DNA of 64,000 nt, taken from NCBI GenBank assembly GCA_964016885.1, contig OZ024750.1:30752001-30816000 (forward strand), written 5' to 3'. The notes beneath the pieces are model-generated. The model ran no database searches. It had not been told where the DNA came from and saw nothing but the letters and a program-made list of their open reading frames with translations. Both the position numbers and the translations under genes were made by a program. Each line of letters starts with the position of its first letter. Position 1 is the first letter of the stretch. The stretch is from Eledone cirrhosa. Its lineage: Eukaryota. This document shows, piece by piece, positions 1 through 64,000 of this stretch.

Positions 1-560
1 TTCATGTACCTTGGCAGTATCCTGAACAACAGTGGTGACATTGAGCTGGATATCAACTGCAGGATTGGAAAGGCAGCCATGGTGTTGCAATGGATGCACG
101 TGATCTGGTGAAACGCAATCATCAGCACATACATCAAGCTGCACTATGCACCAGCATTGTGCTTCCCACAATCATCTACAGCTGTGTATGGAAACATGGA
201 AATGCACTGTCAAAACACTTTCCATCAAATGTGCCTGCATAAGATTCTAAAGGTCACCTGGTGAGATCAGGTTAGCAGTGAAGAGATCCTGCACTGCACA
301 GAGCAGGGTCATGTACACTGCAGGAGATCATCATGGAGTATTGGTTCCATTTTGTGGGTCACATTCTGCATCTCCCAGAACATCACCCTCTAAAACGGTG
401 ATGATGTGGACTCCCCCGAAGGCATGCAGAAAAGAGGCCGACTGAAGATGACCTGGCAGTGGACATTCCAAAGCAACCTACAAACCATCAACATCACCTG
501 GAACTGATGTCAACATGCAGCTGTTGACTGGCAGCATATGAGATGATGGAACAAGCTGGA
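1..560 (+). mobile_element. Degenerate RTE-type LINE, RT C-terminal region
   Basis: FMYLGSILNNSGDIELDINCRIGKA.. (YLG motif), later GHIL and KRGRLKMTW, with stops and frameshifts. Confidence 0.8.
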
Positions 561-829
561 CTAAAAGCCAATTTATGAGCTAATGTATGTATGTATGGAC
601 CCGTATCACCTCAGGTTGTAATGGGGGTACTATAATGATATAAAGTGTTTCTAGGGAATTTTAAAACCTAGCAGAAACCATCTATTCTCCAGGCTATAAT
701 AAAGTGTGCCCAGTAAATGCTGTAAAATGGCTTGCATTAGGAAGGACATCCAGACCTAGAAACCAAACCAAAAATAGAATGTATGAGCAAGATTTGGTCA
801 TTTGCCTGGTCTAGCCTGAGAATGTGACA

Positions 830-1750
830 ACAAGTTAAATTGCTAGTCACATAGTAATGATATTTTTATATATAACAACAAAATAAATTGGTAGTCACAT
901 GCTACAATATTTATATATAATAACAAGTTAAATTGTTAGTCACATATGATATTTTTTTTTATATAACAACAAAATAAATTACTCGTCAACCCATGGAAAA
1001 GCAGATGAGTAAACAATGATAATGATATTTTTATATATAACAACAAGCTAAACTGCTAGTCACATGAGAAGAATATAGTATTTTTATATATATATCAACA
1101 AAATAAATTGCTAGTCTCATGATATGATATTATTATATATAACAACAAGTTAAATTGGTAGTCAAATTATGATATTTATATATAACATCAAGCTAAATTG
1201 CTAGTCACATTTAATGATATATATATATAACAACAAGCTAAACTGTTAGTCACATTACATAATATATATATAATATCAAGCTAAATTGCTAGTGATATTA
1301 TATGATATATGTATAACAACAAGCTAAATTGCTAGTCACATTATATGATATATATATATATATAACAACAAGCTAAATTGCTAGTCACATTATATAATAT
1401 ATATATAACAAGCTAAATTGCTAGTCACATTATATGATATATATATAACTGTTTCTACTTTAGGCACAAGGCCAGCAATTACCCAGTGCATTACTGGTAC
1501 TTTTATTTTATTGACCCCGTAAGGATGAAAGGCAAAGTCAACCTTGGCGGGATTTGAACTCAGATCGTAAAGGGACATAACTATGCTGGAAAGCATGGCG
1601 TCCGACCCTCTACTGATACTGCCAATCCACATATAACAACAAGCTAAATTGCTAGTCACATTATATGATATATATATAACATCAAGCTAAATTGCTAGTC
1701 ACGTTATATGATATATATATATAACAACAAGCTAAATTGCTAGTCACATG
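830..1750. repeat. Degenerate ~40-45 bp minisatellite (tataacaacaagctaaattgctagtcacattatatga), interrupted by a SINE
   Basis: About 17 visible copies. Confidence 0.85.
1450..1630 (-). mobile_element. tRNA-derived SINE, family A
   Basis: Reverse complement of the 6966-7150 copy. Confidence 0.85.
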
Positions 1751-1922
1751 AGAATAATATAATTATATATCTAAAACAACACTATTGATGTTATACAAAC
1801 AAATCTAAGGTAACATCCCACAAAATGTATTCATTGACATGTCACATTATCAATCCCAGAAAGATAACAAACAAAGATGGCTTCAGCAGGATTTGAATCG
1901 GTCATTTCAAATCCTGCTGATG

Positions 1923-2383
1923 CCATCTTTGTTTGTTATCTTTCTAGGATTGATAAAGTAGCAGTCTAAGGAAATAGACTGATAGAAGCCATCTTTGTTT
2001 GTTATCTTTCTAGGATTGATAAAGTAGCAGTCTAAGGAAATAGACTGATAGAAGCCATCTTTGTTTGTTATCTTTCTAGGATTGATAAAGTAGCAGTCTA
2101 AGGAAATAGACTGATAGAAGCCCTCTTTGTTTGTTATCTTTCTAGGATTGATAAAGTAGCAGTCTAAGGAAATAGACTGATAGAAGCCATCTTTGTTTGT
2201 TATCTTTCTAGGATTGATAAAGTAGCAGTCTAAGGAAATAGACTGATAGAAGCCCTCTTTGTTTGTTATCTTTCTAGGATTGATAAAGTAGCAGTCTAAG
2301 GAAATAGACTGATAGAAGCCATCTTTGTTTGTTATCTTTCTAGGATTGATAAAGTAGCAGTCTAAGGAAATAGACTGATAGAA
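1923..2383. repeat. 66-bp tandem repeat, about 7 copies
   Basis: Unit gccatctttgtttgttatctttctaggattgataaagtagcagtctaaggaaatagactgatagaa. Confidence 0.95.
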
Positions 2384-2772
2384 ACATTAAAGTGTTGGAC
2401 AGAAATTATTGTCGCATTTGTTCTGGCTCTTTACATTCTGAGTTCAAATCCCTCTTTGGCTTACTTATGTGATAGACTTAATCCGTTACCTGGTTTAACA
2501 CTACCATTAGCACTAGACTTACCTATAAGGTAAATAAACTATAGCTTAGAGCCACTCACTCTCAGAGGCCTTTTAAAATATACTTTTATTTAATAATTTG
2601 TTTTTATTCTTTAACACTAAATCATTAGAAATTATATGGCAACATTGAGGACCGAGTAAGTTAGATTACCGATATAAAAGACACAGAAGCGAGAAGCGAA
2701 AACCAACCAAACAGTGAGTATGTTCTGTTATTAATTCTGGCAATATTACACAAATATGACCCTCCCCAAGTA

Positions 2773-2807
<35 letters not shown>

Positions 2808-2809
<2 letters not shown>

Positions 2810-3237
2810 TTATACTTTGGGTGGGTCATGTTGCCAATAAGAAACACACGCACCAGTTGCTTTTACTTCAATTTATTATAATAAATTTATAAATTTAGGA
2901 ATTTATAAATTTCCGGTTGGTTGGTTGGTTCCACAACCAGATGATTGTTTATATATTGTCAAACTAAGCACACAACACACACAAAAACAAGATGGCGTAG
3001 GACAGAACAAAGGAGAGGCACAAAAACAAAGAAAAGAATCCCCAGTCACTGAAGAGGTCACAGAATGTGTGGCGAAAGAACTTTGACAATATATGAACAA
3101 TCATCTGGTTGTGGAACCAACCAACCAACCGGAAATTTATAAATTCCTAAATTTATAAATTTATTATAATAAATTGAAGTGAAAGCAACTGGTGCGTGTG
3201 TTTCTTATTGGCAACATGACCCTCCCAAAGTATAACA
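2808..3237. repeat. Long inverted repeat / foldback element (~155-bp arms)
   Basis: 2808-2963 is nearly the reverse complement of 3082-3237; adjacent to (TA)n. Confidence 0.9.
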
Positions 3238-4512
3238 ATATCGGTTTCAACACACATTTTCAGATAAAGAATCTTGCTAAACAAATTCAGAAACGAAATA
3301 TATATATATATATAAACATATGATATATATATATTATTTATTCTTCAATAACATTAATATAAAAATCAATAATCATTTATAATTATTTCAATTTTTTTTA
3401 CTCAAATTCTTTGAAAGAAGAGCCTCAAATTTTATATAGCTTAGGGCCTCAGCAGGTGAAAGTCCATTTCTGACCACCATCTAGACTTTGTTTGCCTTTA
3501 GTAAAGTCGACTCTATTGAAAGTATTTGGGCTAGATCACTAATTTGTGGATACCTTTCTCTCCCTCTCATACCAGACTTGAAAGCCCATGAAAAGGGTCA
3601 TGGGCACTGCCCTTCCCCCAACTGACTAAACAAAAAAAAAATGTCTATTCGCTGGGTGAGGGAATTTAACTTGAGAACACAGCTTCAGTTATCTAAGACA
3701 AAGTTTTGTTTATCATTCATTTTGAAGTCTATAATGAGTTTCCAAATTTGTGTTCTAATATTAACCTATGTGTATTGCAACTAAGAAAATAGAAGACAAT
3801 TAACTTCAAGATCGAAATAAAACCCTACTGATAGCAAATAGTATATAAATGAAGACATGTATCTAATTTATATACTAACATTATGTCTATTATTATTGTT
3901 ATTATTTCTATTATTATTGTTATTATTTTTCAAGTGTGGTAGATGGAAGAATTGTTAGAGAAAATGCATAGTGGTCTTTAATTTATGTGCCATGATGTTC
4001 TTTGTTAAAATTCTGTCTTAATCTTTTCAGAGTTGATAAAATAAGTACCAGTTAAATAATAGGATATCATATTGATGTCACATCAAAATACACTTAGTCC
4101 ACTCTGTAACGTGGTAGTACACAACAAAACACCCAGTAACTGTACCAATGCTATGATAAATCATATCTAGTACACTCTGTAATGTGGCAGTGCTGGTGTC
4201 ATGATAAATCCCACCCAGTACACTCTGTAATGTGGCAGTACTGGTGTCATGATAAATCATACCTAGTACACTCTGTAAAGTGACACACCCAGATTATTCT
4301 GTAAGGTGTTGGTGCTGATGTCAATAAAAAAAACCCAGTTAATATTGTAACATGGTTGGAGTTAGGAAAGACATCTGTAGAAACCAAACCAAAATATAGA
4401 TCCATTTAAGCAAGACATGGACTTCAGACCTGACTTTCTCATAATGTGACAATCCATCTAACCCATGCAAGAGTGGAAAAATAGACATTAAATGATGATG
4501 AATTCACTTACT

Positions 4513-4817
4513 TTATAAACAAAGGTTACATTCGCAGCTACACACGTCAGGGTAATACATCACTGTTTCATGTTGTTCAGCTCCACACAGAGCGATAACT
4601 TCTTTAACTTTGGATGTCCTACTCTGACAGCACTTACAGTGGTTGTCGAATATCTCATTGTAGCTATCGTATTTCTTCCTTGAGAGCAGCTTTGGCATAG
4701 AAATGCTACCACCACATTTACCAGAACAATATGATATTTTCACTTTTTCAACTGAACGGCAATTACTAGTTTTGTTTTCCAGAAACAGGAATTTTGACTT
4801 CAATGTACATTGTATTT
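4513..4817 (-). CDS. Terminal exon: C-terminal cystine knot (CTCK)
   Basis: ttcAG acceptor, phase 1. [36 protein letters not shown] matches the VWF/mucin CTCK pattern (CxGxC, CxCC, CxCxxC). Confidence 0.93.
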
Positions 4818-7800
4818 CTGAAAGTTTGAAAATAAGATTTTTTTTAGTTCAACATTTGCATACAGAAAAGTTCACAGAACACCTTAAAATCTTTAGCATT
4901 TACCTTACTCTATATTTACTATTGTATTTTCATGGTAAAGGCTTTACCTCACACAATTATCTCACATAATATCGAATCTATGAGATTTTGATGTTATTTA
5001 TTTTGAGAACAATACCTTAACATCAGTATGAGTGGCTGGTTACAGCCGGTTTGAACGGAAAAAAGGGGAAAGAATTCTGGCCGGATATGGCTGGTTTAAA
5101 TACTAAAGGGTTAATAACATTCATGTCTACATAAATTCATAAAATATGAATGCAGTAAATGAAATTTAGAAGATATTTGAAATTTGAAAAATATTGAAGT
5201 TAAAGTAAAAGTTTAAAAGCTGAGATTAAAATTTAAAAGCAAACAAACAAACTGAAGAACGTTTTATTTCTTCATTAGTGTGGTGTTCTTCTGAAGATCA
5301 TTGTGCATCTATATATAAATTTCTGCGATTCTGTCACAACATGTAAAGAGAGAGAGAGTAGTTTGAGCACCTCATACTACTCCCCTCTCTTTACGTCTGC
5401 TGATTGCGTGAATGTACGTGTGTGTAAAAGAAAGGAAGGGGTGGTGGTGAAAAACTATAGCAAAACAGCGGCTGGCATTCCATTTGTTATGCTGTGCATG
5501 TGTGTATGAATGTATGTGTGTGTGTTTGTGTGAATGTATGTCAGTGTGTCAGTTTGCACATTTATATTTATATACACATACATATAAATGTATCCATATG
5601 CACATACACACACACACATATACACACTTATACACACATATACACATACACATCAGCGTGTTGAAAAAGATCCTAGTTCTGAATAATTTTGTAATAAACT
5701 TTCTATATTTACCTTCTTTCTTTCGACAAACAGGACAGCATGGATCAGACTCCAAGTAAAATAAGGCTTCATTCTATATTACAAATGGAAAACAGTTTAA
5801 TCATTGTTCTAATTACTGTTTTACTTAATACTAACATTATCTTATGTGAAGGAACGTGGCCTTGGGGTTAGGGTCACAATTGTAAGGTCGGAAGTTTGAT
5901 TCCTGGTGGCACATTGTGTCCTTCAGTAAGACACTTTATTTCACTATTTCACTTTGTTCCAGTCCACTCAACTGGTCAAAATGAGTTGAACTTGTAAGTC
6001 GAAGGGTCAGCCTTATCACTTTCTGTGTCATGCTGAATCTCCCTGAGAATTATGTTAAGGGTACGTATGTCAGTGGAATGCTCAGCCACTTCGACTTTAA
6101 TTTCACGAGATGGCTGTTCCATTGATCATATCAACTAGAACATGTCTTCTTACCCAACAGACGACAGAGTGCCAGCATTTAATATTATCTTATATGTTGT
6201 TTCTGTTCTCTAAATCATGAGTTATAGTAAGTTATAAGGAACTTTGTGATGTTAGCAATAACATTAACATTAAAAATAATAATTTGAAGTTAAAAGACAG
6301 TTGATCTAGTCCACATCACTGGGATTTTATGTAATCAACTCCAAAAGGATGTGAAACCAAGTTGGTCATAATTGGCTGTTTCTTTCACTTGCAACATGTA
6401 GCTAATATTGGTCTCTTTCTCTTTCATTACTATCTCCTTGGTTGCCATGTTGTCTCTGATTTCTTTCTCATCCACAGCAGATAAATCTATTATACACTTT
6501 TATTATACACTTGATTTTTTCACCCACTTATTCTGTTTCTTCTTCAGTCATTTGCTCTGTCTTCTAGTTCCTCTATTGATTATGTTGCCTTGAATGAATG
6601 GAGACAATGTTGAACAGTAAGTACTCTTTAGTCTTGTAAGATTCAAGGCTAGTCATAAAATCCTTCATATTGGCCTGGGGAACTATAATAAACAAAGGTA
6701 GGGGACTGAAGACTGAGCCTTGATGCACACATACTTATACAATAACTCCTTCATTGAACTCATTGCCAACTATCACTTTAATGAGGGTATATCCATACAT
6801 CGCTAGTACTGCTCTTACAAGCCATTCATCTACCCTAGTTTTCCTAAACTACACCTGATATTCCCCTTCATACACACACACGCGTGTGTGAGTGTGTGTA
6901 TATATATCATGACTCATACACTGTTCACTTTCCTGATATCTGTACATTATTCTATGTACTATATCGGGCGGTGGATTGGCAGTATCGGTAGAGGGTCGGA
7001 CGCCATGCTTTCCAGCATAGTTACGTCCCTTTACGATCTGAGTTCAAATCCCGCCGAGGTTGACTTTGCCTTTCATCCTTACGGGGTCGATAAAATAAAG
7101 TACCAGTAATGCACTGGGTATTTGCTGGCCTTGTGCCTAAAGTAGAAACAATTATTCTATGTACTATATATGCACCTTTGATGAGTTGTAGTGCACCTGA
7201 GCACTATACACAATGATTTTCATTATTAATCAAAGACCACCCAAACTATTAAATAAAATTGATCCTAGATACAGTTTCAAATAAATGAAAATTTATATAT
7301 GTTTTGAACTTACACTTTTACAAGAAGGTGTTTTACAAATTGGGTGACATTTTATTTTGCCTCCAATGCATTCACATTTGGAACAGTTATTCTTTGGATC
7401 CATCCACATTTCATTATCCTAAGAAATAAATTAGATTGAGTTATATGACAACCAGGATTATACAGGGTGGGCCGTAACTCACACACCAAAGCATTAAAAA
7501 CAATCTAGTATACAAATACATCATCATCATCATCAGGTCGAGCTTGCTCAGCTTTCTATGAGACGTTTCCTCCATCCATCTCTGTCTCTCATAGCGTTTG
7601 CCAGTTCTTCCGCAGTGCATCCAGTATCGTCCTCAAGTTGCTTGACGTATGTCTTCTTGGGACGACCAGCGTTTCTTGCTCCATGAGATGGACTCCATAA
7701 CAACACATCACCTGCTATTTCTTCCTTGCTGCACCAACAGTGGCCAGCAAATCTGAGTCTCTGTCCACGTATTGACCTGCTGATAGGTGGTATATTGCCA

Positions 7801-10800
7801 TAGAGATCCTTATTTGAGACCCAAGAGTAATTAATATTCCAGTTCTTTTCAGATATATGTTTGAATATATAGAATATATTATCTGTCATGTTTCCAAAAT
7901 CATTCTTTGTTTTAAATTAACCAAACATAAAAAAAAAATAAAATTTAAAAGAAAAATTCTTGATATCTTTAAGTAAATGCAATTTTTATATGAAATAAAT
8001 CTCTCTTAGACTTGCCTTTTTCAAAAGACCACGAACATTACAAGTTACTTTGCAAAGTTTTCCTGGTACACATTTTCCTTTTGAATTTCTGAAGAAGTTC
8101 TTTTTACACTTGCAACCATTCTGTGGTGCTTGACAAAAGGTATTATTCAGAGATGCAAACATTTCCTTGCATGTGAGGTCACATACACCCTCTTTTGAGT
8201 ATACTTCGTTTTTATCGCATGCTAAAATTAAAATATTTTTTTATTTAAAAAAAGACAAACAGCATAGAGCATCACAATTACTAAAAGAAAAAAAAAATTC
8301 TGTTGTTGATAGGAGTGAAGACTTAAAAAACGTTTCAGTAAAGAAGTTTAAAAGATGAAACATTAATCCTTGTCTCCTTCAACAGCAAAAACCTCAATGA
8401 CTGCAAATATCAGGACAAACATTTAACATCACTCCCACTAAACATGAACAGCAAGTAACTAGAACTTTTATGATTGCTTCAAATGTTAACTTTCCACAAC
8501 ACTAAACATCATCCCTGTTGAACACTTATCACCATTAAATATTAACTTTCATCAACAGTGAACACTCATTATCATCAAATGTTAACTTTCCTCAACAGTG
8601 AACATCATCTCTGGTGAACACTGATCATCATCAAATGTTTACCTTCCATAACAGTGAACACTGATCATCATAAAATGTTAACTTTCCTCACTGGTGAACA
8701 TTTAACAAATGTTTATCTTCCACAACAGTGAACATGTCAGTGGTCTCTATCCTTCATACTGCACAGAAAGACGCTGTATAAAGGATAAAGGCCTGTCTAG
8801 GTATTGTGACCTGTCTAGGTATTGATGATGTTTGACTAGAATTTTCTTTGCTCCTTTTTCACACTTCCACAACTGTATCCATCTTTTCACTGTCATGAGC
8901 GTTTCATATTTGTTGACTTGATTTAATATAGAACAACTTCTTACAGTATGGATGCCAATGGTCAGCCATACTTGGATATGAGATAGGTGTTACCAGTCAA
9001 TTAATTTACAGAGCTATTAAATACTGAATTGGCAGAGTTGTTAGAATGCTGGATAGAATGCTTTGCCATATTCGTTCCAGCTCTCTGAGTTCAAATCCCA
9101 CCAATGTCAACTTTGCTTTATAGACTTATGGACTAGCACTCTCATTCTTTTTCTGTCTCTTGCTATTGCTGTACATTCTGCCAAACCCCTCAATATCATC
9201 TGTCGATCTCCTTTTCTACTGTCCCCTGGCCCTTTTGCCTTGTATTTGTCCCTCAAGAATGTGGGTAGTCAAAATTTGGGCCCTGATGACATGACCAAAA
9301 TCCTATTCACACACAATAACTGAGAGTATAGAGAAACACACGTGAATGTTTACTTACAGCATTTTTGTGCAGTGCAGGTTCTTTCTTCTATTTGTTTCTT
9401 ACAACCACGTTTCTTGTATTTTCTCCTAAAGACCTTAAATGTTCTTTTGCTGACACCTCTGTTACACTTACCCTTACATTTTGACCATTTTGTCCACCGT
9501 CCACATCTCACTACAATGAAAGAAATAGATTAGGAAACAGATACATATAAAACAGCAAGACAATCAAATATAGTGGAACCTCAGTCCATGAACTTAATTC
9601 ATTACTGAAGGCTATTCATCACCAAAAATGTTCATAAACCGAAACTATTTTCCCCATAGGAAATGTTGAGAGAGAAATACTGTGATAGAGAGATTGTATG
9701 TGAAAGACAGATAGATATCACAATAGTAACTAACTACACAGCAAGTGACACTTCCCCACTGATACTCTAAGCTTGTTGCCAACCGCTATTGTTGTCAGCT
9801 TGTGCATTTATTACTTGAGACACCGTTCATGAACCAAGATGTTTATGTTCTGAAAAATTGTTCATGGACCGAGGTTCTATGCTATGTGGTTTTGTTTAAG
9901 AAGTTCTGTTCAGGATTCATTTTGAATAGCAATGGCATAAAGATAATTTGATACTTGAGAAATGTCCACAAGATAGTTGAAACCAACTTGCTCTGAACCA
10001 CCTCTGGATCTATGAAACTAAATCACTAATTTTAAATGGTTCCTATTTAACTTGAAATCTTCCAACATAATTTGATTAAAGGACCCTGTATTAAGTCATG
10101 TTGCAAATAGCATCTTAGTGAAATAGATAATAATTTTAGTAAATACTTCAAAATTTATCATTAATTTATTCAAATACAGTTAATTAACAAAAGGGTTAAT
10201 TTTGTCTCTCATAATCATCAAGGGAATAAGAATCAGATGGAATGAGGAACACATGACATTCAGAAGGAGAATATGGAAAATAAAGCTCTTCTCTGTTCAG
10301 AAAAGTGATGCATATGGCGAAAGGGAGGAGGAAATAGATACATATGACATAAAGGAAAGAGTCAAATAAGATGAGTTGCAGTTTAGCTTTATGCCAGCAA
10401 GGAGTACCATGTAGGCCTTCTTCATAATGAGATAACTTGAAAAGTAGTTCTTATCTATGAATAGGTCACTATACCTGCTTTTTGTTAACCTGGAAAAAGC
10501 CTTAGATACAAGGCTAGCATGGAAAAGTATACATAATAAGTGATGTTATAGTAATTGTAGTTTATGTTTTGTTACATTACTTAAAATTTCATTTCTTTCT
10601 AAGTTAGTGTTTTAAGACATTAAATGATTGAGCTGTTCTACCAGTTCCATTTTTCTGGAGAACTTGAAATACTCTTCACAATAATTGATCTAGGAAATTT
10701 AATTATCATCATTACCATCATCTCTGTTGTGCATCTCTTTTCCATGCTTGCATCGCTTAGATGGATTGTCATTTCCAGAACCTAGACAGGTCAGGCAACC

Positions 10801-13800
10801 ATGTATTGCTCATACATTCCATTCAGGCATGGTTTCAACTGCTGTATGCCCTTCTTAATGCCAACCACTAAATAGTGTGCAACAAATGTGTTTGATCGTA
10901 GCACAGCCACTAACATTTGACAAGTTATACTGACTGCTTTTTTTTAATAGATGTGTTAAAAAAATAGTCATGAAGAAATTAAAGATTGTTAAATTTTACC
11001 TCCACAAGTCCCGTTGCAAGTTCGTCTGCTAATATCAACTGGTATTTTACAAGAGGAGTATTTAGTTTGAACACGTTTCCTTTTTTGCAAACCTGTACCA
11101 CATTTCTTATTGCATGTTGACCACATTGACCATTCCTTATAATTACAGCCTGTAACAATACAAAAAACATGTATCTCCTTTCAAATAAAGGAATATTAAC
11201 TCTTAACATCCTGTACCACATGAAACTTCATTAGAAAGATATTCTTCAAAAGTACAAAACAGCACCATGACTGTACTGCTTTAATAATCGTAGTCTTTAC
11301 TTGAATTTAGTGTAAATATTCACAATGATCTGTCCACCAGTAAAGATACTATGAACCTTTGAATTAACAAACCCATTTTTGATATTTTCAGCTAAATCAT
11401 TACAGGATGTTAAGAATTCAATTGCATATATTATTATTTCTATTTTTGGTACAAGGCCAGCAATTACCTCAGTTCATTACTGTTGCTTTATTTTATCGAT
11501 CCTGTAAGGATGAAAGGCAAAGTTAACCTTTGCGGGATTTGAATTCAGAATGTAAAGGGCCATAACTCTATGCTGCAAAGCATGGTGTCTGTTGTTCTAG
11601 TGATACTGCCAATCCACCGCCCTTGCAGATATAATGATATTGAATGTGTTTAGTGTATATGATCAAGACTCTCGAGAGCAATTTTTCATTTCATCCATCC
11701 TGCCTACTCTCAGTATAGCAAATACTAGAACTTATAAACACCAGATTAATAATTGTTTCTACCTTTGGCACAAGGCCAGCAATTATCCAGTGTATTACTG
11801 GTACTTCATTTTATCGACCCTGTAAGGATGAAAGGCAAAGTTAACCTCGCCAGGATTTGAACTCAGACCATAAAAGGCCGTAACTCTTTGCTGCAAAGCA
11901 TGGTGTCTGACCCTCTATCGATACTGCCAATCCACTGGCCTTTAATCCACACCAGATTAATAATGGTTTCTGATTTAAGCACAAGGCCAATAATTTGGCA
12001 GTGCTCACCTCTCCAAGTATTCGGTTCCTCACTAAGTTTAGTCTGCCAGCAGAAGCAGTTAATAGGGTGTGGTTGAAAAATATCCCAGAGTCAGAGTCAA
12101 AAGTAAGAACCAATGTACCCGTCCATCCATAAGGATGACAGTGCAAGATATCAAGGTATTTTCTCTACCAAAATAGTCAGTCCAGTTTTGAGATAACATT
12201 GCTTTAAACCCTGGATAACACTATGGTTGGTTTTGAAATAATATTTCTTCAAATCACTTCACTCTATTTTCAAAGGAGTATTATATAATGCTATGTCCAA
12301 TATTGAAATAACATTTCATCATCAAATAGTTTGCTGCATTTTGAAAGAGAGACTTGGTAATGGTACTTTCAGTTTTGAAATAATGCTTCTTTAAAAAAAG
12401 AGCTGCCACTTAAATTGTAAACAACTTCATGTTGGAAGGGATTATATCAGACTTAACTAGGCACAGTCGCAATATATCTGAAACATTTAATCTGTGGATT
12501 ACACCTAAATATTTCATTGATTACCAAGATGTATATTATAAGTCTGTTGTATTGGAGTTGATTTCAGTTACACCAGAAGTAAAAAGGAGAAATATTGTGG
12601 ATGTATCAGTTCTGTTGAGAAAGAACATGTAACCTGATACAAGAGATTCGGTAATCAGCAGTGATATTAAAGTTACTGAAACTGGCATTCTTTGAACAAT
12701 ATAAATAAAAACAAAGCACGTAATTGAAATGTTGAAGGAAAATATGAAAGAAGTTTAAACCTTTAGCATTTACCTTACTCTATATTTACTAAGGACAGAC
12801 ACTGGTCTGTTGGAGACGCAGAACATGGCAGCGATAATGAGGGACAGAGACCGCTGGAGAGAACTTGTCCATGGATCTCGGGAATTTTACCCGCCTTAGA
12901 TAGATAGATATATTTACTATTGTATTTTTTACAGTAAAGGCTTTATCTCACACAATATTGAATCTATGAGATTTTGATATTACTTATTTTGAGAACAATA
13001 CCTTAATGCCGGTATGAATGGCCGGTTATGGCCAGTTTGAACAGAAAGAGGTTGAGAGAATTCTAGCCAGATACAGCTAGTTTAAATGCGAAAGGGTTAA
13101 GTCTTATGTGATAAATGGTAGTTTAGAAATATTGGAGATTTGTATATCATAAAATAGATTTCAAATACAAATAGTATCAGATATATACTTACACTTCCTC
13201 TTTATTTTACAATTTTCATAATCAACTGAATTTCCTTTACATATTTTCCCACCACAGCGAGGTAATGGATTTGAGCAAGTACGAGTTCTTGTTCTGATTC
13301 CTCCAGGCTGACATGAACGGCTGCAAGAGCCCCACTCAGACCAACTTGCCCATTTTCCATCAGCTAGTGAAAAAAAAGTTTAACATAATTTAGGTTTATA
13401 TTTAATTGAAATATTAATTGTTTCTACTTTTGGCACAAGGCCAACAATTATCCCAGTGCATTACTGGTACTTTATTTTATCGACCCAGTAAGGATGAAAG
13501 GCAAAGTTAACCTCGGCAGGATTTGAACCCAGATCATAAAGGGAGGTAACTATGCTTCAAAGCATGGTGTCCGACCCTCTACCGATACTGCCAATCCACC
13601 ACCCTTTAATTGAAATATTAATATCAATTGGATGGGTTGTTACAGTCTGAGACCAGATAAGTCATCATCAACCCCTTCTTGCTTATATGTCCCATATTTG
13701 ACATAGTTTCTATGGCTGGATGCTCTTCCTAATGCCAACCAGCTTACAGGGTGTCCATGGCACCATGACTATCACTTTACAGAGTGTACTGGTTTTGTTT

Positions 13801-16800
13801 TTCCATGGTATGATGCCTACCACTTTACAGAGTGTACTGGCTGTATTTTCCTGGTACCAGTAATAGAAAGGTTGTTACATGCTCATTCAGACTGAAGGGC
13901 CCTCTTAAATCCAGACTGAATATGTCTTATTCTTCACAATTTAATGACAGCAACATTATCATAGAATGTCATATTGTATTTGGATGACTAAACAGATCAA
14001 CAATAATTCTTGTATTATGAAATCCTTTATATATGAAACCTTAATACTTTAACCCTTTACTATTTACATTACTCTATATTTACTATTGTATTTTTGTGGT
14101 AAAGACTTTATCTCACATAATTATCTCATATAATATCGAATCCATGAGATTTTGATATTATTTATTTTGAGAACAATATATTCTCATAAATATGAGTGGC
14201 TAGTTACAGCCTGTTTGAACGAAACAGGTGAAAGAATTCTAGCTGGATACAGCTGGTTTAAATGTTAAACGGTTAATGTGATTTTTTAAAAATTGTTATT
14301 AGCTATTTAGAAATTATTCTAGCTTCTTACTAAAATATTTATATGAAATTTTAAATACATATTTAAAAATGAAACTGCAGGTCAAGTATTTTTGGTGTTT
14401 TAAGATAACCATACACCTTCACATCTAAATGAATGCTTCAAAGGTGAAGCATTCATTTCACTTTCGCTAATAGCTAGAATATATGTGACCTGCCACACCT
14501 GCATACTTGTAGACTTCTCCACTAACTGGAGCAGTTGTGTCAAACTATTGTTGAATTAATAGTTGATCATCAAACTGCCGACATATATTCAATATAATTT
14601 ATTTTGTGTTTATAAATCTATTAAAATATTACTTAAAAAAAATCCAGTTCATTTAGATCAGGGGTCTCAAACATGGACTACTTTTTATGGCCCACAACAG
14701 AACAAGTTTCATGGCCACTATTTTTCTAAAACATGGTAATTTGTCCTTGTTTTTATAATAATATATATATAATATAATTTATTGTCATTTACCAATGAAA
14801 TACAATAAAATGGAAATAAGGGAATTTACCAAAAGCGAAAATGGCACAAATTCTAAAAACAGAATTATGGAAAATTTGTCCCCCTACATTTTGTACTATT
14901 TCACATATTCCACTTACCATAAATGTATTTATTTTAATGAATAATAAATAGCAGCTTATCAGCTGTATTGTAGATTAGCATTATAACTGGTAAAATTCCC
15001 CATATCTCATCTCAATTTTAGCTCTCCCCCATGACGAAATGGCCCTTTTGAGTCCTTGAGTTTGAGACCCTTGATTTAGATACTGTCACTAATACTTACA
15101 CCCAACTGGCAATGTAAACAAGTGGATCAATCCTAAATACTAATATTTCTAATATTTAATCAAATATCTAAGTGAGGTTATGTTACATTTTAATAAGGGT
15201 ATCAATATTTATTTTTATTGAAGTTTACTTGAAAATCATATAGGCATACATATAGGTTATCTTTTCGAATGATTTTGGACCAGTGTCCTCCACCTACTAA
15301 CAAATATTTTGTAATGTTTACTATATAACCCCCACCTCTAACATCAAAAGATTATAAAGTGATTTATCAATACTTATGATACATTTAATTAGAACATTGG
15401 GTTCAAAAGCAAAAGTTAAGAGAAATTACCTCTAGCATTTGGTTGATAAAAGCAGGATATATTTGAAGCTGTACAATAGCTGGAACATAAATGATAAAAA
15501 TTAATTATAAAATATTGAGAAAGATTATTTGTATTGTGAACTATAAATGTTCAAGAGATATCTGATAAAATTATGGACAGTGATTATAATAAAGACTAAA
15601 TTATTATAATTGTTAATCTAAAGAGTGGTGAGCTCAGGCATGGAGATGCTATAAAATAGTTTATAAAATAGGCTGAAGACCCTTAAAGAAAGAAAAAGAA
15701 GTGCCATTTGCTGCAACGAGGAACTGAACCAAGTATCTCTCAGATATTGGGTGTTTCTCCTTGAGAAACGATTTAAGAAAACAAAAAGATGAAAATAGTA
15801 AATAAGAATACAAATTTTGTAGTTAACTTCAAACACATAACTGGCTAACTGAATCACAGGTTGACAACAAGTATTTTAAGGCCATCTTCCCTGTTAGAGC
15901 AGAGGTTAACTTTGTGGGCCATATGACATGCTACTCCATTTTTCCATACTATCTGTATCATCCCTCATCAACTTTCATTTCCACCTTCATCAAATTAAAC
16001 CTTGTTTTTCTTGGTCTTCCCTTTCCTCAACTTCCTTCCACATTCATTTTGATCCTTCCTTTCATCATTCCTCAACACATAACTCAACCGTCTCATTCCA
16101 TTTCTGATCACAACATTCATCATTGGTTCTATTCCCATCACTCCTCTCATCCAGTCAGTCATTCTTCCACAACACATGACCCAACCATCTCCTTCCATTT
16201 ATGATCACAACATTCATCATTGGTTCTATTCCCATCACTCCTCTCATCCAGTCAGTCATTCTTCCACAACACATGACCCAACCATCTCCTTCCATTTCTG
16301 ATCACAACATTCATCACTGGTTCTATTCCCATCACTCCTCTCATCCAGTCAGTCATTCTTCCACAACACATGACCCAACCATCTCCTTCCATTTATGATC
16401 ACAACATTCATCACTGGTTCTATCCAGTCAGTCATTCTTCCACAACACATGACCCAACCATCTCCTTCCATTTATGATCACAACATTCATCACTGGTTCT
16501 ATTCCTATCATCTTCTGCTGCTTATTGTTTGTCTTCCTCTCTCTCAGCAATACTCCACTCATCTTCCAGAACATTCTCATTTCGATTCTTTCCAATATTC
16601 TCTGCTGTTCCACATTTGTCATTTATGTCTTACTCCCATAAATCATGGAACTTCTCACATATGCATCATGCAACTTCAGTTTCAGCCACCCTCCCCTCTT
16701 TATTAGCACACACTCAGTTCCATCTTTAGAATAGTTACATGGTGTCTCTGCCTGTCATAGGAAGCAACTGAAACAGTTGGCACCAGGAATCTGAAAATTC

Positions 16801-17392
16801 AGATTTCTCTCCCCTCATGGCATAAAATATATACTCTCCTGTTTGAACTGTTAAAGGCGATTGATTTGGTATAAAACTAAATACTTTAAAATATTTACTT
16901 TGCTATTCTATCATTTCTATTGTTTAATTGTTCATTTAGTGAACATTTATTTTACACATATATTTTACATATATTTCACATCAATTTCACATAAATTTCA
17001 CATACATTTCACATAAATTTCACATACATTTCACATCAATTTCACATACATTTCACATCAATTTCACATACATTTTATATATATTTCACATTTATTTCAC
17101 ACATAAATTATATATATATTCCACATATATTTCACACATATATTTTATATATATTCCACATTTATTTCACATTTATTTCCTATTATTTTGGTGACAGATG
17201 CAGCTGGGCAAAAATATCTGATTGAATCAGACATTGAAAAACCAGTTACTAAATGAATTAAATAATTACATAGTTCTGTTGATATACTAAAATTGAGATG
17301 CTATTTTTCAAACGTTAAACTAATATATTTCTTCCATGTGCCATTTGTTTTGTTCCTTTTGTTATTTCTGATTACCTTTTACACACACACAC

Positions 17393-17432
<40 letters not shown>

Positions 17433-18263
17433 TATATATAAATTTCAGTGTACTAGCACAAAGTCAATTTGTCTAGTTCAATACACGTATATATATATAT
17501 AAGAGAGTGTTGAAGTTTGCTTGAAGCATTGTGGAATAATAAAATTGGTCGTTTTGGAAGCCTCAACAATGCAGATGGGTAAATCTGCAGATGGGTAAAT
17601 CTCCAGGTAACAGAATCAGGTAATGAGATAGATAGATGTAAGAGGAAATGTAGAATGAGTCAGTTGTATGCACACGATAAACAACAGAGACCACGTGTTG
17701 TCCCTCTCCGACTAAAAACTTTTCCCCTCGGAAAACCCCCAGTTGATGGATGTAAAATCTGAAATATAGAGACAATTAAATCACTTCCAAGGTAACTCTA
17801 TCATGTGTTATTACTTTTACACTCTTTCCTACGTTCTTCCCTATACATCTCATTCTACATTTCCTCTTACATCTCTCTCTCTCTCTCATTACCACCTGAT
17901 TCTGTTACCCGGAGATTTACTCATCTGCATTGTTGAGGCTTCCAAAACAACCAATTTTTTTTATATATATGTTTCCTTGAGCAAGACACTTTATTTCACA
18001 TTGCTCCAGTTTACTCAGCTGTAGAAATGAGATGATAGGGACTGGGGTCCATATCATTCCACTGCAAAGTGGTCGTGGAGGTGCCACGGCAAAAAAGCAC
18101 CCAGCACTCACTGTAAATGAGGTTGGTGTTAGGAAGGGCATCCAGCTGTAGAAATCAAGCCAGAATCAGTTCCCGTCCCACCCTTGCAAGCAGGGAAAAA
18201 GCGGACGTAAAATGAAATGATGATGATGAAATGATATATATATATATAAAATTGGTCGTTTTG

Positions 18264-18328
<65 letters not shown>

Positions 18329-21300
18329 TCTCATCAAAATATAAATGTGCTAATTAAATATCAATATTTTAACTATTAATTAAAAGTGTAAAAATGAATT
18401 AGTAAGACAGAGAGTAACATTTTCTGATTATAAACTTATAACTTACCATACTTCACAAGAATCTTCACGAATCAATTCATTATTATAGTAACCATTTTCA
18501 TTATAGAAACAATCAAAAGGACATGTTCCTAATGTACATGATTTGTTTTCATACTTATATTTGTCACACATGGACCCTTGAGAGAGTAATTTTCTGAAAA
18601 GAAAAAGTTAATATTTTTGAAAATGGTTATACAATGATACAGTTATTAGTACACTGCAGATCATTAATGATTTGTTTTTAAAGTTAACACATTTCAATTT
18701 TTTTTTTAATATTAAAACTTCTTTAATGAATATAATATATATAGGGTGGCCACAAAAACACCCCCTGATTTCACATACTTATAATACCTAAATAAATATT
18801 CTTACAACATTGGCGGCTACAGTTGCATAAACTAACAAAGTTTCATGTGGTATTGGGTGATATCATGCAACTGTAGCCACCAATATTGTAAGAATATTCA
18901 TTTAAGTTTTCATATTATAAGTATTTGAAATCAAGGTGTATTTTGTGGTCACCCTGTATAACATAATCAAATGAAAATCATTGTATACAATGCTCAGGTG
19001 CACTATAACTCATCAAAAGTGCATGTATAGAACATAGAATAATGTACAAAAGTCAGGAAAGTGAACAATGTATGAGTCATGATACACACACACAAAACAT
19101 GCATGTGTATGTATAACATAATTCTTATGGAATGAAAGTATAGACTGAAATAATATATACAATTAATTATTGCTAGGAAACATATTTAATGCACAAAAAT
19201 ACATGATCAAAGCGAAAAAAGTCCCTCAAAACACATCAATTCATCACCAAGTGTGTCAATCAGTCACATACCACAAGGGTCAATGGACATTTTTGAGATG
19301 AAATATATTTTGCTAAAGTAAAGGGCATAATTTCTTGGCCTTGGACCTTTCAGATGGATGAAAGGCTAAATTGCCTCAATTGAATTTGAACTAAACTCCT
19401 AGATGAACAATTTTTCAACTCTCTATCATTCTTAAACAGTGAGTTATTGATGAATCCACAGGTCAGTATTAGCAGGATTGAAATGTCTAGCTGTGCAGAG
19501 GTTATGAGTTCAAATTTCAACATGCTGTTGACATTTTGTTTTGTTTCTCAGTTTAACTGGCTGTCAGAAATATGTATACCTTTATCAAGGAATGTTACCT
19601 GTGCGAGATCCATGCCCTGGGAAGTAATCTCTAATTCTGAAACTAGAGCCAAGTAGTAAAAGAATTCTAGTTTCAAACATGTGGAATAACAAAAGAAAAC
19701 TAGTGATTAGCAGAGCCCATCCGGGTCTGAATACAACAGATATCTTCCAGAGAAGGATAAAATGAGATATAGAGGGAGAATAAACCCTAGTGCTAGACTG
19801 GGGCTTTTTATCAACCTTGAAAGGATGAAAGGCAAAGTTGAGCTTGGCAGAATTTGAACTGATGTTCTAATGACTCTGCCAATTTACTGCCTCATTTTAT
19901 TGAGCCTTCATAAATCAAAGACAAAGTAAAACTTGGAAGACTTTGGACTTAGAATGTAGTTTGTGTATTTTTACTACTTAAGCAGGAATGGAAGGTTAAT
20001 GTTCATGACCCTTTTCAGGGCCTCTGAGATAGGTAGAAGGAAGTTATCTTCAAACTGGAAACCTGGCCTGGATGTTTGCAACAGAGTGAATCATATAAAG
20101 GTACCCACAGACAAGTTAGTGGTGTTAAACTGGGTGGTGAATTAGGCCCTTCACATATATTCAGTGTGGCTGATTACATCAACCCTACCTCACATGACTA
20201 TTTTTACCACGATACTTATATGAATAACAACATTCAATCCAGCTGTATTCTATTCACACAATACTTAAGAGATTAATTAGAAGAATTAATATCTAAATGA
20301 GGTTGGCATTAGGAAGGGCATCCAGCTGTAGAAACCAAGCCAAAATCAGTTCTGTGTAAGCAAGACATGGTCACCTGACCTAGCATTGCCCACAACAGCG
20401 CAACTCGTCTAACCCATGCTAGTGTGAAAAAATGGATGATAAACGGTGGTGATGATGATGAATGAGATTCTACAAACCAACATTACCTGTAACGGTATTG
20501 TACCCCAGCACCACAGGTTTTACTACAGGCACCCCAACTTGTCCACTTGGCATATACACAACCTGTAATGATACAGTGAACAGGAGATTTATTCATTCTA
20601 TAGTCAAATGAAGAAATTCATGTTGGTTTTAGAAAAATAATATTTTACACCCAATAACACATTGATATTAAATGAAAAATGAAAAAAATCCAGAAAACCT
20701 TTCTTTTCGTGTCATAACTAAATGGTCCAATATATAATGTATAATACATACTAATTAAGTCTAGGGCTGACAAAAACATGGTTGGGGTCTAGGTTTGAAA
20801 CAACTTTACCTGTATACATTTACCAAACAGGCCTTTATTTATCTTTGCTGTATAAACTAATTGATTGATTGGAACAGAGCTCTGTGGAAGGAAATATTTT
20901 GATGGAATGGAGTGTTTTGACAGCTTTGGTGTTTTTAAAAAGCTCACCTGTGAGGTGGAAAAGGTGATGTAGCAGGTGTCACTAGCTGTTCTCACTAGCA
21001 ATGCTTTTTTCCATCTTGTATGTGGAGCATAGCTGAGATATACTAACTAGCCAATAGTGTAGAGTTTTCTCCCCATTTCTTCCCCTTCCTTATTTTTCAA
21101 TATTGAATTTTTTCTCCCCACCCCTTCTTCCTTTCTCTTTTCCACAATTATTTTAATCATTTTATTGAAAATAAATACTTTCATCATTGTATACTTCTGT
21201 TCAACAATAAAGTTTTTATGAAAACAACAGCATATATTTCTACTTACAACTTTCTGTTATGTTAGTACATTGAATTTCTCCATGTTTACACACACTGCAA

Positions 21301-24300
21301 AATAAATAAAATGCTTACATTATTTAAGAAAAAAAATACATGACCTGTTGTTTAACACAATCGTCTTCCCAGCAATCGAGGTATTTTGGGGAGATGGGCT
21401 ACTGTCAATGAAATATTTGCTATCGCTTGTTGCTGACCTAACTGAAGTGTCAGATGTTGCCATTAAGGGGTTCTTGGCTATTCCATTTCTGTGGTAATGT
21501 CATATCTCAGATTGCCTCAAGATTTTTTAGAACAATGATTTGCACAGTCAGACCAAACATCAGCATTTTTAGTTAAAGTGTATAATTAAGTATGCCTGTC
21601 TTTTTCCTTTTTCATCTTCTTTGTGAATGTCTTTCTTTGTAATATCATAAGCCTTATATAGTCAGTTTCCTTCAAGAGTGAGCCCCATAAGTTGAAGAGC
21701 CTGTTCCAGCACACCCCCCTTGCTATCTTCTGGGGCAATGTCTTCTCCATTCTGTCCATTGAGACCACGAGGTAGACTGACCTTTAAACTTGCAAATACT
21801 TTACTTGATTAAAGAAATTGACATAAGATAAATTTCTCTACTAAATTTAGAAACAAAGTATATATAATATTGATCCCAAGTAGAATTAATTGTGACAGTT
21901 AACTAGGTACCTATGGTTAGACTGTTATCATATAGCAATACATTTATATATATCTTCATATACTCCTTGAGATGTCTTATTAGTGGCTGTACTGCAACAT
22001 GGCTTTAGTAATTTTGGGTAAAAATGTTAAAACCATAAATTTAATACATATCTCTAACCCATGCTAGCATGGAAAATAGATGTTAAAGGATGATGATGAT
22101 GCATGTATCACTGAATGTTAAAACTTTAAATTTAATAATACATATAACTATGTATGTATTATTAAATTTAAATCTATACATTTAATAATATATATAACTA
22201 TGTATGTATCACTAAATGTTAAAGCCATAAATTTAATAACATATATCTATGTTATATTAGTAAATCTAGAAGCCATAAATTTAATAATTATCTCTATGTA
22301 TCTAAGTATATATCACCAAATGAAATATTTCTATAGAAAAATTAAGAAAATACTAACCATTTCTCACAGATATGATGTGAAGAGGTTTCAAAATTATCCA
22401 GTACAGCAGTTCCATACTTATCATGGCAGAAACATTGATCTTTTGGCACACAATATCCATCTTGTTCAAGAGTATCCTCTGGACATCTACATCCAGGAAC
22501 ACAATTATCTGATTCCTGGCATACATCCTTTCCACCTTTATAGTCAGCACAAGTAAGTGGACAATGATTTGCACAGTCAGACCAAACTTTACCTCCAGTG
22601 CACACTAAGAACAAAAGAAAAACACATGAAAGATACAGGATACACAAGTTTCCTAAAATAGATTTTATGTATACACAAATGACGATGATGATGGCAGTGA
22701 TTATGGATCATTTCTTAGTTTCAATTATAAACATTTAATTGTTTGATCAACTAAACTACTTATTTGTTAGTTTAATGCATAAGTGGCTGAGTATTCCATA
22801 CTTAACAGGCCAAATCATTATGACTAAAGAATAAGAAGTTATTAATCAAATTGCAAATCTACCTATAATACAAATTTAAATAAATATATACAATTAAGGA
22901 TATATAAAATTATTTTTATATACAATTTGGTAATTCATAAGAGAACCAAAGCCTTCAATATATTATTACATAAAAACAAAAGGCATTTCTTCCTAGACAC
23001 TCACTCTGCCTGTTGCAGACTGCACATCAACATGAAATATTATTCCCCACAAAGTTCTATCACCAACAGCAGAGTTTAAAGAGCAAAAGTCAAGTCCAGT
23101 CCATAAGTTGACATTATCAAGCCAGCATTTTGGCTGTCAACCCTCCTTTTCTTACTGGCTAACTTTCCTTATTGGCATAACTTACGCACACCACAAGTTG
23201 AACTTTTGATATGACCATACAGTTTAAGTACTCTTGACTTGATAACTGATGTGATTAGTTTAAACTTGGTAATGTTGATTAGCTTATTGATAGAGATATG
23301 GTCACTAAGTTGTTTGTTATTCATAAGTCCCATGACATGGTTCTGTAATGTAGACAGTTTCAGAAGTGACCTTGTCGTCCAGTTAACACAATCAGGAACA
23401 CAACTGTTAGGATGTAAGTGTCAAAGGTTTCAGCCCTCAAATGATATGAAGCTCATTTTGATGTTAGCACTTCTTTATCCCTGTTGAAAGCTGCCCAATC
23501 CAGAACAATGCAATACTGCACAGTGACCATAACAGTTAATTTTCATAGAGTTTAGTCTTAATTATCAGGGAATGAAGACCAGATATTTTAAAGATGTAAT
23601 CATAATTCCTTTTAGTAGAAAACAATTGTGACACCTAAATAGGATCATAGACTATTCTAGAGAAAGAGAAATGAAATTTATGCATGCAGGAAATAATGAC
23701 CTCATTTTTTCAATACAAATGTTTAAAATTAGATATTTATTTCTAGGGGTTTAGTTAAGAACATATCAAGTTTAGAGCTGCCACCTTTATAAGGTTTAGC
23801 TGTTAATAATTGATAACCAAAGATTATATTGAATGTTAGAACAACAAATGAGGAAAAATTATTTGAAATCCGATATTTTGTGACCAGTTCATATTGAATG
23901 TAGTAAGATCTGAAGAAAACCAAAAGTAATGTTTATAACTATAAAATGAAAAAGTGTTGGCATGCACTGTAAATATCAGAAAATACCTTGTTCATTAGGA
24001 CATGGTTGCAATCCACATGCTGCAATTTGCACACCCATTCCAGAACAATCAGCTATTATTTCAATTTTGCTTATGCATTGTCGAGTCCTTTTCTGATATC
24101 CAATGTTACATGATGCTGAACAACTTTCCCAAGGTGCCCAAGGCATCCAGGAAGGTGATTCTGAAATGAAAAATACACATCTTTCACATAAAATATATAT
24201 CATTTACATACATCACTTTCATAAAATATATATCATTTAGATTAAATTTACATAATTTTTAAACTATGTTATTTTCATAAAATATACTTAATTTACATTC

Positions 24301-25528
24301 ACATAACATATACATACATTACATAAAATATACTTAATTTACATTATATACATCATTTACATAACATATACATACTTTACATAAAATACACATCATTTAC
24401 AAAAAATATACATCATTTACATAAAACCCTTTAAGACAATTAGGCTTTCTTTACTATTTAGTTTATATAGCTATCTATCTATATTCATCTTTTTATGGCT
24501 CTTCTACAATGTAATGTTAATAATTCTTATAATTACAAAATCCACAGAAAAATGTGTAAGAAATTACCTTCACATGGAATGAAATTGCAATCAGATGTTT
24601 CTTCTGTTGGTAAATTACAATCATCTTTTCCTTTCTTTAATAGTCTCTTCCTTGATCGAATTCTGTTTCCTGTATCACAGCTCTTGGTACATCCAGTCCA
24701 ACCAGACCAAAGGGAATAAGCACATCCTGAAATTATGATATATTTTATTTTATTTATCGATTGATTGAGAAGATCCCAGACATCATTCAGAGCAGGGGCA
24801 ATAAACACACCCTGAAATTATGATTTTTTTTTTTTATCTAGTTTTATTTATTGATCGATTGTGAAGATCCCAGATGTCATTTGGTTATCAAGTGAGGTGG
24901 AACTCATCAAATCCGACCAAGGAAACAATGTTTCCTTTGGTATTTCCATTGCTGATACTAATTACCAGTCACAACTCCTGGAAGATTAGTTACTAGGAAA
25001 AAACATTGGTATTTCCATTGCTGATACTATTTACCAGTCACAACTCTTGGAAGATTAGTTATTAGGAAAAAGGATTAAACATGAACATTTCTACACTGTC
25101 ATACATACAATACCATACAAACTGATCATATTTCAGAAAGGAATCAATAATTACCTTTACATATATTGTTGGTACATTGTAACATGGCATTATTACAAGT
25201 GCTGAAATACAGAAACAAATTATATCAGGTTAGCTGGTGCCTTAAATATCTTTTTAAAAAATCCCAAATTAAAAGGAAGATATACTATTTTATTAGTAAA
25301 TAACTGTCCCTTACCAGTTATTGCAAGAAATATGAACGATAACACCTTCCTCGATTTTATCAAATTCATGAGCAACTTCTTCTTCACTTGAGGCACCAGT
25401 TCTACCATCTTTTTCTATCCATCCTATTACATTTCCTGGGATGTAACCTAACAGTGCTTCAATATCACATATCTTGAGGACACACACTAGAAATAAAATT
25501 CAAACAATTAATACAGCTAGTAAGTGCC

Positions 25529-25561
<33 letters not shown>

Positions 25562-28500
25562 TTGAATATGTATTGGTTGTTTACCAAAACGTCAGTATGC
25601 AGGTTGGAGCACTCAACAGAGTGTGCAGGCTGGTTTATTTACTCCGGAGTAATGTAAAAATAAGAAGTGTAAGTCAACAGGGTAAAATTAGGTTCATTTA
25701 TTCATATTCAGTGATAGCCATTATTCAGCAGCTATGACCTCATCAGGCAGTAAGAATTTAAACAGAAAAAACAGGAAAACATGATGTTGTAATGGATTTT
25801 ACCTTGTTAATTCATTGATATGCCCAGCTCCTGGGTGTGTTGTTAGTCCTCTAAGGAGCTGGGCATATCAATGAATTAACAATGTAAGATCCATTACAAC
25901 ATCATGTTCTCCTGTTTTTTCTGTTTAAATTCTTACTGCCTGATGAGGTCTAGCTGTTGAATAATGGCTATCACTGAAATATATATACCAGCAAATATGA
26001 ATAAACGAAGCTAATTTTACCCTGTTGACATACACTTCTTATTTATATATATATATACACACACATATATGAGGGGATGCTGAAAAGTTCCTGGCTTGAT
26101 CACTGCTACAGAGGTCTGGTTGGCAGCCCAACCTTCCAAGTTCTTTTTACAGAGCTTAGAAAAACTGAAGGACTGCAGCAATAAGTGTTATATATATATA
26201 CATACAATTAATACAGTTAGTTTGTGTGTGTGTTTATATATATATATATAACGAAGGAGGTGTGTTAAGGAACCAGATGGACCATAACACACCAAAGTAC
26301 TCAATAGTTAGGGTAGTAGAGTGGGTAAATAGGAAACAGTTTAACCCGACGGCAGAGCTCAAGCCGTTTCGATGGCTATTTCTGAAGAGTCCAGAAATAG
26401 CCGTCAAAACGGCTTGAGCTCTGCCGTGGGGGTTAAACTTTTTCCTATATATATAAATACTTATAAAAAGAGGAAAGCAAGAATAGGAGAAAATTTCAAT
26501 GCATTAAGGCATTGAAATGTCCAAGACCCCCAGCAGGTAAATGATGAAGGAAAATTTTCTCCCCTTCTTGCTTTCTCTTTTTATAAGTATTCCTTATCCA
26601 GCAACTACACAACCAGTTTATTCTTAAATATATCATCAACATCATCATTTCATTTTACGTCTGCTTTTTCCCTGCTTGCAAGGGTGGGATGGGAACTGAT
26701 TCTGGCTTGATTTCTACAGCTGGATGCCCTTCCTAACACCAACCTCATTTACAGTGAGTGCTGGGTGCTTTTTTGCCGTGGCACCTTCACGACCACTTTG
26801 CAGTGGAATGATATGGACCCCAGTCCCTATCATCTCATTTCTACAGCTGAGTAAACTGGAGCAATGTGAAATAAAGTGTCTTGCTCAAGGAAACAACACA
26901 TCACCCGGTCTGAGAATTGAACTCACAACCTTTCGATTGCAAGCCCAATGCTCTAACCACTAACCCATGTGCCTCCAAAATAAATAATATCAAAATCTCA
27001 TAGATTCAATATTATGTGAGATATTATGTAAGATAAAGCCTTTACAATGAAAATACAATAGTATAAAGGGTTAAAGCAGTACAAATATTTTATTACCAAC
27101 ATTAGTTTCATTGAAAAAGTTGTAAATATTTACCAACCTGGTGGTTTAGTGGCAGGTGAGATTGTTGTAGCAAATGATGGCAATCCTGTGAGAAAATAAC
27201 ATATTGAATTAAAAAATATAAAAAACAAAACAGCTTTTCAATTTATAGCTTATCCCTCATAACTTGGGCAATAGTTTGATGAAAAGAGATTGATAATGTA
27301 AGTAGCAGAATTGAAGAAAGAATCACTGAAGTTATAAATGATATAATATGAGTGACATCATTTATGTAAACTAAATTTGTTGATGGAGTTCAAACTTTAT
27401 ATATATATAATAATAATAATTGTTTCTACTTTTGGCACAAGGCCAGCAATTACCCAGGTGCTTTATTTTATTGACCCTGTGAGGATGAAAGGCAAAGCTA
27501 ACCTTGATGGGATTTGAACTCAGAACTTAAAGGGCCATAACTCTATGCTGAAAAGCATGGTGTCTGATGCTCTACCGATACTGCCAATTCACCGCCCTCT
27601 TATATACAATCTTTTATGATTTAGTGTTAAAAACTAAAAACTAATGATAAAATAAAAATATACCTTTAAAAATGAGGCCCCCAAGGGTGTGTGACCCTAA
27701 GCTATAGCTTATTTAGCTTATAGGTAAGTTCAGGACTTGGAAGATTTATATGTAGTTGTATATACATTATTGTATACACATTGGGACATTTTAGGTGTGA
27801 TTATTGTACTTCTACTTTTTCGCCCACTTATTCCTTGGAGGGTTCTGGAGGCAGAGTCCTCAAGCATGCCTTCCAGTTGGTCCTGACAGAAGCAACTGTC
27901 TCCAACTCATCTGGCTGAATCCCCAAGTAAGACCAGCTGAGATCATGGATGTTATTCAAACATCTTGCTCGGGGTCTACCCCTGGGTCTCCTGCTAGTTG
28001 GTTTTGTCTATAAAAATCTGTCCAGCAAATCTTTCCTGAGATATTCTGACCATGCTAATTATTTACTTATGAAGGAATGGACCTTGTCCTTAGTCAGATA
28101 GACTAAGTCAAGAAGTGATTATAGTAACTTAATGTAAAAATCATTGCATGTTATCAACTGTATTGTTTTTATGATGATGAAAATAATTTGAATATCTTAG
28201 AGAAATGAGTAAATGCCTGAAGAACAATGATGTCATTTAGAAGAAAAATGGGTAAGAGAAGCAGCTTGTCATAAAAAGGAATGCTACAGTTAGAAAACAT
28301 ACTCTCATTAGAAAAATCTCTAAAATTATCTATATGTAGAAATCATACCAAATGGATAACAAAAGAAAATATCCTTTAGCATTTAAACCAGCCATATCTG
28401 GCCAGAATTCTCTCCCATCTTTCAGTTCAAACCAGCTGAAACTAGACACTCATATTTATGTTAAGGTATTGTTCTCAAAATAAATAATATCAACATCTCA

Positions 28501-31500
28501 TAGATTCAATATTATGTGAGATATTATGTAAGATAAAGCCTTTACAATGAAAATACAATAGTATAAAGGGTTAAAGCAGTACAAATATTTTATTACCAAC
28601 ATTAGTTTCATTGAAAAAGTTGTAAATATTTACCAACCTGGTGGTTTAGTGGCAGGTGAGACTGTTGTAGCAAATGATGGCAATCCTGTGAGAAAATAAC
28701 ATATTGAATTAAAAAATATAAAAAAAAACAAAAAACTTTTCAATTTATAGCTTATCCCTCATAACTTGGGCAATAGTTTGATGAAAAGAGATTGATAATG
28801 TAAGTAGCAGAATTGAAGAAAGAATCAGTGAGGTTATAAATGATATAATATGAGTGACATCATTTATGTAAACTAAATTTGTTGATGGAGTTCAAACTTT
28901 ACTGTGTAAGTGGTTGAGTGTGTATGTATATGTGTGATGACCGAACGAACACCCTCCACCTCCAATTATCTTACCAGTCTCAGTCAGAAATGACTTTATG
29001 GTTGCTAATTGAATTAAAATTTAATGATAACAATGCTATCTATTTGAATTTGAAGTGAGTATTTGCGTATTAGAACAACAGATTAATATAACTTTTAAAA
29101 TGGAAATGGACACAGGCCATATCATAAGATTGTAATAAATCACAATTAAGGTGAAGAGAAGAAATAATAAAGTTGATATCTAAAACCTTCAGTTAATTCA
29201 ATGTAGTTAGCCATATATCTGATTGCTAAATATACAATGTACCAAAGGACAAACTTAGATATAATTGACATTGAAAGATTACTGTCTCTGCAATTTTGTA
29301 TTGAATCAGATAAAATCTTATTTAAATGTTTAACCCTTTAGTATTTAAACTGGCTGTATCCAGCCAGAATTCTCTCACTTCTTTATGTTCAAACAGGCTG
29401 TAACCAGCTTCTCATCCATCATTAAGATAATGTTCTCAAAATAAATAATATCAAAATCTCATAGATTCGATATTATTTAACATAATTATTTGAGGGAAAG
29501 CCTTTACCGTGAAAATATAATAGTATATAGAGAGTAATGTAAATGCTAAAGGGTTAACATTCTCATGCTTCTTTTTTGGCATATTATAAAGATTATTATA
29601 TTTTTATGCAAATAACAGATAGGATGGGGACTTTCACCACATTTCAAAATGGCTAATTTAGTGTTGCATGGAATATATAGGCAGATATTATATTTATTTG
29701 ACACCTCTTTTAGGTAAATTTCTACAAACTATCAATAAGGTTTTTAGAAGCAGCAAGAGAAATAATTTATTTCTATAAAGGGTTCTCAGAATTGTACTTT
29801 TAAAGATTTAACATAAAGACTCTCTAAATATCTGTTACACCGAAGGTTGTAAGCTGAGAGGAAGTTGTTTTTAAATAAGCATTACCACTTTAGTTACCAA
29901 CCCGGCTAAATCCAGCTCTGTTTCTATGAAATGAAACCATCCATTTTAAATTAAAATCTTCCAACATAATTTTATATTAAGTCACTATCTTAGTAATAAA
30001 ATAATTAATGATTTTAGTAAATTTCTCAAAATTCTTCATTAATTAATTGAAATAGAGTGTATCTTATTAGAAATGCAGTCATGAAAGGATTAATGTTTCT
30101 GATGAAGTGCTTGGTTAAAGATAAGATCCAGTCATAAATCAATAACAAAGTGAAAATACATAGTTAACAATAAAGCCCTAATTTAAATCATGGTAGGCAA
30201 TATAATAATGGTTTCTGATTTAAGCACAGGGCCAACAATTTGGGAGAGAGGGGAAAGTAAATTAAATCGGCTTCAATGCATTACTGGTACTTTATTTTTT
30301 CGATCCTGTAAGGATGAAAGGCAAAGTTAACCTTGGCAGGATTTGAACTCAGAATGTAAAGGACCATAACTCTATGCTGCAAAACAGGGTGTCTGACACT
30401 CTGCTGATATTGCGAATAATAATAATTGTTTCTACTTTTGGCATAAGGCCAGCAATTACCCAGTGCATTACTGGTACTTTATTTTATTGACCCGCAAGGA
30501 TGAAAGGCAAAGTTAACCTCAGCCTGATTTGAACTCAGATCATAAAGGGCCGTAACTCTTTGCTGCAAAGCATGGCGTCCGACCCTCTACCGATACTGCC
30601 AATCCACAATAATAATGGTTTCCGATTTAGGTACAAAGTGAAGAAAGGACAATATCAATTAAATAGACCCAGTATTTGAATGATACTTGAAGGATAACGA
30701 GAGTGAGAGTGAGAGTGTGTGTGTGTGTGAGAGGGAGAGAGAGAGAGAGAGAGTGTGTGTGTGTTTGTGTGAAGAGGGAAAGCCGTGTACTAAAGTTATA
30801 TATCTGTATTTATTTATGTAGTGCAAGAGCAAAGACTGCATTGGTGCAGAGGTGATCTCAAATCACTGAAACTCAAAGTGGAGGTGCTGTGCTGGAAAGG
30901 ACCTGTCCAACTCATGCAAGCATGAAAAAACAGATGTAAAAATAGTTTGAAGATGATGATGATGATATATGTAAGATATATATAGTGTGAATTCCATATG
31001 CCATTATCTTTTTATAACAGGGTAATAGAGAAGACCCGCCTTACCTAAATACAAAGTAAAACCTACTACAGTCAGTAGGCATCTCTAACAAAATACCCCC
31101 CCCCCACCCCATCCACACCGCCCCTTTCAATGTAAAGTTATGTTGGTGCCACAACATCCAGGCCGAAACAAATGAGATCGTGTAGGTGTCACGTCAAAAA
31201 AACACACAGTCCACGCTGTAATGTGGCCGTGTAGGTAACACGGTAAAAACCTCCCAGTCCCACACTGTAAATGTGGTTGGTGTTAGGAAGGGCATCCAGC
31301 TGTAGAAAACCCGCCAGATAGTCCTATGCGAGCAAGATAACCACTCTTGCCTCAAGTGGGAAAACCCTCCGTCCAAACCCATGCAAGCATGGAACACGGA
31401 CGTTAAACGATGATGATGATGATGATGTAACTGGTTATCAATGAAATTCAACAACAAAAATTCAAGTAATTTTGAAAAAAATTCATCAAACAAACTACTC

Positions 31501-34500
31501 ACTTTTACATATTTTTGCAGATACAGATACCACCATGTTGTTTAAGGGGTAATTTGGAAAAACTTCAATTGTTATCGTCATTTGACCATTATCTTGTGGG
31601 ATATTAACTATTTTATTTGGTTGAGAGTTCTAACGAATGAAAAGAAAACTTACATTAAAAATGATATTATCCATACACATATGATATTCCCATACATATA
31701 TGATATAACACATACATATATTATATTACCATACATATATGATATAACACATACATATATTATATTACCACACATATATGATATAACACATACATATATT
31801 ATATTACCATACATATATATTATATTACCATACATATATTATATTACCATACATATATGATATAACACATACATATATTATATTACCATACATATATGAT
31901 ATAACACATACATATATTATATTACCATACATATATGATATAACACATACATATATTATATTACCACACATATATGATATAACACATACATATATTATAT
32001 TACCATACATATATTATATTACCATACATATATGATATAACACATACATATATTATATTACCATACATATATGATATAACACATACATATATTATATTAC
32101 CACACATATATGATATAACACATACATATATTATATTACCATACATATATTATATTACCATACATATATGATATAACACATACATATATTATATTACCAT
32201 ACATATATGATATAACACATACATATATTATATTACCACACATATATGATATAACACATACATATATTATATTACCATACATATATGATATAACACATAC
32301 ATATATTATATTACCATATATGATATAACACATACATATATTATATTACCATACATATATGATATAACACATACATATATTATATTACCATATATGATAT
32401 AACACATACATGTATTATATTACCATACATATATGATATAATACATACATGTATTATATTACCATACATATATGATATAACACATAAATATATTATATTA
32501 CCATACATATATGATATAACACATACATGTATTATATTACCATACATATATGATATAACACATACATATATTATATAACCATACATATATAACACATACA
32601 TATATTATATTACCATACATATATGATATAACACATACATATATTATATTACCATACATATATGATATAACACATACATGTATTATATTACCATACATAT
32701 ATGATATAACACATACATATATTATATTACCATACATATATGATATAACACATACATATATTATATAACCACACATATATGATATAACACATACATATAT
32801 TATATAACCATACATATATAACACATACATATATTATATTACCATACATATATGATATAACACATACATGTATTATATTACCATACATATATGATATAAC
32901 ACATACATATATTATATTACCATACATATATGATATAACACATACATATATTATATTACCATACATATATAACACATACATATATTATATTACCATACAT
33001 ATATGATATAACACATACATGTATTATATTACCATACATATATGATATAACACATACATATATTATATTACCATACATATATGATATAACACATACATAT
33101 ATTATATTACCATACATATATAACACATACATATATTATATTACCATACATATATAACACATACATATATTATATTACCATACATATATGATATAACACA
33201 TACATATATTATATTACCATACATATATGATATAACACATACATATATTATATTACCATACATATATGATATAACACATACATATATTATATTACCATAC
33301 ATATATAACACATACATATATTATATTACCATACATATATGATATAACACATACATATATTATATTACCATACATATATGATATAACACATACATATATT
33401 ATATTACCATACATATATGATATAACACATACATATATTATATTACCATACATATATGATATAACACATACATATATTATATTACCATACATATATGATA
33501 TAACACATACATATATTATATTACCATACATATATGATATAACACATACATATATTATATTACCATACATATATGATATAACACATACATATATTATATT
33601 ACCATACATATATGATATAACACATACATATATTATATTACCATACATATATGATATAACACATACATATATTATATTACCATACATATATGATATAACA
33701 CATACATATATTATATTACCATACATATATGATATAACACATACATATATTATATTACCATACATACATGATATAACACATACATATATTATATTACCAT
33801 ACATACATGATATAACACATACATATATTATATTACCATATTTATATGATATAACACATACATATATTATATTACCATACATATATGATATAACACATAC
33901 ATGTATTATATTACCATACATATATGATATAACACATACATGTATTATATTACCATACATATATGATATAACACATACATATATTATATTACCATACATA
34001 TATGATATAACACATACATATATTATGATATCAACTTAAATGTATTACACATACATATATTATAATTGTTTCTACTTTTGGCACAAGGCTAGCAATTATC
34101 CCAGTTTATTACTGGTACTTTATTTTATCAACCCGGTAAGGATGAAAGGCAAAGTTAACCTTGGCGGGATTTGAACTCAGTCTGTAAAGGGATGTAACTG
34201 CACTGCAAAGCATGGTGTCCGACTCTCTACAGATACTGCCAATCCACCGCCCTAAATATATTATAATATTATACACATAAATATATATTACTATACATAT
34301 ATGATATTACCATACATATAATATTACACATACATATATTATATTACCATACATATACATTACACATACCCATATTATGATATTACACATACATATATGA
34401 TATCAACATACACATATGTTGTAACACATACATGTATTATGATATTACAACACATATATGATATTATAATCTATCTATCTATATGTATATATACTAAAAC

Positions 34501-34657
34501 TTTGTGATTGCTTTCTAGTCTGTAATGTAATACAGCCAAAAGAGCACATAATGGGAAAATAAGATGACCCTGAAATTGGAATACAAATGGAATAAAACAA
34601 GGTTCGCGTCAATTGGAGCACAGCTTCCCAAGATATGGGGTTTTTCCAGGTACCTTC

Positions 34658-34731
<74 letters not shown>

Positions 34732-35363
34732 TAGATAGTGGTTGTGAGAGTAGATTGAAAGAGAGAATTAGAGAGAGAGAGGAGACAGAGAAGGAGAATG
34801 GAAGAGGGAGAGAGAGCTGGTGTTGGTGTTGTGTATATATATATATGTGAGTGTGTATGTATATATATATATATATATAGTAAGGTGTATTATTGGTTGT
34901 GTCAAACGGTCCAATAACATATTTGTTAGCAATATTAAGTACTCCACGCTTTTGTATATCTCCAATTCCATTCAAGGGACCAGCTAGATGATGTAAAATG
35001 GAGTATTTGTATCAAAATAAAGATCCGAAGGCATGGTATAAATTTCCAATCATTTAAATCACGACACATGTTTCAATAAGAGATAGATCGATCGTGTAGC
35101 CATGATCGATTATCACTGATCTTGTCAAGTGAAAATGAAATTGTCTTCAATGTTCACTCAAAGAGTTTAGTCCCTCATATGAGGGACTAAACTCTGTGAG
35201 TGAACATCGTTAATTTTCTCCCTCATATCAAGGATTTGAAGACAATTCATTTTCACTTGATGAGATCAGTGATAATCGATCATGGCTACACGATCGATCT
35301 ATCTCTTATTGAAACATGTGTCATGATTAAAATGATTGGAAATTTATACCATGCCTTTGAATC

Positions 35364-35408
<45 letters not shown>

Positions 35409-38400
35409 GTGTGTGCCTATGACTAGTGTATATAGATCACAAACACCAACATATATATATATATATAAACACACACACACATACATATATATGTATACAC
35501 ACACACATATATATACATGGGCCTTGCAGTTTCGTTTCACATTATATACATGTCTGTGTATATTTTAATTATCTAAAAATTATTTCTAAGTGAACATGAT
35601 TTAAAAAAAAAATTTTGAAGTGAACGTGACCCAATGGGTCATGGGTGGTCTAATATACTACTAAAACTCTGTGATTGCTTGCTTGCTTGTGTGTAATGTA
35701 ATACAGCCAAAACATTGCATAATGGGAAAATACTTTGAAAGGAAGTTGCTCCTGAAATGGGAATACAAATGGAATAAAACACGTTTTGTGTAAATCGGAG
35801 CATGGGTGCCCGAGATATGGGTTTTTTCCTTCAGGAATAGACAGAGAAAAAGATAGAGAGAAAGAGATAGTGGTTGTGAGAGAGTAGATTGAAAGAAAGA
35901 CATGTCTGTGTATATTTTAATTATTTAAAAATTATTTTTAAGTGAACATGATTTAAAAAAATAATTTTAAGTGAACGTGACCCTACAGGTCACGGTTGGT
36001 CTAGTATATTATAATATAACACATACATGTACGATATCAACATACATATATTATGATATTACCATACATATATCATATTACACAGATATATGATAACCAA
36101 ACAGTATAAAAAAAATTATTATTAAAACCAATTGGCAGAAACAGTAGGACACTATAATTAAAACAAAAATGTATGAGAGTAAGTTAATTACATTTTTGGC
36201 ACAGATAATACAAATAAAATAAGATGATATTTTACAAATACTGTAAATATTATTTCTACTTTTGGCACAAGGCCAGCAATTTAAAAGGAAAGGTAATAGC
36301 ATTACTGGTATGATTTTATCCAACCCCGTAAGGATGAAAGGCAAAGTTAACCTTGGTGGAATTTGAAAAATCCAGAATATAAAATAACATAACTATATGC
36401 TGCAAAGCATGTTGTCTGATGCTCTACTGATTCTGCCAATGGACCACAAATACTGCAAATATCAACAAGAGAAACAGCAAATGACCAACAAACTACCTTG
36501 ATTGTATATAGTGCAGAAGGATTTGATAATTTAACAGTATATTCTTTGACATTCTTATGTGTAGGAAGATAAATTGTCGCTCCAGCATCAAGAATGAAAC
36601 CAATTTCTAATGTGATAGTTCTTTTAGATGTAATATTAGTTTTCCAGCCAACATTTGGTCTGACATCACCAGGTAACCCAGAATCAGGATATAAGGTGAT
36701 TGCTGTATCAGGGATGAAAGTAGGATCATCCATTGCTTCTGATAGTTCACACAGTCCTGTTAAATAAAACAATTACATATTTCTTATATAGTGTCAAAGT
36801 GAATTGTTAATCGTTAAATGATTTAACACAAATATGAAACTGTATATTGATCTGTCTTATTTGATACACTATTGCAGATTAACTTTACTGTTATATTATA
36901 ACAAAGAAAAAAGAATGAACTCTAAGATTTAAGTCTCTCTTGTGGCTGGAGGCTTATCAGCCTGGTGCTTATCCTGGTTTCTGTGGTGTGAAGAGAACGA
37001 GAGCACAAGACTTCCCACTTGACAGGATGCCGGTCCATCACAGGGTTAAAGTCTGTCTGGAGCCCGGAGTCATCAGGCTGGGGCTTATTCCAGTTCCCAT
37101 GACTTTAAGCAATTGTGAGTACCGAAGGACAGGACGCCACTCCATTGCAGGGTTAAACTCTGTCTCAAGCCGAGAGGCCCATTAGTCCAGTGCTTATCCC
37201 TGGTTTCTTTGGTATTAAGTGACAGAGAGTACAAAACTTCTCCCAGGATAGGATGCCAGTCCACTGCAGGGTTAAAGTCTATCTCAAGCCCAGAGGCTCA
37301 TCAAGCTGGTGCTTGTCATGGTTTCGATGGCTTTAAGCGACTACGAGTACAATATCACCCCCTGGTTAGGTCACTAGTTCATCACAGAGTTTAACTCCCA
37401 TCCACTGTTGTTACTCATTTTCAGCTGAGTATACTGGAGCAATGTGAAATGAAGTGTTCTGGCCAAGAACACAATACACAACCCAGTCCAGGAACCAAAC
37501 CCACGACATTATGATCCTAAGTCCAACACCCTTACCACTAGGCCATGTGCATCTGCATATCAATGACAGAATAAATATATATGTATCTTTCCAACCCTCA
37601 AAGGGTGTATGGAATTCATATGGTATGCAATGCTGCAGAACTTTGTACAAAACTGTTATTGCAGTTGGCATCTCTTCGTAATTAAGTGTCAGTATATATT
37701 TTTTATATATGTTAAATGTGGGAAATTTGGTTGCTATTTTTTGCAGGTAGAGCAACCCTTACCTATGGTCATGAATCTTGGGTAATGTCTGAAAGAATAT
37801 GATCGCAAATACAAGTGGCTGAAATGGTGTTCCTTTGAAGTGTTTTTGGATAGAGTGTGTAGCTTGGAGATCAGAGGCTCACTCCAGGTTGAGCCACTAC
37901 TCCAAATTAAGAAATCACAGTGTCGATACTATTGGCTTGTGGTTAGAATGTCTCCGAAATGAATCGCTGGACAGATTTTATGGGCAAAACAAACTGGCAG
38001 GAGGCCTAGTGTTAGTCCCTGCGGAAGATGGTTGGATAACATCCATGAGCTTGGTTGGTCACTCTTGGGGATCCAGCCAAATCAGTTGGAGATGGTTGAG
38101 GACCCTTCCCCCATAACTCTCTCAAGAATAAGTGGCGAAGAAGAAGAGAAGAGAGCAACTACTTAGAGGCATACTTGTGGGTCTTAGAAAGTGGTATCAC
38201 TATTTTATATCAGCCACAGCACATTTCTGTGTAACTCCTCACTTCCTTTTATCATTGTAATAACAACAACAACAATAATAATTGTTTCTACTGTTTGGCA
38301 CAAGGCCAGCAATTACCCAGTACATTACTGGTACTGTATTTTATCGACCCCGTAAGGATGAAAGGCAAAGTTAACCTCGGCGGGATTTGAACTCAGAATG

Positions 38401-39813
38401 GCAAGGGCCGTAACTCTATGCGTCAAAGCTATGGCGTCCGACCCTCTACCGATACTGCCAATCCACCGCCTATAATAATAATTGTTTCTACTTTAGGCAC
38501 AAAGCCAGCTATTTGAAGGGGAGGGGAAAGTGGATCAAATCAACCCTAGTGCATTACAGGTACGTTATTTATCGACCCTGTAAGGATGAAAGGCAAAGCT
38601 AACCCCAGTGGGATTCGAACTCAGAATGTAAAGGGCCATAACTCCAGGCTGGAAAACATGGTGTCTGACGCTCTACTTATACTACCTATAATAATAATAA
38701 CGATAATAATTTTTTCTACTGTTGGCACAATGCCGGCAATTACCCCACTACATTACAGGTACTTTATTTTATGGATAAATAATAGTTGTTTCTACTATTG
38801 GCACAAGGCCAGCAATTACCCCACTACATTACAGGTACTTTATTTTATGGATAAATAATAGTTGTTTCTACTATTGACACAAGGCCAGCAATTACCCCAC
38901 TACATTACAGGTACTTTATTTTATGGATAAATAATAGTTGTTTCTACTATTGGCACAAGGCCAGCAAATACCCCACTACATTACAGGTACTTTATTTTAT
39001 GGATAAATAATAGTTGTTTCTACTATTGGCACACGGTCGGCAATTACCCCACTACATTACAGGTACTTTATTTTATGGATAAATAATAGTTGTTTCTACT
39101 ATTGGCACAAGGCCAGCAATTACCTCACTACATTACTGGTACTTTATTTTATCGATCCCGTAAGGATGAAAGGCAAAGCTAACCTCAGCGGGATTTGAAC
39201 TCAGATCATAAAGGGACGTAACTCTATGCTTCAAAGCATGGTGTCCAACTCTCTACTGATACTGCCAATCCACTGCCCAAAATAATATTAATCCACCCAT
39301 TAATAATATTAAGAGTAACATAAATAATTGTTTCTACTTTTGGCACGAGACCAGCAAATACCCAGTACATTACTGGTACTTTATAAATAATGTATAAGGA
39401 AAATAAGAAACATTGTAAAGATAAAGACTAAACTGAATACTTGGAAGTAGGGCACAAAAAAGCAACAAATATTGTAAAGTTGAAATGGAGGCACATGGCT
39501 TAGTGGTGAGAGCATTGGCCTTGCAATCGAAAGGTTGCGAGTTGTTTCCTTGAGCAAGACACTTTATTTCACAGCTGTAGAAATGAGGTGATAGGACTGG
39601 TCCCTATCATTCCACTGCAAAGTGGTCGTGGAGGTGCCACGGCAAAAAAGCACCCAGCCCACACTGTAAAGTGGACGTGTAGGCGCCACAAAATAAAAAA
39701 AAGAACCCAGCACTCACTGTAAATGAGGTTGGTGTTAGGAAGGGCTTCCAGCTGTAGAAATCAAGCCAGAATCAGTTCCCGTCCCACCCTTGCAAGCAGG
39801 GAAAAGCGGATGT

Positions 39814-39875
<62 letters not shown>

Positions 39876-42800
39876 ACAGACAAAATAAATAGGAGATGGT
39901 TTTATAAACAGACTTACCATTATAGGTAGATAGTATTGTTGATAAAGTTTTACTTGTAGAACTTCCAACAGTAAACTGTGTACCGGTTGTTGCAGGCAGA
40001 CTAATAGTACTACTACCGGTATATGGTACGGTAGATGACATTGGTGAAAAACTAACAGTGGTGAATGGTACAGGAGATGACATTGGTGGAAAACTAACAG
40101 TGGTGAATGGTAGAGTAGATGACATTGGTGGAAAACTAAGAGTGGTGAATGGTAGTTTTGGTGTAGTAATGATAGGGGTAGATGGTATTTTAGTACTGAC
40201 TGGGGTAGATGGTATTTTAGTACTGACTGGGGTGGATGGTAGTGTTGGTGTAGTATTGACAGGGGTGGATGGTATTTTAGTAATAACAGGGGTGGATGGT
40301 ATTTTAGTAATAACAGGAGTAGATGGTATTTTAGTACTGACTAGGGTGGATGGTATTTTAGTACTGACTGGGGTGGATGGTAGCGTTGGTGTAGTAATGA
40401 CAGGGGTAGATGGTATTTTAGTACTGACTGGGGTGGATGGTATTTTGGTAATAACAGGGGTGGATGGTATTTTAGTACTGACAGGGGTAGATGGTAGCGT
40501 TGGTGTAGTAATAACAGGGGTGGATGGTATTTTAGTAATAACAGGGGAGGATGGTATTTTAGTACTGACTGGGGTGGATGGTAGTGTTGGTGTAGTAATG
40601 ACAGGGGTAGATGGTATTTTAGTACTGACTGGGGTGGATGGTATTTTGGTAATAACAGGGGTGGATGGTATTTTAGTACTGACAGGGGTAGATGGTAGCG
40701 TTGGTGTAGTAATAACAGGGGTGGATGGTATTTTAGTACTGACAGGGGTGGATGGTATTTTAGTAATAACAGGGGAGGATGGTATTTTAGTACTGACTGG
40801 GGTGGATGGTAGTGTTGGTGTAGTAATGACAGGGGTAGATGGTATTTTAGTACTGACAGGGGTAGATGGTATTTTGGTAATAACAGGGGTGGAAGGTATT
40901 TTAGTAATAACAGGGGTGGATGGTATTTTAGTAATAACAGGGGTGGATGGTATTTTAGTAATAACAGCAGTGGATGGTATTTTAGTACTGACAGGGGTAG
41001 ATGGTATTTTAGTACTGACAGGGGAGGATGGTATTTTAGTAATAACAGGGGTGGATGGTATTTTAGTAATAACAGCGGTGGATGGTATTTTAGTAATAAC
41101 AGGGGTGGATGGTATTTTAGTAATAGCAGGGGTGGATGGTATTTTAGTACTGACAGGGGTAGACGGTATTTTAGTTATAACAGCAGTGGATGGTATTTTA
41201 GTACTGACAGGGGTAGATGGTAGCGTTGGTGTAGTAATAACAGGGGTGGATGGTATTTTAGTAATAACAGGGGTGGAAGGTATTTTAGTAATAACAGGGG
41301 TGGATGGTATTTTGGTAATAACAGGGGTGGAAGGTATTTTAGTAATAACAGGGGTGGATGGTATTTTGGTAATAACAGGGGTGGAAGGTATTTTAGTAAT
41401 AACAGGGGTGGATGGTATTTTAGTAATAACAGGGGTGGATGGTATTTTAGTAATAACAGCAGTGGATGGTATTTTAGTACTGACAGGGGTAGATGGTATT
41501 TTAGTAATAACAGGGGAGGATGGTATTTTAGTAATAACAGGGGTGGATGGTATTTTAGTAATAACAGGGGTGGATGGTATTTTAGTAATAACAGGGGTGG
41601 ATGGTATTTTAGTAATAACAGGGGTGGATGGTATTTTAGTACTGACAGGGGTAGATGGTAGCGTTGGTGTAGTAATAACAGGGGTGGATGGTATTTTAGT
41701 ACTGACAGGGGTGGATGGTATTTTAGTAATAACAGGGGAGGATGGTATTTTAGTACTGACTGGGGTGGATGGTAGTGTTGGTGTAGTAATGACAGGGGTA
41801 GATGGTATTTTAGTACTGACAGGGGTGGATGGTAATTTAGTAATAACAGGGGTAGATGGCATTTTAGTAATAAAAGGGGTGGATGGTATTTTGGTAATAA
41901 CAGGGGAGGATGGTATTTTAGTACTGACTGGGGTGGATGGTAGTGTTGGTGTAGTAATGACAGGGGTAGATGGTATTTTAGTACTGACAGGGGTAGATGG
42001 TATTTTGGTAATAACAGGGGTGGAAGGTATTTTAGTAATAACAGGGGTGGATGGTATTTTAGTAATAACAGCAGTGGATGGTATTTTAGTACTGACAGGG
42101 GTAGATGGTATTTTAGTAATAACAGGGGAGGATGGTATTTTAGTAATAACAGGGGTGGATGGTATTTTAGTAATAACAGGGGTGGATGGTATTTTAGTAA
42201 TAACAGGGGTGGATGGTATTTTAGTAATAACAGGGGTGGATGGTATTTTAGTACTGACAGGGGTAGATGGTATTTTAGTTATAACAGCAGTGGATGGTAT
42301 TTTAGTACTGACAGTGGCAGATGGTATTTTAGTAATAACAGGGGTGGATGGTATTTTGGTAATAACAGGGGTGGATGGTATTTTGGTAATAACAGGGGTG
42401 GATGGTATTTTAGTAATAACAGGGGTGGATGGTATTTTAGTAATAACAGGGGTGGATGGTATTTTAGTAATAACAGGGGTGGATGGTATTTTAGTAATAA
42501 CAGGGGTAGATGGTATTTTAGTAATAACAGGGGTAGATGGTATTTTAGTAATAACAGCAGTGGATGGTATTTTAGTACTGACAGGGGCAGATGGTATTTT
42601 AGTAATAACAGGGGTGGATGGTATTTTGGTAATAACAGGGGTGGATGGTATTTTAGTAATAACAGGGGTGGATGGTATTTTAGTAATAACAGGGGTGGAT
42701 GGTATTTTGGTAATAACAGAGGTGGATGGTATTTTAGTACTGACAGGGGTAGATGGTATTTTAGTAATAACAGGGGTGGATGGTATTTTAGTAATAACAG

Positions 42801-45800
42801 CAGTGGATGGTATTTTAGTACTGACAGGGGTAGATGGTATTTTAGTAATAACAGGGGTGGATGGTATTTTAGTAATAACAGGGGTAGATGGTATTTTAGT
42901 AATAACAGCAGTGGATGGTATTTTAGTACTCACAGGGGTAGATGGTATTTTAGTAATAACAGGGGTGGATGGTATTTTAGTAATAACTGGGGTAGATGGT
43001 ATTTTAGTAATAACAGGGGTAGATGGTATTTTAGTAATAACAGGGGTAGATGGTATTTTAGTAATAACAGGGGAGGATGGTCTTTTAGTAATAACAGGGG
43101 AGGATGGTCTTTTAGTAATAACAGGGGTGGATGGTATTTTAGTACTGACTGGGGTGGATGGTATTTTGGTAATAACAGGGGAGGATGGTATTTTGGTAAT
43201 AACAGGGGTGGATGGTATTTTAGTAATGACAGGGGTGGATGGTATTTTAGTAATGACAGGGGTGGATGGTATTTTAGTAATAACAGCAGTGGATGGTACT
43301 TTAGTACTCACAGGGGTAGATGATATTTTAGTACTGACAGGGGTAGATGGTATTTTAGTACTGACAGGGGTAGATGGTATTTTAGTAATAACAGCAGTGG
43401 ATGGTATTTTAGTACTGACAGGGGTAGATGGTATTTTAGTAATAACAGCAGTGGATGGTATTTTAGTACTGACAGGGGTAGAAACGACAGGTGTAGATGG
43501 TATTTTAGTAATAACAGGTGTGGATGGTATTTTAGTAATAGCAGAGGTAGATGGTATTTTGATACTGATAGGGGTGGATGGTATTTTAGTAATAAGAGGG
43601 GTGGATCGTAGTGCTGGTGTAGTAATGACAGGGGTAGATTGTATTTCAGTACTGATAGGGGTAGCTGGTAGTGTAGGCTTAGTACTGACAGAGGTGGATG
43701 GTATTTTAGTAACGACAGGTGTAGATGGTATTTTAGTAACGACAGGTGTAGATGGTATTTTAGTACTGACAGGGGTAGATGGTATTTTAGTAATAACAGG
43801 GGTAGATGGTATTTTCGTACTGGCAGTGGTAAATGGTAGTTTACTACTGACAGGTGTAGATGGCAGTGATGATGTAGTACTTGAAGCGGTAGATGGCAGT
43901 GATGGCGTAGTTACTGCTGGTCTACTTGGTGCAGTTGTCGATGTTTTTGGTGCTCTACTAGATGCTGCAGTACTTGGTACAGTGTATGGTAACGTTGGTG
44001 ATGTACCTGGTATTGAGGATGGTAGTGTTGGTATATATCTTGAGGAACTTTCTGATGCAATGATTGGTGCACTTGCTGATGGAGGAATAGTACTGGCTAG
44101 AGTATATGTTGGCATCTTAGCTGCAGAAATAACAATGTGATATATATAATTATAATTGCTTCGTGCCATAACAAATTCTTCATTTGGATAATCATAAAAT
44201 GTATTTTGTTTTGTTGAAATTAATTATGTGGTTAGAATCTGCAACGGAAATATGGCATGGCATGGTCCTGTAACTCCCAAGGGAGTTGTAGGGGTTCTGT
44301 ATTGAAATATGGCATTTCTAGGGCTTTTTAGAACCTAGCAAAGCTCATCTCTTCTCCACAGTGTGAATAGAGAAGATTTCTTCCAGAGAAGGATAGAAAG
44401 TGAAAGAATTGAAATGAGAAAGAGATATAGAGGAAGAATCCACCCCTGTACTAGACTAGTACATTTTATCAACTTCATTGGGTGAAAGGCAAAGTTGACC
44501 TTACTTTCATATATATTGTTAAATCATAATACAGCCTGATAGTATTCATAAATGTTTTAATAAAGAATTTCTTTGTTTTAATAAAGAATTTCTTTGTTTT
44601 AACAAAGAATTTCTTGATATGAGAAATGACTTCAGGTAATGTCAATGTTTCTTTAAAAAAATTGAAATATTAACGTTTTCTAGGTATAACAATAACTGAT
44701 GGAATCAGTAGAATTACTAAAAGTTGTAATAGTTTTCTACTAAGCACTTTCTGTCAAAACATCAATGTAAACTTTTCATTACCAAATATTTAATAGAGAG
44801 ACACTGCTTAAAATTTTCATAAAAATTGTGAAAATAAAAGAAATTTCGATACATGAATACATGTCCTATTATGAAGCTGATATTTGGAAGAAAGAAGCTT
44901 ACAAAAACAAAAATATGAATAGATGAAAATTTCAGTTTTAAACAATTCAGAAAAAAAACTTTGAATCTTATAAACGATAAATGTTGAAGAGATTTGATGT
45001 CGAAATAATTTTAACTATTTCAGAAACATATCTACCAAATAAAATGTAGATAAATTAGAATTGATATGAATATGAATATAAAGCAATACGTATATATTCA
45101 AAGATTTATCTAAATTGATTCATGAGGAAAGGCATTTAACATAAAACTCACGTTGACTAGTTGTTGGTACACTTGATACAACTGCTGAAGTGGCTGGTGC
45201 CAGTGTTGTTGTAAGAGGATCTGAAGTTTAGGAAAGAAATCACAATAATCAAAATCTATGTGACTTTACAAATCAGTTGTAAATAAAGATGAGTTGCATC
45301 AGGATTAATAGAAATAAATAAATAGATTGGAATTATCACTTACGTTTACAGATTTTGGCAGACACAGATACGACCATATCTTCTGTGATATCATCAGCTT
45401 CAATTACAATCGTCACAGTTTCTTGACCATTACCACTTGGAATACCAACTGGTCTATCTGGGGTTGATGTCTGTAGAATGGATTTACATTTTTTATTAAT
45501 GATAAGATTAAAATAAACAGTGATCGTCAAAAAATATAGACAATGTCGAAATTCCATTAATGAATGAAATAGAACACTGTCTGAATTATATGTCCTTATA
45601 TTCTGTAAATTCTAGAATATCATTATATGAATTGAAATATTAATATAAAGGAAGATACATATGAAATAAGTAGAAAGAAATATGAAACTTGAATGAAAAA
45701 ATCACCATCAGATTACCTTGATTGTGTATTCTGTTGAAGGATTTGATAACAAAACAGTATATGATTTCACATTTTCATGGTCAACAAGGCTTATTGTTCC

Positions 45801-48800
45801 ACCGGCATTAAGCGTGGGACCAATTTGTAATGTGACAGTTCTTTTAGATTTAGCATTAGTTTTCCAGCCAACATTTGGTCTCACATCACTAGGTGATCCG
45901 ACATTAGGACTTAAGGTGATTGCTGTATCAGGGATGAAAGTTTCATCATCCATTGCTTCTGTTATCTCACAGAACACTGTTAAATAAAACAATTACATAT
46001 TATAAAGTGTCAAAATAAAATGATAATAGTACAAATGTTCTATATATGAAGGATAACATATGTAATAATTATTGCATTAATACTCACACTCAGTAGTTCT
46101 TTGGACAGTTGGAACAGCTGTCGAAGTTACAGGTGCTATTGTTGATGACACTGGTGCTATTGTTGATGACACAGGTTCTAGAATTTATAAAGAATATCTA
46201 CTTAGTGAATTGTTTTAGACAATTAAAGCAGATCTTTGCACCAGAATAATTGTAAAGAAAATAAAATGAAATATCCTAGATTTCATAGTGAATCTAATCT
46301 TTTAAATATTTGAAAATTAGAGCGTTCCACATATCCATAAGTATGTATTTGTAAATTAGAGCGTTCCACATATCCATGAATAAATCTATGTATTTATATG
46401 TTGATTTGTCTAGATGTATAAAAGGTACACAGCTCAATGTCAGTATTATGTTTTTCTTTCCATAAACATTATTGCTACTAAGAAATGTTTTAAGGGAGAT
46501 AAGAATAAATGAAGTAAACTAATTGTTTGATTCAATGTGATATTTATTTTGACTGATGGCTGATAAAAGTTCCAGAAAATTTGGAAGGAAATGTAATAAA
46601 GTAAAATAAAATCAATATGAATTAGATTTTTTACGAAGAATAAGCTGCTGGTAGAAAGCGATATCATGTAGAAACCACAGAAAATAGTGGAGATTCAAAT
46701 ATTTGTATTAATAGTTGAACATGACATTAAGTTTGAAAAATTATTATTGATACAATATTTAATGCCAGTAATAAACGTATGAATTACAATAGGAAAATTA
46801 TATATGAATGAAACAAATTTACAAATTTTTAAAGAACTCCCTTCAGATAGATATGTCTTTCAATTAAATATATAGTTTCCATTTATGTGTGATGTAGGAA
46901 TGAAGCACTTGCCTGATTAATTATACATATGAAATATACCAGCTTTTATGTAATTGTTAGATGTTAACTGGGATTGTTTCAAAATGAGTCCTTATAAAAG
47001 AACTGTAAATTTTAAAAACAAAACTAGAGATCCAAGTTGCAAATTAATGAAGGTTTATTGGAATTACCAAATATACAGCCATACATATATATTGAAAGAT
47101 TTATCTACATTGATTCATGAGGAAAGTCATTTAACATAAAACTCACGTTGACTAGTTGTTGGTACACTTGATACAACTGCTGAAGTGGCTGGTGCCAGTG
47201 TTGTTGTAAGAGGATCTGAAGTTTAGGAAAGAAATCACAATAATCAAAATCTATGTGACTTTACACATCAGTTGTAAATAAAGATGAGTTGCATCAGGAT
47301 TAATAGAAATAAATAAATAGATTGGAATTATCACTTACGTTTACAGATTTTGGCAGACACAGATACGACCATATCTTCTGTGATATCATCAGCTTCAATT
47401 ACAATCGTCACAGTTTCTTGACCATTACCACTTGGAATACCAACTGGTCTATCTGGGGTTGATGTCTGTAGAATGGATTTACATTTTTTATTAATGATAA
47501 GATTAAAATAAACAGTGATCGTCAAAAAATATAGACAATGTCGAAATTCCATTAATGAATGAAATAGAACACTGTCTGAATTATATGTCCTTATATTCTG
47601 TAAATTCTAGAATATCATTATATGAATTGAAATATTAATATAAAGGAAGATACATATGAAATAAGTAGAAAGAAATATGAAACTTGAATGAAAAAATCAC
47701 CATCAGATTACCTTGATTGTGTATTCTGTTGAAGGATTTGATAACAAAACAGTATATGATTTCACATTTTCATGGTCAACAAGGCTTATTGTTCCACCGG
47801 CATTAAGCGTGGGACCAATTTGTAATGTGACAGTTCTTTTAGATTTAGCATTAGTTTTCCAGCCAACATTTGGTCTCACATCACTAGGTGATCCGACATT
47901 AGGACTTAAGGTGATTGCTGTATCAGGGATGAAAGTTTCATCATCCATTGCTTCTGTTATCTCACAGAACACTGTTAAATAAAACAATTACATATTATAA
48001 AGTGTCAAAATAAAATGATAATAGTACAAATGTTCTATATATGAAGGATAACATATGTAATAATTATTGCATTAATACTCACACTCAGTAGTTCTTTGGA
48101 CAGTTGGAACAGCTGTCGAAGTTACAGGTGCTATTGTTGATGACACAGGTGCTATTGTTGATGACACAGGTTCTAGAATTTAGAAAGAATATCTACTTAG
48201 TGAATTGTTTTAGACAATTAAAGCAGATCTTTGCACCAGAATAATTGTAAAGAAAATAAAATGAAATATCCTAGATTTCATAGTGAATCTAATCTTTTAA
48301 ATATTTGAAAATTAGAGCGTTCCACATATCCATAAGTATATATTTGTAAATTAGAGCGTTCCACATATCCATGAATAAATCTATGTATTTATATGTTGAT
48401 TTGTCTAGATGTATAAAAGGTACACAGCTCAATGTCAGTATTATGTTTTTCTTTACATAAACATTATTGCTACTAAGAAATGTTTTAAGGGAGATAAGAA
48501 TAAATGAAGTAAACTAATTGTTTGATTCAATGTGATATTTATTTTGACTGATGGCTGATAAAAGTTCCAGAAAATTTGGAAGGAAATGTAATAAAGTAAA
48601 ATAAAATCAATATGAATTAGATTTTTTACGAAGAATAAGCTGCTGGTAGAAAGCGATATCATGTAGAAACCACAGAAAATAGTGGAGATTCAAATATTTG
48701 TATTAATAGTTGAACATGACATTAAGTTTGAAGAATTATTATTGATACAATATTTATAAACCACATTAATATAATGCCAGTAATAAACGAATGAATTACA

Positions 48801-51800
48801 ATAGGAAAATTATATATGAATGAGACAAATTTACAAATTTTTAAAGAACTCCCTTCAGATAGATATGTCTTTCAATTAAATATATAGTTTCCATTTATGT
48901 GTGATGTAGGAATGAAGCACTTGCCTGATTAATTATACATATGAAATATACCAGCTTTTATGTAATTGTTAGATGTTAACTGGGATTGTTTCAAAATGAG
49001 TCCTTATAAAAGAACTGTAAATTTTAAAAACAAAACTAGAGATCCAAGTTGCAAATTAATGAAGGTTTATTGGAATTACCAAATATACAGCCATACATAT
49101 ATATTGAAAGATTTATCTACATTGATTCATGAGGAAAGTCATTTAACATAAAACTCACGTTGACTAGTGGTTGGTACACTTGATACAACTGCTGAAGTGG
49201 CTGGTGCCAGTGTTGTTGTAAGAGGATCTGAAGTTTAGGAAAGAAATCACAATAATCAAAATCTATGTGACTTTACAAATCAGTTGTAAATAAAGATGAG
49301 TTGCATCAGGATTAATAGAAATAAATAAATAGATTGGAATTATCACTTACGTTTACAGATTTTGGCAGACACAGATACGACCATATCTTCTGTGATATCA
49401 TCAGCTTCAATTACAATCGTCACAGTTTCTTGACCATTACCACTTGGAATACCAACTGGTCTATCTGGGGTTGATGTCTGTAGAATGGATTTACATTTTT
49501 TATTAATGATAAGATTAAAATAAACAGTGATCGTCAAAAAATATAGACAATGTCGAAATTCCATTAATGAATGAAATAGAACACTGTCTGAATTATATGT
49601 CCTTATATTCTGTAAATTCTAGAATATCATTATATGAATTGAAATATTAATATAAAGGAAGATACATATGAAATAAGTAGAAAGAAATATGAAACTTGAA
49701 TGAAAAAATCACCATCAGATTACCTTGATTGTGTATTCTGTTGAAGGATTTGATAACAAAACAGTATATGATTTCACATTTTCATGGTCAACAAGGCTTA
49801 TTGTTCCACCGGCATTAAGCGTGGGACCAATTTGTAATGTGACAGTTCTTTTAGATTTAGCATTAGTTTTCCAGCCAACATTTGGTCTCACATCACTAGG
49901 TGATCCGACATTAGGACTTAAGGTGATTGCTGTATCAGGGATGAAAGTTTCATCATCCATTGCTTCTGTTATCTCACAGAACACTGTTAATTAAAACAAT
50001 TACATATTATAAAGTGTCAAAATAAAATGATAATAGTACAAATGTTCTATATATGAAGGATAACATATGTAATAATTATTGCATTAATACTCACACTCAG
50101 TAGTTCTTTGGACAGTTGGAACAGCTGTCGAAGTTACAGGTGCTATTGTTGATGACACAGGTGCTATTGTTGATGACACAGGTTCTAGAATTTAGAAAGA
50201 ATATCTACTTAGTGAATTGTTTTAGACAATTAAAGCAGATCTTTGCACCAGAATAATTGTAAAGAAAATAAAATGAAATATCCTAGATTTCATAGTGAAT
50301 CTAATCTTTTAAATATTTGAAAATTAGAGCGTTCCACATATCCATAAGTATGTATTTGTAAATTAGAGCGTTCCACATATCCATGAATAAATCTATGTAT
50401 TTATATGTTGATTTGTCTAGATGTATAAAAGGTACACAGCTCAATGTCAGTATTATGTTTTTCTTTCCATAAACATTATTGCTACTAAGAAATGTTTTAA
50501 GGGAGATAAGAATAAATGAAGTAAACTAATTGTTTGATTCAATGTGATATTTATTTTGACTGATGGCTGATAAAAGTTCCAGAAAATTTGGAAGGAAATG
50601 TAATAAAGTAAAATAAAATCAATATGAATTAGATTTTTTACGAAGAATAAGCTGCTGGTAGAAAGCGATATCATGTAGAAACCACAGAAAATAGTGGAGA
50701 TTCAAATATTTGTATTAATAGTTGAACATGACATTAAGTTTGAAAAATTATTATTGATACAATATTTAATGCCAGTAATAAACGTATGAATTACAATAGG
50801 AAAATTATATATGAATGAGACAAATTTACAAATTTTTAAAGAACTCCCTTCAGATAGATATGTCTTTCAATTAAATATATAGTTTCCATTTATGTGTGAT
50901 GTAGGAATGAAGCACTTGCCTGATTAATTATACATATGAAATATACCAGCTTTTATGTAATTGTTAGATGTTAACTGGGATTGTTTCAAAATGAGTCCTT
51001 ATAAAAGAACTGTAAATTTTAAAAACAAAACTAGAGATCCAAGTTGCAAATTAATGAAGGTTTATTGGAATTACCAAATATACAGCCATACATATATATT
51101 GAAAGATTTATCTACATTGATTCATGAGGAAAGTCATTTAACATAAAACTCACGTTGACTAGTTGTTGGTACACTTGATACAACTGCTGAAGTGGCTGGT
51201 GCCAGTGTTGTTGTAAGAGGATCTGAAGTTTAGGAAAGAAATCACAATAATCAAAATCTATGTGACTTTACAAATTAGTTGTAAATAAAGATGAGTTGCA
51301 TCAGGATTAATAGAAATAAATAAATAGATTGGAATTATCACTTACGTTTGCAGATTTTGGCAGACACAGATACGACCATATCTTCTGTGATATCATCAGC
51401 TTCAATTACAATCGTCACAGTTTCTTGACCATTACCACTTGGAATACCAACTGGTCTATCTGGGGTTGATGTCTGTAGAATGGATTTATATCTTTTATTA
51501 ATGATAAGATTAAAATAAACAGTGATCGTCAAAAAATATAGACAATGTCGAAATTCCATTAATGAATGAAATAGAACACTGTCTGAATTATATGTCCTTA
51601 TATTCTGTAAATTCTAGAATATCATTATATGAATTGAAATATTAATATAAAGGAAGATACATATGAAATAAGTAGAAAGAAATATGAAACTTGAATGAAA
51701 AAATCACCATCAGATTACCTTGATTGTGTATTCTGTTGAAGGATTTGATAACAAAACAGTATATGATTTCACATTTTCATGGTCAACAAGGCTTATTGTT

Positions 51801-54800
51801 CCACCGGCATTAAGCGTGGGACCAATTTGTAATGTGACAGTTCTTTTAGATTTAGCATTAGTTTTCCAGCCAACATTTGGTCTCACATCACTAGGTGATC
51901 CGACATTAGGACTTAAGGTGATTGCTGTATCAGGGATGAAAGTTTCATCATCCATTGCTTCTGTTATCTCACAGAACACTGTTAATTAAAACAATTACAT
52001 ATTATAAAGTGTCAAAATAAAATGATAATAGTACAAATGTTCTATATATGAAGGATAACATATGTAATAATTATTGCATTAATACTCACACTCAGTAGTT
52101 CTTTGGACAGTTGGAACAGCTGTCGAAGTTACAGGTGCTATTGTTGATGACACAGGTGCTATTGTTGATGACACAGGTTCTAGAATTTAGAAAGAATATC
52201 TACTTAGTGAATTGTTTTAGACAATTAAAGCAGATCTTTGCACCAGAATAATTGTAAAGAAAATAAAATGAAATATCCTAGATTTCATAGTGAATCTAAT
52301 CTTTTAAATATTTGAAAATTAGAGCGTTCCACATATCCATAAGTATGTATTTGTAAATTAGAGCGTTCCACATATCCATGAATAAATCTATGTATTTATA
52401 TGTTGATTTGTCTAGATGTATAAAAGGTACACAGCTCAATGTCAGTATTATGTTTTTCTTTACATAAACATTATTGCTACTAAGAAATGTTTTAAGGGAG
52501 ATAAGAATAAATGAAGTAAACTAATTGTTTGATTCAATGTGATATTTATTTTGACTGATGGCTGATAAAAGTTCCAGAAAATTTGGAAGGAAATGTAATA
52601 AAGTAAAATAAAATCAATATGAATTAGATTTTTTACGAAGAATAAGCTGCTGGTAGAAAGCGATATCATGTAGAAACCACAGAAAATAGTGGAGATTCAA
52701 ATATTTGTATTAATAGTTGAACATGACATTAAGTTTGAAGAATTATTATTGATACAATATTTATAAACCACATTAATATAATGCCAGTAATAAACGAATG
52801 AATTACAATAGGAAAATTATATATGAATGAGACAAATTTACAAATTTTTAAAGAACTCCCTTCAGATAGATATATCTTTCAATTAAATATATAGTTTCCA
52901 TTTATGTGTGATGTAGGAATGAAGCACTTGCCTGATTAATTATACATTTGAAATATACCAGCTTTTATGTAATTGTTAGATGTTAACTGGGATTGTTTCA
53001 AAATGAGTCCTTATAAAAGAAGTGTAAATTTTAAAAACAAAACTAGAGATCCAAGTTGCAAATTAATGAAGGTTTATTGGAATTACCAAATATACAGCCA
53101 TACATATATATTGAAAGATTTATCTACATTGATTCATGAGGAAAGTCATTTAACATAAAACTCACGTTGACTAGTTGTTGGTACACTTGATACAACTGCT
53201 GAAGTGGCTGGTGCCAGTGTTGTTGTAAGAGGATCTGAAGTTTAGGAAAGAAATCACAATAATCAAAATCTATGTGACTTTACAAATCAGTTGTAAATAA
53301 AGATGAGTTGCATCAGGATTAATAGAAATAAATAAATAGATTGGAATTATCACTTACGTTTACAGATTTTGGCAGACACAGATACGACCATATCTTCTGT
53401 GATATCATCAGCTTCAATTACAATCGTCACAGTTTCTTGACCATTACCACTTGGAATACCAACTGGTCTATCTGGGGTTGATGTCTGTAGAATGGATTTA
53501 CATTTTTTATTAATGATAAGATTAAAATAAACAGTGATCGTCAAAAAATATAGACAATGTCGAAATTCCATTAATGAATGAAATAGAACACTGTCTGAAT
53601 TATATGTCCTTATATTCTGTAAATTCTAGAATATCATTATATGAATTGAAATATTAATATAAAGGAAGATACATATGAAATAAGTAGAAAGAAATATGAA
53701 ACTTGAATGAAAAAATCACCATCAGATTACCTTGATTGTGTATTCTGTTGAAGGATTTGATAACAAAACAGTATATGATTTCACATTTTCATGGTCAACA
53801 AGGCTTATTGTTCCACCGGCATTAAGCGTGGGACCAATTTGTAATGTGACAGTTCTTTTAGATTTAGCATTAGTTTTCCAGCCAACATTTGGTCTCACAT
53901 CACTAGGTGATCCGACATTAGGACTTAAGGTGATTGCTGTATCAGGGATGAAAGTTTCATCATCCATTGCTTCTGTTATCTCACAGAACACTGTTAAATA
54001 AAACAATTACATATTATAAAGTGTCAAAATAAAATGATAATAGTACAAATGTTCTATATATGAAGGATAACATATGTAATAATTATTGCATTAATACTCA
54101 CACTCAGTAGTTCTTTGGACAGTTGGAACAGCTGTCGAAGTTACAGGTGCTTTTGTTGATGACACAGGTGCTATTGTTGATGACACAGGTTCTAGAATTT
54201 AGAAAGAATATCTACTTAGTGAATTGTTTTAGACAATTAAAGCAGATCTTTGCACCAGAATAATTGTAAAGAAAATAAAATGAAATATCCTAGATTTCAT
54301 AGTGAATCTAATCTTTTAAATATTTGAAAATTAGAGCGTTCCACATATCCATAAGTATGTATTTGTAAATTAGAGCGTTCCACATATCCATGAATAAATC
54401 TATGTATTTATATGTTGATTTGTCTAGATGTATAAAAGGTACACAGCTCAATGTCAGTATTATGTTTTTCTTTACATAAACATTATTGCTACTAAGAAAT
54501 GTTTTAAGGGAGATAAGAATAAATGAAGTAAACTAATTGTTTGATTCAATGTGATATTTATTTTGACTGATGGCTGATAAAAGTTCCAGAAAATTTGGAA
54601 GGAAATGTAATAAAGTAAAATGAAATCAATATGAATTAGATTTTTTACGAAGAATAAACTGCTGGTAGAAAGCGATATCATGTAGAAACCACAGAAAATA
54701 GTGGAGATTCAAATATTTGTATTAATAGTTGAACATGACATTAAGTTTGAAGAATTATTATTGATACAATATTTATAAACCACATTAATATAATGCCAGT

Positions 54801-57800
54801 AATAAACGAATGAATTACAATAGGAAAATTATATATGAATGAGACAAATTTACAAATTTTTAAAGAACTCCCTTCAGATAGATATGTCTTTCAATTAAAT
54901 ATATAGTTTCCATTTATGTGTGATGTAGGAATGAAGCACTTGCCTGATTAATTAAACATATGAAATATACCAGCTTTTATGTAATTGTTAGATGTTAACT
55001 GGGATTGTTTCAAAATGAGTCCTTATAAAAGAAGTGTAAATTTTAAAAACAAAACTAGAGATCCAAGTTGCAAATTAATGAAGGTTTATTGGAATTACCA
55101 AATATACAGCCATACATATATATTGAAAGATTTATCTACATTGATTCATGAGGAAAGTCATTTAACATAAAACTCACGTTGACTAGTTGTTGGTACACTT
55201 GATACAACTGCTGAAGTGGCTGGTGCCAGTGTTGTTGTAAGAGGATCTGAAGTTTAGGAAAGGAATCACAATAATCAAAATCTATGTGACTTTACAAATC
55301 AGTTGTAAATAAAGATGAGTTGCATCAGGATTAATAGAAATAAATAAATAGTTTGGAATTATCACTTACGTTTACAGATTTTGGCAGACACAGATACGAC
55401 CAAATCTTCTGTGATATCATCAGCTTCAATTACAATCGTCACAGTTTCTTGACCATTACCACTTGGAATACCAACTGGTCTATCTGGGGTTGATGTCTGT
55501 AGAATGGATTTACATTTTTTATTAATGATAAGATTAAAATAAACAGTGATCGTCAAAAAAATAGACAATGTCGAAATTCCATTAATGAATGAAATAGAAC
55601 ACTGTCTGAATTATATGTCCTTATATTCTGTAAATTCTAGAATATCATTATATGAATTGAAATATTAATATAAAGGAAGATACATATGAAATAAGTAGAA
55701 AGAAATATGAAACTTGAATGAAAAAATCACCATCAGATTACCTTGATTGTGTATTCTGTTGAAGGATTTGATAACAAAACAGTATATGATTTCACATTTT
55801 CATGGTCAACAAGGCTTATTGTTCCACCGGCATTAAGCGTGGGACCAATTTGTAAAGTGACAGTTCTTTTAGATTTAGCATTAGTTTTCCAGCCAACATT
55901 TGGTCTCACATCACTAGGTGATCCGACATTAGGACTTAAGGTGATTGCTGTATCAGGGATGAAAGTTTCATCATCCATTGCTTCTGTTATCTCACAGAAC
56001 ACTGTTAAATAAAACAATTACATATTATAAAGTGTCAAAATAAAATGATAATAGTACAAATGTTCTATATATGAAGGATAACATATGTAATAATTATTGC
56101 ATTAATACTCACACTCAGTAGTTCTTTGGACAGTTGGAACAGCTGTCGAAGTTACAGGTGCTATTGTTGATGACACAGGTGCTATTGTTGATGACACAGG
56201 TTCTAGAATTTAGAAAGAATATCTACTTAGTGAATTGTTTTAGACAATTAAAGCAGATCTTTGCACCAGAATAATTGTAAAGAAAATAAAATGAAATATC
56301 CTAGATTTCATAGTGAATCTAATCTTTTAAATATTTGAAAATTAGAGCGTTCCACATATCCATAAGTATGTATTTGTAAATTAGAGCGTTCCACATATCC
56401 ATGAATAAATCTATGTATTTATATGTTGATTTGTCTAGATGTATAAAAGGTACACAGCTCAATGTCAGTATTATGTTTTTCTTTCCATAAACATTATTGC
56501 TACTAAGAAATGTTTTAAGGGAGATAAGAATAAATGAAGTAAACTAATTGTTTGATTCAATGTGATATTTATTTTGACTGATGGCTGATAAAAGTTCCAG
56601 AAAATTTGGAAGGAAATGTAATAAAGTAAAATAAAATCAATATGAATTAGATTTTTTACGAAGAATAAGCTGCTGGTAGAAAGCGATATCATGTAGAAAC
56701 CACAGAAAATAGTGGAGATTCAAATATTTGTATTAATAGTTGAACATGACATTAAGTTTGAAGAATTATTATTGATACAATATTTATAAACCACATTAAT
56801 ATAATGCCAGTAATAAACGAATGAATTACAATAGGAAAATTATATATGAATGAGACAAATTTACAAATTTTTAAAGAACTCCCTTCAGATAGATATATCT
56901 TTCAATTAAATATATAGTTTCCATTTATGTGTGATGTAGGAATGAAGCACATGCCTGATTAATTATACATATGAAATATACCAGCTTTTATGTAATTGTT
57001 AGATGTTAACTGGGATTGTTTCAAAATGAGTCCTTATAAAAGAAGTGTAAATTTTAAAAACAAAACTAGAGATCCAAGTTGCAAATTAATGAAGGTTTAT
57101 TGGAATTACCAAATATACAGCCATACATATATATTGAAAGATTTATCTACATTGATTCATGAGGAAAGTCATTTAACATAAAACTCACGTTGACTAGTTG
57201 TTGGTACACTTGATACAACTGCTGAAGTGGCTGGTGCCAGTGTTGTTGTAAGAGGATCTGAAGTTTAGGAAAGAAATCACAATAATCAAAATCTATGTGA
57301 CTTTACAAATCAGTTGTAAATAAAGATGAGTTGCATCAGGATTAATAGAAATAAATAAATAGATTGGAATTATCACTTACGTTTACAGATTTTGGCAGAC
57401 ACAGATACGACCATATCTTCTGTGATATCATCAGCTTCAATTACAATCGTCACAGTTTCTTGACCATTACCACTTGGAATACCAACTGGGCTATCTGGGG
57501 TTGATGTCTGTAGAATGGATTTACATTTTTTATTAATGATAAGATTAAAATAAACAGTGATCGTCAAAAAATATAGACAATGTCGAAATTCCATTAATGA
57601 ATGAAATAGAACACTGTCTGAATTATATGTCCTTATATTCTGTAAATTCTAGAATATCATTATATGAATTGAAATATTAATATAAAGGAAGATACATATG
57701 AAATAAGTAGAAAGAAATATGAAACTTGAATGAAAAAATCACCATCAGATTACCTTGATTGTGTATTCTGTTGAAGGATTTGATAACAAAACAGTATATG

Positions 57801-60800
57801 ATTTCACATTTTCATGGTCAACAAGGCTTATTGTTCCACCGGCATTAAGCGTGGGACCAATTTGTAATGTGACAGTTCTTTTAGATTTAGCATTAGTTTT
57901 CCAGCCAACATTTGGTCTCACATCACTAGGTGATCCGACATTAGGACTTAAGGTGATTGCTGTATCAGGGATGAAAGTTTCATCATCCATTGCTTCTGTT
58001 ATCTCACAGAACACTGTTAAATAAAACAATTACATATTATAAAGTGTCAAAATAAAATGATAATAGTACAAATGTTCTATATATGAAGGATAACATATGT
58101 AATAATTATTGCATTAATACTCACACTCAGTAGTTCTTTGGACAGTTGGAACAGCTGTCGAAGTTACAGGTGCTATTGTTGATGACACAGGTGCTATTGT
58201 TGATGACACAGGTTCTAGAATTTAGAAAGAATATCTACTTAGTGAATTGTTTTAGACAATTAAAGCAGATCTTTGCACCAGAATAATTGTAAAGAAAATA
58301 AAATGAAATATCCTAGATTTCATAGTGAATCTAATCTTTTAAATATTTGAAAATTAGAGCGTTCCACATATCCATAAGTATGTATTTGTAAATTAGAGCG
58401 TTCCACATATCCATGAATAAATCTATGTATTTATATGTTGATTTGTCTAGATGTATAAAAGGTACACAGCTCAATGTCAGTATTATGTTTTTCTTTACAT
58501 AAACATTATTGCTACTAAGAAATGTTTTAAGGGAGATAAGAATAAATGAAGTAAACTAATTGTTTGATTCAATGTGATATTTATTTTGACTGAAGGCTGA
58601 TAAAAGTTCCAGAAAATTTGGAAGGAAATGTAATAAAGTAAAATGAAATCAATATGAATTAGATTTTTTACGAAGAATAAACTGCTGGTAGAAAGCGATA
58701 TCATGTAGAAACCACAGAAAATAGTGGAGATTCAAATATTTGTATTAATAGTTGAACATGACATTAAGTTTGAAGAATTATTATTGATACAATATTTATA
58801 AACCACATTAATATAATGCCAGTAATAAACGAATGAATTACAATAGGAAAATTATATATGAATGAGACAAATTTACAAATTTTTAAAGAACTCCCTTCAG
58901 ATAGATATGTCTTTCAATTAAATATATAGTTTCCATTTATGTGTGATGTAGGAATGAAGCACTTGCCTGATTAATTATACATATGAAATATACCAGCTTT
59001 TATGTAATTGTTAGATGTTAACTGGGATTGTTTCAAAATGAGTCCTTATAAAAGAAGTGTAAATTTTAAAAACAAAACTAGAGATCCAAGTTGCAAATTA
59101 ATGAAGGCTTATTTGAATTACCAAATATACAGCCATACATATATATTGAAAGATTTATCTACATTGATTCATGAGGAAAGTCATTTAACATAAAACTCAC
59201 GTTGACTAGTTGTTGGTACACTTGATACAACTGCTGAAGTGGCTGGTGCCAGTGTTGTTGTAAGAGGATCTGAAGTTTAGGAAAGAAATCACAATAATCA
59301 AAATCTATGTGACTTTACAAATCAGTTGTAAATAAAGATGAGTTGCATCAGGATTAATAGAAATAAATAAATAGATTGGAATTATCACTTACGTTTACAG
59401 ATTTTGGCAGACACAGATACGACCATATCTTCTGTGATATCATCAGCTTCAATTACAATCGTCACAGTTTCTTGACCATTACCACTTGGAATACCAACTG
59501 GTCTATCTGGGGTTGATGTCTGTAGAATGGATTTACATTTTTTATTAATGATAAGATTAAAATAAACAGTGATCGTCAAAAAATATAGACAATGTCGAAA
59601 TTCCATTAATGAATGAAATAGAACACTGTCTGAATTATATGTCCTTATATTCTGTAAATTCTAGAATATCATTATATGAATTGAAATATTAATATAAAGG
59701 AAGATACATATGAAATAAGTAGAAAGAAATATGAAACTTGAATGAAAAAATCACCATCAGATTACCTTGATTGTGTATTCTGTTGAAGGATTTGATAACA
59801 AAACAGTATATGATTTCACATTTTCATGGTCAACAAGGCTTATTGTTCCACCGGCATTAAGCGTGGCACCAATTTGTAAAGTGACAGTTCTTTTAGATTT
59901 AGCATTAGTTTTCCAGCCAACATTTGGTCTCACATCACTAGGTGATCCGACATTAGGACTTAAGGTGATTGCTGTATCAGGGATGAAAGTTTCATCATCC
60001 ATTGCTTCTGTTATCTCACAGAACACTGTTAATTAAAACAATTACATATTATAAAGTGTCAAAATAAAATGATAATAGTACAAATGTTCTATATATGAAG
60101 GATAACATATGTAATAATTATTGCATTAATACTCACACTCAGTAGTTCTTTGGACAGTTGGAACAGCTGTCGAAGTTACAGGTGCTATTGTTGATGACAC
60201 AGGTGCTATTGTTGATGACACAGGTTCTAGAATTTAGAAAGAATATCTACTTAGTGAATTGTTTTAGACAATTAAAGCAGATCTTTGCACCAGAATAATT
60301 GTAAAGAAAATAAAATGAAATATCCTAGATTTCATAGTGAATCTAATCTTTTAAATATTTGAAAATTAGAGCGTTCCACATATCCATAAGTATGTATTTG
60401 TAAATTAGAGCGTTCCACATATCCATGAATAAATCTATGTATTTATATGTTGATTTGTCTAGATGTATAAAAGGTACACAGCTCAATGTCAGTATTATGT
60501 TTTTCTTTACATAAACATTATTGCTACTAAGAAATGTTTTAAGGGAGATAAGAATAAATGAAGTAAACTAATTGTTTGATTCAATGTGATATTTATTTTG
60601 ACTGATGGCTGATAAAAGTTCCAGAAAATTTGGAAGGAAATGTAATAAAGTAAAATAAAATCAATATGAATTAGATTTTTTACGAAGAATAAGCTGCTGG
60701 TAGAAAGCGATATCATGTAGAAACCACAGAAAATAGTGGAGATTCAAATATTTGTATTAATAGTTGAACATGACATTAAGTTTGAAGAATTATTATTGAT

Positions 60801-63800
60801 ACAATATTTATAAACCACATTAATATAATGCCAGTAATAAACGAATGAATTACAATAGGAAAATTATATATGAATGAGACAAATTTACAAATTTTTAAAG
60901 AACTCCCTTCAGATAGATATGTCTTTCAATTAAATATATAGTTTCCATTTATGTGTGATGTAGGAATGAAGCACTTGCCTGATTCATTATACATATGAAA
61001 TATACCAGCTTTTATGTAATTGTTAGATGTTAACTGGGATTGTTTCAAAATGAGTCCTTATAAAAGAAGTGTAAATTTTAAAAACAAAACTAGAGATCCA
61101 AGTTGCAAATTAATGAAGGTTTATTGGAATTACCAAATATACAGCCATACATATATATTGAAAGATTTATCTACATTGATTCATGAGGAAAGTCATTTAA
61201 CATAAAACTCACGTTGACTAGTTGTTGGTACACTTGATACAACTGCTGAAGTGGCTGGTGCCAGTGTTGTTGTAAGAGGATCTGAAGTTTAGGAAAGGAA
61301 TCACAATAATCAAAATCTATGTGACTTTACAAATCAGTTGTAAATAAAGATGAGTTGCATCAGGATTAATAGAAATAAATAAATAGATTGGAATTATCAC
61401 TTACGTTTACAGATTTTGGCAGACACAGATACGACCATATCTTCTGTGATATCATCAGCTTCAATTACAATCGTCACAGTTTCTTGACCATTACCACTTG
61501 GAATACCAACTGGTCTATCTGGGGTTGATGTCTGTAGAATGGATTTACATTTTTTATTAATGATAAGATTAAAATAAACAGTGATCGTCAAAAAATATAG
61601 ACAATGTCGAAATTCCATTAATGAATGAAATAGAACACTGTCTGAATTATATGTCCTTATATTCTGTAAATTCTAGAATATCATTATATGAATTGAAATA
61701 TTAATATAAAGGAAGATACATATGAAATAAGTAGAAAGAAATATGAAACTTGAATGAAAAAATCACCATCAGATTACCTTGATTGTGTATTCTGTTGAAG
61801 GATTTGATAACAAAACAGTATATGATTTCACATTTTCATGGTCAACAAGGCTTATTGTTCCACCGGCATTAAGCGTGGGACCAATTTGTAATGTGACAGT
61901 TCTTTTAGATTTAGCATTAGTTTTCCAGCCAACATTTGGTCTCACATCACTAGGTGATCCGACATTAGGACTTAAGGTGATTGCTGTATTAGGGATGAAA
62001 GTTTCATCATCCATTGCTTCTGTTATCTCACAGAACACTGTTAAATAAAACAATTACATATTATAAAGTGTCAAAATAAAATGATAATAGTACAAATGTT
62101 CTATATATGAAGGATAACATATGTAATAATTATTGCATTAATACTCACACTCAGTAGTTCTTTGGACAGTTGGAACAGCTGTCGAAGTTACAGGTGCTAT
62201 TGTTGATGACACTGGTGCTATTGTTGATGACACAGGTTCTAGAATTTAGAAAGAATATCTACTTAGTGAATTGTTTTAGACAATTAAAGCAGATCTTTGC
62301 ACCAGAATAATTGTAAAGAAAATAAAATGAAATATCCTAGATTTCATAGTGAATCTAATCTTTTAAATATTTGAAAATTAGAGCGTTCCACATATCCATA
62401 AGTATGTATTTGTAAATTAGAGCGTTCCACATATCCATGAATAAATCTATGTATTTATATGTTGATTTGTCTAGATGTATAAAAGGTACACAGCTCAATG
62501 TCAGTATTATGTTTTTCTTTCCATAAACATTATTGCTACTAAGAAATGTTTTAAGGGAGATAAGAATAAATGAAGTAAACTAATTGTTTGATTCAATGTG
62601 ATATTTATTTTGACTGATGGCTGATAAAAGTTCCAGAAAATTTGGAAGGAAATGTAATAAAGTAAAATAAAATCAATATGAATTAGATTTTTTACGAAGA
62701 ATAAGCTGCTGGTAGAAAGCGATATTATGTAGAAACCACAGAAAATAGTGGAGATTCAAATATTTGTATTAATAGTTGAACATGACATTAAGTTTGAAGA
62801 ATTATTATTGATACAATATTTATAAACCACATTAATATAATGCCAGTAATAAACGAATGATTTACAATAGGAAAATTATATATGAATGAGACAAATTTAC
62901 AAATTTTTAAAGAACTCCCTTCAGATAGATATGTCTTTCAATTAAATATATAGTTTCCATTTATGTGTGATGTAGGAATGAAGCACTTGCCTGATTAATT
63001 ATACATATGAAATATACCAGCTTTTATGTAATTGTTAGATGTTAACTGGGATTGTTTCAAAATGAGTCCTTATAAAAGAACTGTAAATTTTAAAAACAAA
63101 ACTAGAGATCCAAGTTGCAAATTAATGAAGGTTTATTGGAATTACCAAATATACAGCCATACATATATATTGAAAGATTTATCTACATTGATTCATGTGG
63201 AAAGTCATTTAACATAAAACTCACGTTGACTAGTTGTTGGTACACTTGATACAACTGCTGAAGTGGCTGGTGCCAGTGTTGTTGTAAGAGGATCTGAAGT
63301 TTAGGAAAGAAATCACAATAATCAAAATCTATGTGACTTTACAAATCAGTTGTAAATAAAGATGAGTTGCATCAGGATTAATAGAAATAAATAAATAGAT
63401 TGGAATTATCACTTACGTTTACAGATTTTGGCAGACACAGATACGACCATATCTTCTGTGATATCATCAGCTTCAATTACAATCGTCACAGTTTCTTGAC
63501 CATTACCACTTGGAATACCAACTGGTCTATCTGGGGTTGATGTCTGTAGAATGGATTTACATTTTTTATTAATGATAAGATTAAAATAAACAGTGATCGT
63601 CAAAAAATATAGACAATGTCGAAATTCCATTAATGAATGAAATAGAACACTGTCTGAATTATATGTCCTTATATTCTGTAAATTCTAGAATATCATTATA
63701 TGAATTGAAATATTAATATAAAGGAAGATACATATGAAATAAGTAGAAAGAAATATGAAACTTGAATGAAAAAATCACCATCAGATTACCTTGATTGTGT

Positions 63801-64000
63801 ATTCTGTTGAAGGATTTGATAACAAAACAGTATATGATTTCACATTTTCATGGTCAACAAGGCTTATTGTTCCACCGGCATTAAGCGTGGGACCAATTTG
63901 TAATGTGACAGTTCTTTTAGATTTAGCATTAGTTTTCCAGCCAACATTTGGTCTCACATCACTAGGTGATCCGACATTAGGACTTAAGGTGATTGCTGTA
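4513..64000 (-). CDS. Giant secreted mucin / SCO-spondin-hemolectin-like gene, 5'-incomplete (discoidin-like array + PTS region + TSP1/TIL/VWC + C-terminal cystine knot)
   Basis: About 60 exons with AG acceptors and GT donors (one GC) and consistent phases, joining into one stop-free frame that ends at TAA 4513-4515. Domain calls come from Cys/Trp motifs. Confidence 0.88.
4890..5110. mobile_element. piggyBac-like MITE
   Basis: Ends ..TAAATACTAAAGGG-TTAA; same family as 14053-14272 and 29334-29553. Confidence 0.7.
5713..5773 (-). CDS. Exon: VWC C-terminal half ([20 protein letters not shown])
   Basis: 61 nt, phase 0 to 1, AG/GT; CCPxC motif. Confidence 0.9.
6360..6860 (-). mobile_element. 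Degenerate LINE RT fragment (RTE-like)
   Basis: VHQGSVFSP motif on the minus strand near 6700-6730. Confidence 0.6.
6966..7150 (+). mobile_element. tRNA-derived SINE family A, full length, with 19-bp TSD
   Basis: A box TGGCAGTATCGG, B box GAGTTCAAATCC; TSD attattctatgtactatat at 6946-6964 and 7151-7169. Confidence 0.92.
7314..7418 (-). CDS. Exon: VWC N-terminal half ([35 protein letters not shown])
   Basis: 105 nt, phase 0-0, AG/GTAAGT; W..CxxCxC..C motif. Confidence 0.9.
7518..7845 (-). mobile_element. 5'-truncated RTE LINE 3' end with (GAT)n tail
   Basis: [30 protein letters not shown], followed by gatgatgat. Confidence 0.88.
8016..8221 (-). CDS. Exon: TIL domain ([40 protein letters not shown]), GC donor
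   Basis: 206 nt, phase 1 to 0; TIL Cys spacing; donor AAG|GCAAGT. Confidence 0.88.
8480..8735. repeat. Degenerate ~40-bp tandem repeat
   Basis: Recurring gtgaacactgatcatcatcaaatgttaactttcc. Confidence 0.7.
9358..9510 (-). CDS. Exon: TSP1 repeat, strongly basic
   Basis: 153 nt, phase 1-1; [50 protein letters not shown]. Confidence 0.88.
9571..9881. mobile_element. Tc1/pogo (Tigger-like) MITE
   Basis: TIRs agtggaacctcagtccatgaac / gttcatggaccgaggttcta, with TA at the flanks. Confidence 0.65.
10250..10510 (+). mobile_element. Degenerate RTE RT fragment
   Basis: [23 protein letters not shown] (cf. FVDLEKAFD). Confidence 0.65.
11000..11149 (-). CDS. Exon: TSP1 repeat
   Basis: 150 nt, phase 1-1; [34 protein letters not shown]. 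Confidence 0.9.
11435..11940 (-). mobile_element. Two SINE family A copies (about 11435-11622 and 11752-11940)
   Basis: aggatgaaaggcaaagttaacct..gatttgaa core in both. Confidence 0.85.
12760..13096. mobile_element. piggyBac-like MITE with a nested ~120-bp LINE 3' end (12792-12910)
   Basis: MITE is split; insert encodes [15 protein letters not shown], has a (TAGA)n tail and a duplicated atatttacta flank. Confidence 0.75.
13193..13363 (-). CDS. Exon: TSP1 repeat
   Basis: 171 nt, phase 1-1; [43 protein letters not shown]. Confidence 0.92.
13419..13604 (-). mobile_element. SINE family A with 18-bp TSD
   Basis: TSD tttaattgaaatattaat at 13401-13418 and 13605-13622. Confidence 0.92.
14053..14272. 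mobile_element. piggyBac-like MITE
   Basis: TTAA-CCCTTTA..TAAACGG-TTAA. Confidence 0.78.
14659..15073. mobile_element. hAT (Charlie-like) MITE with 8-bp TSD
   Basis: TIRs CAGGGGTCTCAAAC / GTTTGAGACCCTTG; TSD ATTTAGAT on both sides. Confidence 0.9.
15430..15479 (-). CDS. Small exon: end of VWC-like module ([16 protein letters not shown])
   Basis: 50 nt, phase 2 to 1; exactly bridges the phases of both neighbouring exons. Confidence 0.82.
15900..16720 (-). mobile_element. RTE LINE 3' fragment containing a ~97-bp tandem amplification (about 16080-16500)
   Basis: [32 protein letters not shown]; the segment repeats about 4 times. Confidence 0.78.
17542..17958. repeat. Foldback element, ~115-bp inverted arms
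   Basis: aaattggtcgttttggaagcctcaacaatgcagatg.. versus ..catctgcattgttgaggcttccaaaacaaccaattt. Confidence 0.85.
17970..18232 (+). mobile_element. SINE family B (5'-truncated), (GAT)n tail
   Basis: tccttgagcaagacactttatttcac..ggaagggcatccagctgtagaaa..gatgatgat. Confidence 0.85.
18447..18593 (-). CDS. Exon: end of TSP1 and start of VWC-like module
   Basis: 147 nt, phase 2-2; [49 protein letters not shown]. Confidence 0.87.
18741..18956. mobile_element. Tc1/mariner-like MITE, almost fully palindromic
   Basis: agggtggccacaaaa / ttttgtggtcaccctg-TA, with long internal complementarity. Confidence 0.75.
20487..20562 (-). CDS. Exon: TSP1 N-terminal half ([25 protein letters not shown])
   Basis: 76 nt, phase 1 to 2; WxxWxxCSxTCG motif. 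Confidence 0.9.
21248..21294 (-). CDS. Small exon ([15 protein letters not shown]), VWC-like
   Basis: 47 nt, phase 2 to 1, cAG/GTAAGT. Confidence 0.85.
22358..22604 (-). CDS. Exon: TIL domain plus start of VWC-like module
   Basis: 247 nt, phase 1 to 2; [44 protein letters not shown]. Confidence 0.93.
23000..23520 (-). mobile_element. Old RTE-like LINE 3' fragment
   Basis: [23 protein letters not shown] on the minus strand. Confidence 0.55.
23987..24160 (-). CDS. Exon: TSP1 repeat
   Basis: 174 nt, phase 1-1; [32 protein letters not shown]. Confidence 0.92.
24568..24726 (-). CDS. Exon: TSP1 repeat
   Basis: 159 nt, phase 1-1; [32 protein letters not shown]. Confidence 0.92.
25155..25201 (-). 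CDS. Small exon ([15 protein letters not shown]), VWC-like
   Basis: 47 nt, phase 2 to 1; completes CNNCTC..C..C. Confidence 0.87.
25315..25486 (-). CDS. Exon: atypical VWC-like N-half ([26 protein letters not shown])
   Basis: 172 nt, phase 1 to 2, stop-free, tAG/GTAAGG. Confidence 0.83.
25656..26044. repeat. Long hairpin, ~175-bp arms, ~21-nt loop
   Basis: ..ttgatatgcccagctcct / aggagctgggcatatcaa..; flanked by (TA)n. Confidence 0.9.
26328..26591. repeat. Two adjacent hairpins (about 26328-26448 and 26456-26591)
   Basis: acggcagagctcaagccgttt / aaacggcttgagctctgccgt; aatacttataaaaagag / ctctttttataagtatt. Confidence 0.8.
26632..26977 (-). mobile_element. SINE family B, full length
   Basis: tRNA-like head ggaggcacatgggttagtggttagagc..gagttcaattctc; near-identical to 17970-18232. 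Confidence 0.88.
27138..27185 (-). CDS. 48-nt Thr/Pro linker exon, copy 2 ([15 protein letters not shown])
   Basis: Phase 1-1, cAG acceptor, CAG|GTTGGT donor. Confidence 0.65.
27420..27597 (-). mobile_element. SINE family A
   Basis: Family core sequence. Confidence 0.85.
28638..28685 (-). CDS. 48-nt Thr/Pro linker exon, copy 1 ([15 protein letters not shown])
   Basis: Duplicate of 27138-27185, 1500 bp away, one substitution (I/V). Confidence 0.65.
29334..29553. mobile_element. piggyBac-like MITE
   Basis: TTAA-CCCTTTAGTATTTA..TAAATGCTAAAGGG-TTAA. Confidence 0.85.
30208..30608 (-). mobile_element. Two tandem SINE family A copies
   Basis: Family core occurs twice. Confidence 0.85.
31503..31629 (-). 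CDS. Exon: C-half of diverged discoidin-like domain ([42 protein letters not shown])
   Basis: 127 nt, phase 0 to 1; same length and same [11 protein letters not shown] end as array exon C. Not in the ORF track. Confidence 0.9.
31660..34460. repeat. 39-bp intronic minisatellite (catacatatattatattaccatacatatatgatataaca)n, degenerate after 34020
   Basis: About 60 copies; source of the spurious [13 protein letters not shown] ORFs. Confidence 0.95.
34066..34252 (-). mobile_element. SINE family A inside the minisatellite
   Basis: Family core; flanked by repeated atatattataat. Confidence 0.88.
34470..36004 (+). mobile_element. Probable non-autonomous Helitron with a tandem partial copy
   Basis: Starts A|TC; ends with hairpin cgtgacc-ctaca-ggtcacg then CTAG|T; a similar end at 35626-35654; 34492-34770 is repeated at 35659-35900. 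Confidence 0.68.
35015..35370. repeat. Large near-palindrome with spacerless centre
   Basis: Centre gagtttagtccctcat|atgagggactaaactc; outer arms about 135 bp. Confidence 0.9.
36250..36445 (-). mobile_element. SINE family A, older copy
   Basis: Family core sequence. Confidence 0.75.
36497..36756 (-). CDS. Exon: N-half of diverged discoidin-like domain ([25 protein letters not shown])
   Basis: 260 nt, phase 1 to 0; paralogous to array exon B. Confidence 0.9.
38281..39385 (-). mobile_element. Cluster of SINE family A copies with a 76-bp tandem repeat of the SINE 3' end (about 38710-39150)
   Basis: Copies at about 38281-38470, 38480-38690 and 39085-39278; 76-bp unit about 6 times. Confidence 0.88.
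39487..39874 (+). mobile_element. SINE family B with expanded (GAT)n tail
   Basis: ggaggcacatggcttagtggtgagagc head; (gat)~20 at 39815-39875. Confidence 0.85.
39918..44120 (-). CDS. Giant mucin-like PTS exon, about 1400 aa, ([18 protein letters not shown])n
   Basis: 4203 nt, phase 1-1, tttctgcAG acceptor, G|GTAAGT donor; lies inside ORF 39772..44169. Confidence 0.92.
40150..43820. repeat. Coding 27-bp VNTR with 36-bp variant units ([12 protein letters not shown])
   Basis: + strand unit acaggggtggatggtattttagtaata, well over 100 copies. Confidence 0.95.
45152..45220 (-). CDS. Array unit 1 exon D: linker [22 protein letters not shown]
   Basis: 69 nt, phase 1-1, cAG/GTGAGT. Confidence 0.85.
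45344..45470 (-). CDS. Array unit 1 exon C: domain C-half [42 protein letters not shown]
   Basis: 127 nt, phase 0 to 1, cAG/GTAAGT. Confidence 0.9.
45717..45976 (-). CDS. Array unit 1 exon B: domain N-half [30 protein letters not shown]
   Basis: 260 nt, phase 1 to 0, cAG/GTAATC. Confidence 0.9.
46088..46177 (-). CDS. Array unit 1 exon A: linker [29 protein letters not shown]
   Basis: 90 nt, phase 1-1, tAG/GTGAGT; internal 21-bp duplication. Confidence 0.85.
47147..48172 (-). CDS. Array unit 2, exons A 48083-48172, B 47712-47971, C 47339-47465, D 47147-47215
   Basis: Near-identical to unit 1; coordinates by offset from the ORF track. Confidence 0.87.
49159..50184 (-). CDS. Array unit 3, exons A 50095-50184, B 49724-49983, C 49351-49477, D 49159-49227
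   Basis: Near-identical copy of unit 1. Confidence 0.87.
51154..52179 (-). CDS. Array unit 4, exons A 52090-52179, B 51719-51978, C 51346-51472, D 51154-51222
   Basis: Near-identical copy of unit 1. Confidence 0.87.
53166..54191 (-). CDS. Array unit 5, exons A 54102-54191, B 53731-53990, C 53358-53484, D 53166-53234
   Basis: Near-identical copy; I>K in exon A. Confidence 0.87.
55178..56202 (-). CDS. Array unit 6, exons A 56113-56202, B 55742-56001, C 55370-55496, D 55178-55246
   Basis: Near-identical copy; M>L in exon C and a 1-bp intronic deletion. Confidence 0.87.
57189..58214 (-). CDS. Array unit 7, exons A 58125-58214, B 57754-58013, C 57381-57507, D 57189-57257
   Basis: Near-identical copy; R>S in exon C. 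Confidence 0.87.
59201..60226 (-). CDS. Array unit 8, exons A 60137-60226, B 59766-60025, C 59393-59519, D 59201-59269
   Basis: Near-identical copy; P>A in exon B. Confidence 0.87.
61213..62238 (-). CDS. Array unit 9, exons A 62149-62238, B 61778-62037, C 61405-61531, D 61213-61281
   Basis: Near-identical copy; D>N in exon B. Confidence 0.87.
63225..64000 (-). CDS. Array unit 10 (partial), exon B from 63790 to beyond 64000, C 63417-63543, D 63225-63293
   Basis: Truncated by the window end. Confidence 0.85.

Follow-up and report, generated by a model that had tools for sequence, protein, structure and literature searches.

A predicted Eledone cirrhosa gene for a mucin-like secreted protein with a discoidin-like array, a basic PTS exon and a cystine-knot tail

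Annotation of gel-forming mucins in invertebrates is poor, because assemblies break up genes of this kind. Lang et al. (2016; PMC4948705) give F5/8 domains as a characteristic feature of mucin-like proteins in lophotrochozoans; according to the same paper, hemolectin has 3 VWD domains, F5/8 and 2 further VWD domains, and some invertebrate mucins group with SCO-spondins. Chick SCO-spondin combines an EMI domain, 3 VWD, 1 FA5/8C, 13 LDLa, 12 TIL, 27 TSR, 7 VWC and 3 EGF modules with a CTCK (PMC8487547), and knot-mediated dimerization is described for VWF and mucins (PMC8487547, PMC10082768). A limpet pedal-mucus protein, P-vulgata_6, carries four TSP1 repeats and a cystine knot (PMC7333891).

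Here we describe a locus of Eledone cirrhosa that resembles each of these systems in part. The window, by which we mean the whole 64,000-nucleotide stretch of DNA analysed, has the base composition of AT-rich animal DNA (GC 32%) and shows about 430 kDa of an apparent invertebrate gel-forming mucin gene intact. Neither this gene nor an octopus array of degenerate discoidin domains was found described in the open-access papers searched.

Gene model, tail modules and charge pattern

From open reading frames, splice-site candidates and direct reading, we predicted a 60-exon gene that lies entirely on the minus strand and runs from 63,999 to a stop codon at 4,513. The spliced model comprises 12,276 nt and encodes 4,091 amino acids in one frame with a single terminal stop. 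All 59 acceptors are AG, and the donors comprise 58 GT and 1 GC. Phase 1 accounts for 42 of the 59 introns, an excess that is usual in modular extracellular genes. The exon joins are predictions from genomic sequence, and the model covers the gene from the array interior to the stop codon; the array continues past the window edge. Contigs from three sequencing runs (18,400-31,650) are colinear with the window through introns, with few substitutions, and are uninformative on splicing.

The first-pass annotation had listed more than 4,000 residues in a defined order of modules, and in the 4,091-residue model the tail modules follow exactly the listed order. The model runs through 10 linker-domain units, a P/T/S-rich (PTS) exon, an eleventh domain, two 48-nt linker exons and the tail modules. 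The tail reads VWC-like, TSP1, TSP1, TIL, VWC-like, TSP1, VWC-like, three TSP1, TIL, VWC and cystine knot. The features, in the order of transcription, are as follows.

45152..63999 (-): array of 2.0-kb four-exon units, 9 full and 1 cut by the window edge; 1,773 aa, pI 4.7
47712..47971 (-): example exon B, from unit 8, encoding the N-terminal two thirds of the domain; phase 1 to 0
47339..47465 (-): example exon C, from unit 8, encoding the C-terminal third of the domain; phase 0 to 1, with the same B-C join as in the O. bimaculoides homologue P0002
39918..44120 (-): PTS exon; 4,203 nt, 1,401 aa, phase 1 to 1, donor GTAAGT
36497..36756 (-): exon B' of the eleventh, diverged domain; the end of its upstream intron resembles that of exon B
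31503..31629 (-): exon C' of the eleventh domain, a predicted exon
28,685-28,638 and 27,185-27,138 (-): two 48-nt linker exons, within a duplicated 424-nt segment
25,486-25,315 and 25,201-25,155 (-): VWC-like module 1; 35/57 aa identical to the end of the octopod record P0030; no Pfam match; exon open
24,726-24,568 and 24,160-23,987 (-): TSP1 repeats 1 and 2; Pfam TSP_1 E 1e-9 and 2e-9
22,604-22,358 and 21,294-21,248 (-): TIL 1 and VWC-like module 2; Pfam TIL E 2e-10, and cysteine pattern
20,562-20,487 and 18,593-18,447 (-): TSP1 repeat 3, in two exons; Pfam TSP_1 E 3e-7 on the first exon
ending in 15,479-15,430 (-): VWC-like module 3; phases and cysteine pattern
13,363-13,193, 11,149-11,000 and 9,510-9,358 (-): TSP1 repeats 4-6; Pfam matches, increasingly basic
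8,221-8,016 (-): TIL 2; Pfam TIL E 3e-7; GC donor GCAAGT at 8,016/8,015
7,418-7,314 and 5,773-5,713 (-): VWC; Pfam VWC E 3e-4, below the cut-off; colinear with the octopod record P0032
4513..4817 (-): terminal exon with the cystine knot, 12 cysteines; stop codon at 4,515-4,513

The tail had been annotated as a TSP1/TIL/VWC/cystine-knot series, and its modules fared unequally in a Pfam run on 16 single exons of the tail and array. All six TSP1 repeats matched TSP_1 or TSP1_spondin (best E 3e-10 to 6e-7), four of them above the TSP_1 cut-off, and both TIL modules were above theirs. The VWC and the knot matched below the cut-off: the knot matched Cys_knot at E 0.002 and Norrin at E 0.005, with the knot cysteines aligned. 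The knot of P0032, which is 69% identical, lies above the Cys_knot cut-off. For the three proximal VWC-like modules, which are short (C-x2-C-x-C-x6-C), the cysteine pattern is the sole support. All 12 knot cysteines are conserved in P0032 and in a further record, P0033, and the twelfth, which faces a non-cysteine in Norrin, is a candidate for an extra interchain bond. Structure prediction for the knot from three sequences gave a mean pLDDT of 36. Two observations support the GC-AG join of TIL 2: P0032 is colinear with the model here, and two peptides of a skin-mucus relative described below abut across it. The 424-nt duplication that contains the two linker exons (28,901-28,476 and 27,399-26,976) is 417/424 identical, and either or both of these exons may be used.

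As previously noted, no VWD domain follows the PTS region: the model is continuous, with no gap for one, and a six-frame scan of the window with four patterns found no VWD, LDLa or CysD motif.

A PTS region of about 1,400 residues had also been annotated, and a single exon encodes it. Its 1,401 residues are 59% P/T/S (22% T, 21% P, 16% S), 15% I, 10% V and 9% K, with neither Cys nor Trp, and 125 K and 6 R stand against 2 D/E (9.4% K+R, 0.1% D+E; pI 11.5). The exon is built from a 27-nt repeat (about 135 copies by TRF), with TKIPSTPVI as the commonest unit. Because of its position in the last unit and its phase, it looks like one hugely expanded linker that takes the place of linker A. The linkers of relatives contain 0-6% K+R and 10-12% I+V, compared with 9.4% and 25% here.

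The first-pass annotation had described a cationic mucin rod. The strong basicity of the PTS stands, and the basic character proved to be wider, extending to the distal TSP1-TIL region and alternating with acidic blocks: the pI is 4.7 in the array, 11.5 in the PTS, 5.2 in the proximal tail, 9.6 from TSP1-4 to VWC and 8.5 in the knot. The last 284 residues carry a net charge of +34, compared with +3 in P0032, and most of this gap lies in TSP1-6 (+18 versus +3; 20 K+R in 51 aa here) and TIL 2 (+9 versus +1). These charges are those of the protein backbone, and sulfated or other acidic O-glycans could offset the PTS lysines. We infer that the protein is a charge-specialised member of its family.

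Octopod relatives and the likely product

An intron-free Logan record (P0032) contains a TSP1-TIL-VWC-knot segment that is colinear with the last 284 residues of the model, with 152/284 identical. A word-index search with this record, covering proteins of up to 2,000 aa, gave 267 candidates and 0 matches. An O. vulgaris transcript labelled SCO-spondin (58773.176632) was detected in skin mucus by mass spectrometry (PMC10138644), and in 17 of its 20 rows in the supplement we could place all ten non-overlapping peptides by eye, in cysteine register, on the tail. These peptides fall on TSP1-1, TIL 1, TSP1-4, TSP1-6, TIL 2 and VWC with identities from 3/11 to 10/12, of which the two weakest placements would not count alone. 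Nine of the ten, again in 17 of 20 rows, are common to the mucin-19-like protein A0A7E6FK29 (LOC115224399). None of the mucus peptides listed in the part of the supplement available to us is identical to the window protein, and 6 + 6 short-motif searches among the listed rows brought up a single peptide, an unrelated one. Mucin-19-like and SCO-spondin-like proteins appear again in another mucus study (PMC11431876).

The relative found in skin mucus shows a clear charge contrast with the window protein. A hand count over the seven peptides that lie between TSP1-4 and VWC gives net charges of -15 in 58773.176632 and +18 here, figures that carry the tryptic bias towards peptides with few K/R. Some A0A7E6FK29 mucus peptides, among 17 of its 54 rows, resemble what we take to be VWD motifs. 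These VWD-like peptides are common to transcripts labelled by oyster XP_011425282, and a tail fragment is labelled by the next accession, XP_011425283; the oyster labels hint that the mucin layout is older than cephalopods.

The protein had been called chimeric on first pass, and as a claim of a new fusion this does not hold. Other octopod records show the same order of tail modules and the same junction of domain, PTS and tail, and mucin-like proteins of lophotrochozoans are described as characterised by F5/8 domains (PMC4948705), so the apparent chimera is, as read from these sequences, an inherited molluscan layout. Particular to this protein are, on the same reading, a very young array, a hydrophobic cationic PTS and a basic distal tail that alternates with acidic blocks.

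With a probability of roughly 55%, we read the product as a secreted mucin-like polymer of the F5/8-bearing, SCO-spondin-related lineage of molluscs and lophotrochozoans: a cystine-knot-dimerised, charge-specialised surface gel that binds polyanions. A polymeric secreted gel had been among the products suggested at the outset, and the presence of a protein with the same tail in O. vulgaris skin mucus (PMC10138644) argues for it. Going by what is known of the family, the cystine knots would pair the chains at their tails, and the dimers would be joined into long polymers, and so into a surface gel, by VWD-C8-TIL units encoded upstream of the window. The PTS exon and the linkers would be densely O-glycosylated and extended, and the TSP1 repeats would be C-mannosylated. 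The discoidin-like domains may act mainly as disulfide-closed spacers or as weak multivalent binders, and may take the place that CysD domains occupy in vertebrate mucins. Since acidic blocks alternate with basic ones, the polymer would cross-link electrostatically with polyanions, which could be sulfated glycans, acidic mucins or microbial surfaces. If the protein is a skin or gut mucin, it would be a well-resolved yet ordinary variant of its family.

A role in egg cement or glue is plausible, if unlikely beside a surface gel. The same gene and polymer would then be a dedicated cationic mucoprotein of the oviducal peripheral gland, or of some other adhesive gland, hardening together with sulfated polysaccharide through complex coacervation. 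[quoted passage not shown] The egg-case proteins of cuttlefish are cationic, rich in cysteine and form networks (PMC4500399), and heparin blocks a K/R-rich cohesive protein of a flatworm (PMC6410801). The shift in the net charge of the distal tail relative to P0032 (+34 versus +3), the 25% I+V of the PTS compared with 10-12% in the linkers of relatives, and the TSP1 x4 and cystine knot of the limpet pedal-mucus protein (PMC7333891) are also consistent with such a role. By contrast, the sole relative of known location was found in skin mucus, and the word 'spondin' is absent from the main text of a paper on the O. maya oviducal gland.

In its fullest form, the cement proposal is doubtful. The cationic mucoprotein of octopus cement or glue would be a single-chain block polyampholyte with an acidic, expanding discoidin-derived array, a hydrophobic lysine-studded rod and a heparin-binding-type TSP1 cluster, and its knot dimers would solidify on sulfated polysaccharide. 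A reversal of charge and the amplification of an exon cassette would have produced it from an ordinary mucin of skin mucus, and its domain would represent a new spacer family in several invertebrates. If the gene does encode a cement protein of the oviducal gland, the old histochemical model of mucoprotein and sulfated polysaccharide would become accessible at the molecular level, and the protein would offer a design for an underwater adhesive.

We consider it improbable that the protein is instead the functional counterpart of SCO-spondin (a neural fibre or matricellular protein) or of hemolectin (haemocyte clotting) and not an external secretion. Its TSP1/TIL/VWC/cystine-knot tail is like that of SCO-spondin (PMC8487547), some invertebrate mucins cluster with SCO-spondins, and hemolectin contains F5/8 (PMC4948705). 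Against SCO-spondin are 6 TSP1 repeats rather than 27, at least 11 discoidin domains rather than 1, a 1,400-residue PTS and no LDLa in the window; against hemolectin is the lack of a VWD pair after the F5/8 region. The location of the nearest relative whose source is known, skin mucus, argues against both and is consistent with a surface gel.

Gene continuity and the discoidin-like array

The array, PTS and tail very probably belong to one gene, as judged from the sequence around the PTS exon and from one octopod record. The consensus phase-1 donor of the PTS exon, GTAAGT, fits the phase-1 acceptor of exon B'; a candidate first exon (an ATG, a hydrophobic core and a donor) was found neither in the 3.2-kb intron between PTS and B' nor in 31,502-25,487; and a single gene model, that of P0030 from the O. 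bimaculoides XP_052821907 cluster, leads from a domain over a PTS linker to the first exon of the tail. It is hardly probable that there are instead two genes or two 3' ends, with the array and PTS reading past 39,918 to a stop at 39,775 and the eleventh domain and tail separate. The PTS frame does stay open for 47 codons beyond the donor, an AATAAA lies at 39,568 and O. bimaculoides XP_052821907 (P0015) is modelled as terminating in its PTS stretch, but the read-through consists of a (CAT)n microsatellite and an interspersed repeat.

Other repeats are frequent in the window. Very high-copy SINE-like interspersed repeats at 26,356-27,681 and 29,450-31,650 reach a summed contig depth of about 10^5-10^6; such repeats are scattered through the introns and, as far as read, are absent from the young 2-kb units. 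Intronic or intergenic minisatellites lie at 1,922-2,383 (66 nt), 38,703-39,156 (76 nt), 16,068-16,423 (97 nt) and 1,085-1,449 (43 nt). The 66-nt minisatellite contains a 159-codon frame that is open by chance, and we rejected the Pfam matches of this frame (1,910-2,386), in which no stretch passes alone. The segments at 1-600 (+) and 7,551-7,916 (-) are fragments that resemble decayed 3' ends of non-LTR retrotransposons; the latter has no Pfam match.

Each array unit contains four exons, linker A (90 nt), B (260 nt), C (127 nt) and linker D (69 nt). Exons B and C together encode a 129-residue domain with one cysteine at each end, and the P/T/S linker comprises about 53 residues per unit. Sequence libraries gave no identification of this domain. 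Pfam PF00754 (F5/8 type C) matched neither the exon halves of the window nor the whole domains of P0002, P0015 and P0030; exon B and alignment A2 both drew 0 matches in PDB sequence searches; an Atlas search with exon B alone gave nothing above 0.80; and a word-index search with exon B gave 91 candidates and 0 matches among proteins of up to 2,000 aa. Searching exon B' against 1.84 billion representatives returned 28 matches: 21 octopus-type, 4 distant multi-domain and 3 chance matches (P0004, P0022 and P0028), which we dropped as repeat-driven on reading. Three of the 19 matches that we looked up are from Octopus bimaculoides. One of them, P0002 (XP_052834281), contains the whole domain with the same B-C join; it is identical to a unit at 125/214 residues, and exon B is 60% identical to it.

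Discoidin-like domains had been proposed on first pass, and the homologue P0002 supports them at the level of the fold. Its predicted structure has a pLDDT above 90 over most of residues 71-190, and its best VIA match is neuropilin-1 (Z 12.6, rmsd 2.7 A, 126 residues), with further structural matches to factor V/VIII C domains, DDR1/2, discoidin I and CBM32. Foldseek returned 48 matches at E<=0.001, mainly to discoidin/CBM32/DOC domains, and Atlas F5/8 clusters at 0.93 agree with a discoidin fold. Judged on the predicted structure of this 58%-identical homologue, the repeated domain is a degenerate discoidin (F5/8 type C) fold, a galactose-binding-like beta-sandwich. The single cysteine at each end is as in F5/8 domains that are closed by an N- to C-terminal cysteine pair. 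The octopus domain is about 25-30 residues shorter than neuropilin and factor VIII domains (matched chains of about 155-160 residues), and on the predicted fold the missing 30 or so residues are likely to be the ligand-binding loops.

The domain also occurs in a second set of records. P0031, an intron-free record of 4,511 aa, has an F5/8 domain recognised by Pfam (E 6e-9). Behind it come about 20 further domains, degenerate and flanked by cysteines, which are set in T-rich linkers, as well as TIL modules and three domains like those of octopus. In hhalign, the octopus-type profile scored 0.1% against the canonical first F5/8 domain of P0031 and 65% against the second domain, and gave no alignment with the third. 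The profile thus fails on the canonical domain, so descent from F5/8 is argued from fold and context and not from sequence. P0031, P0024, P0029, P0003, P0007 and P0018 (IMG) are intron-free, reach 4,511 aa, end in octopus-type domains without a cystine knot and have T/H-rich linkers; going by their sequences, P0031-type records represent a second lineage that uses the same domain family. The discoidin-derived family that escapes Pfam would span the octopods and at least one further intron-free record, which has about 20 degenerate copies. For three diverged copies of exon B (P0006, P0014 and P0021) the listed ENA contig is in each case 212,708 bases long, suggesting that a single contig carries an older, heterogeneous array.

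The units of the window array are nearly identical to one another. Across the eight complete units compared, identity is 99.2-99.8% (mean 99.5%), introns included, and 9/546 exonic columns vary, compared with 24/1,448 ungapped intronic columns; five of the nine exonic changes alter a residue. Nearly all differences between units are substitutions, and several are common to non-adjacent units in a mosaic pattern, which is expected of unequal crossing-over or conversion; a 17-nt deletion is common to units 6 and 8. The 10 copies contain no stop, frameshift or lost splice site. The eleventh domain is more diverged (83/129 residues identical to an array copy, dN/dS 0.68). The intron that splits it measures 4.9 kb, compared with about 0.25 kb in the array units, and contains a 39-nt minisatellite of about 63 copies (2.4 kb; 31,661-34,064). 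We read the array as a very young amplification by unequal crossing-over in which no selection is visible yet, and thus as a snapshot of mucin growth by amplification of a four-exon cassette. That it is inflated by assembly, or an unstable expansion devoid of function, is very improbable: the 99.5% identity, exons as variable as introns, the five of nine nonsynonymous changes and the dN/dS of 0.68 between array and eleventh copies would fit, but the mosaic of substitutions shared between non-adjacent units, the 17-nt deletion in units 6 and 8, the tandem copies also present in O. bimaculoides P0002 and the intact frames and splice sites of all 10 copies argue against it.

Comparison with known systems

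The protein would act like a gel-forming mucin, stands apart from MUC2/MUC5 and from hemolectin and is not classifiable under SCO-spondin. Of the features of gel-forming mucins given by Lang et al. (2016), a large PTS domain is present (1,401 aa in one exon), as is a C-terminal cystine knot (Pfam E 0.002, below the cut-off, with the Norrin alignment). The signal peptide and three N-terminal VWD-C8-TIL units of that class would lie upstream of the window, where the VWD-like peptides of the relative A0A7E6FK29 offer a lead. With MUC2/MUC5 it shares a large single-exon tandem-repeat PTS, VWC and the C-terminal knot (PMC4948705, PMC10082768). It differs from them in that no VWD4 follows the PTS, CysD is absent, TSP1 repeats are present, the PTS is lysine-rich and hydrophobic and the knot has a twelfth cysteine.

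Like lophotrochozoan F5/8 mucins and hemolectin, the protein has central domains of predicted F5/8 fold beside PTS, TIL, VWC and knot. Here, by contrast, at least 11 such domains are present, degenerate and below Pfam detection, together with six TSP1 repeats and no CysD. The mid-protein F5/8 feature of hemolectin is matched by fold, as modelled on P0002, whereas the two VWD-C8-TIL units that follow F5/8 in hemolectin have no equivalent in the window protein. SCO-spondin is similar in its TSP1-TIL-VWC modules ending in a knot and in the discoidin domain upstream of the TSP1 region. The window tail is shorter (6 TSP1, 2 TIL, 1 VWC), the discoidin domains are multiplied and a large PTS exon is added; neither the scan nor the model places an LDLa repeat within the window.

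Among secreted proteins of other invertebrates, P-vulgata_6 is alike by description, as a mollusc secretion with TSP1 and a cystine knot. Mlig-ap1 (PMC6410801) and SepECP (PMC4500399) are strongly basic and network-forming but built from other domain sets, a likeness of principle that is likewise drawn from their descriptions. Also among the closest systems are O. vulgaris/sinensis A0A7E6FK29 and 58773.176632, whose tail peptides, in the rows available, could be placed by eye in register on the window protein, including across the GC-AG junction.

Follow-up and report, generated by a model that had tools for sequence, protein, structure and literature searches.

What kind of gene carries a run of near-identical 2-kb units, each with its own introns, and what could its repeated product do? 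This question is raised by a 64,000-nt stretch of Eledone cirrhosa DNA (contig OZ024750.1, positions 30,752,001 to 30,816,000; hereafter the window), in which a preliminary description had proposed at least 9.5 four-exon units of about 2 kb encoding a beads-on-a-string protein. The array is real, and its extent had been understated. Indeed, once the neighbouring stretches of the contig were added, we counted 55 complete four-exon units over 115 kb on the minus strand, from window position 45,090 to about position 159,790 when the numbering of the window is carried on (about C10:30,911,790). The window holds the 3′ end of the array (45,090-64,000, minus strand), with nine complete units (47-55), exons C and D of unit 46 and the exon B of this unit truncated at the window edge; the rest of the array lies beyond it.

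As initially proposed, each unit comprises four exons of 90, 260, 127 and 69 nt; each exon is flanked by AG and GT, and all are read here on the minus strand. Exon A (90 nt, phase 1-1) encodes a Ser/Thr/Pro linker with an internal 21-nt repeat; it lies at 46,088-46,177 in the last unit and at 48,083-48,172, 50,095-50,184, 52,090-52,179, 54,102-54,191, 56,113-56,202, 58,125-58,214, 60,137-60,226 and 62,149-62,238 in the others. Exon B (260 nt, phase 1-0) encodes the first two thirds of a bead with a predicted discoidin fold and is found at 45,717-45,976, with further copies at 47,712-47,971, 49,724-49,983, 51,719-51,978, 53,731-53,990, 55,742-56,001, 57,754-58,013, 59,766-60,025, 61,778-62,037 and, cut, from 63,790 to the window end. 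Exon C (127 nt, phase 0-1; 45,344-45,470 in the last unit) encodes the bead end with its closing Cys, and its other copies start at 47,339, 49,351, 51,346, 53,358, 55,370, 57,381, 59,393, 61,405 and 63,417. Finally, exon D (69 nt, phase 1-1; 45,152-45,220) encodes a second Ser/Thr/Pro linker, with other copies starting at 47,147, 49,159, 51,154, 53,166, 55,178, 57,189, 59,201, 61,213 and 63,225. The four-exon cassette thus stands, but its 2-kb length is not fixed: exon A measures 90 nt in 47 of the 55 units, the other eight having 111, 132 or 174 nt (in-frame 21-nt steps), the D-A intron varies from 947 to 1,276 nt, and a private 2.3-kb insertion with a reverse-transcriptase ORF (LINE-type) sits in a single B-C intron. 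With a single exception, the array introns range from 111 to 1,276 nt.

The array reads as coding sequence throughout. All 219 internal introns are of the GT-AG type, with splice donors and acceptors near-invariant across units, and the 220 array exons, among which no frameshifting indel was found, join into 30,492 nt (10,163 codons) without a stop in the phase-1 frame; the two other frames contain 570 and 1,151 stops. The junction of the last exon D with the 4,203-nt PTS exon (44,120-39,918) is also in frame, and between the pre-array linker and the TSP1 region the open chain comprises 235 exons (12,144 aa), again with no stop. The proposal of an intron-bearing coding array that would splice in frame into the PTS exon is thus supported by the sequence over all 55 units, as is the beads-on-a-string layout, in which a 128-aa two-Cys bead alternates with a 53-54-aa linker (42% Ser/Thr and 13% P across the array linkers). 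Given the very young age of the units (0.6% divergence), the open frame is nonetheless weak proof of selection.

We also compared the units with each other. They are 99.4% identical, and pairwise alignment gave a mean divergence of 0.45% in exons and 0.67% in introns, in line with the initial observation that introns are about as identical between units as exons are. A multi-exon, kilobase-sized unit kept in frame and homogenised together with its introns corresponds to an intron-bearing coding macrosatellite. Concerted evolution, which had been inferred beforehand, is borne out by 177 incompatible pairs among 1,378 pairs of informative sites (PHI-like p=0.004) and by block duplications of three and four units; a Mantel correlation was also found among array units (rho 0.32, p=0.0005). 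Several units show no substitution differences (28=31, 29=32, 34=38, 35=39=42 and 36=40), and unit 55, which has no D-A intron, looks artificially close to every unit in this comparison. Indels in exons are restricted to the 21-nt steps of exon A; introns show ten distinct gap patterns in addition to the LINE-type insertion. Within the array, pN/pS is 0.39 (16 variants over 405 nonsynonymous sites and 14 over 138 synonymous sites; binomial p=0.009), a count that takes in exon A with its internal repeat collapsed; the bead alone has 12 nonsynonymous and 9 synonymous variants. Segregating sites do not differ significantly between nonsynonymous positions and introns (Fisher p=0.11), synonymous sites are somewhat more variable than introns (p=0.07), and dN/dS between the array bead and the terminal (56th) bead is high (0.64).

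From its flanking exons, the host gene is likely a SCO-spondin-like gel-forming mucin, with the order VWD-C8-TIL three times, LDLa, array, PTS exon, one diverged bead, TSP1/TIL/VWC and cystine knot. The exons 5′ of the array are colinear with residues 14-1409 of P0001 (three VWD, three C8 and four TIL by Pfam), and Pfam on single exons recovered three VWD, three C8 (two under the cut-off) and four TIL. They include an ATG followed by a hydrophobic N-terminus matching the Octopus protein start, and one LDLa exon follows the third VWD unit. At the D3 motif, GGDCECLC lines up with the GGDCECFC shared by MUC2 and MUC5AC (E ~2e-9), the middle Cys being the inter-chain one. Three N-terminal VWD-C8-TIL units, by which gel-forming mucins are recognised (Lang 2016), are accompanied by a PTS domain made of a 1,400-aa exon and the array linkers, and by a cystine knot indicated by 12 Cys in the last exon and a weak Pfam Cys_knot match (E=0.0035, 18.1 bits for a curated cut-off of 24).

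On the minus strand, the PTS exon (39,918-44,120, phase 1-1; P 20%, T 22%, S 16%, together 58%) carries a 27-nt repeat and is followed by exons B′ (36,497-36,756) and C′ (31,503-31,629) of the diverged 56th bead, which as a whole is 65% identical in amino acids to the array bead. Then come two putative, duplicated 48-nt Thr/Pro linker exons with weak GTTGGT donors (28,685-28,638 and 27,185-27,138), a conserved post-array exon present at six loci in the genome (25,486-25,315), a short Cys-rich exon (25,201-25,155), two TSP1 exons (24,726-24,568 and 24,160-23,987), a TIL exon (22,604-22,358), a short Cys exon (21,294-21,248) and a split TSP1-like pair (20,562-20,487 and 18,593-18,447), one of which was scanned with no Pfam match. 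An expected phase 2-1 exon was searched for between 18,447 and 13,363 and not found. Three further TSP1 exons (13,363-13,193, 11,149-11,000 and 9,510-9,358), a TIL exon with a GC donor (8,221-8,016), a VWC exon (7,418-7,314) and a short exon (5,773-5,713) precede the last exon (4,513-4,817), which encodes the C-terminal cystine-knot-like domain and ends in a stop codon. Downstream of the array there are thus five exons with a TSP1 Pfam match, two TIL and one VWC; vertebrate SCO-spondin has more of these repeats. The gene, one of six paralogous loci in the genome, is filed by its sequence as SCO-spondin-like only and not as a SCO-spondin orthologue. If fully spliced, it is predicted to yield an mRNA of about 42 kb and a very large secreted protein of about 14,000 aa.

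The bead, spanning exons B and C, has one Cys near each end (positions 2 and 127 of 128) and is acidic (17 D/E versus 10 K/R). Pfam gave no match for the bead exons of the window, nor any meaningful family for 26 aligned relatives (F5_F8_type_C matched by 0/26 alignment members at E<=1), and a genome search with PF00754 returned two matches, neither at bead-array loci; with no profile match, the bead is not filed as a member of F5_F8_type_C (PF00754). No longer protein was found by a word search with exon B (E<=0.001), no match by a PDB sequence search with the Octopus bead protein P0007, and no useful lead in ESM Atlas with exon B alone; the whole Octopus bead gave there an F5_F8_type_C lead at 0.82-0.83, below 0.9. 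Designed-repeat PDB matches of alignment A1 were discarded as spurious. The folded sequence was the Octopus bead (AlphaFold model of P0007 residues 67-196), 58% identical to the window bead. This model matched neuropilin-1 b2 (Z 11.2, rmsd 3.0, 124 aligned residues) and discoidin I and DDR1 (Z 10.7), with the non-lectin relatives HERC2 DOC (10.8) and IFT25 (10.7) within 1 Z, and the top Foldseek rows include neuropilin, CBM32 and factor VIII C2 (E 5e-4 to 1e-3). About 120 residues align with the top structural matches at 11-17% sequence identity. The bead is thus predicted, from this model, to be a discoidin/galactose-binding-like beta-sandwich with a terminal Cys pair. Since it is acidic and shorter than the matched C2/b domains (128 versus ~155 aa), no ligand site stands out, and similarity of fold does not by itself establish a function. 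The best-conserved residues (I85, R98, W103 and V135 in P0007 numbering) are presumably structural, as part of the discoidin core motif. The AlphaFold model of P0037, a C5-type bead, was poor (mean pLDDT 42.9), and a predicted self-association complex, run without alignment, scored 0.00 and counts neither way.

Argonauta and Octopus provide the nearest named proteins, and the 5′ exons match both colinearly, with 91% identity to A. hians GAB1608825.1 over one VWD exon. In O. bimaculoides, the SCO-spondin-like NCBI model XP_052821913.1 has two beads directly after LDLa, with B-, C- and D-like sequence following one another uninterrupted in each; the model ends after them, and more beads lie on a separate 4,621-bp contig. 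The Argonauta record is partial and stops shortly after LDLa. That the records of the relatives end at or in the array suggests that collapse may hide such arrays elsewhere, as anticipated. Among 28 matches, P0019, P0025 and P0034-P0038 were kept as relatives; P0026, P0028, P0030, P0031 and P0033 are unrelated proteins, matched by chance through their repeats, and were set aside.

Within the same genome, the C5 paralogue has 22 beads, arranged in 5,777-bp two-bead units (99.4-99.8% identical), and the C2 paralogue 46 beads, whose 46 B and 46 C matches are all free of stops, with sub-blocks that diverge to 68-71% amino acid identity; both arrays are preceded, on their own strand, by a VWD D3 exon. 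Beads are 27-44% identical between loci. Trees were built from de-duplicated rows (20 of 46, without the two P0004 beads) and from 13 hand-picked rows, with C26 and the last C2 blocks absent from both; in the 13-row tree, supported groups were obtained for the C5 beads and for the C2 beads, and C10 and Octopus beads are not separated. Judging from these sequences, the arrays of the two paralogues were amplified and homogenised separately from the window array. Neither these arrays nor the gene family and the bead fold had been named in the preliminary description. Two further paralogues have no bead in 80 kb each and contain single Pro/Thr/Ser-rich ORFs of 6,102 and 4,510 aa; another has one bead within 50 kb.

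The explanation that we favour, and regard as reasonably probable, is a real 55-copy intron-bearing array in a SCO-spondin-like mucin gene, the predicted product of which runs to about 10,000 residues, with discoidin-fold beads set on linkers that are likely O-glycosylated, and likely supplies a secreted gel with numerous weak sites for binding or cross-linking. The protein would polymerise end to end via D3 and cystine-knot disulfides, like MUC2, MUC5 and VWF, and the beads would take the role of the interspersed CysD domains of vertebrate mucins. Unequal crossing-over and gene conversion may add, remove and homogenise whole units with the frame kept, since every module appears to start and end in intron phase 1, and the phase-symmetric cassette would have been amplified separately in two paralogues. 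More tentatively, and with some doubt, we envisage that giant polymeric mucins (~14,000 aa) form a hidden family in octopods, in which an unannotated, Pfam-invisible discoidin-fold module on this cassette was amplified on three separate occasions, giving homogenised coding macrosatellites of 56, 46 and 22 copies. Cross-linking of the gel, adhesion or the binding of microbes would then be tuned through a polymorphic number of beads, and earlier cephalopod annotations would have cut these genes short.

Other readings have to be weighed. The possibility that the assembler multiplied a few units, raised in the preliminary description itself, is by now largely refuted and extremely improbable. Units are near-identical, and the available reads come from one sample, maybe the assembly's own. 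However, contigs of three public runs (one sample) loop back over 1,995 nt with head-to-tail units, at depths of 460-623 versus 5.6-10.3 on the adjoining flank contig, contig depth not being equivalent to copy number; only 12 of 1,485 unit pairs lack a substitution difference, unit variants are arranged in shared blocks, and the 2.3-kb insertion is private to one unit. It is likewise very unlikely that the array reflects a recent selfish or neutral amplification in a silent or decaying gene, too young for stops. The 0.6% divergence and the non-significant nonsynonymous-versus-intron test are compatible with it; on the other hand, the exon chains on either side of the array keep an open frame and follow the Argonauta and Octopus proteins in colinear order, 220 exons have escaped any frameshifting indel, and the C2 sub-blocks have remained free of stops despite their divergence.

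Two alternatives accept an expressed gene or a kept frame and bear on the product. Beads could be folded but inert spacers that lengthen the polymer, with copy number drifting by unequal crossing-over and selection acting on the frame only. We find this unlikely, although it has points in its favour: sister paralogues use giant PTS ORFs in place of beads, a third has a single bead, beads evolve fast (27-44% between loci; dN/dS 0.64) and their best-conserved residues presumably serve the fold. Against it, a folded two-Cys domain, and not linkers alone, was amplified at three separate loci, and pN/pS within the array is below 1. The array could also be a pool of skippable cassettes giving transcripts with variable, usually fewer beads, the 55-bead chain being rare. 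Indeed, with all modules in phase 1-1 and near-identical splice sites, an exon D can be spliced in frame to the exon A of any subsequent unit, or directly to the PTS exon, and the full mRNA would be very long. The introns are nevertheless short, one excepted, and their canonical sites strong, and LPA isoform size follows KIV-2 copy number, which implies that such units are read through (accessible text of PMC12776774); extensive skipping is thus quite unlikely.

With respect to known systems, the gene family and the repeat type are each on record, as F5/8C domains in lophotrochozoan mucins and as LPA KIV-2, and we therefore do not consider the locus a new kind of system. As far as the accessible text of the sources goes, invertebrate SCO-spondin-like mucins (PMC4948705; limpet P-vulgata_3 and 6, PMC7333891) share VWD-C8-TIL three times and LDLa with the host gene, and F5_F8 domains are characteristic of lophotrochozoan mucin-like proteins (Lang 2016, PMC4948705). 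A central discoidin-type domain with PTS, then TSP1/TIL/VWC and a cystine knot, are also shared. The host gene differs by 56 beads against two in the Octopus model, by beads invisible to Pfam F5_F8_type_C, and by the fourth VWD, none being found 3′ of the PTS exon. The likeness to discoidin/F5-8C, galactose-binding-like domains (neuropilin b, factor V/VIII C2, DDR, discoidin I, CBM32) resides in the predicted beta-sandwich (Z 10-11) and terminal Cys; the bead is 11-17% identical to them, about 25 residues shorter and without a profile match. The CysD domains of MUC2, MUC5AC and MUC5B are likewise small disulfide-closed domains set along Ser/Thr/Pro segments between D3 and cystine knot (accessible text of PMC4948705), and the D3 GGDCECxC motif is common to MUC2/MUC5AC and the host gene. 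In contrast to CysD, the bead has a predicted discoidin fold, no Mucin2_WxxW Pfam match, two exons and 55 near-identical copies. Mammalian CysD/PTS regions sit in one large exon.

The closest repeat, LPA KIV-2, has a kilobase-sized folded-domain unit that contains introns, repeated in frame at very high identity. Here, the unit is of 2 kb and four exons with a nested 21-nt coding repeat, its 55 copies (known from one sample) outnumber the 1-40 reported for KIV-2, the product is a polymeric mucin, and three paralogues were amplified separately. Literature searches, with subscription journals mostly outside their reach, returned no description of this scale, of a Pfam-invisible bead or of three parallel arrays; figure S4 of Lang 2016 may show related architectures. 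The bead would define a domain family missed by Pfam, and a cassette homogenised separately in three paralogues offers a natural replicate for the concerted evolution of protein domains, reported to be rare (PMC5100051). The array also suggests a reason for the truncated cephalopod SCO-spondin-like records, which is relevant to mucus and adhesive proteomics using those databases. According to the accessible text of the two studies, SCO-spondin-like proteins were detected in the skin mucus of octopus (PMC11431876) and in the pedal mucus of limpet (PMC7333891).

The four-exon coding tandem array proposed in the preliminary description was confirmed. On the minus strand of the window (G000:C10:30,752,001-30,816,000), nine complete units and a fragment of a tenth occupy the stretch from 45,090 up to its end, and the exons A, B, C and D (90, 260, 127 and 69 nt) are each bounded by AG and GT in the window. 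Once the adjoining 200 kb of the genome assembly (G000; 3.0 Gb in 1,796 contigs) are added, the array comprises 55 units and ends at about 159,790 (window numbering carried on beyond 64,000, higher numbers being upstream), beyond which sits one diverged orphan D exon. The initial count of at least 9.5 units holds for the window, the full array being larger. GT-AG borders were found at 219/219 internal array introns, and the joined exons (30,492 nt) translate into 10,163 aa, the expected frame being free of stops while the remaining frames contain 570 and 1,151. The 90-nt exon A was retrieved in 47 of the 55 units; in the remainder, it measures 111, 132 or 174 nt, the differences being without exception 21-nt steps.

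Could so homogeneous an array (mean unit-to-unit identity 99.39%, minimum 98.46%) be an assembly artefact derived from one or two units? We consider this extremely improbable. The units are mostly distinguishable, with only 12 of 1,485 pairs lacking any substitution difference, their variants are clustered in blocks common to several units, and a 2.3-kb insertion containing a reverse-transcriptase ORF (RVT_1, E 5e-32) is private to unit 31. This insertion lies in the B-C intron (stretch L004:527-2527, G000:C10 about 30,846,200-30,848,600; ORF of 666 codons) and, since it is absent from the otherwise identical twin unit 28, it appears to be a very recent retrotransposon-type event. Three public runs made on one sample, possibly the assembly's own, also yield contigs that argue against an artefact: these contain a head-to-tail join from 47,127 back to 45,133 (1,995 nt), and their depth is 460-623 on units versus 5.6-10.3 for the contig of the flank (44,000-44,284), which is not a copy number but is consistent with tens of copies and not one or two.

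The concerted evolution initially suggested, with introns homogenised together with exons, is in agreement with our measurements: units diverge by 0.45% across their exons and by 0.67% across their introns, and duplicated blocks of three and four units are present. Among 53 informative sites, 177 of 1,378 site pairs are incompatible; as compatibility is higher for nearby pairs than after shuffling (PHI-like p=0.004), recombination or conversion among units is indicated. Unit distance also rises with positional separation (Mantel rho 0.32, p=0.0005), and units 5-21 form one subfamily. Evidence for selection on the units appears modest. While pN/pS among units is 0.39 (p=0.009), nonsynonymous and intron sites do not differ significantly among units (p=0.11), and the array bead (exons B+C) has a dN/dS of 0.64 against the diverged terminal bead. 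Gap patterns number ten in introns, whereas exons B, C and D are free of them. Concerted evolution of domain repeats was described as an exception (PMC5100051); for LPA KIV-2, a 5.6-kb unit in 1-40 copies is reported (PMC11462820, PMC12776774). We found no description of a 55-unit bead array in the literature searched, most subscription journals being outside its coverage.

The array belongs to a SCO-spondin-like gene. One VWD exon upstream of it is 91% identical to a SCO-spondin-like protein of Argonauta hians, and the upstream exons are colinear with this protein and with O. bimaculoides XP_052821913.1, these matches placing the hydrophobic start at 219,671 and an LDLa exon at 164,534 (both in continued coordinates). 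On these matches, the source animal is probably an octopod. Pfam matches VWD, C8 and TIL 5′ of the array, and TSP1, TIL, VWC and a weak cystine knot 3′ of it. In D3, the motif GGDCECLC can be aligned to MUC2 and MUC5AC, and the genome search, a lower bound, gave no VWD match downstream of the Pro/Thr/Ser-rich (PTS) region. A chain of 235 exons, including the pre-array linker, D′, 220 array exons, a 4,203-nt PTS exon and a diverged 56th bead, encodes 12,144 aa without a stop; a 7-exon tail encodes 382 aa with the knot at its end. The small exon linking chain and tail was looked for and not found. With about 1,400 N-terminal residues added, the full protein would reach an estimated length of about 14,000 aa. 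The TIL exon 8221-8016 is probably followed by a GC-AG intron, because its donor at 8016 (AG|GCAAGT) alone, among the joins found, reaches the VWC exon in frame. In the same gene, another small phase 1-1 exon, a 48-nt Thr/Pro linker, has been copied by a 426-bp duplication (98% identical, 26976-27399 and 28476-28901), and the B′-C′ intron of the 56th bead contains a minisatellite with a 39-nt period, repeated about 63 times (31661-34064).

The bead is 128 aa long with cysteines at positions 2 and 127, and the linker (D+A) is 53-54 aa long with 42% Ser/Thr. Pfam gave no match to the bead, and its membership of F5_F8_type_C was rejected on this ground. HMMER returned 28 matches among 1.84 billion representatives, five of which were discarded as chance. 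In the O. bimaculoides model, two beads, 58-59% identical to the array bead, stand right behind LDLa; both comprise B-, C- and D-like sequence without a break, and an A-like segment is absent. A contig of 4,621 bp has a partial model with more Octopus beads, while the record from Argonauta stops just past LDLa. For the Octopus bead P0007, AlphaFold gave a model (blocks of pLDDT 79-96 between residues 71 and 190) that matches neuropilin-1 b2 (Z 11.2, rmsd 3.0, 124 aligned), HERC2 DOC (Z 10.8), discoidin I, DDR1 and IFT25 (Z 10.7) and factor VIII C2 (Z 10.6), so that a discoidin/galactose-binding-like fold is predicted; Foldseek agrees weakly with discoidin-type matches. Six distant relatives (P0019, P0025, P0034, P0035, P0036 and P0038) have several tandem diverged beads, some behind TIL/VWC modules. 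The bead family, which has no Pfam model, extends past these mucins. According to Lang et al. (2016, PMC4948705), the mucin-like proteins of invertebrates resemble SCO-spondins most closely, and those of lophotrochozoans characteristically bear F5_F8 domains. Mucus from the skin of O. vulgaris (PMC11431876) and from the foot of limpets (pedal mucus, PMC7333891) is reported to contain SCO-spondin-like proteins.

Altogether, the earlier observation is upheld and enlarged, and its interpretation is supported in part. Anatomy, frame, flanking domains and recombination are observed in the sequence. Beyond them, we propose, as a reasonably probable reading, that phase-1 ends permit gain, loss and homogenisation of whole units while the reading frame is kept, that the protein would polymerise via D3 and the knot, that linkers and PTS would be O-glycosylated, and that 55 identical beads would provide avid, weak binding or cross-linking, a role likened to that of CysD in vertebrate mucins. 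The beads might instead be inert spacers, which we judge unlikely; variable skipping of cassettes seems less likely still, and a young, silent amplification would be very unlikely.

The proposed multivalent bead protein has parallels in the genome: a genome-wide bead search gave 124 matches at four loci, each with a VWD D3 exon upstream on the same strand. The C5 paralogue (G000:C5:67,470,001-67,570,000; L021-L030) has 22 beads, mostly in a two-bead unit of 5,777 bp (99.4-99.8% identical), then a PTS ORF of 1,756 aa. The C2 paralogue (G000:C2:401,490,001-401,780,000; L031-L039, L041-L060) has 46 beads in several homogenised sub-blocks, without stops in its 46 B and 46 C matches; the single unit analysed over its whole length shows the same two-exon bead layout and two short linker exons, and the region holds one 200-N gap. 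At the C26 locus, the 50 kb inspected contained a single bead. Bead identity between loci is 27-44%. In a tree of 13 hand-picked beads (C26 and the last C2 blocks excluded), C5 beads cluster with another Octopus protein (support 99/100) and C2 beads together (100/100), whereas the C10 and Octopus P0004/P0007 beads fall into no supported group. Six paralogous loci share a conserved post-array exon. Two of these sister mucins lacked beads in the 80 kb inspected and have, in their place, single-frame Pro/Thr/Ser-rich ORFs of 6,102 aa (G000:C10:30,533,128-30,551,433; L061-L063) and 4,510 aa (G000:C26:13,791,228-13,804,757; L070-L071). Finally, at G000:C2:167,389,000-167,495,000, a pair of VWD exons is repeated four times, about 33-36 kb apart and with near-equal scores, which suggests another large intron-bearing coding tandem repeat.

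Follow-up and report, generated by a model that had tools for sequence, protein, structure and literature searches.

In a 64,000-nucleotide stretch of Eledone cirrhosa DNA (the window), two exons on the minus strand encode a small domain that, judging from structural models of two homologues, almost certainly has a discoidin fold, and that very probably serves as a bead in a secreted polymer of mucus or glue. The best explanation of the observations as a whole, and one that we consider reasonably probable, is a shortened, cryptic discoidin bead belonging to a giant secreted glycoprotein of the SCO-spondin/AP2 type. A very large protein, built up by concerted evolution of a four-exon cassette, may be the product of this locus. 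Because F5_F8 domains have already been published for lophotrochozoan mucins (PMC4948705), the fold by itself is unsurprising.

Exons and reading frame

All the exons described below lie on the minus strand. The domain is split between exon B (45717–45976, 260 nt, with an AG acceptor and a GT donor), which encodes the N-terminal 86 aa including the first Cys, the DVRP-GW segment and the NV motif, and exon C (45344–45470, 127 nt, with AG/GT ends), which encodes the C-terminal 42 aa including the last strands and the second Cys. An earlier note, made from the sequence alone, had proposed for the two exons a domain of ~129 aa at 45344..45976 with two Cys, one at each end. These coordinates turned out to be exact, and the spliced B+C, joined by script, gave 128 full codons, whose only two Cys are at positions 2 and 127. 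The domain is flanked by two Thr/Ser/Pro linkers, in which these three residues make up 56% of the total: exon A (46088–46177, 90 nt), 30 codons N-terminal to the domain with a 21-bp internal repeat, and exon D (45152–45220, 69 nt), 23 codons C-terminal to it. A divergent eleventh copy of the domain is divided between exon B' (36497–36756, 71% amino acid identity to B) and exon C' (31503–31629, 52% amino acid identity to C), and between the array and this copy lies, in frame, a PTS mucin exon of 4.2 kb (39918–44120), mostly made of a 27-bp repeat in about 135 copies. When all exons were joined from the window edge to C', 3303 codons were obtained with 0 stops. The B-C junction is uninterrupted in the RefSeq homologues P0002 and P0034, and 8 of the 21 anchored exon-B-type matches (22 were examined) read through K/Q-V at the same offset as the donor in the window. 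No RNA run was listed as containing positions 45300–46300.

The tandem array

Exons A-B-C-D form a tandem array (45075–64000, minus strand) of ~2.0-kb units (1995, 2011 or 2012 bp), each with a coding content of 546 nt, or 182 aa; the array starts at about 45075 and is open at the window edge, which cuts the last of its 10 copies. Together with the divergent copy, 65% identical to an array copy, the window holds 11 copies of the domain. The number of at least 11 given in the earlier note is right as a count; what the note does not mention is that the array copies are near-identical duplicates, at the genomic level, of the whole four-exon unit, so that the window contains two distinct domain sequences instead of 11 diverged paralogues. 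The array copies are 98.5–100% identical, introns included, and the 9 complete units differ pairwise by 6–14 substitutions. The variable sites are 9 in 546 nt of exon (4 synonymous and 5 single-copy replacements) and 27 in about 1449 nt of intron, where they are as dense as in the exons, while indels between units are found in introns only, suggesting a recent expansion or a continuing homogenisation of the whole DNA unit. By this process the 2-kb unit would be kept uniform through unequal crossover or gene conversion. The comparison of the array with the divergent copy gave dN/dS = 0.64.

The extreme similarity of the units might also be expected if the array were a non-coding satellite or had arisen in assembly, the domain being a chance reading, and the head-to-tail joint of 1995 bp, present in 3/3 contig runs, comes from runs of one sample, possibly the source of the assembly. 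Against this, the units differ at both shared and private sites, every exon copy is free of stops and frameshifts, homologues from other species have the same junction, and the depth of the array is 60–90 times that of its flank. The assembly-artefact reading is therefore largely refuted, and we regard artefact or satellite as extremely improbable. As for the depth, the unit reached 460, 503 and 623 in the three runs, compared to 5.9, 5.6 and 10.3 on a single contig of the flank, which gives ratios of 78, 90 and 60; since other loci may also contribute to the depth, which does not equal the number of copies, an array of perhaps 60–90 units is a hint only. If true, the array alone would account for roughly 11,000–16,000 aa.

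Fold of the domain

The interpretation in the earlier note of a highly divergent discoidin/FA58C domain was supported at the level of the fold. In the models of two homologues, standing in for B+C, a jelly-roll beta-sandwich was found that is superposable over the whole domain, with the ends of the models aligned to the ends of the targets, and the best full-length structural matches among those listed were protein- or lipid-binding animal discoidin domains. CysD structures were absent among the 50 matches listed, and may be present further down.

By sequence, the domain is hardly recognisable. The HMMER-type check against PF00754 proposed in the earlier note gave no match for exons B, C, B' and C', nor for 22/22 members of set A2 (E up to 10), nor in the domains of 30/30 and 3/3 further proteins (E up to 1); the same model detected canonical domains elsewhere in P0043 and P0045, and this adjacency is suggestive of a common descent with discoidins. 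PROSITE-type FA58C signatures were found in 0/45 delimited domains for either pattern, and the ARL and TQG motifs in none. Pairwise comparison with canonical domains gave a z of at most 4.1, hhalign against two canonical discoidin domains a probability of 0.8%, and a profile search of the PDB a match (E 0.82) to an F5/8 type C protein. PDB sequence searches with sets A2 and A3 otherwise gave only designed Pizza propellers and matches of low strength, which were set aside. Compared to canonical discoidin/FA58C domains (PF00754; neuropilin b1/b2, DDR1/2 DS, factor V/VIII C, CASPR2), the domain is about 25–30 aa shorter, with loops shortened in the alignment (128 vs about 150 aa), and 10–20% identical.

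Conservation and homologues

Exon B alone found no match by word-index search of longer proteins (0/91 candidates), none in PDB sequences and no Atlas match above 0.80. With a two-row profile built from B and B', 31 matches were obtained; 3 of them (P0019, P0029 and P0031) are unrelated repeat proteins and were discarded, and many of the remaining ones are exon-B-like fragments. The closest named homologues are from Octopus bimaculoides (58–59% identity), which points to a probable octopod origin of the window; a chiton 'mucin-2-like' protein carries 7 domain copies separated by Thr-rich linkers, and JGI/Logan TIL-VWC proteins carry 2–5 copies each. Conservation was counted over 45 delimited, non-independent domains, and the motif set can be summarised as D-R-P..GW, NV and the final C: N68, V69 and the last Cys are invariant (45/45), the first Cys and D30 are present in 43/45, D16 and P28 in 41/45, G36-W37 and R32 in 38/45. 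The domain has few aromatics, with one Trp in all. P0043 also contains 18 still shorter two-Cys modules of about 118 aa, averaging 43% identity, which show no sequence link with the domain family (hhalign 3.7%). The clade escapes Pfam in proteins labelled 'uncharacterized', 'mucin-2-like' or 'SCO-spondin-like', and a new profile would annotate them.

The gene frame

Downstream of the array, on the same strand, three TSP1 exons (24537–24726, Pfam TSP_1 E 7.4e-9, with splice candidates; 23987–24160, E 3.5e-9; 13193–13363, E 1.1e-9) and two TIL exons (22354–22604, Pfam TIL E 5.1e-10; 7989–8221, E 4.7e-7), all with approximate ends, pass the Pfam cut-offs; their joining to the array is predicted. 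By eye, from the translations, further TSP1-like exons were located near 20490–20562, 11000–11149 and 9358–9510, and a VWC-like exon near 7314–7418, also on the minus strand. The probable last coding exon (4516–4817, minus strand) encodes a cystine-knot-like domain up to the stop (Pfam Cys_knot E 0.0034, which does not reach the curated cut-off). The ORF at 5552–5770 matched no Pfam family.

The upstream part of the gene is beyond the window and may be deduced from the Octopus bimaculoides homologue P0034, annotated as 'SCO-spondin-like', which has a signal-like start, three N-terminal VWD-C8-TIL units and LDLa, followed by two copies of the domain; by sequence similarity, a signal peptide and three VWD-C8-TIL units would precede the Eledone array. 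This layout is that of the lophotrochozoan SCO-spondin-like/hemolectin-type gel mucins with F5_F8, in which, as far as described by Lang et al. 2016 (PMC4948705), F5_F8 domains follow the VWD-C8-TIL units of hemolectin and are characteristic of lophotrochozoan mucins. Unlike in those mucins, the domains here are Pfam-invisible, number at least 11 (perhaps 60–90), alternate with PTS linkers and form a homogenised genomic array. SCO-spondin-like proteins in general have been reported in octopus skin mucus (PMC11431876) and in limpet pedal mucus (PMC7333891).

Comparison with flatworm AP2 glue proteins

Mlig-ap2, which with Mile-ap2 and Tmed-ap2 represents flatworm adhesive protein 2, is described as a protein of 14,794 aa with VWD, TIL and LDLa at the start, TSP1/TIL at the end and, in the middle, two arrays, one of 21 repeats of 255 aa and one of 25 repeats of 221 aa (PMC6410801, PMC8621496); similar arrays are described for the polyclad Tmed-ap2 (PMC9229212). 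The flatworm literature terms the repeats 'of unknown function' and regards them as the place where binding to surfaces most likely resides (PMC6745481, PMC8621496). We took the Mlig-ap2 sequence from the printed SI and the peptides from Dataset S1, and compared the blocks by eye. Inspected in this way, each AP2 repeat consists of a module of about 145–155 aa, whose only two Cys are terminal, and a Thr-rich linker after it; TSP1-TSP1-TIL after the array is common to Mlig-ap2 and the window gene, and Mlig-ap2 ends in a cystine-knot-like pattern. Three blocks could be aligned: the early block of repeat B is identical at 8/15 positions to P0007 domain 3 (expected count 0.19 at the equivalent place, 1.7 at any), the next block (L.PSG.G.PVK) at 8/12 positions to P0007 domain 4, with the order of the two blocks preserved (expected 0.017, or 0.16 at any place), and the end of repeat A at 7/14 positions to the end of the P0014 domain (expected 1.5 at the equivalent place, 14 at any). 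Given these rough expected counts, the blocks alone are suggestive and not proof. The AP2 repeats differ from the family in having neither its Trp nor the NV motif, and are Lys/Arg-rich and strongly basic; judged by eye, AP2 has a basic domain surface, and that of the window gene is acidic. On by-eye anatomy and the three blocks, a homology of the AP2 repeats to the domain family is suggested.

We lean towards a joint reading, in which a Pfam-invisible discoidin would be the bead shared by the giant mucus and glue proteins of spiralians: the 46 Mlig-ap2 repeats, three-quarters of that protein, would be discoidin domains on Thr-rich linkers, and the Eledone gene would be homologous to AP2, its array of 60–90 beads having been amplified separately. 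If this is true, one tunable module underlies both flatworm reversible wet adhesion and molluscan mucus cohesion, and what it does depends on its surface chemistry, which is basic in the glue and acidic here. In our literature search, which covered few subscription papers, no paper was found giving cephalopod or AP2 repeats a discoidin fold. The accessible text of PMC10057474 lists FA58C among four adhesive domain types in one lumped sentence that names Mlig-ap2, with no assignment to the repeats, and that of PMC12472103 likewise makes no discoidin assignment for them. If the by-eye link holds, the AP2 repeats gain a fold and a soluble unit of 130–155 aa, which would make the bioadhesion question directly testable.

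Possible function of the bead

In mucins and VWF, VWD heads and cystine-knot tails polymerise chains and Thr/Ser/Pro linkers are O-glycosylated. The bead proposed here would be a shortened, sequence-cryptic discoidin/FA58C-fold beta-sandwich closed by one putative terminal disulfide, in a protein presumably secreted, as judged from the signal peptide of P0034; a VWD head and a cystine-knot tail would polymerise the chains, and the linkers and the PTS region would be O-glycosylated. Each bead may then make weak contacts with other beads, partner proteins of the mucus or a surface, which is the least secure step, and tens of identical beads would provide the avidity for cross-linking a gel or holding to a surface, in a CysD-like manner. 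We give roughly even chances to the bead being mainly a multivalent protein or surface cross-linker. The prediction of a bead homodimer gave no answer (score 0.00 in 2/2 runs) and is neutral on binding.

CysD domains cross-link vertebrate mucins. As described in PMC4948705, CysD (Mucin2_WxxW) is a small domain set repeatedly inside the PTS regions of vertebrate gel-forming mucins, and the bead is also small and repeated among PTS linkers; it differs from CysD in having no WxxW motif (one Trp), two Cys only and no Pfam match.

The sugar sites of CBM32 use aromatic, His and Arg residues. Beads acting as CBM32- or nectin-like lectin modules, binding galactose/GalNAc-type glycans on neighbouring mucins or microbes, would have a precedent for the fold in what is described of CBM32 and nectin (PMC10057474, PMC9382459), but the scarcity of aromatics, the lack of a conserved His or Arg near the invariant Asn in the 45-domain set, and best full-length matches that are, among those listed, protein- or lipid-binding discoidins make this unlikely. 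The beads might, on the other hand, bind nothing and serve as rigid protease-resistant spacers or unfoldable springs that determine how long the polymer is and how it behaves mechanically, selection acting on copy number. The shortened loops, the weak constraint expressed by dN/dS, the still shorter modules of P0043 and the change of surface charge from AP2 would all fit such a role, but a surface-looking cluster (D16, P28, D30, R32, P33, G36, W37), which may be structural, is kept in 37–43 of the 45 domains, and we consider spacers distinctly improbable.

Among secreted marine adhesives, tandem discoidin domains are described in nectin and in sea-star Sfp1/Sfp11 (PMC10057474, PMC9382459). The domains of sea-urchin nectin, Sfp1 and Sfp11 are canonical and Pfam-detectable, whereas the bead here is Pfam-invisible; nectin, as described in these papers, has six domains and no VWD/TSP1 mucin frame.

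Array units and the domain family

Two types of unit, of 1995 bp and 2012 bp, make up the tandem array that encodes the cryptic discoidin domains, and they are separated by a 17-bp intron indel (position 46759 in the window, and the equivalent positions across the array). The insert is absent from array units 1 and 3, and several substitutions are common to units that are not adjacent; gene conversion or unequal crossover would be expected to leave such a pattern.

Among the matches to the exon B profile, which covers the first exon of the domain, seven (P0003, P0010, P0011, P0012, P0022, P0023 and P0024) showed a possible read-through of the donor 5 codons upstream of the donor offset found in the window, which suggests that the first exon is shorter in a second subfamily. 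Residues 157–3586 of P0043 (4511 aa) form a gradient within a single chain, from a canonical F5_F8 domain through a cryptic domain to 18 two-Cys modules of ~118 aa each, which have a mean identity of 43% and carry Thr-rich linkers. A search of Pfam found no family matching these modules, which may be a discoidin reduced still further.

In the pedal mucus of the limpet Patella, a published account (PMC7333891) describes a pair of proteins, P-vulgata_3 and P-vulgata_6, one of which has head domains only, and the other, of 1860 aa, has only TSP1 and a cystine knot and is similar to the flatworm adhesive protein Mlig-ap2. The two may be the ends of a single gene of the SCO-spondin/AP2 type, with cryptic domains left unannotated.

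Other repeats in the window

On the minus strand, a 27-bp unit repeated ~135 times makes up a single coding exon of 4.2 kb (39918–44120). As a by-product of this repeat, the plus strand also reads openly for 1404 codons. Directly outside the domain array, read depth revealed a short repeat of very high copy number (about 44364–44484; depth about 137,000–161,000 across three runs of one sample), which is probably a SINE-like element.

The intron between exons B' and C' of the divergent eleventh domain copy holds an AT-rich 39-bp tandem array (31661–34064; ~63 copies, 94% match), beginning 32 bp from the C' acceptor. Three further tandem arrays, intronic or intergenic, have internal matches of 95–98%: 66 bp x 7 (1922–2383), 97 bp x 3.7 (16068–16423) and 76 bp x 6 (38703–39156). 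Finally, introns contain two minus-strand ORF fragments (7548–7916 and 23169–23420) which by eye resemble the C-terminal ends of LINE/RTE-type reverse-transcriptase proteins.
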